Virus record (IMG/VR): IMGVR_UViG_3300032285_004054
Location: 124,001-188,000 of that record
Direction: 5' to 3' (one strand)
Length of the DNA: 64,000 bases
Each line of letters opens with the position of its first letter. Positions within the stretch are counted from its first letter, which is position 1. A program made the translations under genes and the position numbers. Below are positions 1-64,000 of the stretch, in pieces. The notes under the pieces were generated by a model. It was not told where the DNA came from. It saw only the letters and a list, made by a program, of their open reading frames with translations, and searched no databases.

Positions 1-1227
1 GGGAAAATCCCATTCAGCTAAATAAGGATTTTCGTTCGGAACAGTATACGCAACTATAGTAGCGTTTTCAGCAGTAGCGGTAGCTGCAGGTGTAATTGTT
101 GTAAATACGTAACCGCCTGTATCAAACCCGTTGACATCGGTACGTTGAAAATGTATAGCGTCAGGATCAGTAGTGTAGGGTGTTGTAGCAGAAACATTAA
201 TCACAGAAGGTACTATATTACCATCTTGATCTATTATATCTAAATTTAAGACTGTTGATAACCCTGTAGGATTATCTACAGGGAAATTGTAAATTATACC
301 ACTACTTGTTGTCGGTACACCAGTATAACAAAAACGATTTGCAAGATTTGAATGACCGGTTATTAATACCGGTATGGGGTAACCAGCCCATTTACTTGTT
401 GATATACCGTCAATATAATTACCTGTTACTTTAAAATAATCAGGCTTATAATCATAGAACTGCCAGGCAATAGTAGCACGGGTTACTGTTGTATTACTAT
501 AACTAAAATATTTGTATGTATTGGTTTCAAGCGGTACAGGTAGTGCTGATGTCTGCAATGTAGCGATAATAACTAACGGGCAATTTTCTGTAGGGTTACC
601 TATACTTTGATCATCTCTAAATTTGAATTGACCGGAACCTGAAACAGCTACAACGTTACCGTCTTTATTATACAGATTAACAGTTTCAATATTTAGAGTA
701 TCAATGGCGTTACCACTTAAATCGTAAAAACTCCAAGTAGGTGTTAAGAATTTCCATTTACCAGTAGCAAAATCAAGCGGTATAGAAGGAGAGTTTGCCG
801 CAAATAATTTTACTTTAATGGGTTCATTTATTTGAGCAGATATTATGTTAACAGTAAACGGTTCAGGAGAAATTTCTCCGGGTGTACCGAACTGTTTCGG
901 GTAATTTGCAAACGATATATAATCTCTATAAACGTAGTCAACAGAAATACTCGCAGTATTAGTACTATAGGTATTATCATACCCAAAAGCAGATAATGTA
1001 ACCGTATATATACCTGGAAATTTATATACATGAGACGGGAACAATGTATCGTATGCAATATTACCGTCACCGAAATTCCATATAACTTGTTTTACATTAG
1101 GGTCATACGCGGAAATACTCGTATATGTAGGACCGTTAAAATAAAAAACAGTACCATATACGTCTCCTGATAATTGAGGAACACCTGTAAGTGATGTTGA
1201 GTATATACTAATAGGAGGCGTAACCAT
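1..1227 (-). CDS. PKD-domain virion/baseplate protein, 3'-truncated by the window edge (possible gp7-like wedge subunit)
   Basis: Not in the ORF track. ATG at 1227 gives MVTPPISIYSTSLTG...VIWNFGDGNIAYDTLFPSHVYKFPGIYTVTLSA, a classic PKD motif (W-FGDG...H-Y--PG-YTV-L). Frame checked open at both ends; lies directly after gp6. Confidence 0.7.
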   Translation of the reverse strand, partial: MVTPPISIYSTSLTGVPQLSGDVYGTVFYFNGPTYTSISAYDPNVKQVIWNFGDGNIAYDTLFPSHVYKFPGIYTVTLSAFGYDNTYSTNTASISVDYVYRDYISFANYPKQFGTPGEISPEPFTVNIISAQINEPIKVKLFAANSPSIPLDFATGKWKFLTPTWSFYDLSGNAIDTLNIETVNLYNKDGNVVAVSGSGQFKFRDDQSIGNPTENCPLVIIATLQTSALPVPLETNTYKYFSYSNTTVTRATIAWQFYDYKPDYFKVTGNYIDGISTSKWAGYPIPVLITGHSNLANRFCYTGVPTTSSGIIYNFPVDNPTGLSTVLNLDIIDQDGNIVPSVINVSATTPYTTDPDAIHFQRTDVNGFDTGGYVFTTITPAATATAENATIVAYTVPNENPYLAEWDFP

Positions 1228-1235
1228 ATAAAGTA

Positions 1236-3038
1236 TTAATTTATAACAATGTAATTAGTTATATTATTGAGATTATTATAGTAAGGAAATTCAAAATAAT
1301 TTAACGAGACGTTGTTTGATGTTGATATGGCATCCTGATAAGGATAGTTAGGGTTCCAGACATATATAGATAGTCCTTCAACTTTAACATCAGGAACGTC
1401 TGTACGGGCCGTGTAAAATGTTTGTACACCATCTACAGCTAAAATTTCTTGTGTTAAGCCTCTAACATCGAGTGTCATACCTAATGATAATCTTAGATTG
1501 CTAAAATAATTTGTAAAAATATTTAGAATGTCGTTTGCAATGGCTTGCTTATTACGTAAAGAATTAGGTAACTGCTTAACTTGTAATTGAATACAGGATT
1601 GATCTCCTGCAGGGTATAACAGCTTACCGGGATTTGCTATACCGATACTAACAGCTTTGTAAACAGGGTCAATAAAGACAATCTCAGCTGTTGTTAAAGC
1701 AGTATCAGATAATGATGATTTTATTAACTGTTTTTGTGCAGGTGCTAAATAGTTAAATGTTGTGTTGGTAGCGCGAGGTGCAACAACTAGATATATATTG
1801 TTAAAGTTACAACTATCAGCGTATAATACCTGATTTATTAAAGCTCTATCTGTTAGGTTAGGGTTATTAACACCAAGCTTATAAAAATATTGTAAATATT
1901 GAGATACGTAATCGGTATTGTTTACAACTCTAACGTCGGTAATAAGATTTGCAAAGTTTGTTTGTATAAACGTTTGAAAATCTTTGGTAGTTACAAGGCG
2001 ATACTGACTTCTAAAATTCGAAGGTGCAATATCACGGATGTTATCTGTTGTTTGGGATGCGCGTATATTAGTCGAGCTTGAATTATTTGTTATAAAGATA
2101 TTTTGACTAATTTGTGTATCTGTTAAAAAATTGTACTGGTTACCTACAATATCGCTTAATATATTTTTGAATTGAGGTGTATTAAGTTTTACGATACCGT
2201 TGCTACCGTTAAATGATAACGGACCTACTATACCGCTAGTTCCATCGCTCTGTAGGTAGTATACTGCAACTAAATCACCGCTACGAAGTTTTAATCCGTT
2301 AATATCATTACCAAATTTAATTTCATATCGTTGATTTTCATTTAATCTAATTTCGTATTTTTTAGCAGTACCTGTTTCGAGATATAAACTATTTGTAGGT
2401 GTATATTGACTCCATGTACCGTTTAGATTAGAATAAACGTATACGTCAATGTTAAAGTGATCTACTAATACACCTGCTGTATCTAATAATACAATTTCGT
2501 TATCGTCCCCTGCAGCTGTGTATGTAGGATATTCTTGATAACTACCTTGATATAAAAATACGTCTTGAGAGAGCTGGGTAAGCAATTCATTTGAATTGTT
2601 TGTTTTGGCAAATGTTACATCCTGTGTAAATGAAAAAGCAATATTACTTGTTTTAATTGATGAATATCTTGGTATAGTGTATAGACCTATATCGAGCCCG
2701 TTTGAGGAATTTGCTGATGCATTAAACGTTAATGTTGATGTTTGATAACCGATAGGTTTGTAATCAATAAGCTTAACAATGCGGTTCATGTTTTCGTAAA
2801 GCTGTGCTTCACTAAACATAGATTCAGTACTTGTCTTATTGAGATAGTAAATTAGAGTATTGTACGAGTATGCTACTATATCTATAATTGATGCAAGATT
2901 ACTACCGACAAAGTTTTGATCAGTAAATGTTCCTTGTTCGTTTAATCGATCGATAATAAGCTGTCTTAGAGACATTGCGTCGAAGGCCATATAGCCTCCA
3001 GCTGGTATATCGTAAGGGTTTTGCGGTGTAGTTGCCAT
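1236..3038 (-). CDS. gp6: Baseplate wedge subunit (T4 gp6-like)
   Basis: N-terminal FDAMSLRQLIID...FTDQNFVGSNLASIIDIVAY...ESMFSEAQLYENMNRIVKLIDYKP and YEIKFGNDING, RLVTTKDF match the gp6 pattern; 600 aa; next to gp25. Confidence 0.9.
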   Translation of the reverse strand: MATTPQNPYDIPAGGYMAFDAMSLRQLIIDRLNEQGTFTDQNFVGSNLASIIDIVAYSYNTLIYYLNKTSTESMFSEAQLYENMNRIVKLIDYKPIGYQTSTLTFNASANSSNGLDIGLYTIPRYSSIKTSNIAFSFTQDVTFAKTNNSNELLTQLSQDVFLYQGSYQEYPTYTAAGDDNEIVLLDTAGVLVDHFNIDVYVYSNLNGTWSQYTPTNSLYLETGTAKKYEIRLNENQRYEIKFGNDINGLKLRSGDLVAVYYLQSDGTSGIVGPLSFNGSNGIVKLNTPQFKNILSDIVGNQYNFLTDTQISQNIFITNNSSSTNIRASQTTDNIRDIAPSNFRSQYRLVTTKDFQTFIQTNFANLITDVRVVNNTDYVSQYLQYFYKLGVNNPNLTDRALINQVLYADSCNFNNIYLVVAPRATNTTFNYLAPAQKQLIKSSLSDTALTTAEIVFIDPVYKAVSIGIANPGKLLYPAGDQSCIQLQVKQLPNSLRNKQAIANDILNIFTNYFSNLRLSLGMTLDVRGLTQEILAVDGVQTFYTARTDVPDVKVEGLSIYVWNPNYPYQDAISTSNNVSLNYFEFPYYNNLNNITNYIVIN

Positions 3039-3041
3039 TTA

Positions 3042-3554
3042 TTATAAGTTTTTAGATGGTATGATTGTAAAGTTTTGATTCTTAGTATTAAGAATGTAAT
3101 TTACTGTATCAGTAGTATTTAATGTTGGGAAATTTAAGATTATACTAATATTATAACGATTGTGATCAGGATCAGCTTCAACATTAACGTTAACGACACT
3201 AACTCTAGGTTCGTATTTTGTAATTACATTTAGTATTTGGCTGCCAATAGCTAAAGCGTTAGATTGTGTGATTTGTGTAAAAAGATGTTGTCTTAAATCT
3301 AAACCATAATCAGGGAATAAAAATCTCTGTCCTGGCAGGGTATTGAAGAGATTTGTTATAGAATTACGAATAGCTAGGGTATCGTAGTCAACTTTTATAT
3401 CAGAGCCTGTTTTATACGGGTAACCGTTACTTAAAGATATGTGTTGTTCCATATCTAGCGCTAAATCGCTGTACACATACGAACCACCATTATAGCCTTG
3501 CTGATCGGTATAAGTACTTGCGACTTGTTCTAAAGTTTTTATCTTTATGGCCAT
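3042..3554 (-). CDS. gp25: Baseplate wedge subunit gp25 (GPW/gp25 family)
   Basis: AIRNSITNLFNTLPGQRFLFPDYGLDLRQHLF...ITKYEPRVSVVNVNV signature. Confidence 0.92.
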   Translation of the reverse strand: MAIKIKTLEQVASTYTDQQGYNGGSYVYSDLALDMEQHISLSNGYPYKTGSDIKVDYDTLAIRNSITNLFNTLPGQRFLFPDYGLDLRQHLFTQITQSNALAIGSQILNVITKYEPRVSVVNVNVEADPDHNRYNISIILNFPTLNTTDTVNYILNTKNQNFTIIPSKNL

Positions 3555-3607
3555 TTCTACACTATTATTTAGTTAAGAAGACCATAAATAATATAACAAC
3601 AGCAATT

Positions 3608-4156
3608 ATGGATCCTAAATTTAATATTTTATTTGAAAATCTTCTAGAGAGATATCAGCAAGGTGGTTACCTAATTGGCGATAGAGTTAGATTTCGTAAC
3701 GATGCTCTTCGTCATGAATTCTTTAAAGATAAGGCAGCTAGCTTTGTTGAGCTTGTAAAATCCTGTTCGAATGAAAATTTTGATTTAAATTTAAGAATTT
3801 CTTCGTTAAAGAGTGTATATCCAACAACTACACAAAATTATCGTGGAGGTACTGAATCACCTGATAAGATTTTTGCTGATATTATTGTTGAATACGCTCC
3901 TGGTCTCTATCGTACACCTATGACAGTACCTATTGAAGTACTTGAACTTATGGAAGACGGTATCAACCGCGGACCAGTACCTAATAGTTTAAAGAGAAAG
4001 AGTGATATTCACGGTCCTAAGGAAATAAAAACCAAAGAAACGAACGATCTTAAGGCTGAAGTTAATCTTAAGAATACAAACGTAAAGCTACCTGGTGGTA
4101 ATAAATGGGATGACAGTAAACCAGGTGGAGGTAATAAACCTAAGAAGAAACGCTAA
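3608..4156 (+). CDS. Conserved T4-like late hypothetical protein
   Basis: The ORF-track start (3518) overlaps gp25; the ATG at 3608 (MDPKFNILFENLLE) follows a CATAAATA late motif at 3583-3590. Confidence 0.65.
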   Translation: MDPKFNILFENLLERYQQGGYLIGDRVRFRNDALRHEFFKDKAASFVELVKSCSNENFDLNLRISSLKSVYPTTTQNYRGGTESPDKIFADIIVEYAPGLYRTPMTVPIEVLELMEDGINRGPVPNSLKRKSDIHGPKEIKTKETNDLKAEVNLKNTNVKLPGGNKWDDSKPGGGNKPKKKR

Positions 4157-4244
4157 GTCTAAGTAGAAACTTAGCAAAATGAAAATACAATGTATAAACA
4201 CACTCGGACTATGTCTTGCAACCTATAAGTACTTTTAAAATTTT

Positions 4245-5216
4245 ATGATATTCGACGAACAAATCTCCCGTAAACCCAACAATTATAAATGGACCGACGA
4301 ATTCATTGAGTCGATGCATAATGGATTCTGGACTGATAAAGAATTCTCTTTTAAGTCTGATGTTCAACAATTCAAAGTAAATCTAACTGAACAAGAAAGA
4401 GAGATTATTATTCGTACACTTTCAGCTATCGGGCAGATTGAAATTGCTGTTAAAACTTTTTGGGCTAAGTTAGGAGAGAATCTTCCTCAGCCTTGTTTTC
4501 AGGATCTTGGTTATGTTATGGCTAATACAGAAGTTATTCATAACAATGCTTATGAAAGACTTCTTTCCGTTCTTGGTTTAGAGGATGTATTTGAAGAGAA
4601 TCTAAAGCTCGACTGGATTGAAGGTCGTGTGAAGTATCTTCGCAAGTATACTCACAAGTTTTACAAGGACTCAAAGAAGCAGTATCTATATGCTATTATT
4701 TTGTTTACGCTTCTCGTTGAGAATGTTTCTCTAATGAGTCAATTCTATGTTATCAATTGGTTTGCTCGTCATAAAAACGTTCTCAAGGATACTGATCAAC
4801 AAGTAAAGTACACTCGTAACGAAGAGAATATTCATGGACTTGTTGGTACAAAGATTATTAATACCATCAGAGAAGAATACCCTGAATTGTTTGATGAAGA
4901 GCTTACAGAGCGTATTCTTCATGAAGCTCAAGAAGCTTATAAGTCCGAGGCTAAGATTGTTGACTGGATGGTTAACGGTATTCAAGAAGATGGACTCACT
5001 GCGCCTGTTCTCAAAGAGTTTATTAAAGATCGAATTAACGAATCTTTAAAGGGTATTGGTTTCCCTGAAACCTTTGAGACTGATAAAGAGCTTGTTAAAA
5101 AGACAATGTGGTTTAACGAAGAGTTATTGGGTAACAACATGACTGACTTTTTTCATAGTCGTCCGGTAGAGTACTCCAAGAAATCACAATCTTTCTCTGA
5201 AGATGATTTATTCTAG
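4245..5216 (+). CDS. nrdB: Ribonucleotide reductase class Ia beta subunit
   Basis: Diiron/tyrosyl motifs QIE, EVIHNNAY, ENVSL, NEENIH; C-terminal DFFHSRPVEYSK tail. Confidence 0.95.
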   Translation: MIFDEQISRKPNNYKWTDEFIESMHNGFWTDKEFSFKSDVQQFKVNLTEQEREIIIRTLSAIGQIEIAVKTFWAKLGENLPQPCFQDLGYVMANTEVIHNNAYERLLSVLGLEDVFEENLKLDWIEGRVKYLRKYTHKFYKDSKKQYLYAIILFTLLVENVSLMSQFYVINWFARHKNVLKDTDQQVKYTRNEENIHGLVGTKIINTIREEYPELFDEELTERILHEAQEAYKSEAKIVDWMVNGIQEDGLTAPVLKEFIKDRINESLKGIGFPETFETDKELVKKTMWFNEELLGNNMTDFFHSRPVEYSKKSQSFSEDDLF

Positions 5217-5256
5217 TTGTTGTCTAAGATTTTTAGATTAAAATAATAGATACAAC

Positions 5257-6906
5257 ATGAACAAAGACATCTATTGGCTTAATAAAGACTCGAGAAAATT
5301 TCTCAGTCGAGGTTACCTTGTAGAAGGAGAAACCGCCGAACAACGTATAAGAGATATTGCTGAAAAAGCTGAGCATTATCTTAATCTTCCTGGTTTTGCA
5401 GATAAGTTTGAAGATTATATGCACAGAGGTTTCTATTCTCTAGCATCTCCTATCTGGTCTAACTTTGGCCGTGTTCGTGGTCTTCCTATCTCCTGTTTTG
5501 GTTCGTATGTCAATGACGACATGGATGATATTCTATATAAAGTTGCTGAAGTAGGTGTTATGTCTAAAGTTGGTGGAGGTACATCTGGGTACTTTGGGGC
5601 TATTCGCCATCGTGGTGCTCCTATCTCTTCTGGCGGTGAGGCAACTGGTGTACATCATCAGTTATCAGTTTTTGAATCTCTTACAAATTATATCTCCCAA
5701 GGTAATGTTCGTCGTGGTTCATTTGCTGCTTATCTTCCTATTGATCATCCAGATATTGAAGAGTTCTTAAAGATTCGCGGAGAAGGCGATGATATTCAGA
5801 ACTTATCAATAGGTGTATGCGTATCTGACGAATGGATGAAATCCATGATTGCAGGTGATAAAGATAAGCGTGCTATTTGGGGATTAGTTATTAAGAAGCG
5901 TTTTGAGTCCGGTTATCCTTATATCTTCTTTACAGATAATGCTAATAACCAGGCACCTAAAGTTTATAAAGATAAAGGTCTGAAGATTAATCATAGTAAT
6001 CTTTGTACTGAGATTATGCTTTCAAACGGTATTGAAGAGTCATTTGTCTGTGATCTTTCTTCTCTTAATCTTGAGCGTTGGGATGAATGGAAGGATACAG
6101 ATGCTGTAGAAACTTTAGTATATTTCTTAGATTCAGTAATGACTGAATTTATTAATAAGACAGAAGGTATGAAGTTTATGGAGCATCCTAGAAACTTTGC
6201 TATTAATCAGCGAGCTCTAGGTGTTGGTATTCTTGGTTGGCATTCTCTTCTTCAGCTTAAGATGATTGGGTTTGAATCAATGGGCGCTAAAATGCTTAAC
6301 AATCAGATTTGGAAATTTATTAGAGAAAAAGCAGATCTTGCTTCTGAAGCATTAGCTAAAGAATACGGCGAAGCACCTCTTCTTAAAGGGTACGGTCGTC
6401 GTAATACAACTACATTAGCAGTTGCTCCTACAACATCTTCTTCTTTTATTCTCGGACAGGTCAGTCCTTCTATCGAACCTCTTAATAGTAATTACTTTGT
6501 TAAGGATTTAGCTAAGGGTAAGTTTACATTTAGAAATCCTTATCTTAAAAAGCTTCTTAAAGAGAAGGGTAAAGATGATGATGATACTTGGAAGTCAATT
6601 CTTATTAAGGGCGGTTCAGTGCAGCATCTTGATTTTCTAACTCAGGAAGAGAAGGACGTATTCAAGACATTTGGTGAGATTTCACAAAAAGAGATTATTA
6701 TTCAAGCTGCTGCTAGACAGAAGTATATCGATCAAGGTCAATCATTAAACGTAATGATTCCACCTAATACAAAACCGAAGGATGTTAATGAGCTTCTTAT
6801 CTTTGCCTGGGAACAAGGTATTAAATCACTTTATTATCAGCGTTCAGCAAATCCTGCGCAAGAGCTTGCTCGTTCAATTCTTACTTGTGCATCGTGTGAG
6901 GCTTAA
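5257..6906 (+). CDS. nrdA: Ribonucleotide reductase class I alpha subunit, no ATP-cone
   Basis: LPISCF, SNLCTEI, LAVAPTTSSS, YYQRS and C-terminal CASCEA; 549 aa. Confidence 0.96.
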   Translation: MNKDIYWLNKDSRKFLSRGYLVEGETAEQRIRDIAEKAEHYLNLPGFADKFEDYMHRGFYSLASPIWSNFGRVRGLPISCFGSYVNDDMDDILYKVAEVGVMSKVGGGTSGYFGAIRHRGAPISSGGEATGVHHQLSVFESLTNYISQGNVRRGSFAAYLPIDHPDIEEFLKIRGEGDDIQNLSIGVCVSDEWMKSMIAGDKDKRAIWGLVIKKRFESGYPYIFFTDNANNQAPKVYKDKGLKINHSNLCTEIMLSNGIEESFVCDLSSLNLERWDEWKDTDAVETLVYFLDSVMTEFINKTEGMKFMEHPRNFAINQRALGVGILGWHSLLQLKMIGFESMGAKMLNNQIWKFIREKADLASEALAKEYGEAPLLKGYGRRNTTTLAVAPTTSSSFILGQVSPSIEPLNSNYFVKDLAKGKFTFRNPYLKKLLKEKGKDDDDTWKSILIKGGSVQHLDFLTQEEKDVFKTFGEISQKEIIIQAAARQKYIDQGQSLNVMIPPNTKPKDVNELLIFAWEQGIKSLYYQRSANPAQELARSILTCASCEA

Positions 6907-6915
6907 GCTTTAAGC

Positions 6916-6944
6916 TTGCCTGTTTATAAAATGCCATCTATTAT
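6916..6944 (+). promoter_or_regulatory. Sigma70-like promoter, start codon 6 nt downstream
   Basis: TTGCCT-17 nt-TATTAT-6 nt-ATG(6951). Confidence 0.6.
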
Positions 6945-6950
6945 GGTGGC

Positions 6951-7481
6951 ATGAATATATTTGTAACCGACAGCGATCCTATTGTTTCTGCTAGGGAGCT
7001 TTGTGATAAACACGTTCGTTCTAAGATGCAGATAGAGTCTGCTATTATGCTTCAAAACGCGTTTACCAATGAGCAATTAAGTTCATCTGATTGTCCTAGA
7101 ACTAAAACAGGTAAGGTTCGTTCATCAGGTAAAGGTTATTCAAAACATCAATGTACTATCTGGGTTAAAGAATCTAGAGCTAATTTTGAATGGCTCGTTG
7201 AACATGCTCTAGAAATGTTTAATGAACGTAATTACCGTTGGCCTGATTCCTCAGAGCATTTTACTAAGGAATTTATTCTCTGGTGCAAAGACAATATGAA
7301 TAAAACTATTCATACGACTAATACATTAACACCTTTTACCGTAGCTATCAGTCAAGATAGTAACTGTCGTAAAATTAAAGACTTTGATAAACTATCTGTT
7401 ATCGAGCAATACAGACTTTATATTAAGTACGATAAACTTTTTGCTGCTTGGACAAAGCGTAATAAACCTAATTGGTTTTAA
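6951..7481 (+). CDS. denV: Pyrimidine-dimer DNA glycosylase / endonuclease V-like protein
   Basis: MNIFVTDSDPIVSARELCDKHVRSKMQIESAIML...HQCTIWVKESRANFEWL...YRLYIKYDK typical of the phage Pyr_excise-like family. Confidence 0.75.
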   Translation: MNIFVTDSDPIVSARELCDKHVRSKMQIESAIMLQNAFTNEQLSSSDCPRTKTGKVRSSGKGYSKHQCTIWVKESRANFEWLVEHALEMFNERNYRWPDSSEHFTKEFILWCKDNMNKTIHTTNTLTPFTVAISQDSNCRKIKDFDKLSVIEQYRLYIKYDKLFAAWTKRNKPNWF

Positions 7482-8248
7482 CCTACTTTCCAGATATTAA
7501 TATCAAATAATATTGCAGACGGTACTGCAACTGGAGCCGCTACTACGAACGCAGTCGAAGCATCTCGTCTAACGACGAACTTATACTTTGTTGTTAAAGA
7601 AGTAACTTGAAATTGACCTTTAATACTTATTTGCGGCGAATTACTTCCCCATGCATCAATAGCAACAGTTACGGGCCCTTGCAGTATAACATTATTGCTA
7701 TCATCTACAAGATAAGCATCTAAAGCAACGTTTAAGTCAGCATACGGTACAGCAATTCCTGGACCGTCTAATTCAACCCTATATATTCCAACTGAAGGAA
7801 ATTGAAATGTATTGTCGCTGTTTATAGTTATACCGATATTATTAAGTTGATTTACAGGTGTACTACTAATTTTGAGTGTTCTTGTTGGAGTACTACCTGC
7901 AAATAAATTAACAGCTGAGCCGTTTACAGCACCAGTTGAACTAGTAACTGTTTTTAGTAATCTTGGTGCTTCAACTGAACTAGCAACTTCAACAAGTCTT
8001 GTGTAAGGGTAATTTCCAATATTGTTCACATTACTACTTAATCCGTGTATCAAAGAAAGTAAATAGTTATAATCTATTTGTTCTTGTATTTTAGCAGCAC
8101 TTATTTGACATGTAAGATAATTTGTATTGGCATTTATATACTGCAGAGAATCGCCCATACAATCATCTAGACTAATTGACCAAGGACCTGTTCCTGGGCA
8201 GGTTATAACTGGCGGGGAACCACCTGGAGGATTAAAAAGTGTAGCCAT
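7478..8248 (-). CDS. Putative virion fibre/appendage protein
   Basis: N-terminal GDSLQYINANTNYL resembles the gp9/gp10-type coil anchor; beta-rich C-terminus (NTFQFPSVGIYRVEL) resembles C1q/BclA heads; AATAAATA late motif at 8263-8270. Confidence 0.5.
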   Translation of the reverse strand: MATLFNPPGGSPPVITCPGTGPWSISLDDCMGDSLQYINANTNYLTCQISAAKIQEQIDYNYLLSLIHGLSSNVNNIGNYPYTRLVEVASSVEAPRLLKTVTSSTGAVNGSAVNLFAGSTPTRTLKISSTPVNQLNNIGITINSDNTFQFPSVGIYRVELDGPGIAVPYADLNVALDAYLVDDSNNVILQGPVTVAIDAWGSNSPQISIKGQFQVTSLTTKYKFVVRRDASTAFVVAAPVAVPSAILFDINIWKVG

Positions 8249-8277
8249 ATACTATTGTAAAATATTTATTACTGTTT

Positions 8278-8844
8278 TTAACTATTTCGAGCTAAAATAT
8301 CGCTTGCCTTTATTTTAACAGGTACAGGTTCTTTACCTTGTACAAGCTCTGCTTCAATAACATTTGGATCAGGTAATGTTTTACCGCTTAAAATATGCTT
8401 CATAATTTCTTCTCTAGAAGCTAAGACAACTTGTGTATTATTATTTGTAATAGTGTTACCTGTTATGTTTTGGGTAGGTGTTTGTACAGTAGAAGCTGCT
8501 ATTTGTTTTTTACCTTCTATTTTTAATTGTTCAATTTCTTTTGTTGCTTCAATTTTTTTCTTTTGAAGCATCGTTTTATTGAGAATTTCAATCGCACCTG
8601 TTGCTGAATTTATTAATGAAGCAAGAGAAGCTATTTCTTCTGGATCTTGACCTTGTATAATAAGATCTTTTACACTGTTAATAGAATGAATACTTGCATC
8701 AATAAGCTCTCCTGATTTTTTAAGAACGAATTCAGTAACCTTATCTTCAGATAGATCTGTTACCGGTGCAGGTACTAAAGCTGTTGTAGGTTCAAAACTA
8801 AAACTAGAAAGCTCGTCAAGTAATGTATTTAAATTGTCCGACAT
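8278..8844 (-). CDS. Probable terminase small subunit (gp16-like)
   Basis: DPEEIASLASLINSATGAIEILNKTMLQKKK...TITNNNTQVVLASREEIMKHI parallels the T4-like TerS layout (P-xxEV-xxLI...TNN-xFVGST-EL); TATAAATA at 8852-8859. Confidence 0.6.
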   Translation of the reverse strand: MSDNLNTLLDELSSFSFEPTTALVPAPVTDLSEDKVTEFVLKKSGELIDASIHSINSVKDLIIQGQDPEEIASLASLINSATGAIEILNKTMLQKKKIEATKEIEQLKIEGKKQIAASTVQTPTQNITGNTITNNNTQVVLASREEIMKHILSGKTLPDPNVIEAELVQGKEPVPVKIKASDILARNS

Positions 8845-8881
8845 TGTTGATTATTTATAATAGTATATTAATTTAATAGAT

Positions 8882-9046
8882 ATGAGTATTACAGTCAACA
8901 CTCTCTACGGTACTTTTATTGTACCTGATGAGAAGCAAGATCAATTAATTCAATGGCTCCAGACTAATGCTGTAAAAGCAGGTCAGGAACCAATCGGTGA
9001 AATCAAAGAAGATAACTATACCGGGAGACAATTAATCAATGAGTAA
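8882..9046 (+). CDS. Small hypothetical protein (54 aa)
   Basis: Not in the ORF track; hand-translated MSITVNTLYGTFIVPDEKQDQLIQWLQTNAVKAGQEPIGEIKEDNYTGRQLINE; stop overlaps the dut start. Confidence 0.65.
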   Translation: MSITVNTLYGTFIVPDEKQDQLIQWLQTNAVKAGQEPIGEIKEDNYTGRQLINE

Positions 9047-9542
9047 CACAGTACAAGAACTACAAGGTAAGTCTAAGGAAGAACTTCAGGAACTCTATAG
9101 ACTTCTATTCGTTAAAACTCATCCTGATGCAGTACTACCTGTACGTAACCATAAGGATCCTGTTTTTGGTGATTCAGGTTATGATGTTACTGCAGTAGAA
9201 GATACACTAATTCCTGCAAGAGGTGCTAATATTGTTCCTGTAGGTTTAAAACTTGCCCAGGTTCCTCCTGGTTTCTGGATTCGTATTGAGAGCCGTTCCG
9301 GTCTTCAGTTTAAGCATAACATCTCTGCTTTTAACGGTATTATTGATAACGGCTATCGTGGGGATATGGGTGTAAGGCTTATTAATAGCTCTAATACTGA
9401 TTACCAGGTTAAGAAAGGTGATCGTATTGCCCAGCTTGTTCTCTACCCTCTTATTGTAGTAACTGAAGAAAATGTTCAGTTTGTAACAGAAGCTACTGAT
9501 TCTACAAGAGGCGAAAATGGCTTTGGATCTTCTGGAAATTAA
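9039..9542 (+). CDS. dut: Trimeric dUTPase
   Basis: GDSGYDV, RIESRSGL, GIIDNGYRGDMGV, RIAQLV, RGENGFGSSG motifs. Confidence 0.97.
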   Translation: MSNTVQELQGKSKEELQELYRLLFVKTHPDAVLPVRNHKDPVFGDSGYDVTAVEDTLIPARGANIVPVGLKLAQVPPGFWIRIESRSGLQFKHNISAFNGIIDNGYRGDMGVRLINSSNTDYQVKKGDRIAQLVLYPLIVVTEENVQFVTEATDSTRGENGFGSSGN

Positions 9543-9551
9543 GCGTATAAT
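9523..9551 (+). promoter_or_regulatory. Sigma70-like promoter, start codon 6 nt downstream
   Basis: TTGGAT-17 nt-TATAAT-6 nt-ATG(9558). Confidence 0.6.
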
Positions 9552-9557
9552 CGCTTT

Positions 9558-10475
9558 ATGTTTCAAGGTCTATTTGTAGAGAAATATCGTCCTAAGACTT
9601 TAGAAGAGCTTGTCCTGTCAAAGGACGAGCACGACTTTTTTAAGTCTTTAAAAGAAAGAGAAGAGATACCTAATTTGCTCTTTGCAGGTTCTCCGGGTAC
9701 AGGTAAGACCTCTCTATCGAAGATCATTGTTAATGATATACTTGATTGTCAGTATTTGTATATTAACGCTTCTGACGAAAACGGTATTGATACAATTCGT
9801 ACAAAAGTAATTAGCTTTGCACAAACTAAGTCCCTCGACGGTAAGCTTAAGGTTATTCTATTTGACGAGTGTGATGCTTTAACTCTTGATTCACAGAAAG
9901 CTCTTCGTAATGTAATTGAAGAGTATCCAGATAATACTCGTTTTATTTTTACGTGTAACTATCTGTTTAAGATTATACCTGCACTTCAATCCCGTTGTCA
10001 GATTTTTAATCTTATACCTCCATTTAACGGTATTCTCGGTAGAGTTGTACACGTTTTAAAAGATCAGGACATAACAGTACCTGAAGAGGAGAAGCCAAAG
10101 CTTATTGAGTATGTGCGTCGTAATGCTCCTGATCTTCGTCGTATTATCAATGACGTACAGAAGTTTTCTTACTCAGGTACATTATACATTAAAACAAATA
10201 GCTCTAAGAATGTAGCTGAAAAGATTGTTGATGACTTATTGATTAAGAAAGTTGATCTAACAGATATTAGAAAATATACTATCGAACACGAACAGGATTT
10301 TTCTGGTGATTATCTTCAACTACTAAAAGAGATGTTTGAAGCAGTTTATAATCATACTACAATCAACGATAAATCTTCTATACTTCTGAATATATCAGAA
10401 GCTATGTATAGAGATTCTATTGTAGTAGATAAAGAGATAAACTGGTTTAGCAGCTGTTTAAAGATTAGATCTTAA
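9558..10475 (+). CDS. gp44: Sliding-clamp loader AAA+ subunit (gp44/RFC-like)
   Basis: VEKYRPKTL, GSPGTGKT, INASDENGID, ILFDECD, ALQSRC. Confidence 0.95.
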   Translation: MFQGLFVEKYRPKTLEELVLSKDEHDFFKSLKEREEIPNLLFAGSPGTGKTSLSKIIVNDILDCQYLYINASDENGIDTIRTKVISFAQTKSLDGKLKVILFDECDALTLDSQKALRNVIEEYPDNTRFIFTCNYLFKIIPALQSRCQIFNLIPPFNGILGRVVHVLKDQDITVPEEEKPKLIEYVRRNAPDLRRIINDVQKFSYSGTLYIKTNSSKNVAEKIVDDLLIKKVDLTDIRKYTIEHEQDFSGDYLQLLKEMFEAVYNHTTINDKSSILLNISEAMYRDSIVVDKEINWFSSCLKIRS

Positions 10476-10714
10476 CGACCACAACACTTTCTAGGTGGAG
10501 CAGCAGGAATTTGGGATACACTTATATTAGGTGTAGCAGCTTGAGGCTGGGATATCTGCTGATTATTCTTTAATAGATATGTACTAACGTCAGACATTGC
10601 TTCCTGCTGTGTGGGGTAAGACTGAGAACGATATAATAAAGCGTTATTACCTGAACGATATACAACGCCCTGATATTGCCCGTTTACGTATTCTAGTGAT
10701 GTAAAGAAGTTCAT
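10472..10714 (-). CDS. Hypothetical protein (80 aa)
   Basis: Co-oriented with the baseplate operon and overlaps the hub gene stop; ends PRKCCGR. Confidence 0.6.
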   Translation of the reverse strand: MNFFTSLEYVNGQYQGVVYRSGNNALLYRSQSYPTQQEAMSDVSTYLLKNNQQISQPQAATPNISVSQIPAAPPRKCCGR

Positions 10715-12429
10715 AGTGTTTTAGGAAATTTAATCGTTGTAAAGTAGCGATGCAACTTGATTGCTGTTATTTCATTTAAGTATTGTGTACCTTGAAATAT
10801 ATGTCTTATATTTATAATAAACCATTGACCGCAAAACTTATCGTCGAAAGCGTCATTTAGACTGCCTTGTACTCTATCAATACCTATAAAGCGACCTGTT
10901 ACTCGAGACGTAAGACCAGGTACAGTAAAGACGATACAAGCATTTTGAAATATACCTAACTGTAGTAGTTTTTGTACACCGTCAGCTTCTCTTAATATTT
11001 TGTTTTGACCGTAGAGTGAGAAAATAGGATTAATATTTTTATCTTTTTTATTCTCCGCAATCGTTATTTGAAAATTATTAGGTGAACCGTCTTTTGTTAG
11101 TACTTGCTTAACATATTGCTCACCTATAAAAGTTTTTGCATCTGTAACAGTATTAGTTTTAAACTCAATATTAAATTCTCTTTTTGATAAATCATAGGAA
11201 TAAACCGGTCTACTAACAAATGTGTTAGCGTTTATCATAGGGGATACCTCAACATATTCGTATGAACGAATATAACTATAATCTACAAGTGTTTTATCTT
11301 TACCTACAATCTTACCTGAATCTTTTCTTGGAGCTCTAAACTTACCTGTCTTAGGTTTTTTACCTTTAGCTTCTATATTGTCGTTAAAGTCCTGTATAAA
11401 AAAGTGCTCAATTTGAAACTCACCAGGGTTCTCAGGGTCTTTACCGGCTTGACTAAAGTACTTTGACATCGGTCTTAATGTAAAGACACCTTTGTCACCG
11501 AATTTAGGTCCGCGTTCAATACTTAAAATACAAAAATCATTAACATCTTTTGATTTTATAGCACTTACATGTCTCTTATAAGCATACATTAACAGATCAT
11601 ATGCTGTAGTAGCAGTAGGAGCGGTTAAAAACAATGAGGAAGCTCCATCGTCCCAATCGTCCTGATTAGTTGTTATTTTGTTTATGCTTTCGTCTGTTAA
11701 AGTTTGTTGAATAACTTCTTTTATTATTTTACCAGTAGATAAACTTCTTGCATAATCAGGAGTATCTGCATTTACGTCAGGGTTACTTTTTGATGTAGCA
11801 GTTGAATACTGAATCGTATTTGTTGAAAGTTCATGATAACGAAAATCTCTAAAATATAATTTTTTACACTTTAAAGAAGCACTTGCTGCACCTGTTGCAC
11901 CCGGTGGTTTAGGTAAATCTTCAATATTATAAATTGAAAACAAATAGTTTAATTCCCAATCTTTTTGTTTTAAATCAGGGAGTGGTTGACCTGTTGTAGG
12001 ATCGACTGAACGGTCACCGACAACAGATACTGGATATATCTGTACGTTTATTGTATCGTACCCGTCGTTTCTAAATGTAAAGATTTTATCTAGAACATCA
12101 TGCTTGTAAGTAAAAGTTAGCGTACCTTTTGTAACCCAATCAGCAAGAGACTCTTCAATTGTAAAGTCTATAATTGAATTAGGCGCTAAACTAAAAGTTT
12201 GAGACGCTATAAAATTACTAATTGATATTTGTACGGAATATAATTTTGTATTATAACTATAATTCTGTTTTGGTGTTTCGGTATTAGCAAGTGGGCCGCC
12301 TGGTGAATTAGCTGGTAGACCGTTATCCGTTGACGATTGATTGTAGTCGTACGGCTTTCGAACATCAGGTGTATTACTCAAAGCAGCTTGAGCAGGATGT
12401 AATACGTTATATAAATTAGGTGTAGCCAT
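10711..12429 (-). CDS. Putative baseplate hub protein (gp27-like)
   Basis: IIDFTIEESLADWVTKGTLTF start and VPGLTSRVTG...GQWFIINIRHIF...EITAIK end resemble gp27/gpD hub folds; position beside gp53-like and tube-initiator genes. Confidence 0.6.
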   Translation of the reverse strand: MATPNLYNVLHPAQAALSNTPDVRKPYDYNQSSTDNGLPANSPGGPLANTETPKQNYSYNTKLYSVQISISNFIASQTFSLAPNSIIDFTIEESLADWVTKGTLTFTYKHDVLDKIFTFRNDGYDTINVQIYPVSVVGDRSVDPTTGQPLPDLKQKDWELNYLFSIYNIEDLPKPPGATGAASASLKCKKLYFRDFRYHELSTNTIQYSTATSKSNPDVNADTPDYARSLSTGKIIKEVIQQTLTDESINKITTNQDDWDDGASSLFLTAPTATTAYDLLMYAYKRHVSAIKSKDVNDFCILSIERGPKFGDKGVFTLRPMSKYFSQAGKDPENPGEFQIEHFFIQDFNDNIEAKGKKPKTGKFRAPRKDSGKIVGKDKTLVDYSYIRSYEYVEVSPMINANTFVSRPVYSYDLSKREFNIEFKTNTVTDAKTFIGEQYVKQVLTKDGSPNNFQITIAENKKDKNINPIFSLYGQNKILREADGVQKLLQLGIFQNACIVFTVPGLTSRVTGRFIGIDRVQGSLNDAFDDKFCGQWFIINIRHIFQGTQYLNEITAIKLHRYFTTIKFPKTL

Positions 12430-12432
12430 TTA

Positions 12433-12771
12433 TTATATCTGATTAAGAATACTTCTTAATACGCTGGGTGTTGGTATTTTTAATACATCATTCGGCATTA
12501 GTTGCTTTGTCGGGTCAATAATTTTGTTTATGTTTGCTATTACCCACCAGAGATGTATATCTCCTAATGTTTTATACGAAACGTACGGTAATGTATCACC
12601 GTAAACTACAGTATATTTTGTAAAAAAGGATTCAGGTAAATTACTAGGTATTACTACACTTTGTAATAGATTGTAATAATATCTATTATTTTCGTCTTTA
12701 TAGACGTTAAAGATATTTTCATAGTTCTCCTGATTAAGAAGAGGTAAATCTGTAATTTGATTCTGATCCAT
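12433..12771 (-). CDS. gp53: LysM-like baseplate wedge protein (gp53/tail X-like)
   Basis: YTVVYGDTLPYVSYKTLGDIHLWWVIANINKIIDP...LKIP. Confidence 0.8.
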   Translation of the reverse strand: MDQNQITDLPLLNQENYENIFNVYKDENNRYYYNLLQSVVIPSNLPESFFTKYTVVYGDTLPYVSYKTLGDIHLWWVIANINKIIDPTKQLMPNDVLKIPTPSVLRSILNQI

Positions 12772-12779
12772 ATGTTATA

Positions 12780-13964
12780 TTAAAAAGAAGAGCCTCCTCC
12801 ACCACCTCCGAATTCGCCTCCACCGCCTTGAACTCCTCCGGGACTATTAATATTCTGTACGTTAGGGCTACTCGGAACTGTACCAGGATTTGAACCAGAT
12901 CCGGAGCCTGTACCTGATGTTGAGCCAGGTTTTTTAGAAGCTGTGACTTGGGGGTTACCTACAACGTTAAATAAATTTTTACTATTGACTAACATATCTT
13001 GTAGGGTTATATTAACAATATAAGCATCAGGTATATTGTAATCTGCACTACCGTTACCTAGCCAATCAAATTTCATTGAACGTATATTGCCTGCATGTGT
13101 AATTTTTAAATTACTTACGTAGGAGGCTTTACTATAATGTACACCCGGAACAACTACCTCATAAAATACTGGAGGTGTGTTTGTAAAATATGTTCTCTTA
13201 TTAAAGAGATTTTGATAGGTTAGTAGGTAACATAACTCCCAGTTCTTTTGTATTATATCACTATAATTTTGTTCTTTACCGGTTACTATAGTGTTGTATA
13301 ATGGGAAAGAAATAGATAACGATCTTGCTTCACCGTTAACCCACAGCTTAGGTTTGTCTATAGCTTTTGCAGACGGGGATGTTGCCTTAAAAGCAAGATC
13401 TTTTACAAGCCCCATTTTATCTGAAGCTTGACCGATAGCTTTTCCTCCAAGGTTCATCAATCTGCCTAACTTACCTCCTCTTCTAGAACCTAATCCTTCT
13501 AATGCTCCAGCACCTTCTTTAATAAGCCCTCCTACTAAACCTTCATCGCTTACTTCTTGCCAAGTATTTGTTGTAGAGTACGCAGTATTATCAAAATACG
13601 GAAATGTATATGAAAAATTTGTAGGATTATCGTGATCATATAATTTATCGTACGGTGAACTACTTACACCATCAGTAGCTGCTGCAGCTAAACCTTTAGG
13701 TAGTGCTAAAGACGTGGTAGCTTCTGCTCTCATTTGACTTTCAAGATAAAGATATTCTTTCATCCATACATAAGGTACTTCGTCTAGAGCAGGAGATGAA
13801 GGTGGTGTAAGTGTCCAGGGCCACCCTGTTACAACATTAATATCGCCTCCATAGGATCCTGGCTCTAACTGACCACCAGCGCCTAATTTATCATGACCGC
13901 TAGTTGTACTGCCAGGGTTATCGCGTGTTCCTTTTGCGTTGTATGTAAAGAGTTTAGTAGCCAT
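12780..13964 (-). CDS. Baseplate tail-tube cap/initiator (gp48/gp54-like)
   Basis: Tube-fold-like C-terminal half (ARSLSISFPLYN...PPVFYEVVVPG...YVSNLKIT...PDAYIVNITLQD); Gly-rich ends; gene order. Confidence 0.55.
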   Translation of the reverse strand: MATKLFTYNAKGTRDNPGSTTSGHDKLGAGGQLEPGSYGGDINVVTGWPWTLTPPSSPALDEVPYVWMKEYLYLESQMRAEATTSLALPKGLAAAATDGVSSSPYDKLYDHDNPTNFSYTFPYFDNTAYSTTNTWQEVSDEGLVGGLIKEGAGALEGLGSRRGGKLGRLMNLGGKAIGQASDKMGLVKDLAFKATSPSAKAIDKPKLWVNGEARSLSISFPLYNTIVTGKEQNYSDIIQKNWELCYLLTYQNLFNKRTYFTNTPPVFYEVVVPGVHYSKASYVSNLKITHAGNIRSMKFDWLGNGSADYNIPDAYIVNITLQDMLVNSKNLFNVVGNPQVTASKKPGSTSGTGSGSGSNPGTVPSSPNVQNINSPGGVQGGGGEFGGGGGGSSF

Positions 13965-13980
13965 TTATCGTATATAGTAT

Positions 13981-16212
13981 TTATCCTTCGTAAAAGGCGT
14001 TTAGAAATTCTGTTCTTTTTTGAGCTACGGCGCTGTTAAAATTACGTGCAAAATCTACAGGAGAAGGACCTGAGTCAGGAGAAGCATTAATATTAATAGT
14101 TTGGTCGTCAGGCGGAGATGGCATTCCTTGACTATTAGCAATCGCTTTAGCTAATGATTGCATATTCATGCTAAGTTCTTTAACAGCACCGTAAGTATTT
14201 TTAGTATTCTCAGCTATTTCACTAGATTTGTCGTCACTATTTGCTGCAGTTTGCGTTTTTTCTTTAATAGAGGGTTCAACTATAGGTTCAGGTTTCTTTG
14301 ATTTAAATTCATTCTTTATATAATCAGGTGAATTTACATTCTCAGACGCTTTTTCAATCTGAGATTTAAGAGATGATGTTTTGTCGTGTAGCTCTGCTGT
14401 TGTTTTAGCTAATTGCTGCTCATCAGTTAAAACCGGTTTAGATGGTTCAGCTTTAGCTGTCTCGGGTTTGATACTTTCAGCTTTAGCTGTCTCGGGTTTG
14501 ATACTTTCAGCTTTAGCTGTCTCGGGGGTAGAAACCGGTTCAATTTTACCCTCCTTTAATGTACCTTCTGTCTGATTATTATTTTTTAACTGATTTTCAG
14601 CAGACATTGATTTTACTTTTTGCTGTGCAGTTAAAAGAGCTGTAGCTTTACCCAAAGGAGCTGTTTCTAGATTTTTAGTTATTTCTTTTTGTTGTTCAGG
14701 GTTAAGTTGTTTCCAATTTTCTGGATTAATGCCTTTTGGTGCTTCAGCAGGTTTTACTGTCTCAGGTGTTTTCTTATCGGTAGTTTCTGTTTTAGCCTCT
14801 TCCCCTTGTTTACCAGGTTCGGGATGTGTTGCTTTATATATATCTCTACCTGCTAAAGCTGCGTCAATACCTATACTAGCAGCAGTACCTGCACCTGGTA
14901 ACGTACTTGCAGCACCTGAAGCAACTTCAAGACCTGCCCCGGTCCAATCCCCTTCAAGAGCTCTTTGTGCACCGAAACCTAATCCCGCTACTAAACCTAT
15001 ACCAGGTATTTTTTTAAGTACACTTTTACCTAAAGCTTTTGCACCTGCTTTTTCAGCTACTTTGATACCTTCTTTTTCAGCTACTTTGATACCTTCTTTT
15101 TCAGCTACTTTAACACCTTCTTTTTCAGCAACTTTTTCAGCTGTTTTTGCACCTTCTTTTTCAAGAGCTTTTGCTCCTTCTTTTTCAGCAACTTTTTCAG
15201 CTGTTTTTGCACCTTCTTTTTCAAGAGCTTTTGCTCCTTCTTTTTCAGCAACTTTTTCAGCTTCCTTTTCGGCTGCTTTCTCGGCTTCCTTTTCGGCTGC
15301 TTTTTCAGCAGTTTTTCCTTTATTCTTAAAATGGTCCCATAGCTCTCCTAAACCACCTAATATACCTGCTCCTGCAAGAGCTGCAGCTGCGTTGTTATTA
15401 TCTTTTTTATCTTCGGTAGGTTTTTTATTATTATCTGTTTTATTAAACCAATTTTTTAAAAGCTCTAAAATACTATGCGTGTCTTTTGCTTCTTGATCTT
15501 CGTCCTTTTCAAGCTGACTTTCTTTTGAAATAAAAGATGTCTCCCCGGGTTGTAGTGTTGTTGTAGTAGCAGGTGCTCCCGGGGGATTACTATTGGTATC
15601 CTTTGGCTGTTGTAGAATTGATGATGCTTTTGGATCAATTACCGTAGCTACTTTAATTGTAAATTCATTTAATCTGTTAATTAACTTATCAATTGATTCT
15701 TTAGATGCTTTTTCGAAGCCTACTTCATTTTTACGTTCAACAAAATCTTTAACTTTATTAGTAGCTTTTTCACCAGCTTGTTTACCTAAACCGGTAATCT
15801 CTTTTCCAAAATCAATAATAGCATCTACACCGAAATGCTTTGCTAAGTTAAACTTTTCTCCGTCTTCTTTTTTATCGCCATGCTCTTTCTTATCAGTATC
15901 TTCTTTCTTTGCTTTATCTGAAACATCTGATTGTACTGATACAGGTACTGCAGGGGTTGGTGTAACTTCTTTTTTAGTCGGTAAAACTAGTTGTACATTA
16001 TCTAAACCTGTATTGTCTTTTTTTGCTAAGGAAGGCTGAGATGGAATAGCGTTTCTTTTTAAATCAAAAATCTTTGAGATATTACCTACAAATTGTTCTA
16101 ACAATCCTTGAGATTTTACAATAGGTTCCTTATAGGTCTCAACAGTAGGAGAACTCTTTAAATCAGGAGAAGACAGTACATCCTGTACAGGTTTTTCCGG
16201 AGTTTCAGCCAT
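13981..16212 (-). CDS. Tail length determinant / tape-measure-like protein (gp29-like)
   Basis: 743 aa, low complexity, EKEGAK repeats, KKIPGIGLVAGLGFGAQRALEGDWTGAGLEVASG motif typical of T4-like tail-length proteins; gene order. Confidence 0.65.
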   Translation of the reverse strand: MAETPEKPVQDVLSSPDLKSSPTVETYKEPIVKSQGLLEQFVGNISKIFDLKRNAIPSQPSLAKKDNTGLDNVQLVLPTKKEVTPTPAVPVSVQSDVSDKAKKEDTDKKEHGDKKEDGEKFNLAKHFGVDAIIDFGKEITGLGKQAGEKATNKVKDFVERKNEVGFEKASKESIDKLINRLNEFTIKVATVIDPKASSILQQPKDTNSNPPGAPATTTTLQPGETSFISKESQLEKDEDQEAKDTHSILELLKNWFNKTDNNKKPTEDKKDNNNAAAALAGAGILGGLGELWDHFKNKGKTAEKAAEKEAEKAAEKEAEKVAEKEGAKALEKEGAKTAEKVAEKEGAKALEKEGAKTAEKVAEKEGVKVAEKEGIKVAEKEGIKVAEKAGAKALGKSVLKKIPGIGLVAGLGFGAQRALEGDWTGAGLEVASGAASTLPGAGTAASIGIDAALAGRDIYKATHPEPGKQGEEAKTETTDKKTPETVKPAEAPKGINPENWKQLNPEQQKEITKNLETAPLGKATALLTAQQKVKSMSAENQLKNNNQTEGTLKEGKIEPVSTPETAKAESIKPETAKAESIKPETAKAEPSKPVLTDEQQLAKTTAELHDKTSSLKSQIEKASENVNSPDYIKNEFKSKKPEPIVEPSIKEKTQTAANSDDKSSEIAENTKNTYGAVKELSMNMQSLAKAIANSQGMPSPPDDQTININASPDSGPSPVDFARNFNSAVAQKRTEFLNAFYEG
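14446..14526. repeat. 30-bp coding tandem repeat (about 2.7 copies; PETAKAESIK)
   Basis: TTCAGCTTTAGCTGTCTCGGGTTTGATACT repeated. Confidence 0.9.
15045..15310. repeat. Nested 12/24/60-bp coding tandem repeats (AEKE / KVAEKEGI / KEGAKALEKEGAKTAEKVAE)
   Basis: Repeated TTTTTCAGC...CCTTC units, visible in both DNA and translation. Confidence 0.88.
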
Positions 16213-16231
16213 ATATATTATTTAAACTACA

Positions 16232-16963
16232 TTACGTAGTAAATAACCTTAGGTCATAATCGATTTTACTGTTTTCGTCTATCGTTAAAAGCTTAGTCTT
16301 TATCTGCTTAATGCTATCAATATATGAAATAACTCTATTTAAAATACTTACAGGTAATGTTGAGATTGTAGGTATCCAGTTTTCTTTATTATTTTCCTGA
16401 GTATATGTATTAGCATCAACAACTATACTATCTATATACTTTGATAACTCAGCAACAAAAATAATATTTAAAATACTCTTTAGAGCTTCAACGTCAGTAA
16501 CTTCTTGATCCAAGGTATTACAGGAATAACTAATATAATTTTCTTCTGTTAAAAGATTCGGTACCTTACAAACTACCTTAATACCTCCTTCTTCTATCTC
16601 TAAAAGATCTGGATGATTTAGTGCTTTTATTTCATCAATTTTTGAAGATATATCCTTATCGTTATAGGTAGATGATATATCATTAATTCTTATTTTTAAT
16701 GCAATACAAAGTTTGTCTAGTTCTGTTAAGGTATTAACATCAAAATTATCTGTGATTATATTTTTACGTATAGTGTTTGTTAGTTCTTGCTGAAAACCTA
16801 AATCAAAATACGAATTTTTTGCTACGGTATCTACAAAATCACTAAATTGTGCAATAATAAGAGGTTTAAATTTTAAATTTGACTTAATAGATGGAACATA
16901 TACCTCATACGCCCTCGAAGCGTTTATTTCATTTAGTGTATCAATTAAATTATTTGTTTCCAT
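16232..16963 (-). CDS. Baseplate hub assembly protein (gp26-like)
   Basis: YEVYVPSIKSNLKFKPL...ELDKLCIALKIR pattern; gene order. Confidence 0.6.
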   Translation of the reverse strand: METNNLIDTLNEINASRAYEVYVPSIKSNLKFKPLIIAQFSDFVDTVAKNSYFDLGFQQELTNTIRKNIITDNFDVNTLTELDKLCIALKIRINDISSTYNDKDISSKIDEIKALNHPDLLEIEEGGIKVVCKVPNLLTEENYISYSCNTLDQEVTDVEALKSILNIIFVAELSKYIDSIVVDANTYTQENNKENWIPTISTLPVSILNRVISYIDSIKQIKTKLLTIDENSKIDYDLRLFTT

Positions 16964-16974
16964 GTTAATATATA

Positions 16975-17847
16975 TTATATTGTCGGGAAACTTGCAAATT
17001 GTTCGTCTCCGGTATCAGTTTGTTCTTCAGAGGGTGAACTCTCTTTTATACTAGCTTCAAGATTTTTAGCAAAAATTTTAAATTCACCTGGTGTACAGTT
17101 TTCTAAATACTCTAAAGAAATATTAGCGTATTTTGCTAGATAAAACATATCACTATAAAATACACTTAAATCATCTCCGAATAGAAGTTGTATTAAAAAA
17201 TACTGTTCATCTAATTTTATATCGTAAGGTATACAAAACTGCTCAACATTAGTCTTAAAAAAGAAAATATCTTTTAATATTTTAGCAATTTCTTTTTCGT
17301 AATTTCTAATATTTGTTAAAGCAGATGGTGTTAGTATTTTAACAATTTGTAAAATATCATCTGATGTGGTAAACACATTATCGTTAATAGTAATTTTTTT
17401 AATAAAAAATGTGTAACTAGATGTATCTTCAATTATTTTTTTATAGTTCGGCAAACCAACAGTCAAAGCAATACCACCGTCAAAAAATAATGTATCTTTA
17501 TTTGTTAATAGCTTAGATAAGCTTTCTAATGTATTATATAAATTAACAGACAAGTTTGTTTTTTTATCGCTATCTTTATTAGACATAATAAGTGGTAGAT
17601 AACCGCTTACATTGATAGCTCTTATATAGATTAAAAGAATAAAATACTCTACAAAATTTAAGTTATTAACTTCATCTAAGGTAAGATTAGTAATCTTACT
17701 AATAACGTTATTTAAATTATTTAAAACTTCTAAATCAAATGTATCACTAAGTAATGCTTTAAGAATTACTTTATAAAGTCTAACAGGTAATTCATAGCAG
17801 TATATATCCTTTTCTATAAAAGGAACTTTACTGATATATTTTTCCAT
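16975..17847 (-). CDS. Baseplate hub assembly protein (gp26-like with gp51-like C-terminus)
   Basis: FVEYFILLIYIRAINV (gp26-like) plus C-terminal LAKYANISLEYLENCTPGEFKIFAKNL (gp51-like). Confidence 0.6.
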   Translation of the reverse strand: MEKYISKVPFIEKDIYCYELPVRLYKVILKALLSDTFDLEVLNNLNNVISKITNLTLDEVNNLNFVEYFILLIYIRAINVSGYLPLIMSNKDSDKKTNLSVNLYNTLESLSKLLTNKDTLFFDGGIALTVGLPNYKKIIEDTSSYTFFIKKITINDNVFTTSDDILQIVKILTPSALTNIRNYEKEIAKILKDIFFFKTNVEQFCIPYDIKLDEQYFLIQLLFGDDLSVFYSDMFYLAKYANISLEYLENCTPGEFKIFAKNLEASIKESSPSEEQTDTGDEQFASFPTI

Positions 17848-17863
17848 TTTCTATTTATTAGAA

Positions 17864-19519
17864 CTACTTTGAAGATGCTAGAAAAGCGTTCTTACTCGAA
17901 TCAATTGTGTAGTAATAATATGTAAATGTAGCATTCTTTCTTATAGCTTGAGTATAAGGAGCGTATGTAAACTCGTGACCATCAACAGAAACAGGACAAG
18001 CACCGTAAAATGTTATTGTTTCTAAAATAGTAGGAGGGTTATCTTTTGTTGTGATACCTAATTTATAAAGAACCATATTTGTTCTATACGTCTGTTCAGG
18101 TGGACGAGCAATTAACCCTAAATGGCTTGTCATTATTACCCAAGGTCTAATAACATTATCAACGAAATCGACATTTGTCTCAAGAAATGATACTGTTACT
18201 TGTTGAGGGTCATTTCTACCTAAACCAATGTAGCTACGTATTAAACCGTTTCTCTGTACACCTTCACCTTGAAGTGTCATACTTTCGTTAGGTAATAGTA
18301 TACTCTGGGCAAACATACAACAAACTTTATTATAGTTATCACTAGCAACTGTATCAAATGCTTTATCTATCTGCCAGTTATTGCTATTGGGTTCGTATTT
18401 ATTAACCTGTTTAATAACCGACGGAATACCGTTTATATAATATGAATTGGATTTACCGCTTGTATCGTCACTATTACCACTCCACACAAGTACCCATTGA
18501 GCTCCCTTAGGCAACGTACCTGCTGGAGAAGTTAATACATTTTGAAAAAACGTTGGTACTAAACCTTTATATGCTTCACTTGTATTACTCGTGTTAATTT
18601 TTTTATCACTAACTTGAGGTGTGTTGTTATCGGTTAGTTGTAATTGGTTATTGGGTTTGGCTGAAGACGTCTTTTTTTCAGTAAAACTAATATCTTTATT
18701 TTGAGTAGCGTCTGTAGGTGGTACATTAGTACCAGTTAAAGATATTTGTGAAGTAGGTATACTTGCAGTTGGTATTTCACCGTTAGTTACCGGTGTAATA
18801 TCATTTAATTTATTAGGCGGTATACTTGCAGATGTAATACCAGGTGGTACCGTTTCGGTGGCCGAGGCTGTAGAGGGTACAACGTTACCATGTAAAGGTG
18901 TACTATTATTAACAGGTCGTTTAGCCTCTAAATAGGTACTGGACTGAAAGGATGTTGTTGAGGTTGTAGCTGGAGCTAATTGTAAAGACTTTGTTACAAA
19001 AGAATCAGGAGTAACAGCACTTCCTCCAATTACAGGTGGTTTAGTGTCTATTAATGTCTGCTGTGCATTTTGAATAACTACCGGCGGAACAGGGGTAGTG
19101 GGTATATTACTTGTAAATAATATATCGTTAGGGGTTACCGGTATTAAATTTAACGCAATATTGTTTCTTGCGATTTCGTACGAATTAGGTAGCGGTAGGT
19201 TGGTAGTTTCTATTTTATCAGATAAATTACCTACCGGTGGTGTACCTACATACTGTAATGGTGTTTTTGAGTGCTGTACCCCTATTTCGTTAATAGCGGG
19301 GTTTAATATACTCGGCGGAGTAGACGTATAATACGCTGAAGATGTTCCCTGAATGTCAGGAGGGGTAACTTTCTGAACAGGTAGCGGTATACCGGTAATT
19401 AAAAGGTCTGGTACCACAACAGGTGGTACGTTAAACTCGTCTGTTACCGGTACGTCTTTCTTAGTCTGAGTACTAAGAAAGTTAGGATCAATAATATTGA
19501 TTGACGGATCTACTGACAT
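17864..19519 (-). CDS. Tail-tube-like protein (gp54/gp19-like domain) with long Pro/Thr/Ser-rich N-terminus
   Basis: C-terminal ~220 aa: FAQSILLPNES...QVTVSFLET...IRPWV...ITFYGACPVSVDGHEFTY; TATAAATA at 19532-19539. Confidence 0.6.
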   Translation of the reverse strand: MSVDPSINIIDPNFLSTQTKKDVPVTDEFNVPPVVVPDLLITGIPLPVQKVTPPDIQGTSSAYYTSTPPSILNPAINEIGVQHSKTPLQYVGTPPVGNLSDKIETTNLPLPNSYEIARNNIALNLIPVTPNDILFTSNIPTTPVPPVVIQNAQQTLIDTKPPVIGGSAVTPDSFVTKSLQLAPATTSTTSFQSSTYLEAKRPVNNSTPLHGNVVPSTASATETVPPGITSASIPPNKLNDITPVTNGEIPTASIPTSQISLTGTNVPPTDATQNKDISFTEKKTSSAKPNNQLQLTDNNTPQVSDKKINTSNTSEAYKGLVPTFFQNVLTSPAGTLPKGAQWVLVWSGNSDDTSGKSNSYYINGIPSVIKQVNKYEPNSNNWQIDKAFDTVASDNYNKVCCMFAQSILLPNESMTLQGEGVQRNGLIRSYIGLGRNDPQQVTVSFLETNVDFVDNVIRPWVIMTSHLGLIARPPEQTYRTNMVLYKLGITTKDNPPTILETITFYGACPVSVDGHEFTYAPYTQAIRKNATFTYYYYTIDSSKNAFLASSK

Positions 19520-19566
19520 GATATGTAATAATATTTATATTACATATCCTATGTAATACCTATCAA

Positions 19567-20139
19567 TTAAACTACTACACCACCGGGAAGACCGGGTGTT
19601 GTATTACCTGCAAGGGAAACAGGGCGTAGCTGCCAATACTGATATGCAAGGGTAGCTGTTACTGTTTGAATTGTACCTGTGTCACCGATGTTGTAAGCCA
19701 TTTCACCGATATTCTGTACATATGCACCTACAAGGTTGTAAACACGGATACCGTTATTTTGCTTATCAAGTAGCTCTAATGTAATGACGGAATCAGGTCC
19801 AGGGGTATTGTAGTTACCTGTGCTTGTACTTTCGTCAAACGTATTTAGAGTTACCTGCTCAAGTACACCACGAATATCGTAGTTAGCATCACTTCGGAAT
19901 GTAACATTCCAAGCAGCAGAATTAGGGTATGAAGCAGTACCGGGTACGTTAAACTGAAGTCCCATGAAAGGAACCTGTACGTTGTTAATTGTACGGCCTG
20001 GTAGAGCAGCTGACTCAACATAAACGAGAGCGTTTTCGTTGAATTGTGTGTTAGCTAAGGTATGTACACGAAATTGGAATTTACGTGCAAAGTCTTTAGC
20101 TGTTGCTACTCTATAGAAATCGGAGATGTTTTGGCTCAT
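19567..20139 (-). CDS. gp19: Tail tube protein
   Basis: ESAALPGRTINNVQVPFMG...PGTASYP...WNVTF...TVTATLAYQYW; perfect TATAAATA upstream. Confidence 0.9.
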   Translation of the reverse strand: MSQNISDFYRVATAKDFARKFQFRVHTLANTQFNENALVYVESAALPGRTINNVQVPFMGLQFNVPGTASYPNSAAWNVTFRSDANYDIRGVLEQVTLNTFDESTSTGNYNTPGPDSVITLELLDKQNNGIRVYNLVGAYVQNIGEMAYNIGDTGTIQTVTATLAYQYWQLRPVSLAGNTTPGLPGGVVV

Positions 20140-20149
20140 ATGTTTAAAT

Positions 20150-20157
20150 TATTTATA
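20150..20157 (-). promoter_or_regulatory. T4-type late promoter TATAAATA
   Basis: Exact T4 late consensus 10 nt upstream of the tube ATG; gp55 is encoded in the window. Confidence 0.75.
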
Positions 20158-22545
20158 TTAGATTAACTCAGAGAAGTTTTGACCTGTTCTAGTTGCGATA
20201 AAGTTAACTAAGATAAATTCTGCAGCCTTGACGGGCTTGAGGTAAATATCTACTGCTAACTCGTTACGATCGATAACGTCAGGTGTATTGTTTCTGGTAT
20301 CGCAAACAATTAGGTAATCATAAAGACCCTGTGTGTTCTTTGCTAAGTTAAAGATTGGCGAGATTGTATTTATAACACGTGTACGTGTGTAATCTGTATT
20401 AGGTTCAAATACGAAGTACTTGATTGTATTTTGTACAGCACGTTCAAGTGTTAAGAATAGACGTCTTACGTTTACACGGTCAAACGCTGAGGGCTTAGCC
20501 TGCTGTGTCTTCTGACCGTATACAACATAACCTCCACTACTAAAGTAAGCGATTGGGTTAACAGAGATTAGATAGAGGTAATCTCTTTGCTTCTGGTTCG
20601 GATTAACAGCAATGTCTGTTACCCCTGTAAGTATACCGCGATTTAGACCAGCTGGCGCAAACCAAGGCTGTGTCGCAGCGTCACTTCTGGAGTAGATTGC
20701 ACTTACGAACCCAGATGCTGGTAACCATGCGAAGGTATCAGAATAGGAATCGTAAGATTTTAACCAGTTACCGTAAACGGCGGAGTAATTACTATCAGCT
20801 CTGCTAATTGCAGCTTGTAGAGGGGTATATACATTCTGTGTAAATGTATTACCTTTGATAGATAATACCTTAGTGTCCTTACCTGTTACGAAGATCTGAC
20901 GTAGAGGATCAGCAATAAACATACAATCCTTACGAGTCTGTTCACAGAAGTCGTTAAACAGTCCCCAGAGAGCTAACCATCTTTGTGTATATTGATCCTC
21001 ACCTGTGTACCCGAAGTCTGAAATGTACTTAGTGTCATCAAAGTCTTGTGCAGTATCAAATGTTGTAGTATGTTGACCTGTTGCTGTATTAGCAAAAATG
21101 GTACTAAGACCAGCATCAGCAATAAGATCTACTTTAATATCTTCTGGTGAGTTAATTAAACGTAATGCGTTGTTTACCTTAGTATAAACATTACCAATGT
21201 GCTTATTATCTTGATTTAGATAACTAGGTAGATACACACCAACAGGGTATACAGCGTTCGTATTTGCTTGTAATTGAACATTACCTTTTGTAATATCAGT
21301 TTGTGTACCCCATAGATTTGTACGTGCAAATGCTGGATTTACATGTAATGTGATATTTGCAGAGCTACCATCGATAATATCTTGTAGATAGAAGGATCTT
21401 AGGTTACCGCCCTTGGAATCAGCTATCTTACGGTTTTGGTTGAAAGACCCTACATAGGTTTCAACAGGGGAGATAACTAGCTGAGAAGGATCGTAGATAG
21501 AGCTACGTACCTTGAAAAGATTAATAGTTACGCAATCGTTGTAACCTGCTTGACTAAAGTCAAAGCTAAAAGCACGCTCAATTTGCTGTGATACACTCTG
21601 CGAGCCAGGTGAAAGTTGACCTGCAGATAACTCAAAACCTAAAGAACCACCTTGACTCTTTGGTAATACAGGAGCAAAAGCATCTGCACCTGTTAGTGTA
21701 TTAAAAGATGTAACAGCAACGAAATCGCTATTAGGACCAAACTGAGTATTATCTGTTACAGTTAGATAATAACCTTGGAACTGTTCGTCAATTGTAGTCT
21801 GGCTATTATTGAGAACGATGAACCCTGCATTAGCTACATTTGTTGTAGATGACCAACTTGCTGTTGCTGGAGCAAATGTCTGAGTTGTTGATAAAGTTGT
21901 TGAAGTAACAGATTTATTGAATGTAAAGGTATATGTACCGCTTAATGCGCCTACGTTGAACACTTCTGTGAATGATTCAGGAACAATATTTGCAGCTAAT
22001 TGAACAGCAGTTATTGCTCCGATTGTGGACATCGCAGCTGATGTTGGAACTGTTACTGATGAAACAGAATAACCTGTTGTTGTAGTTACTGTTGTAACAG
22101 GTGCTTGACCGTTGTTAAATCCGCTCCAATTAACATTACCGTTAAGAATATCAGTATGTTCTTTTTCAGTTAATGTAACGTGTGTAGGTGTACCAATTGT
22201 AAAGGAACCGTTGGCAGAAGCTACAGGGAAGAATAAAGCACTATATGTTGAAGCAGCAAAACCGTAACCGCTACCAGAACCATAAGGAAGACGGGTTGTT
22301 AATAGGTTACCTGGTGAATTTAAAACTTGCTTACAGGAATAATAGAAATAACGCTCAGCAGGTGTAGTTGGGGTACCGAAAATAGTATCTAAATCGGCAG
22401 CTGTTGTAACCTGAATGACTTCGTCAGTAGGTCCTTGAGGAGCAAAACCGGCTATAAATGTAGTTGTACCGTTTACAATGTTTTGATAATTAGATAAATC
22501 TGTTTCAATTATCTGTACACCAGGTGAGTTAATAGTTAGTGCCAT
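20158..22545 (-). CDS. gp18: Tail sheath protein
   Basis: SPGVQIIETDLS, FAPQGPTDE, PWFAPAGLNRG, SAFDRVNVRRLF, FVFEPN, AAEFILVNF. Confidence 0.97.
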   Translation of the reverse strand: MALTINSPGVQIIETDLSNYQNIVNGTTTFIAGFAPQGPTDEVIQVTTAADLDTIFGTPTTPAERYFYYSCKQVLNSPGNLLTTRLPYGSGSGYGFAASTYSALFFPVASANGSFTIGTPTHVTLTEKEHTDILNGNVNWSGFNNGQAPVTTVTTTTGYSVSSVTVPTSAAMSTIGAITAVQLAANIVPESFTEVFNVGALSGTYTFTFNKSVTSTTLSTTQTFAPATASWSSTTNVANAGFIVLNNSQTTIDEQFQGYYLTVTDNTQFGPNSDFVAVTSFNTLTGADAFAPVLPKSQGGSLGFELSAGQLSPGSQSVSQQIERAFSFDFSQAGYNDCVTINLFKVRSSIYDPSQLVISPVETYVGSFNQNRKIADSKGGNLRSFYLQDIIDGSSANITLHVNPAFARTNLWGTQTDITKGNVQLQANTNAVYPVGVYLPSYLNQDNKHIGNVYTKVNNALRLINSPEDIKVDLIADAGLSTIFANTATGQHTTTFDTAQDFDDTKYISDFGYTGEDQYTQRWLALWGLFNDFCEQTRKDCMFIADPLRQIFVTGKDTKVLSIKGNTFTQNVYTPLQAAISRADSNYSAVYGNWLKSYDSYSDTFAWLPASGFVSAIYSRSDAATQPWFAPAGLNRGILTGVTDIAVNPNQKQRDYLYLISVNPIAYFSSGGYVVYGQKTQQAKPSAFDRVNVRRLFLTLERAVQNTIKYFVFEPNTDYTRTRVINTISPIFNLAKNTQGLYDYLIVCDTRNNTPDVIDRNELAVDIYLKPVKAAEFILVNFIATRTGQNFSELI

Positions 22546-22591
22546 AAAATTATATTGTTGTAATAATATTTATGCTAGACCTGGATATTTT

Positions 22592-23206
22592 TTACGGTTG
22601 GGCTATCTCAGGATTTAAAATATTTATTTCAAATTCACTGTATTGAAACGAAACAGATGAATTTAATAAGGTAGCGTCTTGATAACTATAGTTTATACTA
22701 CCTAAAGTTGTAATAAAAGCATTGTGGTATATAAATTGTATCGCTTTTTGGTTGTATTCGTTTAAGCCGTAGATAGTTAGATTAGTCTGGTACTCAGTTA
22801 ACGTACCGTTTTTAAGCGCATTAGCATTAATATTCGGCGGAATATCAAATAAATTACCTCCATAGATACTTTCATCGAAAGTATTTAAAACATTTAACCA
22901 TAACCACATTGTGTAATAGTTTGCGTATGCGTTATCTACAATAAAATTAACTGCGAGAGGTGCATATTGTGGTCGAGCATGACTCGAAACATTATAATTT
23001 TGGCCTGAGTATGGTATTGTTACAGCAGGTACATTAATATCCGGTACAACAGCTCCGAATACACTAATCTCCAGAGGTTCGATAGATAGATTTTTTGCTT
23101 TAAACTGTTTTTTTAAAATACTGGGTAGATCTAGTACTAGTAAAAATTTATCTTTACTAGATCTATTTAAAACAGATTGCTGTGTTGGATTTGATGTATA
23201 TTGCAT
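22592..23206 (-). CDS. gp3: Tail completion / tube terminator (gp3-like)
   Basis: VVPDINVPAVTIP...YAPLAVNFIVDNAYANYYTMWLWL...VSFQYSEFEI. Confidence 0.7.
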   Translation of the reverse strand: MQYTSNPTQQSVLNRSSKDKFLLVLDLPSILKKQFKAKNLSIEPLEISVFGAVVPDINVPAVTIPYSGQNYNVSSHARPQYAPLAVNFIVDNAYANYYTMWLWLNVLNTFDESIYGGNLFDIPPNINANALKNGTLTEYQTNLTIYGLNEYNQKAIQFIYHNAFITTLGSINYSYQDATLLNSSVSFQYSEFEINILNPEIAQP

Positions 23207-23209
23207 TTA

Positions 23210-24943
23210 CTAAAAAGGCTTCCAACCATCTGCTAATAATGACTCAAAACTATGATCATCTAAATAGTATGAATCATCATCAGAAATTAACGGTTTGTAG
23301 CCATTAGTATTTATATCAGATAATGATGCACTTAACCTTGATGTTATATCTCTTAAAATATAGAGATCAGGATCGGGATCATAGTATTGCCCGTAGCTTA
23401 ATTCAGATGGTTTATTTTGTTCATCAAAATTATTAACTGTAAAATACTGCTGACAGATATCTGGTTCTAGAATAAAAAGAGCCCAAACAAGAGACATTAC
23501 ACGGTCATCAAAAAATTTATCACTTTGTTTTCTATACGTTCCGTTTGGATATCTAATAAACGTTTCTAGTTCTTTAATTGTATCGACATCGTTTATCTTT
23601 ACAACCTGTAGAAAGTTTAACCAGTATCTCATATTTGATACTGCTGCAAATCTTAGATTATTATGACTTAGTACACCGAGATGCCTAGTTGTACCAGCTG
23701 AGCCTGTATTTGAAAGCTTAGAGTAACTTACGATTTTTTCATATTGTAAGTTATTGTATAGTGCATCTATTACCTGAGCACCACAGTTATTACGTTCAAT
23801 AAGGAGCGGTGGTCTTCCCCAAGAATCTGATAAGTTAAAAAGCTTATTAGCAAAATGATACGGCTCAACAATATTTGTACTGTAAACCGCAACCTGTTTT
23901 ATGTTTGTAAGATCAGTAACATCCAGTATTTGTGCAACGGAAGCAGCACGACCTATACCCTCACCTACGTCAACACCTACAACGTATAGCTTTGTTGGAT
24001 CTGGTAGCTCAAATACTTTATACGCACCTGACTCGCAATCCCATATTACAGGTTTTTTTGTTTCTTTGTATTGTTCAATTACTGAAGCACCTACTGCAGA
24101 GTTTGCAGCGTCTAAGAATGTATTACCAAACTCTTGTTGAAAAGCTTCTTCAGAACCTAAAGCAGAAATCATCTGCTTCTTCCATTTCTCACCTCGACCT
24201 GGTACATCCCACCAGTCAATTCTTTCAGCATGCCAACCGTTTGTGCCTTTTTCAGCTTCAGAATAAATTTCATAAAACTTATTACCTGTACCGTTAGGGG
24301 TACTAACCATAAAGATCTTAGTTGTTTTACCTGATGAAATAATAGGTATAACAGACTTCCAAAACTCTTCCATGAAGTTTTGATCAATAAATGCAGCTTC
24401 GTCAATACAGAGAATGTTAGCAGTATCACCTCTTGCTGCTGTAGATGTTGTAGTACTGATACCGATACTCGAACCATTATCAAATGTTACACCTGTCTTA
24501 CCGTACTCTTTAACACCGGGTTTAAGATAGTTTGGTAATAACTCGTAAGCGAGACGTATTTTTTTAAAAATATTAATTGCTGTTGACTCTTTGTTAGCAA
24601 CAATCATTACTCTTTTATCAGGCTGAAAGCAAGTATTCCACAACGCGTAAATAGTAGTAATAGTTGTTTTACCAACCTGTCTGGAAGCTAGTACACAAAC
24701 AAAACGATTATCTGCGAGACTCTTAAGAGCTTTTTTCTGTGCTTTGTAAAGCTCAATTTTTTGTTTACCACGATCAGCTTCTACTATATAGAAATGATTT
24801 TCAGCAAAATGAATTATGTTTTCAGAGCACTTCTTAATCTCTCTGATCATTGTCGGTGTAAATTCAAACACCGCATTTTCTTTTGGTATGTTTTTATCTC
24901 CGCGATAAAATTGACTTTCGTCTATTGGATCTCCTTCTGTCAT
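23210..24943 (-). CDS. gp17: Terminase large subunit
   Basis: LASRQVGKTT (Walker A), CIDEAAFI (Walker B), STPNG, FQQEFG, VGVDVGEG (RNase H), DDRVMS. Confidence 0.97.
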   Translation of the reverse strand: MTEGDPIDESQFYRGDKNIPKENAVFEFTPTMIREIKKCSENIIHFAENHFYIVEADRGKQKIELYKAQKKALKSLADNRFVCVLASRQVGKTTITTIYALWNTCFQPDKRVMIVANKESTAINIFKKIRLAYELLPNYLKPGVKEYGKTGVTFDNGSSIGISTTTSTAARGDTANILCIDEAAFIDQNFMEEFWKSVIPIISSGKTTKIFMVSTPNGTGNKFYEIYSEAEKGTNGWHAERIDWWDVPGRGEKWKKQMISALGSEEAFQQEFGNTFLDAANSAVGASVIEQYKETKKPVIWDCESGAYKVFELPDPTKLYVVGVDVGEGIGRAASVAQILDVTDLTNIKQVAVYSTNIVEPYHFANKLFNLSDSWGRPPLLIERNNCGAQVIDALYNNLQYEKIVSYSKLSNTGSAGTTRHLGVLSHNNLRFAAVSNMRYWLNFLQVVKINDVDTIKELETFIRYPNGTYRKQSDKFFDDRVMSLVWALFILEPDICQQYFTVNNFDEQNKPSELSYGQYYDPDPDLYILRDITSRLSASLSDINTNGYKPLISDDDSYYLDDHSFESLLADGWKPF

Positions 24944-24952
24944 AACCTTTAA

Positions 24953-25288
24953 TTAATCGTTGTTATTACTAACAATATTAATTAAGGTAGTTCTTAAATG
25001 CTCAACTAATGCATCTCTATCATGCGGATTATTTGCATGAAATATATGAACTTTTTCACCGTTAAAATCATAACCTAAAATAATAAATGCTTTTAGATAC
25101 TCAGTAGCAATATTATCTAAGTGCTCAAGATCTTGAAGCTTGTAAAGTTTGGACGATTCTGTTTCTCCAAACCTCGCGAAGGCTTCCTTTATAACATCTT
25201 GTATATTTACACCGCTAAGATTAGGTAGAGTAATCTCTTTTTTCTTAGCAGAAGATTTTCTTTTCTTGGGTTGATCTTCTGCAGGCAT
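24953..25288 (-). CDS. Hypothetical late protein
   Basis: 111 aa ORF; TAAATA ends 6 nt before the ATG. Confidence 0.7.
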   Translation of the reverse strand: MPAEDQPKKRKSSAKKKEITLPNLSGVNIQDVIKEAFARFGETESSKLYKLQDLEHLDNIATEYLKAFIILGYDFNGEKVHIFHANNPHDRDALVEHLRTTLINIVSNNND

Positions 25289-25297
25289 TTTAAATAT

Positions 25298-25642
25298 TTA
25301 ACTAACCTTTTCTATTTTACCAACTCTATCATGGTAGCCTGCAGCCTTGTTGTTAATGTTATACTTAACAAGTTGTTCAATTAGGATCTCGAAAGAGCTA
25401 GTCTTAATCTTAAGACGTCCAGGTATAAACTGACCTCCATCATACAGCTCAAAGTATGACTCACCAATAAAAGGATCATTAATGTAGCAAGTACAAAATA
25501 TAGATGCAACACCTGGGTCAATGACTATTGTCCAAGCACGAGGATCAGTATCTGCATAATCATTAAAAAGTTTATGAGCATAATATCCGTTGTCACGAAA
25601 TCTCTTTAATGTGTAACCTAGTGTGGTGAGTTTGTTTGACAT
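25298..25642 (-). CDS. Hypothetical protein
   Basis: 114 aa ORF, co-oriented and tightly packed. Confidence 0.7.
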   Translation of the reverse strand: MSNKLTTLGYTLKRFRDNGYYAHKLFNDYADTDPRAWTIVIDPGVASIFCTCYINDPFIGESYFELYDGGQFIPGRLKIKTSSFEILIEQLVKYNINNKAAGYHDRVGKIEKVS

Positions 25643-25665
25643 ATTGTAATTTATGGTATTGTTTA

Positions 25666-26406
25666 CTATTTTACCAGCGCAGAAATAATAAACTTAATAG
25701 AAGTATTTTCGTCTTCAATTTCAAAGAGTGAAATCTTTAACGTGTTGTTAACTTTAACAACAAAATGATCTGCTTTGATACCTGCTAGCATTCTAATACT
25801 TTCTAGATTGAACGGTAATGAGTTTTTAATAGGTTCACCTTCGAAGTCATTAGTTACAAAATATGTAATACTGTTGATATTTTGTCTCTCGTGATCATTA
25901 AGCTCTGCGTATACTTGATTATCTTTGCTATAAAAGTATACCTTTTCAGAATCTGTAGCAATAGAACTACCTTTTAGTATTTCATTAAATCTATTAACAG
26001 GTAATTTAAATGTAGAATCAAACTTAAGATTTTTAATCTTTTCAGGGTTAAGACTATTTTTTTGTATATAACTATCCTCTAAAAGATAATACTTAAATCT
26101 GATATTATTAGTATCGTAAACAAGATGATTATCTTGTAAAGTTAATCTAATAATTTTATCCTCAATACAATCAATAAGTCGTACAAATTTTTTAACATCA
26201 GGTAGATTGAGTCTTAAAATACCCTTTAAGAGGCTCGGTAGGCGTAGTTCAGCATAAAGCACTACACTACTACCATCCTGAGAACTACACAACGCATATA
26301 ACCCTTTTTCATTAGGATATATTGCTACCGTGTCAGCCAACTTACTAATTGGCTGTAAAAATTTTGTAACAAAGACTTCTTTGTCGAGGATCAGGTCGTT
26401 GGCCAC
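25666..26406 (-). CDS. gp45: DNA polymerase sliding clamp (gp45-like)
   Basis: 246 aa, two-domain beta-rich pattern; LNLPDVKKFVRLI, RFKYYLLEDSYI; replication context. Confidence 0.75.
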   Translation of the reverse strand: MANDLILDKEVFVTKFLQPISKLADTVAIYPNEKGLYALCSSQDGSSVVLYAELRLPSLLKGILRLNLPDVKKFVRLIDCIEDKIIRLTLQDNHLVYDTNNIRFKYYLLEDSYIQKNSLNPEKIKNLKFDSTFKLPVNRFNEILKGSSIATDSEKVYFYSKDNQVYAELNDHERQNINSITYFVTNDFEGEPIKNSLPFNLESIRMLAGIKADHFVVKVNNTLKISLFEIEDENTSIKFIISALVK

Positions 26407-26885
26407 TTTTCTTCTAGAAGTTTGACAATTTCTCTTAAAGAGAGATCAATTGAGTTTAATACTTTATCTAGACCTGTATCAATTCTAGTAATTTTTTCAC
26501 TATACTCTTCAAATGGTAAACTCATCTGAGGATCTGGAGGTATAGGCGGTAATACTTGTTGTACTGGTACGTAGTTTGGAATTTGTTGAGGTGTATTATT
26601 TACTTGAGCAGGTACTTGACCTGAAGAAAATATGTTTGAATGAGGCATTTCAATAGCCTGAGCTTCTCTCAAAGAGAGAGCTACTGCAGCTGCTACTTCC
26701 GGGGACGACGGTGTACCTACTACTGGTTTTGCAGAGTGCGACCCTCTAATAAAGCTTAGAGGGTCGATTTTATTCGCAGGTCCACCAGCTGGAAGAGATG
26801 TAGTATTTTCGTCTACTCTCTTAAGCTCAGAGCCAAATATCTTAGCAATAGTAGCTGTAGCTAATTGCTCGTCAAATGTGCTCAT
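26391..26885 (-). CDS. Hypothetical protein
   Basis: 164 aa, Pro/Gln-rich; translationally coupled to folE2. Confidence 0.7.
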   Translation of the reverse strand: MSTFDEQLATATIAKIFGSELKRVDENTTSLPAGGPANKIDPLSFIRGSHSAKPVVGTPSSPEVAAAVALSLREAQAIEMPHSNIFSSGQVPAQVNNTPQQIPNYVPVQQVLPPIPPDPQMSLPFEEYSEKITRIDTGLDKVLNSIDLSLREIVKLLEEKWPTT

Positions 26886-27718
26886 TACTTAAGTTCTCTT
26901 CCAGCGTTAATAACGGCTACTGCAACCGCAGTATGAATGGATTCGTAGTGATTAACAACTACTGAGTAGTCCTTAATACGGTTATCAAGCTCCTTATCGA
27001 GTTCTACGGCTACCTTACGTACCATATCCTCAACAAACACCGGATTCTCATACATGAGCTCGGTCTGATAAGCCTCATCAACTCGCTTAAGGGCGTTAAT
27101 AATAGGTGCTGAAGCACTCTTCTCAACAATATCAATAAGATCTTCAATCCACATGATACCCTTTGACTCGTCAATCTCAACTGTAACATCAGCTACAGAA
27201 CGTTGATTATGGGCGCCGTAATCAGAGATCTCCTTAGAGCAAGGACAGAGTGACGCGTACATTACATTAACAGTTAGGTACAGACGCTCCTTACCATCAA
27301 TAAGACGACCTTCCATATTACCGCGGTAGTCCATATGAGATTCAATACCAGAGACAGGAGCCTTACGCTTAAGGAAGTAATCAAACTTAATCTTGACGTA
27401 CGCATTATCTGACTTCAGACGAGACTTACACTCGTGAAGAAGATCCTTAATAACCTCGTGTACGTAATAACCGTCTTTCTGTAGTACCTCTTCAATAAGG
27501 ATACGATAACGGGACATATTAGTACCTTTATTCTCTGAAGTAAGATCAGTATACATACTGAACTTACCTGAACCTTCATTAACAGTACCGTCCTTTCTAA
27601 TAATCTTTACAGGCAACGTAGCGTCGCGTGTACCTACCTTAGGGATGTACTTGTTAGGGAACCCGTCCTTAGTATTCTGGATGTCGGGGATATCAGCGTT
27701 AGTTTTGATTCTAGGCAT
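26885..27718 (-). CDS. folE2: GTP cyclohydrolase I type IB
   Basis: DIQN...IPKVG, KGTNMSR, YFLKRKAPVSG, SLCPCSKEISDYGAHNQRS, KRVDE, YENPVFVEDMVR, ESIH. Confidence 0.93.
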   Translation of the reverse strand: MPRIKTNADIPDIQNTKDGFPNKYIPKVGTRDATLPVKIIRKDGTVNEGSGKFSMYTDLTSENKGTNMSRYRILIEEVLQKDGYYVHEVIKDLLHECKSRLKSDNAYVKIKFDYFLKRKAPVSGIESHMDYRGNMEGRLIDGKERLYLTVNVMYASLCPCSKEISDYGAHNQRSVADVTVEIDESKGIMWIEDLIDIVEKSASAPIINALKRVDEAYQTELMYENPVFVEDMVRKVAVELDKELDNRIKDYSVVVNHYESIHTAVAVAVINAGRELK

Positions 27719-27724
27719 ATGTGT

Positions 27725-27752
27725 ATTATAGGTTAAAATTAGAGACCGGCAA
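27725..27752 (-). promoter_or_regulatory. Sigma70-like promoter of folE2
   Basis: TTGCCG-16 nt-TATAAT-6 nt-ATG(27718). Confidence 0.65.
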
Positions 27753-28617
27753 GCAATTCTTTGAGTTTCGCATCAGTATCATCTTCAACAGGAGCTGAAG
27801 CAGTTTCAACACCCTTGAAAATATCTTCAACGTCTGCTTTCTTCTTTTCAACAACCGGGACAATTGGCTCATCTGCGATGTCTTCAATATCCTCATCAGC
27901 AACATCCTGTACGCAGAAGAAGTGCTGCTCAAGCATACGTTGAAGTTCTGCTGATGACTTAGGCTTATTAAGCTTCTCAAGATCAAAGATGTTCTTGTGA
28001 ATCTCTTCGAGTCTCTTAGACTCTACACCTTCTAGCTTTGAAGGTGAGGTAAATTTAGAAGAGGTATATGTAGTCATCATACGATTACTACCTGTACCTG
28101 TACGGGATTCACACTTAATCTTGAAGGAACAACCTTCACCGACGTTAAAGATCTTAACACCGAACTCGTCAGCATCATCACCGTCGATTGCACTATTGAT
28201 GATCTTCGCAAGCTCCTTACCGTAACGGATGATCTTAACCTTGCCTTCATTATCAGGATTAGTAGGATCTGAGATTACGTACGCGTTAACCATCCAATAC
28301 TCCTTACGAGAAACGTCTCGAAGCTTATTCTTTTCTTCTTGTGTACCGGTATTGTATGTCTTGAGTACATAAGAGTCAATAGGGCAAGACTCACCGTAGG
28401 TAGAAGGACAAATGCCTGTAGTAAACTGGCCGTTGGCGTGACTCTTCCAAGAGTGATGATAGTAGTGATGAATTGTCTTCTTAGGTTCAAGAAGATTTGG
28501 TACAAGACGTACAACGTATGTCTTGCCTGCTTCGAACTTCATAATGTCCTTGTAGGGGTTATCCTTCTTGGAGATAGAAGCTTTGATTTCGTTGAATATA
28601 TTATTATTGAATGTCAT
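27739..28617 (-). CDS. gp32: Single-stranded DNA binding protein
   Basis: VVRLVP...HYYHHSW...CPSTYGESCPID...YWMVNAYVISDP...KIIRYGK, acidic C-terminal tail. Confidence 0.9.
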   Translation of the reverse strand: MTFNNNIFNEIKASISKKDNPYKDIMKFEAGKTYVVRLVPNLLEPKKTIHHYYHHSWKSHANGQFTTGICPSTYGESCPIDSYVLKTYNTGTQEEKNKLRDVSRKEYWMVNAYVISDPTNPDNEGKVKIIRYGKELAKIINSAIDGDDADEFGVKIFNVGEGCSFKIKCESRTGTGSNRMMTTYTSSKFTSPSKLEGVESKRLEEIHKNIFDLEKLNKPKSSAELQRMLEQHFFCVQDVADEDIEDIADEPIVPVVEKKKADVEDIFKGVETASAPVEDDTDAKLKELLAGL

Positions 28618-28624
28618 ATGGTGT

Positions 28625-28652
28625 ATTATACTAGTTGTTTTGTTTTGTTCAA
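28625..28652 (-). promoter_or_regulatory. Sigma70-like promoter of gp32
   Basis: TTGAAC-16 nt-TATAAT-7 nt-ATG(28617). Confidence 0.68.
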
Positions 28653-29294
28653 GTTTTTATCTATAAAAAGTTTAATTTTTATAAACGCTTCCTGAAGAAA
28701 AGGTCTTAATTTACTTGAGTTCAAGTACTTCGATTTATAGTCAAAGTATCTTAATGCGAAATCACCTAAAAGTAATTCCTGTTCATCAGAAGGTATTTGA
28801 TTTATTAAATCAGAAATGTTGGAAAATTCCATTAAAGAATACAAATTAATTTGTTTTTTCTTTATATGATACATCCATTCAGGCTCTATACCTTTTAAAC
28901 AGAATGTAGGATACTCAGTTAAGTCAATACTATTATCAATACAGAACTTCGCTATAAATCTTAATGAGTCAGTTACATCTTCAATTTGACTATCAGGGGA
29001 TTTATGCAATAGTTCTTGTTTATAAATTGTATACGATTTTAAAGCTCTGGGAGATGCAAAATAGCCCAAATCAAAATATTCTACATCCGGGTAAAGCTTA
29101 TACGGAGCCATAAAATATGTATCAAGATCCAGATCTGGATATTTTGTAGCTAAAACAGCTATACGTTTTACAGAGATATATTTTGAATCATCCTCAAAAC
29201 CTGTAAAATTATTTTTTAGCTTAAAAGGTTTATTTCGTAAAGAACGAGATACCGCTAAATGTTTGTTGTAAATTCTTTTTTCTAGTTCAGTCAC
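28626..29294 (-). CDS. Putative helicase loader (gp59-like)
   Basis: About 220 aa, helical; IYNKHLAV...PFKLKNNF start; lies between gp41 and gp32. Confidence 0.45.
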   Translation of the reverse strand: MTELEKRIYNKHLAVSRSLRNKPFKLKNNFTGFEDDSKYISVKRIAVLATKYPDLDLDTYFMAPYKLYPDVEYFDLGYFASPRALKSYTIYKQELLHKSPDSQIEDVTDSLRFIAKFCIDNSIDLTEYPTFCLKGIEPEWMYHIKKKQINLYSLMEFSNISDLINQIPSDEQELLLGDFALRYFDYKSKYLNSSKLRPFLQEAFIKIKLFIDKNLNKTKQLV

Positions 29295-29599
29295 TTTTTA
29301 ATCGATTTTTTAAATAGTTTTTTTGTATTCTTCGATTTTATAAGCGCCGGGTAAAGTTGCAAGAGTCCTAATAGAGCTTCTTTAGTATTTTCTGAGCCTG
29401 TAACTTCTATAAAAAGTTCTCTTAATTCTAAATTCTCTAAAATTGAATTAAAAAATGTTGATGGGTTTATTCTTTTATTATGTAAAATAGAAAGATAAGA
29501 ACCGAACACCAATACACCTCTAATGTATTCCTGAGAACATATCTGTTCAAGAGAGTTATTTTGAAATACAAAGTTCTCTAGGGTTTGTTCTGTTAACAT
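29291..29599 (-). CDS. Hypothetical protein
   Basis: 102 aa ORF overlapping the next start by 4 nt. Confidence 0.65.
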   Translation of the reverse strand: MLTEQTLENFVFQNNSLEQICSQEYIRGVLVFGSYLSILHNKRINPSTFFNSILENLELRELFIEVTGSENTKEALLGLLQLYPALIKSKNTKKLFKKSIKK

Positions 29600-29642
29600 A
29601 TAATAACAACTATTTACATCAAAGTTGTTACTAAATCCATTT

Positions 29643-30989
29643 TTATGTTAATTGCTCTTCTAGCTTTTGTAATGCATTTTGAGCTTCAGATACTGCTAAT
29701 TGAGGATTGTCTGTGCTAAAGAAATCAGGGTTAGTTTCAGTAAGAGTTAAGGTTTCATATTTAACCTTAAACGCACAATGACCGTAATTAGCGCCGAATC
29801 TGTTTTTAGTCATACCGAGCTTAATAACACCTAATTCTTTATCTTCATCTTCTTGCCAAAGCGAGCAAATAACATCACAGGTTGCAGCAAGACCAATACT
29901 CTCAGAAATGCCTTCCATACCTGGAGAAGATGTATTAAAAGCACCTCGATTAAGCTGCGATGCAGTAACAAACGGTATATTATATTTGAATGCTAGTGCA
30001 CGTAATTGCTCTGCAATCTCTTTTACAGTTTCGTACGAGTTTTGGTTCTTTGTAGTTGGTTTAAGCAAGTTGATATAATCAATTACAACTACATCGGGTT
30101 TAAAATTATGATGTTGTAGTTTTGTCATATAACCGTCAATTTGACGCACGGTTACAGTTTTAGGAGGAAACTCCTTAATAACAAGCTTACTATCTAGCTG
30201 TGCTTTAATATTACGTACCTGATCTTTAAGTTCATCAGTATACATTTTTAATTCGTTGTGCGGTATCTGAGTAATCTGAGCACTAACCCTCTTAGCATAC
30301 ATATGCTCAGACATTTCAAGAGATATAAGAAGTACGTTCTTGTTTCTAAGAACATAATTAGCTGCTATATTACCTAAGAAAATACTCTTACCAATATTAA
30401 CTTGACCTACTAAACAGTAGAGAGATTTAGGAAATAACCCACCTTCTATTTTCTCATCAAGAAACTTCCAACCTGTAGGAATAGGGTTATATATGGTGGT
30501 TAGCTCTTTAATATGTTCATCAATATCGTCAAAATACCAATGACCTAAATTCTCTGTTAAACTTATATTATAAGCTTTTTCAAATTGTTGTAAGATTTCT
30601 GCAGTGTCAGCTTTACCTTGTGCAAACTTATCTGCAGTATCAACAATAGTGTTATACAGACAACGCTCTTTTAAGAAATGCTCTGTATTAGCAAGCAATT
30701 CGTCTCGATTAAACTTATTATCGATACGCTTTAACTTATCTGCTACCTCGTTAAACGCTCTCTTCTCTTCATCAGAAGTTAAGCGAGTTTTAATTTCAGT
30801 GTGATTAGGTACTGCACCTCTTTCGGTAAAGAAAGAGGTTACTACCTTAAAAATAGTAGCGATATTTTTATCACTAAAATACGTAGGATCTACGTATTCT
30901 ATAATAGTAGAGAGATATTCCTGACTTACTAACGAATTATATAGAATGATATTTTCGTAATAGTCAAGGTCGAGTTTGCTATTAGACAT
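29643..30989 (-). CDS. gp41: Replicative DnaB-like helicase
   Basis: IPTGWKFLD, GQVNIGKS, ISLEMSE, VVIDYINLL, TASQLNR, TKNRFG. Confidence 0.96.
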   Translation of the reverse strand: MSNSKLDLDYYENIILYNSLVSQEYLSTIIEYVDPTYFSDKNIATIFKVVTSFFTERGAVPNHTEIKTRLTSDEEKRAFNEVADKLKRIDNKFNRDELLANTEHFLKERCLYNTIVDTADKFAQGKADTAEILQQFEKAYNISLTENLGHWYFDDIDEHIKELTTIYNPIPTGWKFLDEKIEGGLFPKSLYCLVGQVNIGKSIFLGNIAANYVLRNKNVLLISLEMSEHMYAKRVSAQITQIPHNELKMYTDELKDQVRNIKAQLDSKLVIKEFPPKTVTVRQIDGYMTKLQHHNFKPDVVVIDYINLLKPTTKNQNSYETVKEIAEQLRALAFKYNIPFVTASQLNRGAFNTSSPGMEGISESIGLAATCDVICSLWQEDEDKELGVIKLGMTKNRFGANYGHCAFKVKYETLTLTETNPDFFSTDNPQLAVSEAQNALQKLEEQLT

Positions 30990-32095
30990 TAGCTATCGAT
31001 ATTATCGACTTCCTCTTCGAGATCTACTGTAGAACTCGTACCGTAACAAAGTTTTTCTTGAAGAGCCTTTTCAATGTCTGGCATAATCTTTTCCCAGAAT
31101 TTAGCATCCTTTTCAAGATCTTTACGGTAACCAAGGCTTTCACCTTTATACAAAACAGTACGACCTGGCTTCTCAATAACTCCAAAAGCTTCTGCAATCT
31201 CAAAAAGACCAGCATGCTTATCAAGACCTGTCTTAAAGTTGAGATACAACTCAGTTTTAAGGTAAGAAGGCACAAAGCGGTTTTTTACTGTTAATGCACC
31301 TAGTGTAACACCTGAGATGTTGTGAGCAATAGCTACAGACTCTTCATTTGGATTATCACTCGCTTTTTCATTACGGGTGCTAAGTTGTACAAGCACAGAA
31401 GCAAGATAGATCGGGCCTTTACCACCGCTCTGTGTTTTAACAAGTGTCGGAAACATTTCCATGCCTTCATAGATATGGTTACTAAAGAGAATAGGTACTT
31501 TAGCTTTAGCAGCTTTATACGTAAGAATACGCATCATTGATTTAATAGCTTTTGCTCTTTGTCCTACATCTGCTGCATCCTTACCGGCTGCGGAATCTTT
31601 AATTTCTTTAGCACTAGCTAGATTACCTAGTGAATCAATAGCTACAATAAATTTTAAATCGGGGTTATTAGCCTTGATAACGTTATCAAGGAATGCGCAC
31701 ATTTGATTACGACAATCTTCAATTGTCTCAACAGGGTAATACTTAACTCGGGAAGTATCCATACCAGCGCCTTCAGCACTTTTCTTATCTACGGCAACCT
31801 CAGAGTCCCAAATAACAGGGATATAACCTTTCTTCTGAGCGTTAGCCATAATCTTATTCATAATAAGGGTTTTGCCAGCCATCGAGGGACCAGCAAAACC
31901 CGTAATACGTCCTCCAGGTATACCTTTATACATGGAGCCTGAAATAATAGCATTTAAGGCAAAAGACCCTGTATCGATCCAATCTTCTGCAGTTGATAGA
32001 GTTGCAGCATCGAGTACTGCAGCGTCTGGATTTAAATCATCAACAGATTTAAAAATATCTTTTAAATTCGAGAGGTCGTTTTTGTCTTTTGCCAT
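30989..32095 (-). CDS. uvsX: RecA-like recombinase
   Basis: IDTGSFALN, GPSMAGKT, WDSE, IDSLGNL, SGGKG, KNRF. Confidence 0.95.
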   Translation of the reverse strand: MAKDKNDLSNLKDIFKSVDDLNPDAAVLDAATLSTAEDWIDTGSFALNAIISGSMYKGIPGGRITGFAGPSMAGKTLIMNKIMANAQKKGYIPVIWDSEVAVDKKSAEGAGMDTSRVKYYPVETIEDCRNQMCAFLDNVIKANNPDLKFIVAIDSLGNLASAKEIKDSAAGKDAADVGQRAKAIKSMMRILTYKAAKAKVPILFSNHIYEGMEMFPTLVKTQSGGKGPIYLASVLVQLSTRNEKASDNPNEESVAIAHNISGVTLGALTVKNRFVPSYLKTELYLNFKTGLDKHAGLFEIAEAFGVIEKPGRTVLYKGESLGYRKDLEKDAKFWEKIMPDIEKALQEKLCYGTSSTVDLEEEVDNIDS

Positions 32096-32103
32096 AATGC
32101 GAT

Positions 32104-32131
32104 ATAATAGTATATCTTTAGATTAAGTCAA
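32104..32131 (-). promoter_or_regulatory. Sigma70-like promoter of uvsX
   Basis: TTGACT-16 nt-TATTAT-8 nt-ATG(32095). Confidence 0.68.
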
Positions 32132-32136
32132 TACTA

Positions 32137-32505
32137 TTAATCCTCGAATAGCTTTACTACCTGAGGTTCACCCTGAGCAGGCTGAGGTGCTGCAGGAAGA
32201 GCAGCAAAGATCTGCTTATACTGAGCATCAAGCTTAAAGTCAAAGGCAATATCCTCAGACTCCGTAATAAGATTACGCTGATACTTCCAGTATGTAGCTT
32301 CTGTCTTATCAGCCTGAAACTCTCTAAAGAAGAGAGGCAGAATCTGAAGAGCCAGCTGACCGGTTTGCTGATTAGGCATTACCTGTACTACTGCGGGATT
32401 CTTGACTGTAAGAACAGCATCGGTTGTTCTCTCATCAACGCGCTCTGCAATAACAGTGCGGCCAATTGTGTCAAGGAATGTGATTAGTTTTGTTGTTTCG
32501 CTCAT
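32137..32505 (-). CDS. Hypothetical protein, possible Sm-like beta fold
   Basis: ITFLDTIGRTVIAE...LTVKNPAVVQVMP...LALQILP beta-strand pattern. Confidence 0.55.
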   Translation of the reverse strand: MSETTKLITFLDTIGRTVIAERVDERTTDAVLTVKNPAVVQVMPNQQTGQLALQILPLFFREFQADKTEATYWKYQRNLITESEDIAFDFKLDAQYKQIFAALPAAPQPAQGEPQVVKLFED

Positions 32506-32540
32506 ATCGTTAATATATTATATTGGTTTGTTGTGTAATT

Positions 32541-33470
32541 CTACTGCCCCATTGCTTTATTTGTGTATTTGTTCACGTTGAACAAAGCTTCGGGTAGTAG
32601 ATCGGCTCTAGAAGCTCTTGCAGGATTAATATCCAGTGAACCTCTACGGGAGTAAAGAAGAGTAACACAGCAATCAGTTACTTCAGGATGCTTCATAATA
32701 GTTGTAAATAGTTTCTCAGCACAAAACTCATGAAATTCATTAACTTCACGGAGAGATACAATCTGCTTAAAAAGAGACTCCGGATCAACTGCCATGCCGT
32801 CTTTTGTCTTAATAAGAATATATGCTGCACCTGTATCCTTCTGTTTAGTATGACGGCAACGTGAACGAAGAGCATTAGTAAACCAGCGACTTGTTACGGG
32901 CTGATTGTCTTCTGGATGCAACTTATAAAACTTAAGATGATCTACCTGAGAGGAATAGTCAGTTATTTCAATAGAATCTGCTTTACCGTAGAGTTCCCAA
33001 TAAAGATCGAGATATTCATCTTCGAACGCATTATACGAATTTACATCTGAACCTGACGGAAAGAAGCAAACATGTACAGGTGTCTGTAGAGCAGCTTCAA
33101 GATCTTTCTTAACTTGCTCTTCGTAGTTAACGATAGCTTCCTTAATAGAACTACCCATCTTACACATATCAAAAGAATTGAGATAGAGTTTAGCAGACTT
33201 TGACTCTACCATAAACTTTGACTCAGCAGGGTATGTATACTTTAACGTACCTGCTACAGGGTAGCCGTTATCGAGGAGAAATGTTGCTTCGTGGCAATGC
33301 CATGTATCAAAACCGACAAATTCATTGCCGGTAATACCGTGATCAGCTCTCGCTAATTCTCTTGGCATTGGATTAAGCAATGATGGATCAAATTGCTCGG
33401 TATAAATTGCGTACGAAGCTGAAGATCCAAGTGTCTTCGACGCAATATCAGTTAGGTTTGTTGTACTCAT
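32541..33470 (-). CDS. queF: NADPH-dependent preQ0 reductase, two-domain type
   Basis: QueF motif ESKSAKLYLNSF; catalytic C-x6-D (SRCRHTKQKD); EFHEFC; YSRRGSLDINP. Confidence 0.92.
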   Translation of the reverse strand: MSTTNLTDIASKTLGSSASYAIYTEQFDPSLLNPMPRELARADHGITGNEFVGFDTWHCHEATFLLDNGYPVAGTLKYTYPAESKFMVESKSAKLYLNSFDMCKMGSSIKEAIVNYEEQVKKDLEAALQTPVHVCFFPSGSDVNSYNAFEDEYLDLYWELYGKADSIEITDYSSQVDHLKFYKLHPEDNQPVTSRWFTNALRSRCRHTKQKDTGAAYILIKTKDGMAVDPESLFKQIVSLREVNEFHEFCAEKLFTTIMKHPEVTDCCVTLLYSRRGSLDINPARASRADLLPEALFNVNKYTNKAMGQ

Positions 33471-34027
33471 AATTCGTAAGGGTTGTTATATTCGTATTTT
33501 TGTGTTTCCCAGCGTTCAATAGAATTAAGCACTTGCATAACTCTATTTTCAACTGAACCTGAAATTCTAATAACAGGAACTTTATACGATTGTATAATAG
33601 CTTGAAACGATTGCACTACACATTCAAAGAAATCTCTATTAACAGTTCGTTGACCGTCTTCTACTAACGGCAATTCCGGTTCAACATAAAAAATAATATC
33701 ATATCTATCAATCATTGCATAAAACAATTCTCTAATAGCACTCAGCACTTTTAAGTCTTTAACCAAAGACATTGAGTATGCATAACCATCTAAAGCACAA
33801 CGATCGTAAATAATATTACCGTCTTCATTAAGACGCTGAAGATGTTTAGTCATAATAGCTAATTGAGTTACCTCATCACCATCCTCATTTATATTATAAC
33901 CTGCCTCCTGCATACCTCTTGTTAAAGAAGTTTTAAAAGAAAAATCATCTAATAAACCGCTATCTTGTAACGCATTTACAAGAGTAGTTTTACCTTGACT
34001 ATGAGCTCCTGAAATAGCTACCTTCAT
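33467..34027 (-). CDS. P-loop nucleotide kinase (AAA_28/dNMP-kinase-like)
   Basis: MKVAISGAHSQGKTTL, IYDRCALD, IIFYVEP; coupled to queF. Confidence 0.8.
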   Translation of the reverse strand: MKVAISGAHSQGKTTLVNALQDSGLLDDFSFKTSLTRGMQEAGYNINEDGDEVTQLAIMTKHLQRLNEDGNIIYDRCALDGYAYSMSLVKDLKVLSAIRELFYAMIDRYDIIFYVEPELPLVEDGQRTVNRDFFECVVQSFQAIIQSYKVPVIRISGSVENRVMQVLNSIERWETQKYEYNNPYEL

Positions 34028-34563
34028 GCTGAATATAATAACCTCTTATTCAAAAATGTAAACCATAAATTTGTAGCATCCTTATGAAGTTTTTCTAAAA
34101 CTTCAAACTCAAGTACCCCTTCTATAAGAATTGTACTATACTCTTCTATTTTACCGCCATCAAGTTCGGCAGTACAGCGATGAATTGTATTACCTGACCA
34201 TTTCTGAAGTTCTTGTACAGCTCTTTTTTGAGGGTCCTTGCCTTTAAGATGAGGATGAAGCAAGAGATTAGCAGGATGTAGATTATATATTTCATACTCT
34301 TCACATATTTCACCCGGTATAATCCTCAACCATCCGTGTAACGTAACGAATGCGTTTTTAGGTATATGATGTTTATACTCTTCTATAGAAGGCGATTTAC
34401 TAATTTGAAAAATTCTAGCTCCAAACTCGTTAATAAGTTTTTGATTAACGCCGTTTAAATCCTGTCTATTGGTTATAATAAGATCAGGTGTACGGTTAAG
34501 TTTCTTTGAAAGATTGTAAATCTCACTACCTGTTTGACTAAAAAAAGTTACCCAAGGTCTCAT
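34024..34563 (-). CDS. dpdN: PurN-like formyltransferase (DpdN-like)
   Basis: FFSQTGS start, TLHGWLRII, YNLHP, GKDPQ, GNTIH...ELDGGKI formyltransferase motifs; inside the deazaguanine operon. Confidence 0.8.
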   Translation of the reverse strand: MRPWVTFFSQTGSEIYNLSKKLNRTPDLIITNRQDLNGVNQKLINEFGARIFQISKSPSIEEYKHHIPKNAFVTLHGWLRIIPGEICEEYEIYNLHPANLLLHPHLKGKDPQKRAVQELQKWSGNTIHRCTAELDGGKIEEYSTILIEGVLEFEVLEKLHKDATNLWFTFLNKRLLYSA

Positions 34564-35414
34564 GATACGAACGTACAGAGCTTTTTAAATACGTGTGTGT
34601 TGTACAAAACATCAGTAATTTGTTCAGATGTTAATGTAGAGCTAATAAAATCAACAAGCTTTACTGACCATTTTTCATCTAATCCTCTAAGAAGACCGTA
34701 ACGCTTACCTAAGATAGCTGCAACAATTGGGTTCGATGTGTCAATTGTTTCAATACATTTAAGATTTTGAAATCCAAACTCCCAGGGTACACTACATCCT
34801 AGTAGATGATGAGGTTTATCATGATTAATAATGCCGTCTCTATACAACCTTTCAATAAGACATATACGACCTAAAGCATAATTTGACCATTTATTAAATT
34901 TAAAATCTTTTAAAACGTCAGGTATCATATCTCCCCAGTCAAGTTCCTTTTGAACGCTCGCAAGATCAGGCCATTCGTTAAGATAAAAACTATAATCGAA
35001 TGAAATAGCGATCTTATCTGCTATACTCGACATAAAACGATAACATTTTACAATCTCCTCATATGTCTTACCTTGAACAACACCTATTGTCTTACCTGGT
35101 AGTACAGAATATTTCTCAGTAAATTTTGCGTAGCTTTCGATTGTTTCTTCAGTATTTTCAAGTACATCTGGTACAATGTATTCAGTTGGTTTAAGACGAG
35201 ATACCCAATAAGCGAATTCGTCAGAATCATATGCTGTACCTAACTCAAAAATTGAGTTGTCAAGAAGAACATGTCTGCCTTCTTTAACTGAATCTTCAAA
35301 GAACTTATAATATTCAGGATGCTCTTTAAATAGATGTACAAGCGCATAATCATAATCATTATAAGATTTTGATACATCTAGGAAAGATATAGGTGTCTCG
35401 TGGCTAATTAACAT
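34560..35414 (-). CDS. dpdA: TGT-like 7-deazaguanine transglycosylase (DpdA3-like)
   Basis: TIM-barrel TGT-type motifs LLDNSIFELG, IVPDVL, IGVVQG, HHLLGC, IDTSNP; adjacent to formyltransferase and queF. Confidence 0.75.
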   Translation of the reverse strand: MLISHETPISFLDVSKSYNDYDYALVHLFKEHPEYYKFFEDSVKEGRHVLLDNSIFELGTAYDSDEFAYWVSRLKPTEYIVPDVLENTEETIESYAKFTEKYSVLPGKTIGVVQGKTYEEIVKCYRFMSSIADKIAISFDYSFYLNEWPDLASVQKELDWGDMIPDVLKDFKFNKWSNYALGRICLIERLYRDGIINHDKPHHLLGCSVPWEFGFQNLKCIETIDTSNPIVAAILGKRYGLLRGLDEKWSVKLVDFISSTLTSEQITDVLYNTHVFKKLCTFVS

Positions 35415-35432
35415 AAATATTGATCAATAATA

Positions 35433-35672
35433 ATGTCTAACGAAGAAGATATCCAGTATATAATTGTAAAAAAATTAGTCTACGTGATAAAAGTAGGGCC
35501 TATTTATTTTTGGGATACAGCTGCTACAAATAAAGCTGAATGTCTTAGAAAAGGTTTACAGTTTTTTAAAGTAGAAAGTGAACATCTTTTAAAAATTAAA
35601 GGTGCTGAATTAATACGTTTATTTACAAAAGAAATTATAGCTCAAGATAATAAATCAAATAAGTCTGTTTGA
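35433..35672 (+). CDS. Hypothetical protein (79 aa)
   Basis: Fills the gap between dpdA and polymerase on the opposite strand; 31-nt overlap with the polymerase 3' end. Confidence 0.4.
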   Translation: MSNEEDIQYIIVKKLVYVIKVGPIYFWDTAATNKAECLRKGLQFFKVESEHLLKIKGAELIRLFTKEIIAQDNKSNKSV

Positions 35673-38185
35673 ACCTCTTTACCTATTTGTGGTAGTCTCC
35701 AACCGATAGCTTCATAAACACTTTCAATAGGTGGTACTACAATCTTACTAAACATCTTATCGTAATCAATTTTAATTGAATTAAATTCCTCTGGATATTC
35801 ACTTGTAAATGCTATTGCATCTAACCCATACTTATTTTTAGAAGCGTAGAAGTATTTTATCTTTTGTCCTGATTTAATAGTCTCGTATTTGGTTTCGAGC
35901 TCTAACTCATTTAAAAGTAAATTATACGCAATAGATGCTTTTACGTGACAAGGAGTTGCTTTGTTAAATTTTGATAGAGATGCACCTTGTGAATACTTTT
36001 CGTATTCTTTTACAGATTTTCTAAAAGCAGCTTCTGCAACACTGAGTGTCTTAAACGTATCGTAAGCTTCTCTAAAAACTTCATTTGTCTTCTTAACATC
36101 TCTAGACAGGAAGGCTGTATTTACGGTTTTCTTAATTACCTCTTTTACTTTTTGAGGTGTTGTTGAGCGTGCAAGCTCAACACCTACATATTTAAATTTA
36201 CTAACAGGTACCCCTTCATCATCAAGAATATGTAAGATATATCGTTTCTTTTGTAAGAAAGCTCCTACGTCAGCAATGGCTTCTCTCTTGAATACAAATC
36301 TCGGATCTGCTGAATTTAATTCTTCTCTAGCCCAGTCAAGAATTTTTGTACCTAAATGCTTATCAATTGCGTTGATAATTGTATGAGATTGCTCAGTAAC
36401 AATATTATTGTCAGCAAGTTTGATATTAAGTTTATCAAGAATTGGCTGAATTGTAATGTATAACGAGTCAGTATCACCACTTAAGATTAATGAATTATCT
36501 GTTTTAAAAGTTTCTTTTGCAAATTCGTTAATAATATGTCCACCTGCTTTAGCTACAGCTTGACCTGTAAGTGTAATAGAGGATGCATTATCAATATCCA
36601 TGAAAGCAGAATGCTTATTTGCAAACGTACCATAGATAGAATTTAGAAGAATTTTTAACGTATACTGTAGGGTATCGAAGTATTGTATAGAGGATGTTGT
36701 TTCTTTATCTTGCTTCTTTGTTTTCTTAAGCTCAAGCATTCTCTTACGAGCATAAACTCGCTCATCATAAATACTATTAATCAAATTAGGACAAACACCT
36801 TTAAACTTTTGAGAATATAGTACACCAGCTTTTGAAAGTGATACGTTTTCTGCTTTTAAGAATTGCTTGAGTTTATCAACAGTGATAGTAAATGTACCAC
36901 CGTTGACAAGTTTAATTTGAACTTCTTTATCTACTTCAACATCTCCTGTTACTATTTTACCTAATTTAGTTTCAGGTGAAATGTTTAAAGTAATAATAGT
37001 GTTAGGGTATAGGGAGTTAACGTCAAAACTTACAATAGCTTCTTTGAGACCTCGTTCGGGATCTCTTACATAACCTCCTTCAAGAGCCTCTCTTTCAATT
37101 TCGTTTTTAAATGTAGGTATAATGTATCCTTGTTTTTGGGCTTGTAAAGTCATTGCACCTGTAACAATAGATACTTTACCGAGTGCGCGTTCAAAGTTTG
37201 TACATCCTTTGTATGCTAGTAGACGAATGATCTTAAGATAGTTAAGCTTATCTTCCATTTTACGTAGAAGATCGACGTCCTGAATATTGTAATCAACGAA
37301 GTTTTCCCAATCTGTTTCAGCTAATGTTGAAAGGTTTGTAGCGTTAATTGCAAGCTTACCTTCACCTAACTCGTATTCGGCAATATAATTCAACGAAAAC
37401 GACTCTCTATCTCCTTTAGAGTAAGTCTTATAAATTTCCATGTAGTCTAAACAGCTAATACCTGTAATGTACCAGCGACCTACATCTTTACCGAACTTAG
37501 CAAAATTAGAACGGTAATTAAGTTCTCTTACTGGTGATAATTGTTTAATAAACTCTTCACCTAAGAGGTTTTTTGCTCTATTAATAATATACGGCACGTC
37601 AAACTGCTCGGTATTCCATCCTGTTAGAATATCTGGTGGATCCTTTTTCCAAAAATTAACAAACCGTTCAAATAGTTCTTCCTCGTTACTACACTTATAA
37701 TATGTAACGTTATCTAGTTTAGGTGTATAGTCGTTCTTTAACCCCCAAGTGTGTATTTTACCTGTAATTGTATCAAGAATAGTAATGAGGGTAACAGGGT
37801 CTTTTGCTCGTTCGGGTATAGGAAATTCATTCGGTGAATACGTTTCAATATCGATAAAATAAACCTTAAGAGGAAACTTACTGAATTCCTCTTTATGTAC
37901 ATCCTCTTTGAAGGTTTCGATAAGAAACTGCTGATCTACAGGTAAATTACCAAAGAGTCTTGGGTTACCTGTATCTTGAACGAACTTATTACGTTCAAAA
38001 GAATTTCTAAATGAATGTCTTTTTAAAGGGGTTTTAAAAATAGAAACACCATCCTGAGCGCCTTCTTTTTCTGTATATAAGAACGGTATAAACGGTACTT
38101 CAGTATCTATACGCTGACCGTCTTCTGTCCAAGTTCTAAGATATACTAAACCGTCTTTAGGGTTATAAGATGCGTTTCTATACAC
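35642..38185 (-). CDS. gp43: Family B DNA polymerase
   Basis: Exonuclease DIET, WNTEQFD, YNIQDV; polymerase FDVNSLYP, KILLNSIYG, GDTDS, KKRY; GTG start. Confidence 0.97.
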   Translation of the reverse strand: MYRNASYNPKDGLVYLRTWTEDGQRIDTEVPFIPFLYTEKEGAQDGVSIFKTPLKRHSFRNSFERNKFVQDTGNPRLFGNLPVDQQFLIETFKEDVHKEEFSKFPLKVYFIDIETYSPNEFPIPERAKDPVTLITILDTITGKIHTWGLKNDYTPKLDNVTYYKCSNEEELFERFVNFWKKDPPDILTGWNTEQFDVPYIINRAKNLLGEEFIKQLSPVRELNYRSNFAKFGKDVGRWYITGISCLDYMEIYKTYSKGDRESFSLNYIAEYELGEGKLAINATNLSTLAETDWENFVDYNIQDVDLLRKMEDKLNYLKIIRLLAYKGCTNFERALGKVSIVTGAMTLQAQKQGYIIPTFKNEIEREALEGGYVRDPERGLKEAIVSFDVNSLYPNTIITLNISPETKLGKIVTGDVEVDKEVQIKLVNGGTFTITVDKLKQFLKAENVSLSKAGVLYSQKFKGVCPNLINSIYDERVYARKRMLELKKTKKQDKETTSSIQYFDTLQYTLKILLNSIYGTFANKHSAFMDIDNASSITLTGQAVAKAGGHIINEFAKETFKTDNSLILSGDTDSLYITIQPILDKLNIKLADNNIVTEQSHTIINAIDKHLGTKILDWAREELNSADPRFVFKREAIADVGAFLQKKRYILHILDDEGVPVSKFKYVGVELARSTTPQKVKEVIKKTVNTAFLSRDVKKTNEVFREAYDTFKTLSVAEAAFRKSVKEYEKYSQGASLSKFNKATPCHVKASIAYNLLLNELELETKYETIKSGQKIKYFYASKNKYGLDAIAFTSEYPEEFNSIKIDYDKMFSKIVVPPIESVYEAIGWRLPQIGKEVQTDLFDLLS

Positions 38186-38191
38186 ACGCTA

Positions 38192-38219
38192 ATAATAGAC
38201 CGGTTTTAATTTGTTTCAA
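38192..38219 (-). promoter_or_regulatory. Sigma70-like promoter of the DNA polymerase
   Basis: TTGAAA-16 nt-TATTAT-6 nt-GTG(38185). Confidence 0.68.
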
Positions 38220-39469
38220 GATAATTTTGGATTTGTCTCAAGAAGATATGTTCTTTCATTAGAACCAAACGGCGTAAAATATGCTTCGTGATGTTTTCCG
38301 AGATTCTTTTCATCTTCAAGCCAGTAGTTATCAGTAAACGCACGTGACTTCTTACAAAGATCAGCATAACGAGTTTGATCTTTAAGAGCATATTTAATTT
38401 GATCAATAAACTCATCACCTGTCTTATACTTTAAGAGAGCATCCTTATATGTTACCATATCTGGACAAACACAAGGTAGACCCATTGCTCCTGCTTCTAA
38501 TAATTTAATATTAGATTTAGCACGATTAAAATTATTATCTTGTAGGGCAGCGAATGTTAGCTGTGTACCTGACTCTGCCATAGAAGCCGGGAAGTCTGGT
38601 AACTGTACCCACTCCTTGTAAATAATTTCACCTGAATCAACAAACGGTTTTAACGGTAGGGGGTAGCAACCGTAAAACTGCCATTGATAATCCTTACGGG
38701 TCTTCATTACAGCATTAACTACATGTGCAAAATCGTCTGCTTGATTAACACGGTTAACTACGTCTACGTGTGTACCTGAAGCAAAAATTGAAATAACGGG
38801 TTTCTTTTTATTCTTTTCGTATCCTTTGATAAGCTTATCGAGGTTGTAATAGCGATCAAACCACCATTTCAATAGATAGTTCGGTATTACAGTCGTAGCT
38901 TTATTACCTGTTTTCTCAATAAAATAATCTCTCATGAAATCACATGTAACAGTAACCTCATCACACATGTTCATAATATCGAGAATAGATCCTCGAATCT
39001 CATCGCTCGTAAATGCATCTTTATTACGGTTGTAATCTGGAATATCTTCTCTAAAGACAATATCGTCGATTTCGTAAATAAGCTTAAAGCCGTTTTGCTT
39101 GGAAAGCTCTTTAAGAACTTTAACAAACTCTTTTTGAATTGGTGTTGCCTGGCGTTGAATTTTAACTGCCTGAATGCCCTGATAAAATCTAGGATCCAGA
39201 ACCATCGTTGTTAATTCTAACACAACAGCTTTATTATAGAGATTAAGCATGGAGTTAGGAGCCATACAACGATAAAAACTACAGCCACCGTAATCAGCTA
39301 AATAATTTACAGCTCTTGGTAGATTTGCCCCAGGTATTTCAGGTGGAGGTAATTCAAAAGAACCTCTTGTAGGTACAGCACAAAATGTTGAAGGCATACC
39401 TAAAGGTAGGCCAACAGGTGCACCTATTGTTGTGTCTAAGCTAGTTCGTACGAGATTATAGTTGCTCAT
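38216..39469 (-). CDS. GT-B fold glycosyltransferase
   Basis: GGCSFYRC, IYEIDD, DEVTVTCDF, VIPNY, NNFNRAKSNIKLLEAGAMGLPCVC acceptor/donor motifs. Confidence 0.8.
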   Translation of the reverse strand: MSNYNLVRTSLDTTIGAPVGLPLGMPSTFCAVPTRGSFELPPPEIPGANLPRAVNYLADYGGCSFYRCMAPNSMLNLYNKAVVLELTTMVLDPRFYQGIQAVKIQRQATPIQKEFVKVLKELSKQNGFKLIYEIDDIVFREDIPDYNRNKDAFTSDEIRGSILDIMNMCDEVTVTCDFMRDYFIEKTGNKATTVIPNYLLKWWFDRYYNLDKLIKGYEKNKKKPVISIFASGTHVDVVNRVNQADDFAHVVNAVMKTRKDYQWQFYGCYPLPLKPFVDSGEIIYKEWVQLPDFPASMAESGTQLTFAALQDNNFNRAKSNIKLLEAGAMGLPCVCPDMVTYKDALLKYKTGDEFIDQIKYALKDQTRYADLCKKSRAFTDNYWLEDEKNLGKHHEAYFTPFGSNERTYLLETNPKLS

Positions 39470-41267
39470 TGTTGTTTAATATATATGTAAAACCGTTTCT
39501 TTTTTCAAGCTGAATAATACTATCAACTTTACTGTTAATAGCGTTACTACGATGTGTTATAATATAACATCCTTCATTATATTTTTCAAGACGTTCACGT
39601 AATACTTTCATTACTAATTCAACACCTTTGTCGTCTAAAGAGGAATCGAGTAGTTCATCATAAAAAATAGTACTAAAATTAATATCGCCCTGTAAGCGTC
39701 TAATGTCTAGAAAAGCAAATAAACAGGCGAGGTCAATTCTTTTACGTTCACCACCAGAGAAGTTAAAATAAGATTTAACTTCGTTATTTTCATCGATAAT
39801 TTGCTCATCAAAAAACTCGTTAAACTGACATAAGCAATTTGCATGTAGTGCATTTAAGTAGTGAGCTAATCTAGCATTCAATAGCTTTAATATTTTTTTT
39901 ACAATATAAGCTTTAACTCCTTCCTCTGAAACAACAAATTTAACACTATCCAATACGTTTAAATTTAAATCTAACGCATCTATTTGTTGGATGTAGTTAT
40001 TTTGCTCTATTGTTAAATTTTTAACGTTTTCTTCTAAAGAAGTGTTAGTTTCTTGTTTAACAGATTCGATATCTCTTAGAATCTCGTTATTACTTTCTTC
40101 AATAATATTAAGCTTATTTGTACAGATAATATTTTTATTTTTAAGATCTTTAATCTTATCTTTTTTATCTTGTAGTTCTCTAAATTGCTGTTTAATATAC
40201 TTAATGTTTTCTTTAACATTATCGTATTGCTCTTGCCACTTGCTTACGTTTTTAGTGTACTGTACTTCTTTTTCTTTTAACTTATTAATAGCATCAGTTC
40301 TATGTGTCGTATCTTCTTCAGAGTATGGTCGTTGACACAGCTTACACGATGAACCTACCTTTTCAATCTCTTTAATATTGTTAATATTTGTTTCTAATTC
40401 GAACTTAGCAGTAGTTAACTGCTGTAATGTATTTGTATGCTCAGTATCTGCTGCAACTTGAAGCTCGTTTAGTTCTGTTTCTTTATTTGAAATAAGCTCT
40501 TCAATATTTACTGGTACATCAATTATACTATTTTTAAGTAGGGTATAATTGCTGTTATTGTTTTCAATTTTAACCTCAAGATCTTTTATTTTGTTTTGTT
40601 TATTAACATTGAACTGATTAAGTTGTACTAGATTAAATTCAAGAGTTTTATCAATTGTTGTTTTTTTAGCAAAAACTACATCATACTCTCTCTTCAACTC
40701 ATTGTATTGCTCTCTAGCTTTTAAAAGCATCTCTGAAAACACTTCTAGATTAAGCGTGCTTTCGATAAATTTTCGTTTATCAACTTTAGACTGTGCCATA
40801 AAAGGTACAGTATTATTAATCGTCATTACAACAGTATTTTGAAATATTTTGCTAGTAGAGTTTACTAACTGTTGTATATACTCGTTTGTTTTAGGTAAAG
40901 TTGAACGCGTGACATCAACACCATCTTTTAAGATGGAACATTTTGTAGGTCCTAAGGACCGTGTTACGGTATAATTGTTTGTTATACCGTTTACGCTTAT
41001 TTGTAATTCGAGTTTAACTTCGCAATGTTTTTTATTATAAGAGTTAACAATAAGATCTTTACTTAGTTCTCTAATCGTTGAACCGAATAACGCAAAATGC
41101 AATGCATCGACGACTGTCGATTTACCTACACCGTTTTTAGAATCTTCCTTATCGTAGTTAATGCCTGTAATGACATTAATACCTGATTGAAAGTTAATAA
41201 CTATCGGTTCACTACCTACCGATAGAAAATTACGAACTGTAAGTGTTTTAAAGCTTATTACCCGCAC
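39456..41267 (-). CDS. gp46: Recombination endonuclease ATPase subunit (Rad50/SbcC-like)
   Basis: NFLSVG, NGVGKST, central CKLC hook, FSGGERKRID, FYDELLD, IITH. Confidence 0.95.
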   Translation of the reverse strand: MRVISFKTLTVRNFLSVGSEPIVINFQSGINVITGINYDKEDSKNGVGKSTVVDALHFALFGSTIRELSKDLIVNSYNKKHCEVKLELQISVNGITNNYTVTRSLGPTKCSILKDGVDVTRSTLPKTNEYIQQLVNSTSKIFQNTVVMTINNTVPFMAQSKVDKRKFIESTLNLEVFSEMLLKAREQYNELKREYDVVFAKKTTIDKTLEFNLVQLNQFNVNKQNKIKDLEVKIENNNSNYTLLKNSIIDVPVNIEELISNKETELNELQVAADTEHTNTLQQLTTAKFELETNINNIKEIEKVGSSCKLCQRPYSEEDTTHRTDAINKLKEKEVQYTKNVSKWQEQYDNVKENIKYIKQQFRELQDKKDKIKDLKNKNIICTNKLNIIEESNNEILRDIESVKQETNTSLEENVKNLTIEQNNYIQQIDALDLNLNVLDSVKFVVSEEGVKAYIVKKILKLLNARLAHYLNALHANCLCQFNEFFDEQIIDENNEVKSYFNFSGGERKRIDLACLFAFLDIRRLQGDINFSTIFYDELLDSSLDDKGVELVMKVLRERLEKYNEGCYIITHRSNAINSKVDSIIQLEKRNGFTYILNNNEQL

Positions 41268-41273
41268 ATGAAT

Positions 41274-41301
41274 ATTGTATATGATACATTAATCATTGCT
41301 A
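41274..41301 (-). promoter_or_regulatory. Sigma70-like promoter of gp46
   Basis: TAGCAA-16 nt-TACAAT-6 nt-GTG(41267). Confidence 0.55.
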
Positions 41302-41303
41302 CT

Positions 41304-41912
41304 TTATTTTTTTACAATGTATGATGTAATACTTTGTCCGTTGTTTGTTGAATATACTTCACAAAATTCTATTTGGTTTTTTAAATTCAAAATTTGTTCT
41401 TCGGTTACATAAAAATTTTTATAATCTGAACAGTTAATGTTTTTAATATCTTTTAAAAGGCTTAAAGTTGTGCTTTCTGTTTTAGTTTCTAATAGACTTG
41501 TGTGTAAATCTTCTAATATGTAAATTCCTCCGCTTTTAAGTCTGTTAAAAATATTAACTATTGATACTTGCTGCTGAAGCATCGTATGACCTCCATCATC
41601 TATTATAAGGTCAAATTCTACTCCGTTAAAAACACTCTGTAAAAAATTAATATCTGTTTGATCGCCCTGTTCAATTACAATACGATCCTCTTGTAGGTAT
41701 TTTCGATCTTCTATATCGAAACCGTATATTGTTGCTTTTGGAAAGTATTCTTTCCACATACGTAACGATTGGCCTAAGAAAACACCTATTTCTAAAATAG
41801 AAGTGTAAGTATTTCTAAAATTTGAAAGTTTTTCATTATATATTTGTGTAAAGTGATGGTTTACAGCTTTATCTGTACTACATTTTAGTCCTATTTCAGT
41901 TAATATGTCCAT
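41304..41912 (-). CDS. Class I SAM-dependent methyltransferase, sugar O-methyltransferase-like
   Basis: TDKAVNHHFTQIY, ILEIG, YGFDI, GDQTD, DLIIDDGGH, GGIYILEDL, as in the MycE/OleY-type family. Confidence 0.82.
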   Translation of the reverse strand: MDILTEIGLKCSTDKAVNHHFTQIYNEKLSNFRNTYTSILEIGVFLGQSLRMWKEYFPKATIYGFDIEDRKYLQEDRIVIEQGDQTDINFLQSVFNGVEFDLIIDDGGHTMLQQQVSIVNIFNRLKSGGIYILEDLHTSLLETKTESTTLSLLKDIKNINCSDYKNFYVTEEQILNLKNQIEFCEVYSTNNGQSITSYIVKK

Positions 41913-41915
41913 AAA

Positions 41916-42623
41916 TTATACTATTTTTGTAAATCCTTCGGTGTTCCATTTTCTATAAAATACTTCTTGAGCATCAAGAAGTTTCTTTCTTACCTGATCT
42001 GATGTCTCTTCAGATTCGGGTTTATTTAGCCCGTGTTCAATTTGGGATGCTGTATTTAAAGCATGCGGTAATTTGTTTGCCTGTAGACAGCGTTCATAAT
42101 CGTTATCTTGAAAATAAAAATCAAAACGCTCATCAAATTTACCAATAATATCAAAAACCTGTTTACGCATAAACAAACAAAAACCTAATAAAAATTTTGT
42201 TGTTTCATAACCAAAATATAAAGTATTATCTTCTGGGAAATCATTATATGTATTTCTATGCCAGGAACGATCTACCGGGCTTGCAGACATGAGAGTGTTA
42301 ATTTTATTAAACGCAAATACCATGTTCTCAAGGCATTTTGGTTTTGTTATAACATCGTTATTTGAAATACAAATAAACTCTGATGTACAGTATGTCAAAG
42401 CTATATTAAGAAATTTGTTGTAATTGAAATCGTAAGGCGGTACAACACTAATAATTTTATTAGAAATATTTTTCCAAATAGAGTTATCAAAGTCTTTATT
42501 ACTCTCAACCAGAATAATATTATTAATATACTGTTCTTCTTTAAGGTAAGACGTAATACATCTTAATACCATTTCATAATACTCACTATTTTTTGTATAT
42601 GTAAGTATAATAATATCGATCAT
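41916..42623 (-). CDS. GT-A (family 2) glycosyltransferase
   Basis: IDIIILTY, ILVES, FNYNKFLN, CISNNDV, IGKFDERFDFYFQDND. Confidence 0.82.
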   Translation of the reverse strand: MIDIIILTYTKNSEYYEMVLRCITSYLKEEQYINNIILVESNKDFDNSIWKNISNKIISVVPPYDFNYNKFLNIALTYCTSEFICISNNDVITKPKCLENMVFAFNKINTLMSASPVDRSWHRNTYNDFPEDNTLYFGYETTKFLLGFCLFMRKQVFDIIGKFDERFDFYFQDNDYERCLQANKLPHALNTASQIEHGLNKPESEETSDQVRKKLLDAQEVFYRKWNTEGFTKIV

Positions 42624-43339
42624 AGAGTTATACCTTCGAGGTGTTTTGTTTCTTGTGCGTATATACGCTGTACGTGCTGACCATGCATTAATATACCGAC
42701 ATTATTATGTGTTGCAGTACTACTTACGTCTATATCTTCATCCTTTTCGCCGTATTTACTAACATGCCAGGACATACCTTCGTAGTGTTTATATAGTACT
42801 CCGCTACCGTTATAGTTACCAATTTTTAATTTATGTTTTCTAATATCTTCGAAAAACGAAGAACCGATATCGTATCTCTTTTCTCCTCTACTCTTTTGTC
42901 TTTCAATATCAAAGAAATTAATATTATGATCTTTTACATGCTTAACGTTTATAAAACAATGCCAAGGATGTACTCTATTATATAGTTTTTTACCTGCACG
43001 GTCTCCTACTATTTCTCCCATTAGTGTTAAATCCATCTCTTTAAATTGTCTAAAGATTTCATCATGATTTGATAGAAAAATAACATCCGTATCTACTAGT
43101 AAAGCATAATCTGTTTTTACGTTTTTAAGTAAAATATCAACCGAAGGTCCGTGTATACCTCCTTTATTTTCAACAAATGGTATATTTGCTCTTTTGAGAA
43201 TATCTTTTGTAAGATTATCTATAGAATTTTCACATATTAATATATTACATTCTGGGTGAAACGCTCTAAATGTTTTTAACATATTAGACGTAACAACAGG
43301 AGTGTTATATGAGCAAGATATAAGAGTTAAATTATCCAT
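42620..43339 (-). CDS. GT-A glycosyltransferase-like protein
   Basis: LISCSYNT, ILICEN, HGPSVD, LLVDTDV (DXD). Confidence 0.72.
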   Translation of the reverse strand: MDNLTLISCSYNTPVVTSNMLKTFRAFHPECNILICENSIDNLTKDILKRANIPFVENKGGIHGPSVDILLKNVKTDYALLVDTDVIFLSNHDEIFRQFKEMDLTLMGEIVGDRAGKKLYNRVHPWHCFINVKHVKDHNINFFDIERQKSRGEKRYDIGSSFFEDIRKHKLKIGNYNGSGVLYKHYEGMSWHVSKYGEKDEDIDVSSTATHNNVGILMHGQHVQRIYAQETKHLEGITL

Positions 43340-44141
43340 TTTGCTTATAAATTTCTTTTAAGGATTTTTTTACTAAATCAAGCGGGGTATCAGGTATGCC
43401 ACCAGGTACGGTGCCATGCTTTTTAACAAAAATTTCATCAGCTGCTCTAACTATAGTTTGATGATCGCTTCTTGAACTAATTGTACTTGTTTGAAGAGTC
43501 CAAGGAATATCCTCTAGGTATTGATTTGAGTTTGCAATATCTGCAAAATACCAGAATGGCGGATGCATTCCTTTTTGTATAATTCTATAAGTGTGTTCTA
43601 CGTGTTCACACGCGTTAAAAAATAACTCATCAATTAACCCTACTTCTTCAAGACACTTACGCGTATAAAAAGAAAACGCACCCACACAATGTGGATATAA
43701 TGCAATTGAAAGATCCTCTGAATAGCTTATAACAGTTCTAGGGTTAGGGGTTTCGGATCTAAACATTTTATTCATAAGTCCGTGCTGACTATAATTAAAA
43801 TGCTGTATACCTGTGCCTTTTGAAGCATCTATATATCTCTGAAAAACACTTTCATCCTTAATAAGGATATCATCTTCTATTAAGAAAATGTAATCGCAAC
43901 CTTTTTCTAATAAAAGCTTTGTAGCATCATTTTTACTAATACCAACACCCTTATTGGTTTTATGCTGTATTAATGTAAAATTATCTTTATTCGGGTATAG
44001 ATCATCACTGTAAGGCGTACCGTCATTTACAACTACAACATGTTGTATCTTATCAACAGGTATAGTTTTAAAACTCTTTTTAAAGTAATTCTCTCTATTG
44101 TATGTTACAATACCTATACCTATTTTATTATTTGTTTCCAT
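43332..44141 (-). CDS. GT-A (family 2) glycosyltransferase
   Basis: IGIVTYNR, VVVNDG, NKGVGISKN, FLIEDD, VGLIDE. Confidence 0.85.
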   Translation of the reverse strand: METNNKIGIGIVTYNRENYFKKSFKTIPVDKIQHVVVVNDGTPYSDDLYPNKDNFTLIQHKTNKGVGISKNDATKLLLEKGCDYIFLIEDDILIKDESVFQRYIDASKGTGIQHFNYSQHGLMNKMFRSETPNPRTVISYSEDLSIALYPHCVGAFSFYTRKCLEEVGLIDELFFNACEHVEHTYRIIQKGMHPPFWYFADIANSNQYLEDIPWTLQTSTISSRSDHQTIVRAADEIFVKKHGTVPGGIPDTPLDLVKKSLKEIYKQNG

Positions 44142-44787
44142 TTTTAATTTCTTTTAGTTGTGGTTTAAGATCGTCAATACTAGGTATTAGCTGATCCCAG
44201 GGTAGTACATTATATTTGTATTTGTACCAGCCACTAGAGTACATCTCTAGAGTTTGTTTAGCAACTTTATCGTCCTTTTGAACGATATCAAATAACCAGG
44301 GTGTAGTCTTATCAATACTTGAAGGGTATAAGTTTGTACTTCCTAATCTAATTGCATAATCCATTGAGCATAATGAATCGTTAAGTCTTACATCTAAATA
44401 ACCAATTTTATCTATTGCTTGTCTTGTAAAAACCTCTAAAACAACTTTTTGCTCGCTACCGTTGCTTACATTTATCTTAACACTACCATAATCTATAACA
44501 GTACCTGTTTTAAGAGGCCCTGTGAGGTAGTTGATACCAGTTGAAATAATAGTATTTACGTACTGTTCAGCTACAATTCTCAATGAATTAACAGATAAGG
44601 GAGGTAGTTCATTGTTTGTGTTGTATATAACAAAATACTGATACTGTTCGTTATCAATAAAGCGTCGTAGAAAGCTATTTTTAGTAGCGGTAACATTTTT
44701 ACCTATAGAGGAAAAAAATATACCTGGTTCTTCTTCATTTTGAAGAGATGGCTTTGTAATAATACCAATTGCTATTTGATTATTCAT
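44128..44787 (-). CDS. Degenerate GT2-like protein
   Basis: IAIGIIT start and FTRQAIDKIGYLD...DYAIR resemble the neighbouring GT2; no evident DXD. Confidence 0.45.
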   Translation of the reverse strand: MNNQIAIGIITKPSLQNEEEPGIFFSSIGKNVTATKNSFLRRFIDNEQYQYFVIYNTNNELPPLSVNSLRIVAEQYVNTIISTGINYLTGPLKTGTVIDYGSVKINVSNGSEQKVVLEVFTRQAIDKIGYLDVRLNDSLCSMDYAIRLGSTNLYPSSIDKTTPWLFDIVQKDDKVAKQTLEMYSSGWYKYKYNVLPWDQLIPSIDDLKPQLKEIKNGNK

Positions 44788-45835
44788 TTGTTTGTTGTGA
44801 TATTTTATATAGTTCTAAGCATTTATCTAGTATACTTCTTTTATCTACATCAGTTGTTAATAAATTAACAAATTCTTGTAACGCTGTTTCAATGTCGAAA
44901 CTTAAATTTTCTAATTCTTCTCCTTCAACTTGTTTTTCTTCTAAGAGATTAAATTCAGTTCTTAAAGAGAGAGGTTTATACTGCGATATTTTTGTAATAA
45001 TAGAATCAATATGTTGAGCGGTTAATTTGTTATCAACATAAAGACTAACTATATTGTTTCTTACTATCTCCTCAACATTCTTTATAGAACCGTCAAATAT
45101 TTTTGCAGTATTAATTCTCTTATGCTTAGGTGAAAATGTATTTTCAATAAATTCAACATCTAGCGTATCTACATCTAATATCGAAACACCTTTTTGTTGA
45201 TCTCTGTCTCCAAAATCTAACTCATGAGGTGAACCTAGATATAATATACTTTTACCACCAGGGTAGAACCTATGCTCTCTAAAATGAAAATGACCTGATA
45301 TAACTAAATCAGCCTTATCATGTAAAAAGGTATTTTCAAAACCATGCTCACATACTTTATGTTGGTTCATTCTAAAATTAATAATATCAAAATGTCCAAC
45401 TATAACATCACACTTAGGTATACTCTTAGCTTCAGTACCCCAAGGGCAAAATGTAAATGATTTATCTCTAATTTTAAAATTACGTAACTCTTCAAAAACT
45501 GTTACGTTCTTATTATTAAGAATAGAAATCGAATTAACGTCAGATTTATCTTTATAGAAGCAATCATGATTACCAGTTATTGCTACAATATTAAAATCTT
45601 CTAATATATTAAAAAATCTATTCGCAGCATGTATTGTGTTAACACCAATTAAATGTCTATCATGAAAGATATCTCCTGCAATAATAATATCTTTAATATT
45701 GCGTTCAAGTAATGTCGATTTTAACCAATAAGCAAATTTGATAGCTATATCATGCCAGGTCTGCGAGTTTTGATGTACACCTAAGTGTATATCACTTATA
45801 CAGGCTATTTTTGGACCTGTGATATTATTCATCAT
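44780..45835 (-). CDS. gp47: Recombination endonuclease nuclease subunit (Mre11/SbcD-like)
   Basis: SDIHLG, GDIFHDR, GNHD, GHF, SGHFH, YLGSP. Confidence 0.95.
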   Translation of the reverse strand: MMNNITGPKIACISDIHLGVHQNSQTWHDIAIKFAYWLKSTLLERNIKDIIIAGDIFHDRHLIGVNTIHAANRFFNILEDFNIVAITGNHDCFYKDKSDVNSISILNNKNVTVFEELRNFKIRDKSFTFCPWGTEAKSIPKCDVIVGHFDIINFRMNQHKVCEHGFENTFLHDKADLVISGHFHFREHRFYPGGKSILYLGSPHELDFGDRDQQKGVSILDVDTLDVEFIENTFSPKHKRINTAKIFDGSIKNVEEIVRNNIVSLYVDNKLTAQHIDSIITKISQYKPLSLRTEFNLLEEKQVEGEELENLSFDIETALQEFVNLLTTDVDKRSILDKCLELYKISQQTNE

Positions 45836-46385
45836 TTGTTGCTAGTGAATCGTCATAGTGATCACTACCGTCATCTTCTCTGTGAGCATTTTTCTGATAG
45901 GGTATCTGACCACTCTCTGCTAGTAGTTCATAAACTTCATTTTGATATCTATGAATAGTTTCATGTTCTTTCTTTTCTTTTTTAATTCTATTTTGAAATG
46001 CTCTATAAGCTACTTTTGTAAAGTAAGAAAAAGGATTATACCCGCTATCACACTTAAATCTCTTTCTAGTTAAAGCAGTCATCATCTTAATGATCGCGTC
46101 CCCAATCATTTCTTCCTTATATGAATAGTTAATAAAGTTCTGTGCGTACCCTAGACGTGTACCGATCTTTTGAATCATGTCGGCTAGTTCATTCTTAAGA
46201 TCGTTAGTTTTGTAGTACTCCTTTATAAGATTTTCCATCTCAATCGGGTCAACGTAATTTGGCTTAAGCTCTTCTTTAGTACGTCTGACTCTCTTCTTAC
46301 CTTTTGTAATAGCTTTATCGTCTAGTATTTCATCTAGATCTGGCTCTTCGAATCCGACGAACGCATCTTTTTGTTTTTTAATCAT
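45825..46385 (-). CDS. gp55: Late-transcription sigma factor
   Basis: NYVD...NFINYSYKEEMIGDAI...NPFSYFTKVAYRAFQNRIKKEKK. Confidence 0.92.
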   Translation of the reverse strand: MIKKQKDAFVGFEEPDLDEILDDKAITKGKKRVRRTKEELKPNYVDPIEMENLIKEYYKTNDLKNELADMIQKIGTRLGYAQNFINYSYKEEMIGDAIIKMMTALTRKRFKCDSGYNPFSYFTKVAYRAFQNRIKKEKKEHETIHRYQNEVYELLAESGQIPYQKNAHREDDGSDHYDDSLATNDE

Positions 46386-46397
46386 AAAATTTAATCA

Positions 46398-46425
46398 ATA
46401 ATATACGATTGATATGTTTAATCAA
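46398..46425 (-). promoter_or_regulatory. Sigma70-like promoter of gp55
   Basis: TTGATT-16 nt-TATTAT-12 nt-ATG(46385). Confidence 0.6.
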
Positions 46426-47870
46426 CTCTCCAGTAGCTCTTTTACAGTAAAATCTATACTTTCATTTGTGTATAGTTCTATTCTTTCCTGTAAATGAGAA
46501 TTACCGTAACGTAGATTATCTCCTATATCAAAAATTGTAGCACGTTTTTTATTAGCGTGTAGACGAAGACTTCTACCTATGGATTGAATAATTTTTATCC
46601 TAGCTTTTCCAATAGCTGCAAACACAACATAGTGTAAGTTTTTAATATTAATACCGGTACTAAAAATTTTAGATATAGCAATACATACGATATTGTCGCT
46701 TGTCTCCATAAGTTCGCGTATTTTTTCTCTTTCATCTACCTCTACACCTCCATGTACAAAATAAACCATTTTATTAGTATTATTATAAAGTACGTTGTGT
46801 AGTTCTTCACCATGTGCGATACGATCAACCATAATGAGAATATTGTTTGATACACCATTAACGAGTTTAGTTATTACCTCATTACGAAATTTATTAGTTT
46901 GTAAAAATTGTATTTCTTCCTCATACCCTGCGGTAGGGTTAGACATAGACGGTGTTGTGAATGCAGGTAGATTTCTATAGTGTAACTTAAGTACAGCAAC
47001 AGTAACGTCGGTTATATATTTTTGTTCTCTTAAATCTATCGACTTCTTTGTGTATATAATCTTACCTATCTTACCAAAAATATTCCATTGGTCCATTTTA
47101 TTGTCGGGTAATGTACCTGTTAAACCGTAGCGAAACTTAGCAGGTATCTTGTCGATAACTTTATTTACTTTATTACCATGTTTAATCTTATGTACCTCAT
47201 CAACAATAAGAAGGTCTATATCTTTAAGAGCTGATAAATCTTGTTTTTCAGATTGTAATATCTGAGCATTTGAAATAATAATTGAAGCGTTTGGATCTGG
47301 TTCATTACTACCTGTCCATTTTGTTACACTACTTTCTGGTATTCCGTACTCAATAAAATCACTAGATGTCTGAGTAGCTAACTGTAGATCAGGTACTAAA
47401 ATTAATGTTTTACATTTATTAACTTGCTCCTGTATTGTACTAACAAGAGTAGCCATAACAAGAGTTTTACCTGCTGACGTAGGTAGAATTATAACACCAC
47501 CTCTATTTTTTATAGCTGCTTTAATAGTTTCTTCCTGATAATCTCTTAATGGTAGATTAAGTTTTGCAATTTTATCCTCAAATAAAAAAGGCGGTTCGTA
47601 CGCTTTCTTAAAAGCGTCACTTATTGTGATATCAAATTTAATTTCTAAACTTTGTAGATATTCAATTATTGTTGGTGCTAATCTAATCTCAAATCTACCT
47701 TGAGGTGTAATTACGTATTGTCTTGTTGAGGGACGATAACCTACTGCAAAACGTCTCTTAAAAGCTTGGTTTTTATCTTCAACAGAAAAATATTCTCTTA
47801 TGTTAGGTAGATAATCAGTTGTAATTACACCCTTCTTTCTACCAAAATCATAATCAAATAAAACCTTCAT
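46422..47870 (-). CDS. uvsW: SF2 DNA helicase
   Basis: LRDYQ, PTSAGKT, IVDEVH, GLTGT, FSTGINI, IIQSIGRSLR. Confidence 0.94.
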   Translation of the reverse strand: MKVLFDYDFGRKKGVITTDYLPNIREYFSVEDKNQAFKRRFAVGYRPSTRQYVITPQGRFEIRLAPTIIEYLQSLEIKFDITISDAFKKAYEPPFLFEDKIAKLNLPLRDYQEETIKAAIKNRGGVIILPTSAGKTLVMATLVSTIQEQVNKCKTLILVPDLQLATQTSSDFIEYGIPESSVTKWTGSNEPDPNASIIISNAQILQSEKQDLSALKDIDLLIVDEVHKIKHGNKVNKVIDKIPAKFRYGLTGTLPDNKMDQWNIFGKIGKIIYTKKSIDLREQKYITDVTVAVLKLHYRNLPAFTTPSMSNPTAGYEEEIQFLQTNKFRNEVITKLVNGVSNNILIMVDRIAHGEELHNVLYNNTNKMVYFVHGGVEVDEREKIRELMETSDNIVCIAISKIFSTGINIKNLHYVVFAAIGKARIKIIQSIGRSLRLHANKKRATIFDIGDNLRYGNSHLQERIELYTNESIDFTVKELLES

Positions 47871-48283
47871 TATGTTGTTTCAAGCTTAATAATTTCTATT
47901 AAGTTTTTTATATCGTAACTAACACTTCTAAAATTTGTTTCAACTTTACCTAGATACTCGACAAGTAATTCATTTTCTGCTATCTGATGATCTATTTTTG
48001 TAATAATTTCGTGATTGCTAGCTGCAATTTCCGCAGTCTTAGCAGTTATACCGACGGGTGATTCAGCTTTCATTTTTTCGCTAATTTTAGCGAGAGCTTG
48101 TTGGCGTAACTTGTTTAGCTTTATAACTTCCTGTTTATGGAACATAAGCCTACCAACCCAGTAATGTCTCGTAGCAGGTAGGTCTAACTGAACTTGCTTC
48201 ATATTAAATTCATCAAGAGCGATCGATTTTTTAATCGCTTCCTCGTATGTCTGTAAAAGAGAGATAGTACTTTCCTGTTCCAT
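47870..48283 (-). CDS. uvsY: Recombination mediator
   Basis: Helical; ends LVEYLGKVETNFRSVSYDIKNLIEIIKLE. Start moved to ATG 48283 (MEQES), 7 nt after a TATTAT. Confidence 0.75.
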   Translation of the reverse strand: MEQESTISLLQTYEEAIKKSIALDEFNMKQVQLDLPATRHYWVGRLMFHKQEVIKLNKLRQQALAKISEKMKAESPVGITAKTAEIAASNHEIITKIDHQIAENELLVEYLGKVETNFRSVSYDIKNLIEIIKLETT

Positions 48284-48331
48284 CTCATTAATAATATGTG
48301 CTTTTAACCTTTTTACCACTAAATATTATAT

Positions 48332-48598
48332 ATGTCTTTGTTTGACAACATTGTTAATTCTATTTTAAAAGAAAGTGCTAATATATCTGGTGGTATTGGT
48401 AGTGCGTTTGGTCCGGGTGTAGGAGCGGAGGGAGCAACACAATTTTCAGCTGATACCTACGCAAGAGGAGATGCACGTATAGTTAAACCTTTAAGTAAAG
48501 GTGTAATCACTCGTAATGGAGTCGTAAAAACTGTATTTTCAACAGGTAAAAAAAGTAAAAAGAAACATTCCAGGCGCCGTAAACATAAAAGAAAGTAA
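48332..48598 (+). CDS. Small late protein, possible internal head protein
   Basis: MSLFDNIVNSILKES start, basic tail; TAAATA 6 nt before the ATG. Confidence 0.65.
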   Translation: MSLFDNIVNSILKESANISGGIGSAFGPGVGAEGATQFSADTYARGDARIVKPLSKGVITRNGVVKTVFSTGKKSKKKHSRRRKHKRK

Positions 48599-49014
48599 TG
48601 GAATACGGACATTGGATTGTAAGAGAAGGTGTTAGTATATCTGAGGGTACTTTTGGGTTTATATATGAAATTACCAATACTGTTTTAAATAAAAAGTATA
48701 TAGGTAAGAAGCAGTGTACAAGTCGTATTAAACGTAAACCTCTTAAGGGTAAAACACGTAATAGAATAGAACATAAGGAATCTGATTGGAAGTTATACAC
48801 AAGCTCCTCAAATGAACTAAATGAAGATATAGCAAAGTACGGAAAAGATAAGTTTTGTTTTGAAATTATAAAAGAATGTAATTCGAAGTGGGAATTAGCA
48901 TATTATGAAATTAAAGAGCAACTCGATAAACAGGTTCTTTTAAGGGAAGACTACTATAACGGTATAATAAATGTAAGAATAGGTAGACCTCCTAAAAGTG
49001 CTAAGATTAAATAA
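48598..49014 (+). CDS. GIY-YIG family endonuclease
   Basis: GFIYEITN...KYIGKK, WKLYTSS, FEIIKEC, YYE, YYNG. Confidence 0.8.
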   Translation: MEYGHWIVREGVSISEGTFGFIYEITNTVLNKKYIGKKQCTSRIKRKPLKGKTRNRIEHKESDWKLYTSSSNELNEDIAKYGKDKFCFEIIKECNSKWELAYYEIKEQLDKQVLLREDYYNGIINVRIGRPPKSAKIK

Positions 49015-49019
49015 AAGAC

Positions 49020-49604
49020 ATGAAGCAGGTTAATAGATGTATGTATTGTCAGAGTACGAGTTACGGTAGAGGTTGTAACTACGGTCCTCACGGTATACAC
49101 TTTCATCCTGATGACACCAAGCTTTGTTCATATTGCGGTTCAACCAACTACGGTAATGGCTGCTTAACAAACCCTTTTGGTAAAGTACATATTCACGGAA
49201 TAATGTATAATAATATGTTAAAAGAATCACTAGTTAACGGGTTTTATATGCACGAAATGTTTAAAGATCTTAAGGAATACCGAGCATACAAGTTAGGTAT
49301 TATTGACGAGAGCGGAAATAAAATTAAAGAACCTATAACGGAAGAGGAGCGTGCTGCTTTCTCCCCTATAACCAAAAACTTTATTAAAATAAAGCGTTAT
49401 TTGGGATCTAAGTTAGATCTTATTAACCGTGCAACAATCCTCGAAAAAGAAACAAAATTAAACTATAATAAGGAAGATCATAAAAAGCTGTTAAAGCATA
49501 CAGATGAGTTTGAAAATGTTTTTGAACAGTTACATAGAGCAGTAGATGCAGCTCTAGAGGATGGTTTAACCCACGAGCAAATTGAAAGCTTGTTGCAGAA
49601 ATAA
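49020..49604 (+). CDS. Hypothetical late protein with duplicated Cys/His motif
   Basis: Two CxxCxSxxYGxGC...PxG..HxH units, then AYKLGIIDESGNKIK...EEERAAF; TAAATA 6 nt before the ATG. Confidence 0.75.
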   Translation: MKQVNRCMYCQSTSYGRGCNYGPHGIHFHPDDTKLCSYCGSTNYGNGCLTNPFGKVHIHGIMYNNMLKESLVNGFYMHEMFKDLKEYRAYKLGIIDESGNKIKEPITEEERAAFSPITKNFIKIKRYLGSKLDLINRATILEKETKLNYNKEDHKKLLKHTDEFENVFEQLHRAVDAALEDGLTHEQIESLLQK

Positions 49605-49624
49605 ATTTACATTATAATATGGGT

Positions 49625-50122
49625 ATGAAAATAAAAGAATACCCTGATAAGAGGATTTGTACTATAGATTTCTATCCTCTATTAGAACAAGCTACTAAAG
49701 AAGTATTAACGGCTTGTAAGCGTTATAACATACCTCTTAATACTACCGGAAGGGGTTCAACAGATGTGTCCCGCTTTTTTTATCATTTTTGTTTAGAAAA
49801 GTTTCTAGAAGGGTACAAGAGCTGTAATTCAAAGTACCCTAAAGTACTGGTTTTTTACCCTATTACTAATGGTGTATTGAAGAATTTTGTTGACAAGGGA
49901 CTTGATAAGGTCCTTAAGATATTACCCGTGCCTTGGTGTAAGGTAAAGAAGTTTGATTCACCGGATACGTCAACAGCTGCGCTAGGTGCAATTGAAAAGA
50001 ATCGTAACGTAGCACAGAACTTAGACAAGTTTGCTAGATCGAATGAACTGTTTTCCTTCCTGAAGAAAAAATATAAAGTTTTTTTAAATGGTACAGTTGA
50101 TTTAACTGAAGACCCCCAATAA
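49625..50122 (+). CDS. Hypothetical protein
   Basis: ORF-track ATG (49619) abuts a TATAAT; the second ATG (49625) fits the 6-nt spacing seen elsewhere. Confidence 0.6.
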   Translation: MKIKEYPDKRICTIDFYPLLEQATKEVLTACKRYNIPLNTTGRGSTDVSRFFYHFCLEKFLEGYKSCNSKYPKVLVFYPITNGVLKNFVDKGLDKVLKILPVPWCKVKKFDSPDTSTAALGAIEKNRNVAQNLDKFARSNELFSFLKKKYKVFLNGTVDLTEDPQ

Positions 50123-50188
50123 GTGAATTAAAGACCCTTTAAGCCCCCTGAACAATTGTTTTTATGGAACTTTCAATAAATATATTAT

Positions 50189-50530
50189 ATGTCTAAATTC
50201 GCATCTGCTCTAAAATCTGTTTTTGAAGATATGGCTCTAGGAACACCTGCTCCTCAGGCCGGAAACTCTGCTGCAACCGCAAGTGCTCCTACTGCTACTG
50301 GTCCTGTTGCTACTTCTAATCCTCCTAATCAAACTTTAACTCCTAGTCCTTCTACTGGAGCACAGCCTAACCCTCTTAAAGCTGCAGCTGCTGTTACTGG
50401 TGCTAAGCCTAATTTACAAGCTAACGATCCTAACCTTTTAGCTTTTGCTAAATCTCAAAATTTAAATCCTCAAGATGTTTATAAAGCTTTAACATCTTCT
50501 GCTACTACCCATCAGCCTAACGTTCCTTAA
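50189..50530 (+). CDS. Ala/Pro/Thr-rich late protein
   Basis: AATAAATA at 50175-50182, 6 nt before the ATG; first gene of a tightly coupled operon. Confidence 0.7.
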   Translation: MSKFASALKSVFEDMALGTPAPQAGNSAATASAPTATGPVATSNPPNQTLTPSPSTGAQPNPLKAAAAVTGAKPNLQANDPNLLAFAKSQNLNPQDVYKALTSSATTHQPNVP

Positions 50531-50898
50531 TGCACGAGGCTGTAATCAATCTGCTTAAGCTTCAGAACCAATTACGTATTTGTCATTGGCAAACGGATTC
50601 TTTTTCTGAGCACAAAGCTCTTGATAAAGCTTATAACGGCTTAAATGGTGTTATTGATGATCTTGTAGAAGTTTATCAAGGTAAGCACGGAAAGCTAAAG
50701 TTTAACGATACTATTGATTTAACTTTAGTTAACTATGAAGAGATATCTCTTCAGGATATCCTTCAAGATGTTTACGAGTATCTTCAAACAACATTTGTTG
50801 ATGATATGGATCCAGAAATGGATACCGATCTTTTGAATATAAAAGACGAAGGTTTAGCTGTTATCAATCGTTTACGTTATCTTCTTACGCTTAAGTAA
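50530..50898 (+). CDS. Ferritin/Dps-like four-helix protein (DUF5856-like)
   Basis: LRICHWQT..FSEHKALDKAY...IDDLVEVYQGKHG...RLRYLLTLK. Confidence 0.78.
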   Translation: MHEAVINLLKLQNQLRICHWQTDSFSEHKALDKAYNGLNGVIDDLVEVYQGKHGKLKFNDTIDLTLVNYEEISLQDILQDVYEYLQTTFVDDMDPEMDTDLLNIKDEGLAVINRLRYLLTLK

Positions 50899-50908
50899 TA
50901 GATAACAT

Positions 50909-51871
50909 ATGCTTTCTGAATCTTTTTTAAGTTTTTATAAAAACGGTTCGTATATTACCGAGGGAGGTAATGTATTCGGTACTACTCATCCTATTAAGAA
51001 AGAATATATTGATTCTACTTTAAAAGAATTTTATAAACAACTTATCGGTATTTTTCCTGAGGCTGATATTCATTTTAAAAGTATTCGTACTTTAGGTTCT
51101 GTTGGCAAGAAGCCTGAATCTGGAGATATTGATCTTGCTTTATCAGAAGATTCATTTAAAAATATTGATGATTGGGGTCTGAATAGATCTGAAGTAAAAC
51201 ATCTTTTTGATTCTTTTAAAAAGAAATCTAGAACCGCAACTGATGAACTTCTTCTAAAGAGAGCAGTTATTGTAGCAATTGCTGAAAAAATAAACGAAAG
51301 CGAATGTGATATAGTTACTGATATTAAGGGTTCCTCTGCAGGATCTCTTTTTTGTCAATTTCCACAATTTGATGATCAAGGTAACAAACTAGAAACATTT
51401 GTTCAAATTGATATTAATGTAGGAAATCTAGATTGGTTATCCTTTGCTTATCATTCTGCTACATATTCTGGTAATGTTAAAGGTTTACATCGTACCCAGC
51501 TTCTTGTTTCCCTCTTTTCACATAAAGGTTATACATTTTCACACAATTACGGTGTAAAAGATAGAGAAACTCAAGAAATTGCAGCCTCTACTCCTCAAGA
51601 AGCCATCGAACTTTTAAATAAACTATACAATATTGAGTTAACTCCTGATATTGCTGGAGATTACTTCAAATTAATGAATTATCTAAAGTATGAACTCTCA
51701 CCTGAAGATCTTCATGCTGTATACGACACTTACTTACGAATTTTAGATAGTACAAGAGCTGATATACCTGAAGATTTACAGGAATATTGGAAAGAACATC
51801 AACAACGCTTAGGTCTTAAGGGTAAATTCTTACCTAATGAATCAAACCTAGCAAAATATAAAACAACATAA
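50909..51871 (+). CDS. Pol-beta superfamily nucleotidyltransferase-like protein
   Basis: LGSVGKKPESGDIDL (GS...DxD) plus third Asp in VQIDINV. Confidence 0.7.
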   Translation: MLSESFLSFYKNGSYITEGGNVFGTTHPIKKEYIDSTLKEFYKQLIGIFPEADIHFKSIRTLGSVGKKPESGDIDLALSEDSFKNIDDWGLNRSEVKHLFDSFKKKSRTATDELLLKRAVIVAIAEKINESECDIVTDIKGSSAGSLFCQFPQFDDQGNKLETFVQIDINVGNLDWLSFAYHSATYSGNVKGLHRTQLLVSLFSHKGYTFSHNYGVKDRETQEIAASTPQEAIELLNKLYNIELTPDIAGDYFKLMNYLKYELSPEDLHAVYDTYLRILDSTRADIPEDLQEYWKEHQQRLGLKGKFLPNESNLAKYKTT

Positions 51872-51872
51872 T

Positions 51873-53288
51873 ATGTCTGGAGTAGCAGGAGGTAATAGAA
51901 TCAAAAGACAAGACGTATCTGATACGTTCAATGACTATGTTAGAAGGGTTTTGACAAGAATTCCTTCTTTTGTTAATGCTTCCTTATCAGGTAGTGTAAA
52001 AGTAGGTGCAAAAGATGATTACGGTGATCTAGACCTTATTGTTTTGTTTAAAGGTAAGGATAAAAAAGTGGTAAAACAGCAAATTATTGATGTTGTTCAA
52101 TCTTTACCAGATGCCGTTATTGTACCTTTCAAAAATCCTCGCTATCAGGGTAGAAAATACTATAATGCTGGGGAATTAATATCCGTATTATTCCCTATTA
52201 CAGGCCGTCCCGGAGAATTTATACAGGTTGATAATAATGTAGCTTTATCAGTTGAAGAGCACACATTTAAAAACAATTTTTTAGATTTACCTGCTGAAAT
52301 TCAAGGACTTCTTATCGGTCTTACAAAAGTAGTAACACTCGAAGAAAAGCCTTCTGAGATTTTTAAAAAATTAGGTATTACAAATTTACCAAAATTAGCT
52401 AGTAATCAAGAATTTGAGTTTAATTTAAGCTCGGTCAATCTTTCTCTTAGAAAAGTTACTCTAGATGGATACAAAGAGTTATCCAGGGAAGTAGTTTGGA
52501 GTTCATCTGATTGGGAAAAAGTAAAATTACTTCTTAGTAAGTTCAATATCAATCTACCTTTTGAAGAGTTACTGAATAGTATTGCCAGACGCTTAACAAA
52601 TCCAAGATCCAAAGCAAGAATTGCAGGAATCTTTAAGAGTATGGTGAGTGTTAAGTCAGGGGAGGTAGGTACCGCTAAGGGAGCAGGTAAAGAAAAAGCA
52701 CTTCTTGCTGTAGCTCAAAAGCTTGCTGAATCTGTTGAAGAAAGTCAACAGGTTGTATCAATTTATGCCGGGGGGTTTAAACCACCTCATAAAGCACATT
52801 TTAGAAACGCACAAATTCTTGCAAACAAATCAAACAAATTAATAATTTTCATTGGACCGAAAATACGGGAAGGGTTAACAATAACACCTGAGCAATCTAA
52901 ATCTATTTGGGAGGTATACACCAAGTATATTGATGTACCTACCGAGGTAAGTATTAGTAGTATCACACCAATTAGAGATACATACGAATGGATTGACTTA
53001 AATCAGTCAACTGTCAAACAGATCATTACCGGTACAACAAAAGAAGAGATGGGTAAGTTCTCAAGTATAGCTAAAAACGCTGAAAAATACCCTAAAGTTA
53101 CCGTAGTTGAGTTACCGGTAATAACATACGGTGAAGATGAAAAATTCTCTGCAGGAGATATTAGAAAATCAGAAGATTATATCAAATCCGGTAGCTGGAT
53201 ACCTGCTGAGCTTAGTGAAGAGGATAAGAAAAAAGTTATTAATATAGCTCTACCGAAACAAGCGTTTAGAGAATATTTTAAGAAATAA
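51873..53288 (+). CDS. Fusion of Pol-beta-like nucleotidyltransferase and HIGH-family (cytidylyltransferase-like) domain
   Basis: N-terminal LSGSVKVGAKDDYGDLDL + IQVDN; C-terminal YAGGFKPPHKAH and FSAGDIRK. Confidence 0.75.
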   Translation: MSGVAGGNRIKRQDVSDTFNDYVRRVLTRIPSFVNASLSGSVKVGAKDDYGDLDLIVLFKGKDKKVVKQQIIDVVQSLPDAVIVPFKNPRYQGRKYYNAGELISVLFPITGRPGEFIQVDNNVALSVEEHTFKNNFLDLPAEIQGLLIGLTKVVTLEEKPSEIFKKLGITNLPKLASNQEFEFNLSSVNLSLRKVTLDGYKELSREVVWSSSDWEKVKLLLSKFNINLPFEELLNSIARRLTNPRSKARIAGIFKSMVSVKSGEVGTAKGAGKEKALLAVAQKLAESVEESQQVVSIYAGGFKPPHKAHFRNAQILANKSNKLIIFIGPKIREGLTITPEQSKSIWEVYTKYIDVPTEVSISSITPIRDTYEWIDLNQSTVKQIITGTTKEEMGKFSSIAKNAEKYPKVTVVELPVITYGEDEKFSAGDIRKSEDYIKSGSWIPAELSEEDKKKVINIALPKQAFREYFKK

Positions 53289-53294
53289 CTATAG

Positions 53295-53322
53295 TTGATA
53301 AAGAAATACGAGGTTATATAAT
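53295..53322 (+). promoter_or_regulatory. Sigma70-like promoter of the queD-queE operon
   Basis: TTGATA-16 nt-TATAAT-8 nt-ATG(53331). Confidence 0.68.
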
Positions 53323-53330
53323 AACCCGTA

Positions 53331-53612
53331 ATGAACACCGCAGAAACGTTTTCTTTTACAAAAGATGAACTAAATCTTATTACTGAATCTCTCTTATTTT
53401 CATCATCTGTTAATATCTGTGCAGATTGGGATGAAAATTCAATTACTAGTATGCTAGAGCTCGCTAAGAAGATTAAGAAGCATACAAAAACTGATACTGA
53501 TCTTAAAAATATTTACTTCTTAGAAGAAGAGAATTACGAAGAAAAGTGGACCGGTGATATTATTAAAAACTTTAAGGGAAAAATTAGAGTACTGGATTTA
53601 AGTAAAGCATAA
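53331..53612 (+). CDS. Hypothetical protein
   Basis: 93 aa, first gene of the queD operon. Confidence 0.7.
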   Translation: MNTAETFSFTKDELNLITESLLFSSSVNICADWDENSITSMLELAKKIKKHTKTDTDLKNIYFLEEENYEEKWTGDIIKNFKGKIRVLDLSKA

Positions 53613-53613
53613 T

Positions 53614-54132
53614 ATGTCTCAATACACATCTACTAAATTAATCGAGCTAGGCTCTTGTGCTTTTCGTCAATGGCGTGCTACCCACAGTCATTGCCAATAT
53701 ATTCACGGATATCGCTTAATGGCTAAGTTTTGGTTTGGTTGTGATTCTCTTGATGAGAAGAACTGGGCAGTTGACTTTGGAGGTCTTAAGGAGCTTAAGA
53801 AGATTCTTAACAATCAGTTTGACCACACCCTTTGTGTTGCTCAGGATGACCCTCTCCTAGAGGAGTTTAAGAAGCTAGATGATATTGGAGGTGTTCAACT
53901 CCGTATTATGGAATCAGTCGGTGTTGAAAAAACAGCCGAATGGTGCTTTAAAACAGCTAATGAGTTTGTAAAAAACCTAACACAGAATCGTTGCTGGGTA
54001 GAGAGTGTTGAAGTGTTCGAACACGAACAGAATTCTGCTATCTATTCTAAAGAAGATTTAACACTTAAAATAACACCTTCAGTAACTTCAACATCAAATA
54101 CATTTTATGCCTCAGACCGACCAGGAGTCTAA
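53614..54132 (+). CDS. queD: 6-carboxytetrahydropterin synthase
   Basis: HSHCQYIHGY, WAVDFGGLK, FDH, GVEK, VEVFE. Confidence 0.92.
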   Translation: MSQYTSTKLIELGSCAFRQWRATHSHCQYIHGYRLMAKFWFGCDSLDEKNWAVDFGGLKELKKILNNQFDHTLCVAQDDPLLEEFKKLDDIGGVQLRIMESVGVEKTAEWCFKTANEFVKNLTQNRCWVESVEVFEHEQNSAIYSKEDLTLKITPSVTSTSNTFYASDRPGV

Positions 54133-54322
54133 ACCTCTACTACTTAAACCTTACGCACCTGTAACAGGGGATGTATTTACAGAAGGTGAGTTCGGGTTTA
54201 CTAAACTCGTAGCTTTACTTAGTGTACTTGTATATGCACTCATTTATAATATTATTTGTACACCTTTAGGGTGGATTGGTATTGTAATATCTGCAATTGG
54301 GTATAAACTGATATCAAAATAA
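54107..54322 (+). CDS. Small membrane protein
   Basis: Two hydrophobic stretches; fills the queD-queE gap exactly. Confidence 0.55.
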   Translation: MPQTDQESKPLLLKPYAPVTGDVFTEGEFGFTKLVALLSVLVYALIYNIICTPLGWIGIVISAIGYKLISK

Positions 54323-54323
54323 T

Positions 54324-55154
54324 ATGGAAAATAATACATTAGAAATTTCAGAGCACTTCTACTCCGTACAATGTGAAGGTATCTCCACAGGTGTACCGGC
54401 GTATTTTATTCGTTTGAAAGGTTGTAATCTATCCTGTGGTTTTTCAGGTAAAGCTATTGTAGATCTTAAGCGTAATCTTGAAGAAGTTGAAGGTTATGTA
54501 GTAGGTGGTAATATAACTGGTGATTTACACAGTGAAGGTAAGGCAACATGGACATGTGATTCAGCACCTGTCTGGCTCAGAGGTGCTCATACTACATACG
54601 AGCAGCTAGTACAATCTTGGGTTGATCAAGGTATCCTAGATTGGATTCTAGATGGTACAATTCATCTTATCTGGACAGGAGGTGAACCTACAATACCTAA
54701 GCATCAAAAAGCAATTGTCGGTTTCTTGAAGTGGTTTGCTGACAAATATAAAACAGAAAAAGTTTATAGTGAGATTGAAACTAACGGTTCAATTGTTATT
54801 GAAGATAGTCTTCTTACTTGGCTAGATCAGATTAATTGCTCGGTTAAGCTTCATAATTCAGGCATGGATAAAGATAAGCGTATTAATGAACAGGCACTTC
54901 GCCGTATTAAGCTTCATCGCAATTATTCATTTAAGTTTGTAATCTCTGACGAGGAAGATTTAGTAGAAATTATTAGAGATTTTGTAGTACCTTTTGAAAT
55001 ACCTACTAACAGAATCTGTATGATGCCCGGACTAGATAGTCAAGAACATTACCATGAAAGGACACGTTTTGTTTTAGAGATGGCTAAGAAGTATGGTTTT
55101 AGAGGTTTATCACGTTTACATATTAGTGCTTGGGATCAAGCAACAGGTGTATGA
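54324..55154 (+). CDS. queE: 7-carboxy-7-deazaguanine synthase (radical SAM)
   Basis: EHFYSVQCEG..TGVPAYFIRLKGCNLSC...CDS, WTGGEP, IETNG, SVKL, FKFVI, RLHI. Confidence 0.92.
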   Translation: MENNTLEISEHFYSVQCEGISTGVPAYFIRLKGCNLSCGFSGKAIVDLKRNLEEVEGYVVGGNITGDLHSEGKATWTCDSAPVWLRGAHTTYEQLVQSWVDQGILDWILDGTIHLIWTGGEPTIPKHQKAIVGFLKWFADKYKTEKVYSEIETNGSIVIEDSLLTWLDQINCSVKLHNSGMDKDKRINEQALRRIKLHRNYSFKFVISDEEDLVEIIRDFVVPFEIPTNRICMMPGLDSQEHYHERTRFVLEMAKKYGFRGLSRLHISAWDQATGV

Positions 55155-55780
55155 AAATTGCTATAATAGGTACACATTGTAACGGTAAGACAACTCTTAT
55201 TGAGGAATTTCTAAAGCGCTGGCCAATGTATAAGAAGCCAGCGAAGACGTATAGAGATTTCTTAAATGATAAGAAAATAAAAATTAATCAAAAAGGCACT
55301 AAAGAGAGCCAGAGAGCGATACTTGATGCACTTATTGATGAAGTACAAACGGCTTGCGGATCAGGAGATGAGTTTCTTATCTTTGATCGTTGTGTATTAG
55401 ACAATCTTGTTTATTCACTTTGGCTTAATGCAAAAGGTAAAGTTGATGATAACTTTATTATGGATTGTAAGTTTCTAGTATCTGAAACAATTAAGCTTTT
55501 TGATATTATCTTTTACATACCTTTAAGAGAAGAAATTAAATTAGAGAAGAGAAAACATAGAGATATTGACCCTGTTTATCGAGAGGAAATTGATAATATA
55601 TTCTCAGCGGTTATTGGTACATATCTTACTGGGTCAGGTATTTTCTTTCCGTTAAGTGATTGCCCGGCTGTTATTGAAATTGAAGGTCCGCCGGATCTAA
55701 GATGCGATCAAATACAGCTCTATATTAAAGATACAGGAAAAACGTATACAGAGGAAGATCCATCGTTAATTTATACATAA
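55151..55780 (+). CDS. P-loop nucleotide kinase (AAA_28/dNMP-kinase-like)
   Basis: MKIAIIGTHCNGKTTL, FDRCVLD, IIFYIP; ATGA overlap with the queE stop (start moved from 55130). Confidence 0.8.
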   Translation: MKIAIIGTHCNGKTTLIEEFLKRWPMYKKPAKTYRDFLNDKKIKINQKGTKESQRAILDALIDEVQTACGSGDEFLIFDRCVLDNLVYSLWLNAKGKVDDNFIMDCKFLVSETIKLFDIIFYIPLREEIKLEKRKHRDIDPVYREEIDNIFSAVIGTYLTGSGIFFPLSDCPAVIEIEGPPDLRCDQIQLYIKDTGKTYTEEDPSLIYT

Positions 55781-55798
55781 TCATATTAAATATATGAT

Positions 55799-56800
55799 AT
55801 GTTGGATTTTAGGTCAATAGTACATGAAAAGCTCTTTTTAGAAGAAGAAGAGATAGCTTCGCCTCCTACCAGTACTGCAAGTGATGCTGAGATAACTTTT
55901 TTTAAGAAAATTAACACAGCTAATAGTTCAATTCCTCAAAAACAAGAAGATGTTAGGAAATTTGTACAAACACTTTTAAGTAAACAAAGCGATTATCAGG
56001 CTGTAAAGGATTTTATTCCTTATGAGGATTATCTACCTATAATAGACATTATCTATACCAGTCTAGGTAGTAAAGCAGGTTTTTTAGCAAGTAAAAGCCC
56101 AGATGGTACCTTAGATAAACTTTGGAATAACGTTAATGCTGCGCTAGATGCAAATCCTACTATTTTAAATAAACTTAAAAATAAAAATATTGATACGTAC
56201 GTATATCAGGATACTGTTATAGAAGGAATGGCCAAGAATATTCTAGATTTTAAAAATAAGAGCTTAATAGCAGCAGCAGCTTATCAAACAATAGGTCCAA
56301 TGTTTATTGTACCGGCCTTAGAATCAATTTTCGAAAAAAGACTTAGCGTCGAAACACAGTTAAAAATTTCAGGTAATAAAACAGGCTATGTAACACCGGA
56401 TATTTACAGAAGCTTTATACAGGATATTTTTACACACTACACTGAATACAGTACAGGCGGAAAAAAAGTAGATGATAAAATACTTTCAGGTTTAACAGAA
56501 GCAGGTATAAACTATCAAGCTTTAATTTATATAGCAATTTCTACTATAAAATTTTATAATAACCTATTAGTAGATTTATTAACTAAATCGTTTGCAGAAG
56601 ATGATCCTAAGCAAGATATAATCGGTAAATATCTAGAAAAGGAATTAGTAGATAACACTAATGCAAAAAAATATGCATTTCAGTTAGCGTTAACAGGTAA
56701 ATTTAACTCTGATTTTGGAGTCAAAACCTCTGATATTGAAAAATCACCTGCTGGTAAACAACAATTTCCAGCATCACCAACACCAACACCAACTGCGTAA
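55799..56800 (+). CDS. Hypothetical late protein
   Basis: 333 aa; TAAATA 6 nt before the ATG; MLDFRSIVHEKLFLE start. Confidence 0.75.
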   Translation: MLDFRSIVHEKLFLEEEEIASPPTSTASDAEITFFKKINTANSSIPQKQEDVRKFVQTLLSKQSDYQAVKDFIPYEDYLPIIDIIYTSLGSKAGFLASKSPDGTLDKLWNNVNAALDANPTILNKLKNKNIDTYVYQDTVIEGMAKNILDFKNKSLIAAAAYQTIGPMFIVPALESIFEKRLSVETQLKISGNKTGYVTPDIYRSFIQDIFTHYTEYSTGGKKVDDKILSGLTEAGINYQALIYIAISTIKFYNNLLVDLLTKSFAEDDPKQDIIGKYLEKELVDNTNAKKYAFQLALTGKFNSDFGVKTSDIEKSPAGKQQFPASPTPTPTA

Positions 56801-56808
56801 ACATATAT

Positions 56809-57147
56809 ATGAGTAATTTATTTGATAAAATTATAAGCGAAATTTTGTTAGAAGGTAACGGTTATAATCGCGCCGCGCGAGGTGCCGGAGGCGGTAATCG
56901 CTCTAAGCAAAAAAGATACGGTGTAAAAAAATTCACACCGCCTGCTCCTGAGACTCCAACAGCACCTGTACAGGAAATTATCGATTATTCTAAAAATTTA
57001 TACACACTTAACTTTATTGAAAGCTTAAAAGATACTGATGGTAATGTAATTATTACTAAGTTTAAAGAAATATGTTCTGGTGTTCAAGCTAAACCTGAAA
57101 CACCAGGATTTGATTTTGGCATTTTCGGTAAAGGTTTAAACTTCTAA
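56809..57147 (+). CDS. Hypothetical late protein
   Basis: MSNLFDKIISEILLEG start; coupled operon. Confidence 0.7.
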   Translation: MSNLFDKIISEILLEGNGYNRAARGAGGGNRSKQKRYGVKKFTPPAPETPTAPVQEIIDYSKNLYTLNFIESLKDTDGNVIITKFKEICSGVQAKPETPGFDFGIFGKGLNF

Positions 57148-57148
57148 T

Positions 57149-57388
57149 ATGAGCAAAAAATTTAATACATTAGTAGAAAGCTTTTTCCCTACAACACTTA
57201 AGTTGGTAACAAGGGTTCGCTACCCGAAACAAATACAATTTAGTCAGGAGTTTCATGAAGCTTTAAAGAAAGAGTATCAGAGACTTCAAACAATTGAAGA
57301 AAAAGAAACCGAGCAGCAAATCGCTCCTATTAGAAATTACAGAGATAAATTTCTTAAAGCAGTAAATTTTTGTATTAGAGCTCTTTAA
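57149..57388 (+). CDS. Hypothetical late protein
   Basis: 79 aa; coupled operon. Confidence 0.6.
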   Translation: MSKKFNTLVESFFPTTLKLVTRVRYPKQIQFSQEFHEALKKEYQRLQTIEEKETEQQIAPIRNYRDKFLKAVNFCIRAL

Positions 57389-58386
57389 CGTTTAAGCTTT
57401 AACTTAGCCTCGATACCTGAGTAAGCGTTATCAACGATATATTTGTACGGAAATTCGTTAAGTTGTAAACTCGTACATACTTCATTTATATCTTTAAATT
57501 TACTAAACTCTTTCGGCCAAATAAAGATCTTCTTACCAGAGTCAACAACTGATAATATCTTCTTATCTACTTCTTTATTATCTTTATCGTTATCGTAGAC
57601 GTATATAAGCTCATGACCAAAGCAAGTATTGAGAAATTGTTCCTGCTTTTCTGTCGTTGATGTACCACCCATTGCTACTGCATTTCTAACAAACATAGCA
57701 TCAATAGGTCCCTCAAAAATAAAGATATACGGTATATCTGAATCAATATTATTTTCGCCGTACAAACATTTTTCACCATACTTAGTTAGGTATTTTGGAA
57801 ATGCATCACCGCACAATACTCTACTCTGATAGCTTTCTATTTTATTATTTTTAGAGTAAAAAGGTATAATAAGTCTATTCTTATGTACCTTGTCATCAAA
57901 TGACATATAAAGAGCCTTAGGTCTATTTACTGCAGTTGTTAATCTTCTCTCTTGACAGTACGTTAACGCACTTTCAATTAACGGCCACTGACTCGTATCT
58001 TTAAAGAAATTACATTGATAGTCTTCAAACAAATTTATACTATCCTCCGGTATTGAAGGAACAGATTTAGTATATGTATTACTATTTTTTGAACTTACCG
58101 GGTCGGTAATTGTGTCATATGTTTTAGATTCTCTTAGAATCTCACTATAGCTTTTTTTACTTACCTCTTGAATCCAAGAAGACTCTTGCCAAGATCTACT
58201 ACAGTTAAAGCAGTAAAAATACCTATCATTAGTAAAATAAAACAAACGCCGCTTACTGCCAGCCGAAGAGCCTTCATTACATATACAACATTCTGCATTG
58301 TAGCACCCCTGGTGTTTTTTGTAAGTAGGTCGCTTGCAGTAGGTATAGATGTTTTGTACAACATAACTTTGAGGTAGTAACTCCAC
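57385..58386 (-). CDS. gp61: DNA primase
   Basis: Zn finger CCIC...YCFNC, RLIIPF, PKY, TOPRIM FEGPIDAMF, VYDND, KDINE. Confidence 0.94.
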   Translation of the reverse strand: MELLPQSYVVQNIYTYCKRPTYKKHQGCYNAECCICNEGSSAGSKRRLFYFTNDRYFYCFNCSRSWQESSWIQEVSKKSYSEILRESKTYDTITDPVSSKNSNTYTKSVPSIPEDSINLFEDYQCNFFKDTSQWPLIESALTYCQERRLTTAVNRPKALYMSFDDKVHKNRLIIPFYSKNNKIESYQSRVLCGDAFPKYLTKYGEKCLYGENNIDSDIPYIFIFEGPIDAMFVRNAVAMGGTSTTEKQEQFLNTCFGHELIYVYDNDKDNKEVDKKILSVVDSGKKIFIWPKEFSKFKDINEVCTSLQLNEFPYKYIVDNAYSGIEAKLKLKR

Positions 58387-58392
58387 CTCAAT

Positions 58393-58420
58393 AGTATACT
58401 ATATTTTTATAACTTATCTA
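58393..58420 (-). promoter_or_regulatory. Sigma70-like promoter of primase
   Basis: TAGATA-16 nt-TATACT-6 nt-GTG(58386). Confidence 0.55.
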
Positions 58421-58887
58421 CGGGGAGCAGGCTGATTACCAGCTCCAGAAGCTAGATCACGAGAGCGCTTTGAGGAATTAATAAGATAACCATTTAAAAC
58501 CTCTATAAGACTACGAACTTGTTCTGCAATCTTGATAATATCTGTGGATGTGTCTCTAGAGATACCAGCAAAAAGGCTACCAGCAACATCAATATCATTT
58601 ACAAATTTCTGTAATGAATCACCTTTAGGGTTGTTTAAAGCATCAGCAAATTGTTCGAGCTTCTCAATCTGGGAGGAAAGATTACCAGCGTGCTCACCTG
58701 TACCGGTAGCAACAGGAGCAGGTTCTACACCATAGTTATCAGGAACAGGTTCATTTGTTGTTGAATCGTCTCCCTCTGAAGGTACCTGACCGTCGGTAGG
58801 AGGAGGTACATCTGTAGGAGCTGGAGCAGGAGGAGCAACTGTTTCATCTGCTTCAATTAATAGTGTATAAAGCTTCTTAAAGTCCAT
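58414..58887 (-). CDS. Hypothetical late protein, possible internal head protein
   Basis: MDFKKLYTLLIEA start, acidic/Pro-rich; CATAAATA at 58899-58906. Confidence 0.7.
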   Translation of the reverse strand: MDFKKLYTLLIEADETVAPPAPAPTDVPPPTDGQVPSEGDDSTTNEPVPDNYGVEPAPVATGTGEHAGNLSSQIEKLEQFADALNNPKGDSLQKFVNDIDVAGSLFAGISRDTSTDIIKIAEQVRSLIEVLNGYLINSSKRSRDLASGAGNQPAPRR

Positions 58888-58903
58888 AAATTATATAATA
58901 TTT

Positions 58904-59254
58904 ATGTTATTATTTATTAATCTTGTTTGTATTGTAGTGAGTATTTTGTTTATTTGGAACAAGACAGATGCTTTTATAAGTTATTGTGAGTTATTAGGAT
59001 GGTTTAAAACTACCATAAACAACTATAATTTAACATCTAATTTAAGTTTTCCACAGTTTTTATACGTTACCTATAAGCATAGTATGAAAAACAAATTGAC
59101 GCTGTTCTCCCTAAAGCTAATAACTTGTCCTATATGTCTAGGTCTGTGGTTAAGCAGTATACTATGCTTACTTACAGGTGTATTTGCATACACGTTAATA
59201 GTTTTTATATTATCCGTAATACTATATTCTATTTTAGAACGCCTGTACTCTTAA
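58904..59254 (+). CDS. Membrane protein with CxxC (DUF1360-like)
   Basis: Hydrophobic helices flanking LITCPICLGLWLS. Confidence 0.65.
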   Translation: MLLFINLVCIVVSILFIWNKTDAFISYCELLGWFKTTINNYNLTSNLSFPQFLYVTYKHSMKNKLTLFSLKLITCPICLGLWLSSILCLLTGVFAYTLIVFILSVILYSILERLYS

Positions 59255-60029
59255 TATGTGTTAAAATATTCTCGATACGTTCCTGCATCGGGTTTAACTT
59301 AATGAGCTTATATTCAGTATTAATTACGTTAAACCAAATTACATAGGTATTTTTAATTTCTATTTTAGAATACTTTTCTATGAAATTTTTATACGCTGCA
59401 AGCTGCAAACTATAGGTATTAAATTCACAAACTTGTAGATCCGAAATAGGGTCATGATAAATTTCGTCAAATTTATTTGTAAAACGAATATCTTTATTTG
59501 TTTTATAGTCGTATATTTCAAAACCATTTACCTTTGGATTATACACTAATAAATCCATCATACCGCAAATACCTGTATCGTTAATATCACCGACAACTAA
59601 TTCGTTTTTAATTGGCAGTAGATAGTTGTAGTCGTCGTAAAATTTATGAAACTGTTTAACCAGCTCTAATACTTCTTTGTTAAGATTTTCATGAACCTCT
59701 TCACCAATTTCTTTTATTACAGCGTCTCTATTATAAGGTATAACCTTATTATTGTAATAATTTTCAATATAGTTATGAAGAATTGTACCTTTCCATGTGG
59801 AGTACAAATTATTAATTCTCCACGTTTCTAAAATCTCTTCAGGTGTAACGCCGAGCTGTTGCGCTTTAATATTTGACCATTTTACTTTATCGAACTTAGG
59901 CTTATACTTTTCTAGTAATCCTGTTACAGATAAAGAAGGCGCAGGTCTTCCTTTAATTAGATATCTATGATTGTGATGTAAAAATGTAATTGCATCAAAT
60001 ACACGCAAGCTTTGTAGTTCTTCAAACAT
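59229..60029 (-). CDS. PD-(D/E)XK exonuclease-like protein
   Basis: SVTGLL, GTILHNYIE, ELVV, CGMMDL, DYKT, LQLAAY. Confidence 0.85.
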   Translation of the reverse strand: MFEELQSLRVFDAITFLHHNHRYLIKGRPAPSLSVTGLLEKYKPKFDKVKWSNIKAQQLGVTPEEILETWRINNLYSTWKGTILHNYIENYYNNKVIPYNRDAVIKEIGEEVHENLNKEVLELVKQFHKFYDDYNYLLPIKNELVVGDINDTGICGMMDLLVYNPKVNGFEIYDYKTNKDIRFTNKFDEIYHDPISDLQVCEFNTYSLQLAAYKNFIEKYSKIEIKNTYVIWFNVINTEYKLIKLNPMQERIENILTHIKSTGVLK

Positions 60030-60640
60030 TATTTTAATCTCTTAATAGGGCAGCAACAATGCTTGTATATATTACAACCACCGCAATGACGACCGTTATC
60101 AAGGTAGATATGAGGTCTTGCGCATGCAAAATGAGTAATTGACTTTACATCATCCGGGTTTGTCATATCCAAAAACTTAGGATCACCTTTAGGTTTTAGG
60201 ATATATTTCGAGGGATTAGGATCATTAATAAAATCGTTCAAAGCTTTTCTTTGAGCTCTCCTCTTAGCTCGCTCTCTATTTTTAATCTTAGGAGCATAAC
60301 ATTTCAAATACTTAAGAGGTAGCTCGGTATTATCCCTGTATTTGTATTTGTTACGAATTTCAATATCTGTGAATCCGTCTTTAAGCATCTTTCTTGCATC
60401 CTTACAAACGTAGTATTGTACATACTCAGACGAAGAAGGAAACTTAAGCTTAATAGCCTGCTTCTCAAGCATTGCTTTACTAATTTTAAATTCCTGACCA
60501 GTAAGAATACAAATAACAACTGGCTTACGAGGACGCTTGAGCACTCTCTCTTTTTTAACCTTAACTGGTTTTGTTTTAACAGGCTTAGGCTTAACAGTCT
60601 TAACCTTCGTAGGTTTAACTTTCTTTTTCTTTTTAATCAT
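60029..60640 (-). CDS. Lys-rich hypothetical protein with C-terminal Cys cluster
   Basis: KVKP repeats at the N-terminus; CARP...HCGGC...HCCC at the C-terminus. Confidence 0.65.
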   Translation of the reverse strand: MIKKKKKVKPTKVKTVKPKPVKTKPVKVKKERVLKRPRKPVVICILTGQEFKISKAMLEKQAIKLKFPSSSEYVQYYVCKDARKMLKDGFTDIEIRNKYKYRDNTELPLKYLKCYAPKIKNRERAKRRAQRKALNDFINDPNPSKYILKPKGDPKFLDMTNPDDVKSITHFACARPHIYLDNGRHCGGCNIYKHCCCPIKRLK

Positions 60641-60651
60641 AAATAAAATAT

Positions 60652-60837
60652 ATGCCCATCATTAAAGGAAATAAAGCAAAAAGTAAAAAATCAATTGCTA
60701 AAAATATTAAAACCGAGCTAAAAGCAGGTAAGCCTAAAAAACAAGCAGTAGCCATTGCTTTAAGTTTAGCGGGTAAAAAGAAGAAAACTGTCAAGGAATC
60801 TTTTGACAGTGTAGTTGCTTCTATACTTGGTGAATAA
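60652..60837 (+). CDS. Small basic phage protein (KQAVAIAL family)
   Basis: MPIIKG...SIAKNIKTELKAGKPKKQAVAIALS; CATAAATA 6 nt before the ATG. Confidence 0.75.
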   Translation: MPIIKGNKAKSKKSIAKNIKTELKAGKPKKQAVAIALSLAGKKKKTVKESFDSVVASILGE

Positions 60838-60871
60838 AAGAAAAACGGCCGGATTTCTCCGGCCGTTTCTT
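60838..60871. terminator. Bidirectional Rho-independent terminator
   Basis: AAGAAAAACGGCCGGA-TTTC-TCCGGCCGTTTCTT hairpin between convergent genes. Confidence 0.88.
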
Positions 60872-60884
60872 AAGTTAAGAACAA

Positions 60885-61115
60885 TTAGCGATTACCCTTA
60901 ACGCGTGCCCAACGACCCTTGTTGTCACGTACGTTGTAGTAGCGTGCACGGAGGAGGGCAGTATTGGTACGATCAACGAAACCAAGGAACTCGTACTTGG
61001 AAGGGTTGATGTAGTTCTCCACGATGCTCTCCCTCATGGTACGAGGCATTGCGGAATCGACGTCAAAGTTAGCAATCTCGCTAACATTCTTTGTTGTGAT
61101 GGTGTTGTTTGTCAT
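60885..61115 (-). CDS. Hypothetical protein (76 aa)
   Basis: Own promoter TTGAAT-16 nt-TATTAT at 61126-61153; ends at the terminator. Confidence 0.7.
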   Translation of the reverse strand: MTNNTITTKNVSEIANFDVDSAMPRTMRESIVENYINPSKYEFLGFVDRTNTALLRARYYNVRDNKGRWARVKGNR

Positions 61116-61145
61116 AACGATTTTTATAATAGAAGCTGCTTTCTA

Positions 61146-62312
61146 TTATTCAACTGAAAAACCAATAATTCTTTTTTCACTCTTAACGTCACCATGTACG
61201 TTTTCTACTTCGGCATTGTAAATTTCAGCCAAAGACATAGGCTCTGTAACTTTAACTTTAAGCTTCATCTTCTTAACAAGCTTTTGTGCTGTTTTTACAG
61301 AAAGTTTATCAAATTGATATTCTTTCTTAAGTCTTCCCTTACGTAAGAGAGCTTGATCGAGTTCATGTCTCGGGTTATTGTAAGTTGCAATAATTGAGAT
61401 ATTAAAAATATCCCCCATCATACCGTCTGTAAGGTTTAGAATAGTAGAAACTAGGGACGATTGATCACCACCCTCTCTTTGAAGAAGTGCTTTCTCAGCA
61501 TCTTCAATAATTAGAATACTAGATTTTTTATCAAGAAGTGCAGGTAGAAAGGACGGATCAACAATTGCATCAATAAAGTTTGTCGGTACGTAAATCATAT
61601 TACGCTTAACAACTGATGAAAGGTATTTGATATAAGTTGTCTTACCTGTACCAGGGTCGCCATGAAACAAATACAAACCGCTTTTGTTCTTGTTTAACTC
61701 TTCAACGATCTCATCATGCACTTTTTCTAATTCTGGCTCATAATGAGTTGTAATATCATATGTTTCAGGTAAAACAACTTCAAAAGGTTCAAAATTAAAA
61801 CCACTAGCTGTTTTTATAATTGTATGAATTACAGCTTTATAATTTGGTTTATAGATAAATTCTTCAAAGTCTTCTAAAGGCGGACGAACACCTGGAGGAT
61901 GATAAAAACGTAGAACATAATACTGTTCTTTAGTGTTATTAACACTTCTTTGTTCAGCCATTTCAATTTCAATAACAATATTTTCTTTGTATAGATATGT
62001 ACCTCTGTATTGTGCATCCCCATCTTCTTCCCACGTTAAACCTCCGTCATCTACATAACCTGAAGCTCCTTTACTAAGTTCATTAGGTACAAAAATCCAA
62101 TCAGAAATTAGCTTACCTTTTTCTTTAATTATTTCTACTGCATTAAAACTATATTGAAATGAAGAGTTGTACACACAAGGACAGCATTTAAATCTTTCCA
62201 TAAAGAAAGATCCAACAGGCAATATATGGGTTGTGTGACTTTTTGTAAAAAAATCATGAGACTTATCAAAGATTAAAGGATCGCCGTCTCCTGAGATGGT
62301 AATTTTTTTCAT
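61146..62312 (-). CDS. AAA+ ATPase (BCS1-like)
   Basis: HGDPGTGKTT, IIEDAE, LNLTDG, ATYN, LDQALLRKGRL. Confidence 0.88.
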   Translation of the reverse strand: MKKITISGDGDPLIFDKSHDFFTKSHTTHILPVGSFFMERFKCCPCVYNSSFQYSFNAVEIIKEKGKLISDWIFVPNELSKGASGYVDDGGLTWEEDGDAQYRGTYLYKENIVIEIEMAEQRSVNNTKEQYYVLRFYHPPGVRPPLEDFEEFIYKPNYKAVIHTIIKTASGFNFEPFEVVLPETYDITTHYEPELEKVHDEIVEELNKNKSGLYLFHGDPGTGKTTYIKYLSSVVKRNMIYVPTNFIDAIVDPSFLPALLDKKSSILIIEDAEKALLQREGGDQSSLVSTILNLTDGMMGDIFNISIIATYNNPRHELDQALLRKGRLKKEYQFDKLSVKTAQKLVKKMKLKVKVTEPMSLAEIYNAEVENVHGDVKSEKRIIGFSVE

Positions 62313-63250
62313 TTTAATGTAACGTAGTTGATATACTTTAAGGACGATAAATCATTACCGCCAGCGTAACTTATAGAAGACTGTAGTGACTGTTTAATTT
62401 CTGCTAAACGTTGCTCAAGGGTAACTCCCTGCTCAAGCTCTAACAGCGTACCTTCAATATGTTTATTTTCTTTCTTTGCTGAAAAACTTGCAGAACCAAA
62501 ATACACTTTACGTCCATTTACAGTAGGAGCAGGAGAATCAGCACATGATGCAAATAATGAACCTGCCATGGTTATTGTAGCACCAGCGGAAATAGCTTTA
62601 GCAATATCACCGTAATATCTAATACCTCCATCTGCAATAATAGGAATACATGCTTCCTTGGCACAATTTTGTACAGCCGTGAACATCGGTATATGAAAAC
62701 CGGTTTGCAGTCTTGTGGTACATGCTCTACCAGGCCCGATCCCTACTTTCAAGGCATTAGCTCCCCAATTAGTTAAATCAGTTACTGCTTCAGGAGTAGT
62801 AATATTACCTGCTATAATAAAAGTATTCGGAAAAAATAGTTTGATATAATCAATCATCCTACGAACTTTTTCGTGATGACCGTGAGCTACATCAATAGTA
62901 ATATAATCGACCCTTAATCTATCATCGTAAATTCTATTTAACTCATCGTAACTATCCTGATTAACACCAGTACTGATACTAATAATATGATGACCTAAAT
63001 CATTAAATTTTAAAACAAACGGGTAGGTAATCTTGTTAAAACGATGCATTACATAAAAGTAATTGTTTAAACTCATCCATCCTGCCCAGTCCTCACTTAT
63101 TACCGTTTCCATATTTGACGGTACAATAGGAAGTTTGAAATTGTAGTTTCCTAATCTTACAGATGTATCAGCTAGAGATCTACTCTCAAGTTGAGAGTAT
63201 TGAGGTACGAGGTAAACATCGTCGTAACAGAGAGCTGGCTTAACATTCAT
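62309..63250 (-). CDS. guaC: GMP reductase
   Basis: YDDVYLVP, IDVAHGH, KVGIGPGRACTTR, IIADGGIR, SSISYAG; 313 aa, no CBS domains. Confidence 0.9.
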   Translation of the reverse strand: MNVKPALCYDDVYLVPQYSQLESRSLADTSVRLGNYNFKLPIVPSNMETVISEDWAGWMSLNNYFYVMHRFNKITYPFVLKFNDLGHHIISISTGVNQDSYDELNRIYDDRLRVDYITIDVAHGHHEKVRRMIDYIKLFFPNTFIIAGNITTPEAVTDLTNWGANALKVGIGPGRACTTRLQTGFHIPMFTAVQNCAKEACIPIIADGGIRYYGDIAKAISAGATITMAGSLFASCADSPAPTVNGRKVYFGSASFSAKKENKHIEGTLLELEQGVTLEQRLAEIKQSLQSSISYAGGNDLSSLKYINYVTLK

Positions 63251-63270
63251 AAGTGTGTAAAATTACACCT

Positions 63271-63465
63271 ATGATTTTACGTACAATAATCATATTATCA
63301 ACCTGTTTATTAACAGGCTGTCTTTCACTACAAAAAGATGATTACGGTAACACTTGCTTAGGAAATAAAATACTTACACTTAAGGGAGTAGTCAATACAG
63401 AAGATTACAGAATAACCCCTCAAAAACCTCCAGGTCTAGATAACACAGTTACAATATTTTTTTAA
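63271..63465 (+). CDS. Small lipoprotein
   Basis: MILRTIIILSTCLLTGC lipobox; start at ATG 63271. Confidence 0.55.
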   Translation: MILRTIIILSTCLLTGCLSLQKDDYGNTCLGNKILTLKGVVNTEDYRITPQKPPGLDNTVTIFF

Positions 63466-63466
63466 G

Positions 63467-63499
63467 AAAAAAAAAAAGGGCCCGTAAGGGCCCTTTTTT
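63467..63499. terminator. Bidirectional Rho-independent terminator
   Basis: AAAAAAGGGCCC-GTAA-GGGCCCTTTTTT perfect hairpin between convergent genes. Confidence 0.92.
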
Positions 63500-63512
63500 A
63501 GGTTATATGTTC

Positions 63513-64000
63513 TTAGGCTCCTACGGGAGTAAGAAACGGGTTAGGCGCCATTGAAGCAAGATCCGGTCCAGAGAAGAACAGATCGGATGCAAGACGGTTG
63601 ATCTCCATACGTGTAGCAATCTCCTCATCCGTAAGCTTATGAGTAGCCGTATGGGTGAGCTGATTGAACAGATCGTAACTGTTAATGTTTGAGTTAGCAG
63701 ATGCCAACCAGCGATTGTTTTGCTTCTTAACATCCACCCCGATTGAAGCATAACGAGTCTTGATAACTTCGTCGTTAAAGACTTCTGCAGCGAGTTCCTT
63801 ATCGTAGTTTGCAACAACAGCCTTAGCAGCATAAAACTCCCTCAAAGAGGCGTTATTGCTACGAAGACGGTTACAACCCTGTTGAATCTCTTCCTTGTAC
63901 CCTTCACCGCCTAGGTAACGTCCAATCTGACGATCGAAAGTCTTCTGTGTGAGTTCAGTGCTTGAAACAAAACGCTGAGCCATACGATGAACAGCTTGCA
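63513..64000 (-). CDS. 5'-truncated hypothetical protein (DUF932-like C-terminus)
   Basis: Frame stays open past the ORF-track ATG to the window edge; NSYDLFNQLTHTATH motif. Confidence 0.5.
   Translation of the reverse strand, partial: QAVHRMAQRFVSSTELTQKTFDRQIGRYLGGEGYKEEIQQGCNRLRSNNASLREFYAAKAVVANYDKELAAEVFNDEVIKTRYASIGVDVKKQNNRWLASANSNINSYDLFNQLTHTATHKLTDEEIATRMEINRLASDLFFSGPDLASMAPNPFLTPVGA

What the first reader, a model, noticed from the sequence alone, without database searches (positions are those of the whole stretch)
6916..61153. Sigma70-like promoters placed for leaderless translation of replication genes
Seen: TTGnnn/TAGnnn-16 or 17 nt-TAnnnT elements end 6 nt before the start of denV, gp44, folE2, gp43 (GTG), gp46 (GTG), gp61 (GTG) and 49625, 7 nt before gp32, 8 nt before uvsX and 53331, and 10-12 nt before 61115 and gp55. 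Most spacers are 16 nt, and I saw no AGGAG-type Shine-Dalgarno before these starts. With the usual 6-7 nt from -10 to the start site, transcripts begin at or next to the start codon. Inference: the phage relies on leaderless initiation, giving nearly every replication gene its own promoter buried in the upstream gene. This constrains host identity (not Bacteroidota-type TAnnTTTG promoters) and could allow translation when host leadered mRNAs are shut off.
Basis: partly seen in the sequence, partly recalled or inferred. Interest (0 to 1): 0.65.

Follow-up and report, generated by a model that had tools for sequence, protein, structure and literature searches.

The report
Promoters butted against phage start codons
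In this 218-kb T4-like phage from a metagenome, promoter elements sit about 6 bases before the start codons of many genes, so their mRNAs probably have no leader, a layout known from some bacteria and a Thermus phage but, as far as my literature searches went, not from T4-like phages.

Summary
The phase is far above chance. Genome-wide, TTG-N16/17-TANNNT ends exactly 6 nt before a gene start in 17 of 280 crude gene calls, against 0.5 in AT-matched shuffles.

The start codons and the promoter position are conserved in relatives from other metagenomes. T4, a cyanophage and a Bacteroidota phage lack the peak.

The pattern is wider than reported. About 24 early promoters outside the window and about 75 T4-late-type TAAATA boxes also abut start codons. 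Genes without such a box mostly overlap the upstream gene. Shine-Dalgarno motifs are at noise level.

No transcript 5' ends could be mapped, because no RNA data exist, so "leaderless" remains an inference. "Nearly every replication gene" is overstated, the host is unresolved, and the shut-off idea is untested.

This is a new member of a known kind, of moderate interest.

The parts
6916..6953 (+). TTGCCT-N17-TATTAT-N6-ATG before the denV-like gene (6951-7481)
   Evidence: weak Pyr_excise match
9523..9560 (+). TTGGAT-N17-TATAAT-N6-ATG before the gp44 clamp loader (9558-10475). The promoter lies largely inside the upstream ORF (gap 15 nt).
27716..27752 (-). TTGCCG-N16-TATAAT-N6-ATG before FolE2 (26885-27718)
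28615..28652 (-). TTGAAC-N16-TATAAT-N7-ATG before the gp32 single-strand DNA-binding protein (27739-28617)
   Evidence: The promoter is kept in relatives, but the distance varies from 6 to 11 nt, or 23-45 nt with a G-poor leader.
32093..32131 (-). TTGACT-N16-TATTAT-N8-ATG before UvsX (30989-32095)
34025..34062 (-). TTTACA-N16-TATTAT-N7-ATG before the thymidylate-kinase-like gene (33467-34027).
38183..38219 (-). TTGAAA-N16-TATTAT-N6-GTG before gp43 DNA polymerase (35642-38185)
   Evidence: The start codon and a promoter 6-8 nt upstream are conserved in about 50 distinct relatives.
41265..41301 (-). TAGCAA-N16-TACAAT-N6-GTG before gp46 (39456-41267)
   Evidence: GTG is at the same codon in 4 relatives and ATG in the most distant one. 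The -10 is 6-7 nt upstream in the four GTG relatives and 10 nt in the ATG one.
46383..46425 (-). TTGATT-N16-TATTAT-N12-ATG before the gp55 late sigma factor (45825-46385). Predicts a leader of about 6 nt, not a strictly leaderless mRNA.
49590..49627 (+). TTGTTG-N17-TATAAT-N6-ATG before the 165-aa ORF starting at 49625. An in-frame ATG at 49619 touches the -10 box and would be left out of this transcript.
53295..53333 (+). TTGATA-N16-TATAAT-N8-ATG before a 93-aa ORF (53331-53612)
58384..58420 (-). TAGATA-N16-TATACT-N6-GTG before gp61 primase (57385-58386)
   Evidence: GTG or ATG at the same codon, with TATAAT 6-7 nt upstream, in 3 relatives.
61113..61153 (-). TTGAAT-N16-TATTAT-N10-ATG before a 76-aa ORF (60885-61115)
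16210..16224 (-). Late-type TAAATA-N6-ATG before a 743-aa gene with a peptidase/endolysin-like domain (13981-16212)
20137..20157 (-). Late-type TATAAATA-N10-ATG before the tail tube gene (19567-20139)
8842..8859 (-). Late-type TATAAATA-N7-ATG before a 188-aa ORF (8278-8844)
25286..25300 (-). Late-type TAAATA-N6-ATG before a 111-aa ORF (24953-25288)
50177..50191 (+). Late-type TAAATA-N6-ATG before a 113-aa ORF (50189-50530)
55787..55801 (+). Late-type TAAATA-N6-ATG before a 333-aa ORF (55799-56800)
60640..60654 (+). Late-type TAAATA-N6-ATG before a 61-aa ORF (60652-60837)

Best explanation
**What it is.** The window belongs to a 218.4-kb, 36% GC, distant T4-like phage from a metagenome. The phage has almost no 5' untranslated regions. 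Genes fall into two groups.

- In the first group, a promoter is placed so that its -10 element ends about 6 nt before the start codon. RNA polymerase would then start at, or within a few bases of, the A or G of ATG/GTG. The resulting mRNA has no leader, or a leader of 6 nt or less, and no Shine-Dalgarno sequence.
- In the second group, the start codon overlaps or abuts the stop codon of the upstream gene. These genes are presumably translated by coupling.

**Three promoter classes share this layout.**
- Early: gcTTGAca, 17-nt spacer containing a conserved CCT, TAkAmT, then 6 nt. These sit before small ORFs at the two ends of the genome.
- Late: a T4-late-type (TA)TAAATA box, most often 6 nt before the start, presumably read with the phage's gp55.

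**Shown versus inferred.** Shown here are the motif geometry, its statistics, the conservation of starts and promoter position in relatives, the lack of SD motifs, and the contrast with other phages. Inferred are that these motifs fire as promoters, that transcription starts on the start codon, and that host ribosomes initiate on the 5'-terminal AUG/GUG.
For: **Phase with start codons**
- The distance histogram peaks at 6 nt: 26 cases against 2-3 at other distances.
- The full motif at 6 nt occurs 17 times against 0.49 in AT-matched shuffles, and at 5-9 nt 34 times against 2.4.
- Strong promoter-like sites are in excess only in the 5-9 nt bin: 27 against 3.2 expected.
- TAAATA lies 4-14 nt before 75 genes against 12.5 expected, with its mode at 6 nt (19 against 1.3).

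**The starts are real**
- gp43 begins (V/M)YRNA, with synonymous changes from codon 2, in about 50 distinct relatives of 43-88% identity. A promoter sits 6-8 nt upstream although its sequence has turned over.
- The same holds for gp61 and gp46.
- The bS21 N-terminus matches known bS21 proteins.

**Start-site context**
- In the 63-site promoter-abutted set the starts are 58 ATG and 5 GTG. TTG starts were excluded from that set, but none of the 37 genes with a -10 box at 6 nt starts with TTG.
- The base at -1 is a pyrimidine in 22 of 25 cases, against 71 of 133 elsewhere (p=0.0015).

**Replication and controls**
- The same 6-8 nt peak appears in three divergence groups of relatives.
- T4 and cyanophage S-CRM01 have late boxes 16-30 nt upstream. 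T4 has SD 4-mers before 57% of genes, this phage before 7%. G is depleted upstream here, 0.12 against 0.18 genome-wide.

**Genome architecture**
- The median gap to the upstream gene is 36 nt before sigma70-type starts and 21.5 nt before late-type starts.
- 73% of genes with no signal lie 5 nt or less from the upstream gene, or overlap it.

**Geometry in the literature**
- The geometry equals that of published leaderless genes (PMC3160421, PMC4007540, PMC12340547).
Against: - There are no RNA data for this phage. One DNA metagenome run holds it and no RNA run does, so no 5' end has been seen.
- The host is unknown, so neither its polymerase start-site preference nor its ability to translate leaderless AUG or GUG mRNAs is known.
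- GUG-initiated leaderless mRNAs are poorly translated in E. coli (PMC4007540, discussion).
- Several sites have 8-12 nt between the -10 box and the start (UvsX, 53331, 61115, gp55). These would give 2-6 nt leaders.
- In relatives, gp32 can sit 23-45 nt behind its TATAAT with a G-poor leader. Leaderlessness is therefore not obligatory in this clade.
- Promoter-like matches as such are no more frequent than in shuffles.
- My gene calls are crude (longest ORF plus codon usage), although the ORF-based histograms do not depend on them.
Confidence: 0.7

Rival explanations
1. Chance or AT-richness artefact: TANNNT and TTG are common in a 36% GC genome, and the reader picked starts to fit.
For: Generic promoter-like sites are no more frequent than in dinucleotide shuffles (93 against 84 +/- 8).
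Against: - The phase with starts is 10- to 35-fold above AT-matched shuffles, above internal and out-of-frame ATG controls, and above other distances in the same upstream regions.
- It recurs in divergent relatives.
- It is absent from T4, S-CRM01, C48C1 and PTm1, which have similar AT content.
Confidence: 0.02
2. The promoters are real, but translation begins at a downstream in-frame codon, so the first codons form a short leader.
For: No proteomic data exist. For small early ORFs with no homologues, the first ATG cannot be verified.
Against: - For gp43, gp46, gp61, gp32 and bS21 the peptide is conserved from residue 2.
- The first codon varies only between GTG and ATG across relatives, which marks it as an initiation codon.
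- In-frame stops lie 0-7 codons upstream, so the ORFs open exactly there.
Confidence: 0.05
3. The A/T-rich boxes close to the start, especially the TAAATA boxes and the -10-only cases, act mainly as SD-independent translation signals (unstructured, S1-type or Kozak-like) on longer transcripts. They are not promoters.
For: - Upstream regions are generally rich in AATA, ATAA and TAAT and poor in G.
- Relatives translate gp32 from G-poor leaders with no SD.
- 32 genes have only a -10-like hexamer.
Against: - The sigma70-type sites carry a -35 box at a fixed 16-17 nt.
- TAAATA matches the T4 late box, and gp55 is encoded.
- The peak is 1-2 nt sharp.
- Gap sizes match promoter lengths.
- The preference for a pyrimidine at -1 fits transcription start-site choice.
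Confidence: 0.12
4. The replication-gene sites are a phage-specific middle class that needs a phage activator, as T4 middle promoters need MotA and AsiA. They are not plain host sigma70 promoters. They may still give leaderless mRNAs.
For: - These sites differ from the early class: 16-nt rather than 17-nt spacer, agT(T/A)Ga rather than gcTTGAca, and TAG accepted at -35 in gp46, gp61 and other sites.
- In T4, replication genes are expressed in the middle class (general knowledge).
Against: - No MotA or AsiA homologue was found, while the same MotA search finds T4's motA; AsiA had no positive control.
- The boxes do not match the MotA box at the 12 sites.
- The MotA-box count test is inconclusive.
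- Most of these sites are acceptable sigma70 promoters on their own.
Confidence: 0.25

Closest known systems
Leaderless ("TA-led") genes of Actinobacteria and Deinococcus-Thermus (PMC3160421; PMC4007540; PMC12340547; PMC4633059)
   Same: - TANNNT whose first T is about 12 nt before the initiation codon.
- No SD.
- AUG or GUG at the 5' end.
- Occasional 1-few nt leaders.
- A -35 box at about 17 nt strengthens the promoter.
   Different: - Here the feature is in a low-GC T4-like phage, with strong consensus -35 boxes.
- It is combined with an almost complete lack of SD in the remaining genes. Those host groups still use SD for leadered genes.
- No mapped start sites exist here.
Thermus thermophilus phage phiYS40 (Sevostyanova et al. 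2007, as summarised in PMC3594737)
   Same: A large lytic phage whose middle and late transcripts are mostly leaderless, with the idea that infection shifts translation towards leaderless mRNA.
   Different: - phiYS40 is not T4-like, and its leaderless state was mapped experimentally.
- The shift there is attributed to the IF2/IF3 balance.
- This phage also shows the layout in its early class, and it encodes a bS21 homologue whose role is unknown.
Phage T4 early / middle / late promoter programme
   Same: - Core replication genes are present (gp32, gp41-like, gp43, gp44, gp46, gp47, gp61, UvsX), together with gp55.
- Early genes are small ORFs behind strong sigma70-type promoters.
- The late box is TATAAATA.
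   Different: - In T4 the late box lies about 20-30 nt before starts, and 57% of genes have SD 4-mers. No sigma70 peak lies next to starts.
- T4 has MotA, which this phage lacks.
Pelagibacter phage HTVC008M
   Same: - Second-best hit to gp43 among named phages (32% identity).
- Its late-type TAAATA box sits exactly 5 nt before 12 gene starts. This is the only other phage tested that shows start-abutted late boxes.
   Different: - HTVC008M has SD 4-mers before 46% of its genes and no clear sigma70-type peak next to starts.
- Its bS21 was not detected with this phage's bS21 as query.
Bacteroidota gene expression (TTG-N19-TAnnTTTG promoters, SD-independent initiation), with Tenacibaculum phage PTm1 as control
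   Same: SD avoidance, A/T-rich and G-poor upstream regions, low GC, and a phage bS21 whose best matches among genomes are Bacteroidota.
   Different: - PTm1 shows TAnnTTTG 20-26 nt before its genes.
- This phage has no TAnnTTTG signal, and instead has canonical TTGACA/TATAAT-type boxes at 6 nt.

Membership tests
Bacterial leaderless (TA-led) genes | A -10 hexamer TANNNT ending about 6 nt before the initiation codon, at a frequency above background | tested here: met
   The peak is at exactly 6 nt, with z about 24 for the full motif.
Bacterial leaderless (TA-led) genes | No Shine-Dalgarno sequence before the start | tested here: met
   None of the 12 sites has one. Genome-wide, 7% of genes have an SD 4-mer against 57% in T4. 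Most of the remaining hits come from one paralogue family.
Bacterial leaderless (TA-led) genes | The initiation codon is AUG or GUG, and the first transcribed base is a purine | tested here: met
   In the 63-site set, 58 ATG and 5 GTG. TTG starts were excluded from that scan, but none of the 37 genes with a -10 box at 6 nt starts with TTG. Pyrimidine at -1 in 22 of 25 cases.
Bacterial leaderless (TA-led) genes | Transcription start mapped on the start codon | not testable with these tools
   No RNA run holds the sequence. The metagenome scan returned only DNA contigs with upstream sequence.
Bacterial leaderless (TA-led) genes | Protein made from the 5'-terminal codon | tested here: inconclusive
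   Supported indirectly by N-terminal conservation and GTG/ATG switching. No proteomics.
T4 MotA/AsiA-dependent middle promoters | motA and asiA genes present | tested here: not met
   No match at E<=0.1. The T4 positive control for MotA scored 3e-63. There was no positive control for AsiA.
T4 MotA/AsiA-dependent middle promoters | MotA box (a/t)(a/t)TGCTTtA about 12 nt upstream of the -10 in place of a -35 box | tested here: not met
   The 12 sites carry TTGnnn or TAGnnn at 16-17 nt. Genome-wide counts are uninformative.
Bacteroidota-type promoters | TAnnTTTG (-7) with TTG about 19 nt upstream, enriched before genes | tested here: not met
   285 occurrences against 264 expected, with no positional peak. 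The PTm1 control shows the peak at 20-26 nt.
T4-type late promoters (for the late class noticed here) | A TATAAATA-like box before late (structural) genes, and a gp55 homologue | tested here: met
   - 14 of 25 TATAAATA boxes lie 5-13 nt before genes.
- A TATAAATA box sits 10 nt before the tail tube gene, and a TAAATA box 4 nt before a gene with a weak baseplate-hub-catalyst match.
- gp55 is present.
- The distance to the start differs from T4.

The most novel reading that the evidence does not exclude
A whole clade of T4-like phages known only from metagenomes has dispensed with 5' UTRs. All three temporal promoter classes are fused to start codons: host-type early, a distinct 16-nt-spaced agT(T/A)Ga class for replication genes, and gp55-type late. 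All other genes are stop-start coupled. The phage's own bS21 re-tunes host ribosomes towards 5'-terminal AUG/GUG initiation. The host reads canonical sigma70 promoters yet makes essentially no use of SD, a combination not typical of any well-studied phylum.
Probability: 0.3. Interest if true: 0.75.

Novelty: new member of a known kind. Interest (0 to 1): 0.55.

Why it matters
- **Scope.** If transcript mapping confirms it, this would be the first T4-like lineage that I could find expressing early, replication and late genes from leaderless or near-leaderless mRNAs. My searches for "leaderless" together with T4-like, cyanophage, Pelagibacter or freshwater phage returned nothing relevant.
- **Annotation.** Start codons in such phages, including conserved GTG starts of gp43, gp46 and gp61, can be fixed from the promoter phase. 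SD-based gene finders will misplace them.
- **Host.** The layout narrows the unknown host to one with canonical -35/-10 recognition and SD-independent initiation.
- **Experiments.** It gives a compact natural set of promoter-start fusions in three temporal classes for studying 70S/leaderless initiation, and a possible role for phage-encoded bS21.

Tried and rejected
**Transcript evidence**
- The search for sequencing runs found one DNA metagenome run and no RNA run. I therefore did not use read laying.
- The metagenome scan with a degenerate gp32 5' pattern, run in the hope of finding transcript-like contigs that begin at the ATG, returned only DNA contigs with upstream sequence. These were useful only for comparison.

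**Host inference (unresolved)**
- gp43 against genome contigs found nothing.
- bS21 against genome contigs gave 80 of 80 Bacteroidota MAGs at 34-49% identity, but the search is seeded by exact peptide words and is therefore biased.
- The Atlas placed bS21 in viral clusters.
- Among PDB sequences the best hit reads like a Bacteroidota bS21 (organism not shown), with a 3-bit margin over the rest.
- The search for homologous proteins returned only the query itself.
- No psbA, NblA or hli (cyanophage marks) and no WhiB (actinophage mark) was found.

**Other dead ends**
- The generic promoter scan is not enriched over shuffles, so it cannot be used as evidence on its own.
- The first dinucleotide-shuffle script timed out. 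I replaced it with shuffles inside 25-nt blocks.
- The SD peak at 7-9 nt is largely a coding motif of one tandem paralogue family.
- A SAR11-type host looked attractive after the HTVC008M result, but that phage has SD 4-mers before 46% of its genes, against 7% here.
- The primary phiYS40 paper is not held in the library.

Full report
**Context.** The window is bases 124001-188000 of a single 218,400-bp virus record with 36% GC. CheckV estimates the record as complete. Its DNA polymerase is only 31-34% identical to those of cyanophages, Pelagibacter phage HTVC008M and phage C48C1. IMG/VR holds 79 related loci at 43-88% polymerase identity, plus one contig with an identical polymerase, probably the same phage. 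They also identify a DnaB-like helicase, gp47, tail tube, tail sheath and large terminase.

**Observation.** All 12 sites are at the stated coordinates, with the stated hexamers, spacers and distances. Nine spacers are 16 nt, and none of the sites has an SD-like 4-mer in the 20 nt before the start.

The phase with start codons is far above chance.
- Over the whole genome, TTGNNN-N16/17-TANNNT ends exactly 6 nt before a start codon opening an ORF of 60 aa or more 26 times, against 2-3 at any other distance.
- On 280 crude gene calls, the full motif at 6 nt occurs 17 times against 0.49 in shuffles that keep local AT content. At 5-9 nt it occurs 34 times against 2.4.
- TANNNT alone at 6 nt precedes 13% of gene starts but only 2-3% of internal or out-of-frame ATGs.
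- Among strong promoter-like sites, the only bin in excess is 5-9 nt from an ORF start: 27 against 3.2.

One caveat applies. The bare number of promoter-like matches is not above shuffles (93 against 84 +/- 8). The signal is the phase, not the count.

**Are the start codons right?**
- For gp43, about 50 distinct relatives begin (V/M)YRNA at the same codon. The codon is GTG in most and ATG in some, and synonymous changes begin at codon 2. A TTGA-N16/17-TAnnnT element lies 6-8 nt upstream even though its sequence has turned over.
- gp61 begins VE(L/G)LPQ in two relatives, with GTG and TATAAT 6 nt upstream. The most distant relative has ATG, with TATAAT 7 nt upstream.
- gp46 keeps GTG at the same codon in four relatives, with the -10 box 6-7 nt upstream. 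The most distant relative has ATG with the -10 box 10 nt upstream.
- A first codon that varies only between GTG and ATG is an initiation codon.
- In-frame stops lie 0-7 codons upstream of most promoter-abutted starts.

**Start-site context.** The 63 promoter-abutted starts in that set use ATG (58) or GTG (5). That scan did not consider TTG, but none of the 37 genes with a -10 box at 6 nt starts with TTG. The base at -1 is a pyrimidine in 22 of 25 sites at 6 nt, against 71 of 133 for other genes (p=0.0015). Pyrimidine at -1 followed by purine at +1 is the usual start-site preference of bacterial RNA polymerase (general knowledge). With the usual 6-nt discriminator, position +1 falls on the A or G of the start codon. 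The same geometry, with the first T of TANNNT about 12 nt before the start, defines predicted leaderless genes in bacteria (PMC3160421). It was verified by start-site mapping in Deinococcus (PMC4007540; PMC12340547).

**The pattern is wider than the finding.**
- *Early class.* The two ends of the genome (0-9.5 kb and 200-218.4 kb, outside the window) carry 24 promoters. They read gcTTGAca, then a 17-nt spacer with a conserved CCT, then TAkAmT, then usually 6 nt, then typically ATGAAAAAT. They stand before small ORFs with a median of 78 aa.
- *Replication class.* The window's replication-gene sites form a second class: agT(T/A)Ga, 16-nt spacer, TAT(A/T)AT, then 6-12 nt.
- *Late class.* T4-late-type boxes also abut starts. 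14 of 25 TATAAATA boxes lie 5-13 nt before a gene. TAAATA lies 4-14 nt before 75 genes against 12.5 expected, most often at 6 nt (19 against 1.3). Genes with such boxes include the tail tube gene and a gene with a weak baseplate-hub-catalyst match. gp55 is encoded.
- *The rest of the genome.* The layout is close to binary. The median gap to the upstream same-strand gene is 36 nt for sigma70-type starts and 21.5 nt for late-type starts. 73% of genes with no signal lie within 5 nt of the upstream gene or overlap it (median -1). There is essentially no room for leaders.
- *Shine-Dalgarno use.* SD 4-mers precede 7% of genes, and G is depleted upstream, 0.12 against 0.18 genome-wide. Most SD hits come from one tandem paralogue family, whose conserved C-terminal ..SFGGLL codons read TTTGGAGG just before the next ATG.

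**Controls on other phages** (same scripts).

| Phage | Sigma70-type peak near starts | Late or other box | Genes with SD 4-mers |
|---|---|---|---|
| T4 | none | TAAATA 20-30 nt upstream | 57% |
| Cyanophage S-CRM01 | none | TAAATA 16-24 nt upstream | 15% |
| C48C1 | none | no peak | 46% |
| Tenacibaculum phage PTm1 | none | TTG-N18-21-TAnnTTTG 20-26 nt upstream | not measured |
| Pelagiphage HTVC008M | none clear | TAAATA-N5-ATG before 12 genes | 46% |
| This phage | 24 cases at 6 nt | TAAATA, mode 6 nt | 7% |

PTm1 is a genuine Bacteroidota phage and shows the Bacteroidota promoter type. This phage has no TAnnTTTG signal (285 occurrences against 264 expected). Three divergence groups of IMG/VR relatives reproduce the 6-8 nt peak.

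**Limits.**
- No RNA run holds the sequence, so I did not use read laying and no 5' end has been seen.
- Distances of 8-12 nt (UvsX, 53331, 61115, gp55) imply 2-6 nt leaders.
- In relatives, the gp32 promoter is kept but its distance varies from 6 to 11 nt. In several relatives TATAAT lies 23-45 nt upstream of a CA-rich, almost G-free leader. The host therefore also translates SD-less leadered mRNA, and leaderlessness looks like one outcome of SD-independent initiation plus genome compaction rather than a strict requirement.
- "Nearly every replication gene" is overstated. The DnaB-like helicase, gp47, a second helicase, the GTP cyclohydrolase and the 4245-5216 ORF beside the reductase lack such promoters. 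The reductase large subunit has only a distant match, 12 nt from its start.
- The promoters are only partly inside upstream genes. The gaps are 8-44 nt.

**Host.** The host is unresolved.
- Canonical -35/-10 boxes and the PTm1 contrast argue against a typical Bacteroidota host.
- On the other side stand SD avoidance, low GC and a phage bS21 gene. That gene lies at G000 190721-190936 on the minus strand, and itself follows TTGCTA-N16-TATAAT-N7-ATG. Its best genome matches are all Bacteroidota. The bS21 evidence is weak, because the search is seeded by exact peptide words and the PDB margin is 3 bits.
- No cyanophage marks (psbA, NblA, hli) and no WhiB were found.
- MotA and AsiA are absent, and a T4 positive control confirmed the MotA search.

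**Comparison with the known.** Leaderless expression from -10 boxes abutting ORFs is established in Actinobacteria and Deinococcus-Thermus. It is also reported for most middle and late transcripts of Thermus phage phiYS40, where a shift in IF2/IF3 is thought to favour them (PMC3594737). My literature searches found no report of this in T4-like phages, cyanophages or pelagiphages. I therefore file it as a new member of a known kind. The features that are new for the kind are gp55-type late boxes fused to start codons, the near-complete absence of leaders across three temporal classes, and conserved GTG starts on three replication enzymes.

**Verdict.** My confidence is 0.7 that these sites give leaderless or near-leaderless mRNAs. 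Interest is 0.55.

Noticed in passing
window 8842-8859(-), 16210-16224(-), 20137-20157(-), 25286-25300(-), 50177-50191(+), 55787-55801(+), 60640-60654(+), and genome-wide: T4-late-type boxes (TATAAATA / TAAATA) also abut start codons. 75 of 280 genes have TAAATA 4-14 nt upstream against 12.5 expected, most often at 6 nt. In T4 and cyanophage S-CRM01 the same box lies 16-30 nt upstream.
   Followed up: yes
outside the window: G000 1-9500 and 200000-218400 (loci L081, L082): About 24 near-identical early promoters stand before small ORFs on the minus strand. They read gcTTGAca, a 17-nt spacer with a conserved CCT just after the -35 box, TAkAmT, then 6 nt and ATGAAAAAT. This class is distinct from the 16-nt-spacer agT(T/A)Ga class of the replication genes.
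   Followed up: partly
L080:222-437 (-) = G000 190721-190936, 2.7 kb beyond the window end: The phage encodes a 71-aa ribosomal protein bS21 (Pfam 41.9 bits) that itself follows TTGCTA-N16-TATAAT-N7-ATG. Its best genome matches are Bacteroidota MAGs, but the margins are small. A role in favouring phage mRNAs is speculation.
   Followed up: partly
outside the window: G000 195315-199008 (-), plus 7757-8392 and 8777-9142: A tandem array of about 10 paralogous genes of 94-178 aa, overlapping by 11 nt. Each ends ..SFGGLL, so that TTTGGAGGtttattagATG precedes the next copy. This family accounts for most of the apparent Shine-Dalgarno signal in the genome.
   Followed up: partly
whole genome: The architecture is binary. 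Genes with a sigma70-type promoter have a median 36-nt gap to the upstream gene, and late-type genes 21.5 nt. 73% of genes with no signal overlap or lie within 5 nt of the upstream gene, which suggests stop-start coupling.
   Followed up: yes
relatives L220, L223, L226-L229, L231 (gp32 upstream regions): In several relatives the gp32 TATAAT lies 23-45 nt upstream and is followed by a CA-rich, almost G-free leader with no SD. In others it lies 6-11 nt from the ATG. The same gene therefore toggles between near-leaderless and leadered forms.
   Followed up: partly
Pelagibacter phage HTVC008M, NC_020484 (loci L167-L174): Twelve genes carry TAAATA exactly 5 nt before the ATG (consensus TAAATAgtantATG), although 46% of the phage's genes have SD 4-mers. 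My literature searches found no report of this.
   Followed up: partly
window 38183-38185, 41265-41267, 58384-58386 (all -): gp43, gp46 and gp61 start with GTG. The GTG is kept in most relatives and becomes ATG only in the more distant ones (for gp43, those of about 67% identity or less). If the mRNAs are leaderless, this may be a way of holding down expression of these enzymes.
   Followed up: partly
window 49613-49627 (+): In TATAATatgggtATG, an in-frame ATG (49619) touches the -10 box, and the ATG at 49625 is the one in phase. Phage C48C1 has the same arrangement (TATAATATGGGCATG) at the annotated start of its DNA methyltransferase gene.
   Followed up: no
window 26885-27718(-), 32541-33470(-), 38216-39469(-), 41304-44141(-), 62309-63250(-): FolE2, a second GTP-cyclohydrolase-like gene, three to four glycosyltransferase-like genes, a methyltransferase and an IMPDH/GMP-reductase-like gene are interleaved with the replication genes. 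This may point to nucleotide or DNA modification.
   Followed up: no
G000 43821-46373, 189807-190714, 206522-206889: There are 14 tRNA genes in three clusters, all outside the window. The window itself has none.
   Followed up: no

Follow-up and report, generated by a model that had tools for sequence, protein, structure and literature searches.

A P-loop kinase associated with the DpdA3-type transglycosylase homolog in a large T4-like phage

We found that one of two paralogous small kinases encoded by a large T4-like phage accompanies DpdA3, the enzyme linked to complete replacement of guanine by a 7-deazaguanine, in every locus that could be assessed among the best 80 found by each of our searches of IMG/VR. 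The other kinase appears to be a general one for this phage lineage. The association suggests, but does not prove, that the modified base is built as a free nucleotide before replication. We found no paper that mentions the DpdA3-linked kinase.

The analyzed window is a stretch of 64,000 nucleotides from the IMG/VR record IMGVR_UViG_3300032285_004054 (positions 124,001 to 188,000). An earlier note, based on the sequence alone, had pointed to two paralogous nucleotide kinases in it, and this observation proved to be correct. The first, K1 (33467-34027, 186 aa), lies on the minus strand, which the note did not say; on the plus strand the same interval is full of stops. The second, K2 (55151-55780, 209 aa), lies on the plus strand. 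An automatic ORF list starts K2 at a TTG at 55130, but the ATG at 55151 is the start that aligns with homologs. A BLASTP comparison of K1 with K2 gave 29% identity over 159 residues (E 8e-14). Both proteins contain a P-loop (GxxxxGKTT), a DRCxLD motif and an FY(V/I) motif.

K1 is part of a four-gene cassette on the minus strand in the order dpdA3-dpdN-K1-queF, with 4-nt overlaps between the genes. The first gene (34560-35414) encodes a DpdA3-type guanine transglycosylase homolog of 284 aa and lies directly downstream of a T4 gp43-type family B DNA polymerase gene (35642-38185, minus strand). It is followed by a gene for a DpdN-type formyltransferase (34024-34563, 179 aa; Pfam Formyl_trans_N, 39.6 bits; 41% identity with DpdN of the Flavobacterium phage immuto). 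The ATG of K1 overlaps the dpdN stop codon (34024-34027), and its own stop codon overlaps the ATG of queF (33467-33470). The last gene (32541-33470) encodes a bimodular QueF of 309 aa (Pfam QueF_N 82.5 bits, QueF 41.1 bits; TIGR03138 E 2.7e-51, below the equivalog cut-off). No terminator-like site was found inside the cassette.

K2 lies at the end of a string of plus-strand genes that is preceded by a strong promoter-like site (11/12, 53295-53322). The string begins with queD (53614-54132, 172 aa), which encodes a member of the 6-carboxytetrahydropterin synthase family (Pfam PTPS, 61.1 bits) that is 42–45% identical to the QueD proteins of immuto and phiST. A small hydrophobic ORF (54107-54322, 71 aa) separates it from queE; a small ORF holds the same position in immuto, but the two sequences are not similar (E 0.57). 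The queE gene (54324-55154, 276 aa) encodes a protein of the radical-SAM 7-carboxy-7-deazaguanine synthase family. Several NCBIfam QueE models hit it, all below their cut-offs (best E 1.8e-16), and it is 25–27% identical to QueE of immuto and CP220. Its stop codon overlaps the ATG of K2 by 4 nt (55151-55154). Further away, we noticed a possibly related GMP reductase gene (62309-63250, minus strand, 313 aa; NCBIfam NF003966, 370 bits against a cut-off of 344). A GMP reductase is also found upstream of the dpdA3-kinase pair in some IMG/VR loci (L035-L043 in our numbering of loci), but it occurs as well in G004, a related genome that lacks DpdA3, so it is not specific to the pathway.

Both kinases pass the gathering score of 27 bits of the Pfam P-loop kinase family AAA_28 (PF13521), K1 with 58.6 and K2 with 46.3 bits, and both hit PHROG 2107. 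The AlphaFold2 model of K1 (pLDDT 88.8) matches, with a Foldseek probability of 1.00, the NadR RNK domain (TMq 0.72), thymidylate kinases and the dAK/dCK deoxynucleoside kinases. The family keeps invariant residues G7, G12, K13, T15, D75, R76, R127 (the predicted lid arginine) and R162, as well as Q55 and Y84 in the acceptor region, as would be expected of an active small-molecule kinase. Databases label the family thymidylate kinase (PHROG 2107 and GenBank annotations) or nicotinamide riboside kinase (JGI), but these names rest on similarity only. Neither protein reaches the curated cut-off for dTMP kinase (TIGR00041, 83.25 bits; K1 22.1 bits, K2 no hit) or those for NadR (201 and 341 bits; K1 22 bits, K2 no hit), nor the gathering cut-off of 27 bits for the deoxynucleoside kinase family PF01712 (K2 16.8 bits, K1 no hit).

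The DpdA3 homolog gave no Pfam or NCBIfam hit. However, it is 43–46% identical, over at least 90% of the length, to Campylobacter phage CP220 gp056 and immuto gp206, the family that was named DpdA3 (PMC10516641), and the best Foldseek matches of its model (pLDDT 89) are tRNA-guanine transglycosylases (TMq 0.60–0.64). Invariant residues D52 (LDNS), D83 and D225 (DTS) occur in the order expected from Asp95 and Asp256 of DpdA, whose roles are described in PMC10164549, although this comparison rests on order alone, without a residue-level structural alignment, and the profile has no sequence hit in PDB.

We next examined how constantly the kinase and DpdA3 occur together. Among the 80 best kinase loci in IMG/VR, 73 have DpdA3 directly upstream, and the other 7 are cut by the contig end. 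In the reverse search, 73 of the 80 best DpdA3 loci have a kinase within 2 kb, 3 have one about 7 kb away and 4 are cut, so that all 76 assessable loci carry one. These counts are not phylogenetically independent, and only the best 80 loci of each search were examined. The adjacency of gp43 and dpdA3 is seen in 48 of the 80 kinase loci, whereas in relatives without the cassette gp43 is followed directly by the p122 homolog and UvsX. The pair recurs in unrelated phages, namely immuto (which has a family A polymerase), CP220 and Campylobacter CC_R7 (queC, DpdA3, kinase, DNA polymerase). Since dpdA3-kinase pairs exist without dpdN or queF (L025-L043), DpdA3 rather than either of these is the constant partner. 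In an unbiased clustering of neighbors, only the kinase, DpdA3, QueF and DpdN were shared across lineages. By contrast, tblastn searches with the family gave no hits in Escherichia, Vibrio, Salmonella, Pseudomonas, Streptococcus or halovirus records, where the phages reported with partial, DpdA1/2/4-type replacement lie.

At the genome level, all 8 DpdA3-positive relatives carry at least two kinases of this family, while 5 of the 6 DpdA3-negative relatives carry only K2, the exception being a 38%-complete fragment (Fisher p 0.003, uncorrected). K2 itself belongs to a distinct clade of 32 representatives (SH-aLRT 99), and K1 falls in the non-K2 part of the family tree. Orthologs of K2 at 46–48% identity are present in two complete related genomes, G002 and G004, which lack DpdA3, QueC, QueE and QueF. 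Only its closest relatives (13 loci at 54% identity or more, plus L143 at 46%) follow queE.

The interpretation given in the earlier note is therefore only partly supported. The note had tied each kinase to a different half of the deazaguanine pathway and, reasoning that post-replicative DpdA systems need no kinase, had inferred a route in which the transglycosylase acts on a free nucleotide and dedicated kinases build the modified dNTP. K1 is indeed an integral and conserved member of the DpdA3 module across very different phages, but the proposed assignment to pathway halves is not supported. The note had also named in advance findings that would refute it, among them homologs that are equally common in related phages lacking que and dpd genes, and this refuting condition holds for K2 but not for K1. 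The pre-replicative mechanism itself stays an inference, although the comparative data make it more plausible than the literature assumes.

We consider it most likely that K1 is a small-molecule nucleoside or nucleotide kinase that belongs to the DpdA3 module. In this view, DpdA3 would exchange guanine for the 7-deazaguanine base made by QueC/D/E/F (later formylated by DpdN) on a free deoxyguanosine nucleotide or nucleoside, not on DNA, and K1 would then phosphorylate the product towards the diphosphate. A general NDP kinase and the phage polymerase would complete the route, and the replacement would be complete because it happens before replication. K2 would be the ordinary kinase of this T4-like lineage, probably a broad dNMP kinase, which may or may not also handle the modified nucleotide. 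Our analysis establishes the paralogy, the family and predicted fold, the operon structure, the linkage of K1 with DpdA3 and the independence of K2 from the pathway; the kinase activity and substrates of K1, the substrate of DpdA3 and the timing relative to replication are inferred. We would put the functional linkage of K1 and DpdA3 alone near 0.9, but the whole statement including the mechanism at only about 0.45.

Several lines of evidence fit this reading. The three phages with measured complete replacement have nucleotide-pool enzymes beside DpdA3: immuto gp208 is a PRA-PH/MazG-like pyrophosphohydrolase, phiST has a MazG and a P-loop AAA_18 protein directly upstream of DpdA3, and CP220 gp055 combines an HD domain with an AAA_33 kinase domain. 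In addition, the authors of PMC10516641 report that their attempts to test DpdA3 in an E. coli model were unsuccessful, and they cite earlier work that found the nucleoside form of ADG in the cytoplasm of CP220-infected cells. However, all characterized TGT-superfamily enzymes act on polynucleotides, and the same paper states that insertion is post-replicative. The genome of the window has no detectable HD, MazG, MazG-like, PRA-PH or dUTPase_2 domain that could remove dGTP, and no such enzyme is conserved next to the cassette across lineages. In the related genomes G001 and G003, the second kinase is far from DpdA3. Moreover, phiST has no member of this kinase family, its neighboring P-loop protein is only a borderline AAA_18 match (29.8 against 29.4 bits), and the kinase domain of CP220 gp055 is of the polynucleotide-kinase type, which could equally point to DNA-end chemistry.

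The alternative that survives best, although we regard it as unlikely, is that K1 is an ATP-hydrolyzing accessory factor that lets DpdA3 work on DNA after replication, as a functional counterpart of DpdB. Bacterial DpdA is inactive without DpdB and ATP hydrolysis (PMC10164549), the published model for DpdA3 is post-replicative, and the tight adjacency and translational coupling of the cassette genes fit a protein partner as well as a metabolic one. A missing partner would also explain the unsuccessful tests in E. coli. On the other hand, K1 has a predicted small-molecule kinase fold with conserved acceptor-site and lid residues, not the ParB-like NTPase fold with a DGQQR motif of DpdB, and in G001, G003, G006, G007 and G008 the kinase lies 7 kb or much further from dpdA3. 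The apparent use of a non-homologous P-loop protein in phiST argues for a shared activity rather than a specific interface. A prediction of the complex of DpdA3 and K1 gave no support, but this is not evidence either way.

It is less likely still that K1 is a guanylate-type kinase that recycles the guanine released by base exchange, via a phosphoribosyltransferase to GMP and then to GDP and GTP, which feed the preQ0 pathway; the timing of base exchange would then not matter. One GTP is consumed per modified base (PMC10516641), and a phosphoribosyltransferase lies near the cluster in immuto and in 11 of the 80 kinase loci. However, the phosphoribosyltransferase and FolE are absent from most loci, FolE type I is absent from the genome of the window, and the kinase tracks DpdA3, not FolE or QueD/E. 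Host guanylate kinase would normally do this step, and the GMP reductase of the phage drains GMP.

We also doubt that K1 phosphorylates something on DNA, either a modified base, as the 5-hydroxymethyluracil DNA kinases do, or DNA ends produced during base exchange. P-loop kinases that act on modified bases in phage DNA occur in the thymidine hypermodification pathways (a related paper is PMC8989533), and CP220 gp055 next to DpdA3 has a polynucleotide-kinase-like domain. However, preQ0, preQ1 and formyl-preQ1 offer no hydroxyl group to activate, the kinase accompanies DpdA3 whatever the final base, and the nearest folds to K1 are nucleoside and nucleotide kinases, not polynucleotide kinases. 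Finally, the idea that both are ordinary housekeeping kinases (dTMP/dNMP or nicotinamide riboside kinases) placed incidentally next to que and dpd genes is probably right for K2, and distant members in Streptomyces, Mycobacterium and Achromobacter phages do sit among replication genes without que genes, but for K1 it is very unlikely in view of the essentially complete linkage with DpdA3 in both search directions and across unrelated phages, the extra kinase that appears only in DpdA3-positive genomes, and the unmet curated cut-offs.

How some phages replace every guanine with a 7-deazaguanine is unresolved. The literature moved from a proposed modified-dGTP route (cited in PMC6884629) to a post-replicative one once DpdA3 was found (PMC10516641). 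A kinase that accompanies DpdA3 is a concrete candidate for the missing component. The boldest possibility, which we hold only tentatively, is that DpdA3 is not a DNA transglycosylase but a base-exchange enzyme acting on free deoxyguanosine nucleotides or nucleosides, with the K1-clade kinase as the dedicated next step. Complete replacement in these phages, including CP220 and immuto, would then be pre-replicative, contrary to the current published model; a TGT-family enzyme would have a new substrate class; and the dpdA3-kinase pair would be the minimal, portable module for the process and a compact tool for making fully deazaguanine-substituted DNA. If K1 is instead a DpdB-like partner, it is still the factor needed to reconstitute DpdA3. 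In both cases, the thymidylate kinase and nicotinamide riboside kinase labels on hundreds of phage genes are probably misleading for the K1 clade.

Among known proteins, thymidylate kinase (TMPK) and the ribosylnicotinamide kinase domain of NadR share the P-loop, the DR motif, the lid arginine and the overall predicted fold with K1, and the family profile hits Aquifex TMPK at E 3e-8. However, K1 is a stand-alone protein without a fused NMNAT or HTH domain, and its genomic partner is a TGT-like enzyme, not NAD or thymidylate genes. The Gln of the TMPK 'AYQ' stretch after the DR motif, which reads thymine, is not kept in the single alignment to Aquifex TMPK that we inspected. The proposed logic resembles that of T4, where the gp1 dNMP kinase works with the gp42 dCMP hydroxymethylase and the gp56 dCTPase, so that a phage-encoded kinase rephosphorylates a base-modified dNMP and the polymerase incorporates it everywhere; it would also parallel the Z-genome phages (MazZ, PurZ). 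The genes described here sit among T4-type replication genes (gp43, UvsX, gp41), but the base-modifying enzyme is a transglycosylase homolog rather than a thymidylate-synthase homolog, and no dGTP-clearing enzyme was found in this genome. With respect to gp1, the Pfam scan returned only AAA_28 for K1 and weaker sub-threshold hits for K2. The bacterial Dpd system (PMC10164549) likewise pairs a TGT-family transglycosylase for 7-deazaguanines with a separately encoded ATP-using protein. However, DpdB is a ParB-like ATPase acting with DNA and the modification is sparse, whereas K1 has a predicted nucleotide-kinase fold and DpdA3 phages show complete replacement. A close counterpart is found in immuto, whose DNA carries formyl-dPreQ1 in place of all dG (PMC10516641, a paper in which the word kinase does not occur). 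Its genes are arranged in the same order, dpdA3-(small ORF)-dpdN-kinase-queF, and the proteins are 34–46% identical, but the phage backbone differs, with a family A polymerase in immuto and a T4-type gp43 here, and immuto has one kinase where the phage of the window has two.

The window (bases 124001-188000) belongs to a 218.4-kb IMG/VR virus record rated 100% complete. It derives from a T4-like phage and carries gp41 helicase, UvsX, gp43 polymerase and the gp46/gp47 nuclease pair on the minus strand. It has no near-identical relative in the isolate phage collection, in which a near-identical DNA search with the cassette described below gave no match. Both open reading frames that the earlier note had singled out as paralogous nucleotide kinases are real, and its observation is confirmed. 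The first, here called K1 (33467-34027, 186 aa), lies on the minus strand, while the second, K2 (55151-55780, 209 aa), is on the plus strand. They are 29% identical over 159 residues (E 8e-14), both pass the Pfam AAA_28 cut-off and both hit PHROG 2107. On the minus strand the gene order is dpdA3 (34560-35414), dpdN (34024-34563), K1 and queF (32541-33470), with a 4-nt overlap at each junction and no terminator-like site inside the cassette. On the plus strand, queD (53614-54132) is followed by a 71-aa hydrophobic ORF, queE (54324-55154) and K2, whose ATG overlaps the queE stop. A strong promoter-like site precedes this string.

The surroundings of these genes showed some further features. The small ORF between queD and queE (54107-54322, plus strand) has a counterpart of about 70 aa at the same position in Flavobacterium phage immuto (3885-4094 of its locus L003), but the two are not similar in sequence (E 0.57); the queE of Campylobacter phage CP220 is likewise followed by a small membrane protein. 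Two adjacent proteins of 320 and 471 aa (50909-51871 and 51873-53288, both on the plus strand) precede queD-queE-K2 in the window and in 4 of its closest relatives. They have no Pfam or PHROG hit, but by eye both display a Pol-beta-type nucleotidyltransferase motif (G-S...D-x-D) near the N-terminus, and the longer one has a weak NMNAT-like hit in its C-terminal half (E 0.002). A SegE-type GIY-YIG homing endonuclease gene (48598-49014, plus strand, Pfam 104.6 bits) is located at the switch between the minus-strand and plus-strand gene blocks. An island of a methyltransferase-like gene and several family 2 glycosyltransferase-like genes (41304-44787, minus strand) separates the gp47-like (44780-45835) and gp46-like (39456-41267) nuclease subunit genes, and a further glycosyltransferase-like gene (38216-39469, minus strand) sits between gp46 and gp43; the targets of these enzymes may be DNA, the capsid or the host surface. 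Elsewhere in the genome we found QueC (30259-30948 of the whole record) and a second QueD-like gene (209089-209445), so that the phage encodes QueC, QueD, QueE and QueF, but no type I GTP cyclohydrolase (FolE) was detected. The first step of preQ0 synthesis would thus have to come from the host or from an unrecognised enzyme. The window also encodes a GMP reductase (62309-63250, minus strand) that passes the NCBIfam equivalog cut-off (370 against 344 bits). A homolog lies upstream of dpdA3 and the kinase in the IMG/VR loci L035-L043, but another is present in the related genome G004, which lacks DpdA3. It could drain guanine nucleotides, but it is not specific to the pathway.

We next examined the proteins in further detail. 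A profile of the kinase family hit thymidylate kinase (E 3e-8), deoxynucleoside kinases and the NadR RNK domain among solved structures. The AlphaFold model of K1 (pLDDT 88.8) matched the NadR RNK domain best (TMq 0.72), followed by TMPKs and dAK/dCK. The invariant residues are the P-loop (G7, G12, K13, T15), R37, Q55, D75-R76 (the DR motif), D80, Y84, the lid R127 and R162. These are the hallmarks of an active small-molecule kinase, although activity is inferred here from sequence and predicted fold alone. Neither protein reaches the curated cut-offs for dTMP kinase or NadR, and the database names "thymidylate kinase" and "nicotinamide riboside kinase" rest on similarity only. The 284-aa product of the first cassette gene is 43-46% identical to the proteins named DpdA3 in CP220 and immuto. 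Its model has a TGT fold, but a profile of DpdA3 gave no hit among PDB sequences.

The K1-clade kinase is a constant companion of DpdA3, which is the new result of this analysis. IMG/VR holds 438 contigs that encode a relative of the kinase. In the best 80 of these, DpdA3 lies directly upstream in 73, and in the other 7 the kinase is less than 1 kb from the contig end. In the reverse search, more than 596 contigs encode DpdA3; of the best 80, 73 have the kinase within 2 kb, 4 are cut just after dpdA3 and 3 have the kinase about 7 kb away, next to dpdN and queF. These counts cover only the best 80 loci of each search and are not corrected for shared ancestry. The common layout is dpdA3-dpdN-K-queF, but we also found dpdA3-K-queF and bare dpdA3-K pairs with neither dpdN nor queF. 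DpdA3 is therefore the constant partner, not the preQ1-tailoring genes. The pair recurs on unrelated backbones: in immuto, which has a family A polymerase, in CP220 (gp055, DpdA3 gp056 and kinase gp057) and in the divergent Campylobacter phage CC_R7 (queC, DpdA3, kinase and DNA polymerase). An unbiased clustering of all ORFs around 153 such loci found only K, DpdA3, QueF and DpdN shared across lineages. In three unrelated backbones the module sits right next to the DNA polymerase gene. In the window (35414-35642) and in 48 of 80 IMG/VR loci gp43 is directly upstream, in CC_R7 the polymerase directly follows the kinase (4885-9349 of its locus L268), and in immuto a family A polymerase lies two genes after queF (7515-13657 of L003). 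Members of the kinase family were not found in phiST, Bacillus phage BSTP12 and Chryseobacterium phage MA9V-3, which carry distant DpdA3-like genes.

K2, in contrast, does not go with the pathway. Of 59 IMG/VR loci with a K2 relative, only 14 follow queE, namely the 13 closest (54% identity or more) and one further locus (L143) at 46%. In the family tree, K2 and its relatives form a clade of 32 representatives (SH-aLRT 99), while K1, the immuto kinase, both CP220 copies, the CC_R7 kinase and the second kinases of the relatives G001 and G003 all lie outside it. The idea that the two CP220 kinases mirror the K1/K2 pair could be rejected on these grounds. The genomes G002 (direct terminal repeats, 100% complete) and G004 (99% complete) are related T4-like genomes with gp43 47-49% identical. 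Each has a K2 ortholog but no DpdA3, DpdN, QueC, QueE or QueF, and in both gp43 is followed directly by the p122 homolog and UvsX, which is the site where the window carries the cassette. Among K2-bearing relatives, DpdA3-positive records have at least two kinases of this family in 8 of 8 cases, whereas DpdA3-negative records have one in 5 of 6, the exception being a 38%-complete fragment. In one of the DpdA3-positive relatives (G015), the second, non-K2 kinase (contig C1, 99553-100077) has one in-frame TGA, which could be a sequencing error, a pseudogene or recoding. In G001 and G003 the extra kinase is not beside DpdA3 but after the major capsid gene, next to a dUTPase-like gene and the clamp loader. 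In these two relatives dpdA3 is followed, instead of by dpdN-K-queF, by a gene with the ThyX-type motif RHRSFSFQEFSQRY, read by eye (10062-10712 of locus L259 in G001 and 10845-11657 of locus L258 in G003). More distant family members in Streptomyces, Mycobacterium and Achromobacter phages sit among replication genes with no que genes. The earlier note had named as a refuting condition that homologs be equally common in related phages lacking que and dpd genes; this condition is fulfilled for K2 but not for K1. K2 is thus a lineage-wide kinase that happens to abut queE in close relatives. The interpretation of the note, in which each kinase belongs to one half of the deazaguanine pathway and both point to a pre-replicative route, is therefore supported only in part.

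Several roles are conceivable for K1. A serious rival to a nucleotide-level function is that of an accessory ATPase, since bacterial DpdA needs an ATPase partner to work on DNA (PMC10164549). However, the predicted fold of K1 and its variable distance from dpdA3 argue against this, while a prediction of the DpdA3-K1 complex scored 0.00, which is no evidence either way. A guanine-recycling role and a DNA-level kinase role are less likely. A function in NAD salvage, prompted by the AAA_28/NadR match and by the weak NMNAT-like hit in the 471-aa neighbour of K2, is rejected for K1 on synteny and seems unlikely, though possible, for K2.

According to PMC10516641, the DpdA3 phages CP220, phiST and immuto replace all guanines, whereas DpdA1, DpdA2, DpdA4 and bacterial DpdA modify 0.1-30% or less. 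The authors conclude that insertion is post-replicative, and they report that their attempts to test DpdA3 in E. coli were unsuccessful. An earlier proposal of a modified dGTP for Campylobacter phages is cited in PMC6884629. The word "kinase" does not occur in PMC10516641, and our literature searches for a kinase linked to DpdA or to deazaguanine DNA returned nothing relevant. The kinase family gave no hits in the genera that hold the partial-replacement phages. In the three phages with measured complete replacement, DpdA3 has nucleotide-pool enzymes as neighbours: a PRA-PH/MazG-like pyrophosphohydrolase in immuto (gp208, 6796-7320 of L003), a MazG plus a borderline P-loop AAA_18 protein directly upstream in phiST (CGPG_00066, 5499-5978 of locus L007), and an HD plus AAA_33 (polynucleotide-kinase-like) protein directly upstream in CP220 (gp055, 6050-7081 of locus L004). 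CGPG_00066 is not a homolog of the K family (hhalign probability 1%) and has only non-significant PDB hits, to a polynucleotide-kinase domain. PMC10516641 listed it as of unknown function and the MazG as a dNTP hydrolase, and did not follow them up.

The window's genome itself has no detectable HD, MazG, MazG-like, PRA-PH or dUTPase_2 domain, and tblastn found no homologs in it of immuto gp208, the immuto phosphoribosyltransferase, phiST MazG or CP220 gp055. The way in which dGTP would be excluded is unexplained in this phage. While the paralogy, the operon structure, the companionship of K1 with DpdA3 and the independence of K2 are established by our analysis, the kinase activity of K1, its substrate and the timing of base exchange are inferred. 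We rank a nucleotide-level, pre-replicative route, with K1 as the rephosphorylating kinase, as the most likely mechanism; it is plausible and readily testable, but not shown. The arrangement in the three phages with measured complete replacement resembles the T4 hydroxymethyl-dC route and the Z-genome route, in which the normal dNTP is cleared or converted, the modification takes place at the monophosphate level and the product is then rephosphorylated.

What the first reader, a model, noticed from the sequence alone, without database searches (positions are those of the whole stretch)
32541..38185. dpdA3-like + formyltransferase + kinase + queF operon beside the DNA polymerase: candidate formyl-preQ1 genome
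Seen: four overlapping (ATGA-coupled) genes, a TGT-like barrel, a PurN-like formyltransferase, a P-loop kinase and a reductase-type QueF (intact ESKSAK motif and Cys/Asp), immediately downstream of and co-oriented with gp43. Known: FolE-QueD-QueE-QueC-QueF makes preQ1, and DpdA-family enzymes place 7-deazaguanines in phage DNA. From memory, a DpdA3 plus PurN-paralog (DpdN) combination is linked to formylated dPreQ1 in a Flavobacterium phage. Inference: this phage replaces much or all of its G with an N-formyl-preQ1-type base to evade restriction and CRISPR. The dispersed layout in a T4-like backbone differs from compact dpd clusters.
Basis: partly seen in the sequence, partly recalled or inferred. 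Interest (0 to 1): 0.8.

Follow-up and report, generated by a model that had tools for sequence, protein, structure and literature searches.

The report
Phage operon replacing guanine in DNA
An uncultured, distantly T4-like phage carries beside its DNA polymerase gene the same gene set that, in one cultured Flavobacterium phage, accompanies complete replacement of guanine by formyl-preQ1; a kinase that always travels with it suggests the swap may be made on free nucleotides, not on finished DNA.

Summary
On the minus strand, 227 bp downstream of a gp43-type polymerase, lie four genes joined by three ATGA overlaps. They encode a 284-aa TGT-fold barrel (DpdA3), a PurN-like formyltransferase (DpdN), a P-loop nucleoside/nucleotide kinase and a bimodular QueF. 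The proteins are 46, 41, 34 and 39% identical to their counterparts in Flavobacterium phage immuto_2-6A and lie in the same order. In that phage LC-MS showed 100% G replaced by formyl-dPreQ1. FolE2, QueD and QueE are in the window; QueC is elsewhere in the 218-kb genome. As filed, this is a new member of a known kind, on a new backbone (polymerase at most 34% identical to any isolate's).

The kinase is the added value. It accompanies DpdA3 in 70 of 70 informative metagenomic loci, in immuto and in Campylobacter phage CP220, and is kept where DpdN and QueF are lost. A second paralog is ATGA-coupled to QueE. Its fold is that of deoxynucleoside, thymidylate and NadR riboside kinases. The defining paper never mentions it and could not get DpdA3 to modify DNA in E. 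coli. I slightly favour base exchange on nucleosides or nucleotides before replication (0.45) over the published post-replicative model (0.40).

The parts
35642..38185 (-). Family B DNA polymerase, gp43-like, upstream of and co-oriented with the module
   Evidence: PF00136 6.9e-31 and PF03104 7.5e-22. The best isolate hits are Phage C48C1, Pelagibacter phage HTVC008M and T4-like cyanophages at only 31-34% identity.
35415..35641 (-). 227-bp AT-rich gap between the polymerase gene and the DpdA3 gene; possible operon promoter region
   Evidence: There are several sigma-70-like matches, no terminator-like site, and no enrichment I would rely on.
34560..35414 (-). DpdA3-family TGT-fold barrel (284 aa), the predicted guanine / 7-deazaguanine exchange enzyme
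   Evidence: PHROG 19058 at 5.6e-56. 45.7% identity to immuto DpdA3 and about 44% to CP220 gp056. AlphaFold model pLDDT 92.9. TGT/DpdA fold. D52, F56, D83, L205 and D225 are invariant in the family.
34024..34563 (-). DpdN-type formyltransferase (179 aa)
   Evidence: PF00551. 41.4% identity to immuto DpdN, the only phage-isolate hit. N94/H96/D135 align to E. coli PurN N106/H108/D144, and the SxxGS loop is conserved. Natural in-frame DpdA3-DpdN fusions exist.
33467..34027 (-). Kin1: AAA_28 P-loop nucleoside/nucleotide kinase (186 aa), the invariable partner of DpdA3
   Evidence: PF13521 at 1.2e-15. PHROG 2107 'thymidylate kinase'. Profile against PDB sequences: deoxynucleoside kinase 2.7e-8, TMPK 1.7e-6, NadR, dGK. 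Model pLDDT 90.6 with top folds dAK, NadR riboside kinase and TMPK. Present in 70 of 70 informative loci.
32541..33470 (-). Bimodular QueF (309 aa), preQ0 to preQ1 reductase
   Evidence: QueF_N and QueF domains, TIGR03138 at 2.7e-51. QueF motif and Cys/Asp present. 38.7% identity to immuto QueF.
26885..27718 (-). FolE2 (GTP cyclohydrolase IB), first step of 7-deazaguanine synthesis, next to gp32
   Evidence: PF02649 at 2.1e-72; NF010200 at 236 bits, above its cut-off of 215.
53614..54132 (+). QueD (6-carboxytetrahydropterin synthase)
   Evidence: PF01242 at 1.3e-16. 42.5% identity to immuto QueD.
54324..55154 (+). QueE-like radical-SAM CDG synthase (divergent)
   Evidence: Partial hits to five QueE NCBIfam models, all below cut-off. 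24.7% identity to immuto QueE. Three Cys are conserved with the QueE of immuto and phiST.
55151..55780 (+). Kin2: second AAA_28 kinase paralog, ATGA-coupled to QueE
   Evidence: PF13521 at 7.7e-12. PHROG 2107. Its ATG at 55151 overlaps the QueE TGA at 55152-55154. The QueD-QueE-Kin2 order is kept in the closest relatives.

Best explanation
Layer 1, what it is (my confidence about 0.85). This is a translationally coupled DNA-hypermodification operon, DpdA3-DpdN-kinase-QueF. Together with FolE2, QueD, QueE and QueC encoded elsewhere in the genome, it turns GTP into preQ1, puts that 7-deazaguanine in place of guanine, and formylates its aminomethyl group. The expected result is virion DNA carrying formyl-dPreQ1 instead of most or all dG, as measured in Flavobacterium phage immuto_2-6A.

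Layer 2, how (favoured at about 0.45 against 0.40 for the published model). The exchange is made on a free deoxyguanosine nucleoside or nucleotide, not on finished DNA. In this model DpdA3, a minimal TGT barrel, swaps guanine for preQ1 on the monomer. DpdN, a PurN relative whose parent enzyme formylates a primary amine on a ribose-5-phosphate scaffold, formylates the product. Kin1, with Kin2 and host NDP kinase, raises it to the triphosphate. The adjacent gp43-type polymerase then incorporates it. A phage HGPRT returns the released guanine to GMP and GTP, the precursor of the next preQ1.

Shown here: gene content, order, coupling, folds, conserved residues and the co-occurrence statistics. Inferred: every enzymatic step, the substrate of DpdA3, and the final base.
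For: Layer 1.
- Orthology and identical gene order with immuto, where LC-MS found fdPreQ1 and no dG (PMC10516641).
- Complete pathway present.
- TGT/DpdA fold.
- DpdN keeps the Asn-His-Asp triad.
- QueF motifs present.
- Natural DpdA3-DpdN fusion proteins P0274 and P0301.

Layer 2.
1. Kin1 accompanies DpdA3 in 70 of 70 IMG/VR loci with at least 1.3 kb downstream, across three DpdA3 clades and at least two backbones. It is kept where DpdN and/or QueF are lost. It is also adjacent in immuto (gp68) and CP220 (gp057).
2. The kinase belongs by sequence profile and by fold to the deoxynucleoside, thymidylate and NadR riboside kinases, which are small-molecule kinases.
3. Divergent DpdA3 genes have recruited other P-loop kinases at the same position: phiST CGPG_00066 (AAA_18, 9.4e-7) and, weakly, BSTP12_039.
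4. An ESM-Atlas cluster of 455-aa viral proteins, 93% of them carrying AAA_28, aligns with the DpdA3 model over 238 residues (TM 0.72-0.73). This is a probable DpdA3-kinase fusion.
5. Kin2 is ATGA-coupled to QueE.
6. In all three isolates with proven 100% replacement, an NTP pyrophosphatase or HD phosphohydrolase lies beside or two genes from DpdA3: immuto gp63 (PRA-PH), phiST 00068 (MazG), CP220 gp055 (HD+AAA_33).
7. DpdA3 expressed in E. coli gave no DNA modification. ADG nucleoside was seen in the cytoplasm of CP220-infected cells (PMC10516641).
8. DpdN keeps the N-terminal SxxGS loop, which in PurN binds the substrate 5'-phosphate by my own knowledge.
9. DpdA3 is 284 aa against 360-413 for TGT and DpdA, with only one invariant Cys, so the Zn subdomain is absent.
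Against: - No chemistry exists for this uncultured phage.
- Every characterised member of the TGT superfamily acts on a polynucleotide, and bacterial DpdA is a proven DNA enzyme (PMC10164549).
- A pool route to complete replacement needs dGTP to be excluded. I found no MazG, MazG-like, PRA-PH, dUTPase_2 or HD protein in this genome.
- The kinase could instead serve guanine-nucleotide supply or salvage, for example GMP to GDP after HGPRT. That would also explain its linkage to the pathway.
- In four loci the DpdN-kinase-QueF block lies 6.5-7 kb from DpdA3, so the kinase is tied to the module rather than strictly to DpdA3.
- The Atlas fusion is a structural lead; I could not retrieve a sequence for it.
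- The 80 loci include near-duplicates and are not independent.
- A class-II GATase-like ORF next to QueC leaves room for a different end product.
Confidence: 0.45

Rival explanations
1. Published model. The module and end product (fdPreQ1) are the same, but DpdA3 is a DNA transglycosylase that exchanges guanine for preQ1 (or formyl-preQ1) in DNA after, or coupled to, replication. The kinases only support guanine-nucleotide supply. One version: HGPRT recycles the released guanine to GMP, and Kin1/Kin2 act as GMP or dNMP kinases that feed GTP to FolE2 and dNTPs to replication. Another version: the kinase acts as an ATP-using helper, as DpdB does for bacterial DpdA.
For: DpdA3 has the TGT/DpdA fold. 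Its invariant D52, F56, D83, L205 and D225 have the same spacing as Asp95, Phe99, Asp130, Leu236 and Asp256 of the proven DNA enzyme DpdA. [quoted passage not shown] No dGTP-clearing enzyme was found in this genome. An HGPRT is encoded. Bacterial DpdA needs an ATPase partner. CP220's second kinase paralog sits beside a dUTPase in a general nucleotide-metabolism context.
Against: No DpdA3 has ever been shown to act on DNA, and heterologous expression failed. A supply kinase need not be welded to DpdA3 or DpdN by overlapping codons in 70 of 70 loci, nor be kept where QueF and DpdN are lost. DpdB is ParB-like, not a nucleoside-kinase fold; Kin1 is a 186-aa acidic protein (pI 4.7) with dNK/TMPK/NadR-type motifs and no extra domain. 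A probable DpdA3-AAA_28 fusion exists. An NTP pyrophosphatase or HD protein lies beside or near DpdA3 in the three isolates.
Confidence: 0.4
2. The module is a 7-deazaguanine system, but the final base is not fdPreQ1, or replacement is only partial. Candidates are plain dPreQ1 with DpdN formylating something else, or dG+ or dADG made through the GATase-like protein beside QueC.
For: DpdN's activity is only predicted, even in immuto. A 213-aa class-II GATase-like ORF overlaps the end of QueC. It has homologs in 9g-like, Vibrio and Pseudomonas phages, and none was listed from immuto. All proteins are only 25-46% identical to their immuto counterparts. A nested T4-like sublineage has dropped DpdN and QueF, which shows the end product varies within this clade.
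Against: QueF and DpdN are intact, keep their catalytic residues and are ATGA-coupled to DpdA3. DpdA3-DpdN fusions show the two work together. Every DpdA3 phage analysed so far showed complete replacement.
Confidence: 0.1
3. The genes are an auxiliary metabolic set that boosts host queuosine/tRNA modification or folate-purine metabolism. In this reading DNA is not modified.
For: [quoted passage not shown] PF00551 enzymes include PurN and Fmt.
Against: The barrel is not a tRNA-TGT; it lacks the Zn and tRNA-binding parts and clusters with DpdA3 of phages whose DNA is fully modified. DpdN matches cellular formyltransferases only weakly: PurN (TIGR00639) at 37.5 bits against a cut-off of 150. The module lies in the replication gene block between gp43 and UvsX.
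Confidence: 0.03

Closest known systems
[quoted passage not shown]
   Same: The same four proteins occur in the same order, DpdA3-DpdN-AAA_28 kinase-QueF, at 46, 41, 34 and 39% identity. The full preQ1 pathway is present.
   Different: The backbone is T4-like with a family B polymerase, against family A in immuto. The cyclohydrolase is FolE2 rather than FolE type I. The pathway genes are scattered over more than 120 kb. There is no PRA-PH/MazG gene beside DpdA3. A second kinase is coupled to QueE. A GATase-like ORF lies beside QueC. The DpdA3 falls in a separate, well-supported T4-like clade (96/98).
dADG system of Campylobacter Firehammervirus CP220 (DpdA3, 100% dG replacement)
   Same: The DpdA3 is 43.7% identical, with an orthologous AAA_28 kinase directly downstream (31%). 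There is a second paralogous kinase, and the phage is a T4-related myovirus.
   Different: CP220 has no QueF or DpdN next to its DpdA3, its pathway stops at CDG and it ends in the amide, dADG (PMC10516641). It has an HD+AAA_33 protein upstream of DpdA3, which this genome lacks.
Bacterial Dpd system: DpdA DNA-guanine transglycosylase with the DpdB ATPase (PMC10164549)
   Same: The TIM-barrel TGT fold is shared (Z 17.4 to 7ui4). Three invariant Asp, a Phe and a Leu have matching spacing. There is an ATP-using partner gene.
   Different: DpdA has 413 residues in the crystal entry, modifies fewer than 0.1% of G at specific sites, and inserts preQ0. Its partner is ParB-like, not a nucleoside-kinase fold. 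DpdA3 is 284 aa with no Zn subdomain, and no DNA activity has been shown for it.
Pre-replicative base replacement pathways: T4 hmC (gp56 dCTPase, gp42 dCMP hydroxymethylase, gp1 dNMP kinase) and S-2L/phiVC8 Z-genome (MazZ, PurZ, DatZ). This comparison rests on my own knowledge.
   Same: This is a working analogy only. A base-changing enzyme plus a dedicated kinase sits in the replication block of a T4-like genome and is associated with 100% replacement. In T4, by my knowledge, genes 42 and beta-gt occupy the gp43-uvsX interval that the module occupies here.
   Different: There is no homology. The dNTP-clearing member of the triad was not found in this genome. Action of DpdA3 on monomers is not demonstrated.

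Membership tests
DpdA3 subfamily of TGT/DpdA transglycosylases (Cui et al. 2023) | Sequence homology to the reference DpdA3 proteins (immuto gp65, CP220 gp056, phiST CGPG_00065) | tested here: met
   45.7% identity (2e-64), 43.7% (1e-50) and 27% over the N-terminal half (5e-4). Profile A2 scores them at 5e-99, 2e-77 and 6e-15. There is a single copy in the genome.
DpdA3 subfamily of TGT/DpdA transglycosylases (Cui et al. 2023) | TGT-type (beta/alpha)8 barrel fold | tested here: met
   Model pLDDT 92.9. Foldseek top hits are all TGTs, at E 1e-7 and probability 1.00. VIA Z is 17.8, 17.4 and 17.3 to ArcTGT, DpdA and TGT, with about 230 residues aligned at about 3 A.
DpdA3 subfamily of TGT/DpdA transglycosylases (Cui et al. 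2023) | The three active-site aspartates invariant in TGT and DpdA (general acid/base, base recognition, nucleophile) | tested here: inconclusive
   D52, D83 and D225 (with F56 and L205) are invariant in 23 family members. They sit at the C-terminal ends of barrel strands and have the spacing of DpdA Asp95/Phe99/Asp130/Leu236/Asp256. I had no residue-level structural alignment, and hhalign against E. coli Tgt was not significant.
DpdA3 subfamily of TGT/DpdA transglycosylases (Cui et al. 2023) | Co-encoded with 7-deazaguanine synthesis genes | tested here: met
   FolE2, QueD, QueE, QueC and QueF are all present.
DpdA3 subfamily of TGT/DpdA transglycosylases (Cui et al. 2023) | Complete replacement of dG in virion DNA | not testable with these tools
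   The phage is uncultured. The only run holding it is kept as assembled contigs of what may be the source metagenome.
DpdA3 subfamily of TGT/DpdA transglycosylases (Cui et al. 2023) | Guanine exchange activity on DNA | not testable with these tools
   This has never been shown for any DpdA3; expression in E. coli was unsuccessful (PMC10516641).
DpdN (predicted dPreQ1 formyltransferase) | PF00551 formyltransferase with the catalytic Asn-His-Asp of PurN | tested here: met
   PF00551 at 39.6 bits, above the cut-off of 26.1. N94/H96/D135 are invariant and align to E. coli PurN N106/H108/D144 (the numbering of the PurN triad is from my own knowledge).
DpdN (predicted dPreQ1 formyltransferase) | Groups with immuto DpdN rather than with other phage or cellular formyltransferases | tested here: met
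   Only the four immuto records match among 50,697 phage records at E<=1e-3 (41.4% identity). The match to PurN (TIGR00639) is 37.5 bits against a cut-off of 150. I did not build a tree against groups 2 and 3 of the paper.
DpdN (predicted dPreQ1 formyltransferase) | Co-encoded with DpdA and the whole FolE-to-QueF pathway | tested here: met
   In addition, in-frame DpdA3-DpdN fusion proteins exist.
DpdN (predicted dPreQ1 formyltransferase) | Formylation of preQ1, dPreQ1 or its nucleotide | not testable with these tools
   This is predicted only, in the literature as well.
NADPH-dependent preQ0 reductase QueF, bimodular type | QueF_N and QueF domains, the QueF motif E(S/L)K(S/A)hK(L/Y)(Y/F/W), and the catalytic Cys with Asp seven residues on | tested here: met
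   TIGR03138 scores 174.8 bits, below the equivalog cut-off of 293, as expected for a diverged phage copy.
Pre-replicative nucleotide-pool replacement (T4 / S-2L paradigm) | A dedicated kinase of the nucleoside/NMP-kinase type linked to the base-changing enzyme | tested here: met
Pre-replicative nucleotide-pool replacement (T4 / S-2L paradigm) | An enzyme that removes the canonical dNTP (here dGTP) from the pool | tested here: not met
   No MazG, MazG-like, PRA-PH, dUTPase_2 or HD domain was found in the 218-kb genome. Such genes are present in immuto, phiST and CP220. An unrecognised family cannot be excluded, because many ORFs have no match.
Pre-replicative nucleotide-pool replacement (T4 / S-2L paradigm) | The base-changing enzyme acts on a mononucleotide or nucleoside | not testable with these tools
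   This needs enzymology.

The most novel reading that the evidence does not exclude
DpdA3 is not a DNA transglycosylase. It is a stripped-down TGT barrel that exchanges guanine for a 7-deazaguanine on a free deoxynucleoside or deoxynucleotide. Its obligate AAA_28 kinase partner or partners then build the modified dNTP, and the phage polymerase writes it into DNA. This would be the first pre-replicative 7-deazapurine pathway and the first TGT-fold enzyme working on monomers. It would explain why only DpdA3 phages reach 100% replacement and why DpdA3 alone is inactive in E. coli.
Probability: 0.45. Interest if true: 0.85.

Novelty: new member of a known kind. Interest (0 to 1): 0.55.

Why it matters
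As filed, the finding extends a DNA hypermodification known from a single cultured phage to a large, uncultured and deeply branching T4-like lineage. The family behind it is very abundant: 4,054 DpdA3-like and 1,816 DpdN-like protein clusters were found at 90% identity. Fully G-substituted DNA resists most restriction enzymes, so it affects how such phages are sequenced, cloned and counted in metagenomes.

The larger point is mechanistic. How DpdA3 phages replace every guanine is unresolved, because no DpdA3 has been reconstituted. The invariable kinase partner, overlooked so far, turns the question into a simple experiment: which substrate does DpdA3 use, DNA or a monomer? If it is a monomer, these few genes would be an enzymatic route to 7-substituted 7-deaza-dGTPs, compounds now made chemically for sequencing and labelling.

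Tried and rejected
- Pfam, NCBIfam, a PDB sequence search and hhalign against E. coli Tgt gave nothing significant for the barrel. Only the structure and phage homologs place it.
- I computed isoelectric points as a proxy for DNA binding. The DpdA3 family is acidic (median 5.4), but so is E. coli Tgt (5.97), so this is uninformative.
- I looked for base-modification signal in reads. The only run is stored as assembled contigs of what may be the source metagenome.
- I searched the genome for a dGTP-clearing enzyme with five Pfam families and with the immuto, phiST and CP220 proteins as queries. All were negative.
- I tried to retrieve a DpdA3-AAA_28 fusion sequence. The best 150 representatives contain DpdA3-DpdN fusions and other extended forms but no kinase fusion. 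Scans with the phiST and BSTP12 barrels gave 4 and 0 loci. The fusion therefore rests on the Atlas structural match alone.
- The promoter and terminator scan of the operon showed nothing above background worth using.
- The 122-aa ORF after QueF (32137-32505) is an Sm-like/DUF6561-type protein. It is kept between the module and uvsX in the T4-like loci, including those that lack QueF and DpdN, so I do not count it as part of the module.
- Crippen et al. 2019 (PMC6854489) is not held, so I used only what PMC10516641 says about it.
- megablast of the region against phage isolates found no match.

Full report
**1. The observation**

The window is bases 124001-188000 of a 218,400-bp virus record that CheckV rates complete. 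On the minus strand lie five ORFs:
- an 847-aa family B polymerase at 35642-38185 (PF00136, PF03104);
- a 284-aa ORF at 34560-35414;
- a 179-aa formyltransferase at 34024-34563 (PF00551);
- a 186-aa AAA_28 P-loop protein at 33467-34027;
- a 309-aa bimodular QueF at 32541-33470 (QueF_N and QueF; TIGR03138 at 2.7e-51).

A 227-bp gap separates the polymerase gene from the 284-aa ORF. The three junctions of the last four genes each read ATGA. QueF carries VESKSAKLY and the Cys...Asp pair. The neighbours are T4-type replication genes: gp32, a DnaB/gp41-like helicase, UvsX/RecA, a gp46-like SbcC and a T4-type terminase. The polymerase is only 31-34% identical to any isolate's. The best matches are Phage C48C1, Pelagibacter phage HTVC008M and T4-like cyanophages. 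This is therefore a deep, uncultured T4-like lineage.

**2. The barrel protein**

It has no Pfam or NCBIfam hit but matches PHROG 19058 at 5.6e-56. Among 50,697 phage records it finds three groups:
- the annotated DNA guanine transglycosylase (DpdA3) of the Flavobacterium immuto phages (45.7% identity, 2e-64);
- the CP220-group Campylobacter phages (43-46%);
- more weakly, Cellulophaga phiST and some Bacillus phages.

An AlphaFold model built on 23 homologs has pLDDT 92.9. Foldseek returns only tRNA-guanine transglycosylases at the top (E 1e-7). A second aligner gives Z 17.8 to archaeosine TGT, 17.4 to the bacterial DNA enzyme DpdA (7ui4) and 17.3 to Z. mobilis TGT, with about 230 residues aligned.

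The family keeps D52, F56, D83, L205 and D225 invariant. These residues sit at strand ends. Their spacing matches the catalytic Asp95, Phe99, Asp130, Leu236 and Asp256 of DpdA. That equivalence is inferred from spacing, not from a residue-level superposition. The protein is about 100 residues shorter than TGT or DpdA and has one invariant cysteine, so the Zn subdomain is absent.

**3. The formyltransferase**

It hits only immuto's DpdN among phage isolates (41.4% identity). N94/H96/D135 align to PurN N106/H108/D144. It also keeps the N-terminal SxxGS loop.

**4. The rest of the pathway**

- FolE2 at 26885-27718 (PF02649 at 2e-72). No FolE type I is present.
- QueD at 53614-54132.
- A divergent QueE at 54324-55154, which shares its three cysteines with the QueE of immuto and phiST.
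- QueC at genome 30265-30909.

**5. Comparison with the known system**

In immuto_2-6A the order is DpdA3, a small ORF, DpdN, 'thymidylate kinase', QueF. This is the same order as here. LC-MS of that phage found fdPreQ1 and no dG, and DpdN was predicted from context (PMC10516641). On a DpdA3 tree the T4-like loci form their own supported clade (96/98), separate from the immuto clade. Rows left out of that tree were loci with less than 1.3 kb downstream, duplicates and partial hits.

**6. The kinase**

I fetched 80 IMG/VR loci with the DpdA3 profile and mapped the window's proteins onto them.
- All 70 loci with at least 1.3 kb downstream of DpdA3 carry the kinase.
- The median distance is 540 bp, which is the length of DpdN.
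- In four loci the DpdN-kinase-QueF block lies 6.5-7 kb away.

Three layouts occur:
- DpdA3-DpdN-Kin-QueF, in both T4-like and other backbones;
- DpdA3-Kin-QueF, a monophyletic group of 18 rows on the tree;
- DpdA3-Kin alone, in a nested T4-like subclade (L042, L056, L059).

So DpdN and QueF come and go while the kinase stays. CP220 has the ortholog directly downstream of its DpdA3, plus a second paralog next to a dUTPase. phiST has no ortholog. However, CGPG_00066, the gene abutting its DpdA3, is a P-loop kinase of another subfamily (AAA_18 at 9.4e-7), although the paper calls it a protein of unknown function. In Bacillus phage BSTP12 the ORF before the DpdA3-like gene matches the kinase profile weakly (2e-4).

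The kinase profile hits deoxynucleoside kinase, thymidylate kinase, NadR riboside kinase and deoxyguanosine kinase in the PDB. Its model (pLDDT 90.6) gives the same families by fold. Conserved motifs are listed.

In this genome a second paralog, Kin2, starts with an ATG that overlaps the QueE stop (ATGA at 55151-55154). The QueD-QueE-Kin2 order holds in the closest relatives. In several more distant ones QueC lies within about 3 kb.

The word 'kinase' does not occur in PMC10516641. [quoted passage not shown]

**7. Further links**

- Two representative proteins, P0274 and P0301 (447 aa), are in-frame DpdA3-DpdN fusions.
- An Atlas cluster of 455-aa viral proteins, 93% of them carrying AAA_28, matches the DpdA3 model over 238 residues (TM 0.72-0.73). 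This is a probable DpdA3-kinase fusion that I could not retrieve as sequence.
- Near DpdA3 in the three isolates with proven full replacement lie a PRA-PH-type NTP pyrophosphatase (immuto gp63), a MazG (phiST, two genes upstream) and an HD+AAA_33 protein (CP220 gp055).
- This genome has none of these families.
- It does encode an HGPRT (TIGR01203 at 167.7 bits, above the cut-off of 150). immuto has a small phosphoribosyltransferase beside QueE and FolE, with homologs in 11 of the 80 loci.

**8. Mechanism**

Identity of the module as an fdPreQ1-type G-replacement system: about 0.85.

For the step that matters, two models fit. The published one has DpdA3 exchanging bases in DNA. The alternative has it acting on a nucleoside or nucleotide, followed by formylation, phosphorylation and polymerase incorporation.

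For the alternative:
- the unbroken linkage to a small-molecule kinase, including non-orthologous replacement and a probable fusion;
- a second kinase coupled to QueE;
- the pyrophosphatase or HD neighbours in the isolates;
- the failure of DpdA3 alone in E. coli;
- the reported ADG nucleoside in infected cells;
- DpdN's descent from an enzyme that formylates an amine on a ribose-5-phosphate scaffold;
- from my own knowledge, every other fully replaced phage base is made at the nucleotide level, and family B polymerases accept 7-substituted 7-deaza-dGTPs.

Against it:
- no TGT-fold enzyme is known to act on monomers;
- no dGTP-clearing enzyme is found here;
- a supply or salvage role for the kinase (guanine to GMP by HGPRT, then to GDP) would also explain the linkage.

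This genome has 78,550 G:C pairs, so either route needs that many exchanges per genome copy. I put the monomer route at 0.45, the DNA route at 0.40, a different end product at 0.10 and a non-DNA role at 0.03.

**9. Verdict**

As filed, it is a new member of a known kind on a new backbone. The conserved kinase partnership is the part worth an experiment.

Noticed in passing
proteins P0274 and P0301 (metagenomic representatives): These are natural in-frame fusions of DpdA3 (residues 1-267) with DpdN (from about residue 272 to 447), 37-38% identical to the window's DpdN. The two enzymes evidently work together physically.
   Followed up: yes
ESM Atlas cluster, 455 aa, 110 members, all viral: The cluster carries Pfam AAA_28 in 93% of its members, and its model aligns with the DpdA3 barrel over 238 residues (TM 0.72-0.73). 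It is a probable DpdA3-kinase fusion. I could not obtain a sequence.
   Followed up: partly
proteins P0264 (419 aa), P0266 (586 aa), P0358 (344 aa), P0254 (475 aa): These are DpdA3 barrels with other appended parts. P0358 carries DUF3310 and P0254 carries a NUMOD3 motif. P0264 and P0266 have unassigned 160-320-aa extensions that look acyltransferase-like to my eye but gave no Pfam hit. They may mark further 7-deazaguanine derivatives.
   Followed up: partly
genome G000:C1:37138-37560 (-), outside the window (locus L093): A hypoxanthine-guanine phosphoribosyltransferase (TIGR01203 at 167.7 bits, above its cut-off) lies beside an HNH endonuclease and a dCMP-deaminase-like ORF. It could recycle the guanine released by base exchange into GTP for preQ1 synthesis.
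   Followed up: partly
genome G000:C1, locus L002 2184-2825 (+), overlapping the end of QueC: A 213-aa class-II glutamine amidotransferase-like ORF (GlmS N-terminus at 1.3e-6) has homologs annotated as amidotransferases in Vibrio and Pseudomonas phages and unnamed matches in 91 Escherichia phage records. It may supply ammonia to QueC or point to a dG+-type branch. A GT-2-like ORF follows it.
   Followed up: partly
window 38216-39469 (-): A 417-aa glycosyltransferase-like protein (PHROG 7162 at 3e-25) lies between gp46 and gp43. It is conserved at 61-80% identity in all T4-like DpdA3 loci, including those without DpdN and QueF. Its target is unknown. The genome has no thymidylate-synthase/dCMP-hydroxymethylase family gene.
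   Followed up: partly
loci L042, L056, L059 (IMG/VR): In this T4-like subclade the gp43-uvsX slot holds only DpdA3 and the kinase, with no DpdN or QueF. These phages should carry a different 7-deazaguanine.
   Followed up: partly
L085 (Cellulophaga phage phiST) 4499-4978, CGPG_00066: The gene abutting phiST's DpdA3, described in the literature as of unknown function, scores as a P-loop kinase (AAA_18 at 29.8 bits, above the cut-off of 29.4). One related IMG/VR locus, L094, keeps it.
   Followed up: partly
window 54324-55154 and loci L099-L109: The window's QueE is only about 27% identical to the QueE at the same position in relatives whose QueD and Kin2 are 53-72% identical. It also has a long insert between its second and third cluster cysteines. 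This looks like a QueE replacement or very fast divergence.
   Followed up: no
loci L005-L008 and L016, between PolB and DpdA3: Relatives have about 1.4-1.9 kb between the polymerase and DpdA3 genes, where this window has 227 bp. An extra gene, not examined, is inserted there.
   Followed up: no
window 14001-18000: Base composition is odd here: AT skew is -0.31 at 14-16 kb and G+C drops to 27% at 16-18 kb, against about 34% elsewhere. The window has no tRNA genes.
   Followed up: no
L091 (Bacillus phage BSTP12), L085 (phiST), L001 (immuto) and this window: The DpdA3-type gene lies next to, or within a few genes of, the DNA polymerase gene in four unrelated backbones, with both PolA and PolB polymerases.
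   Followed up: partly
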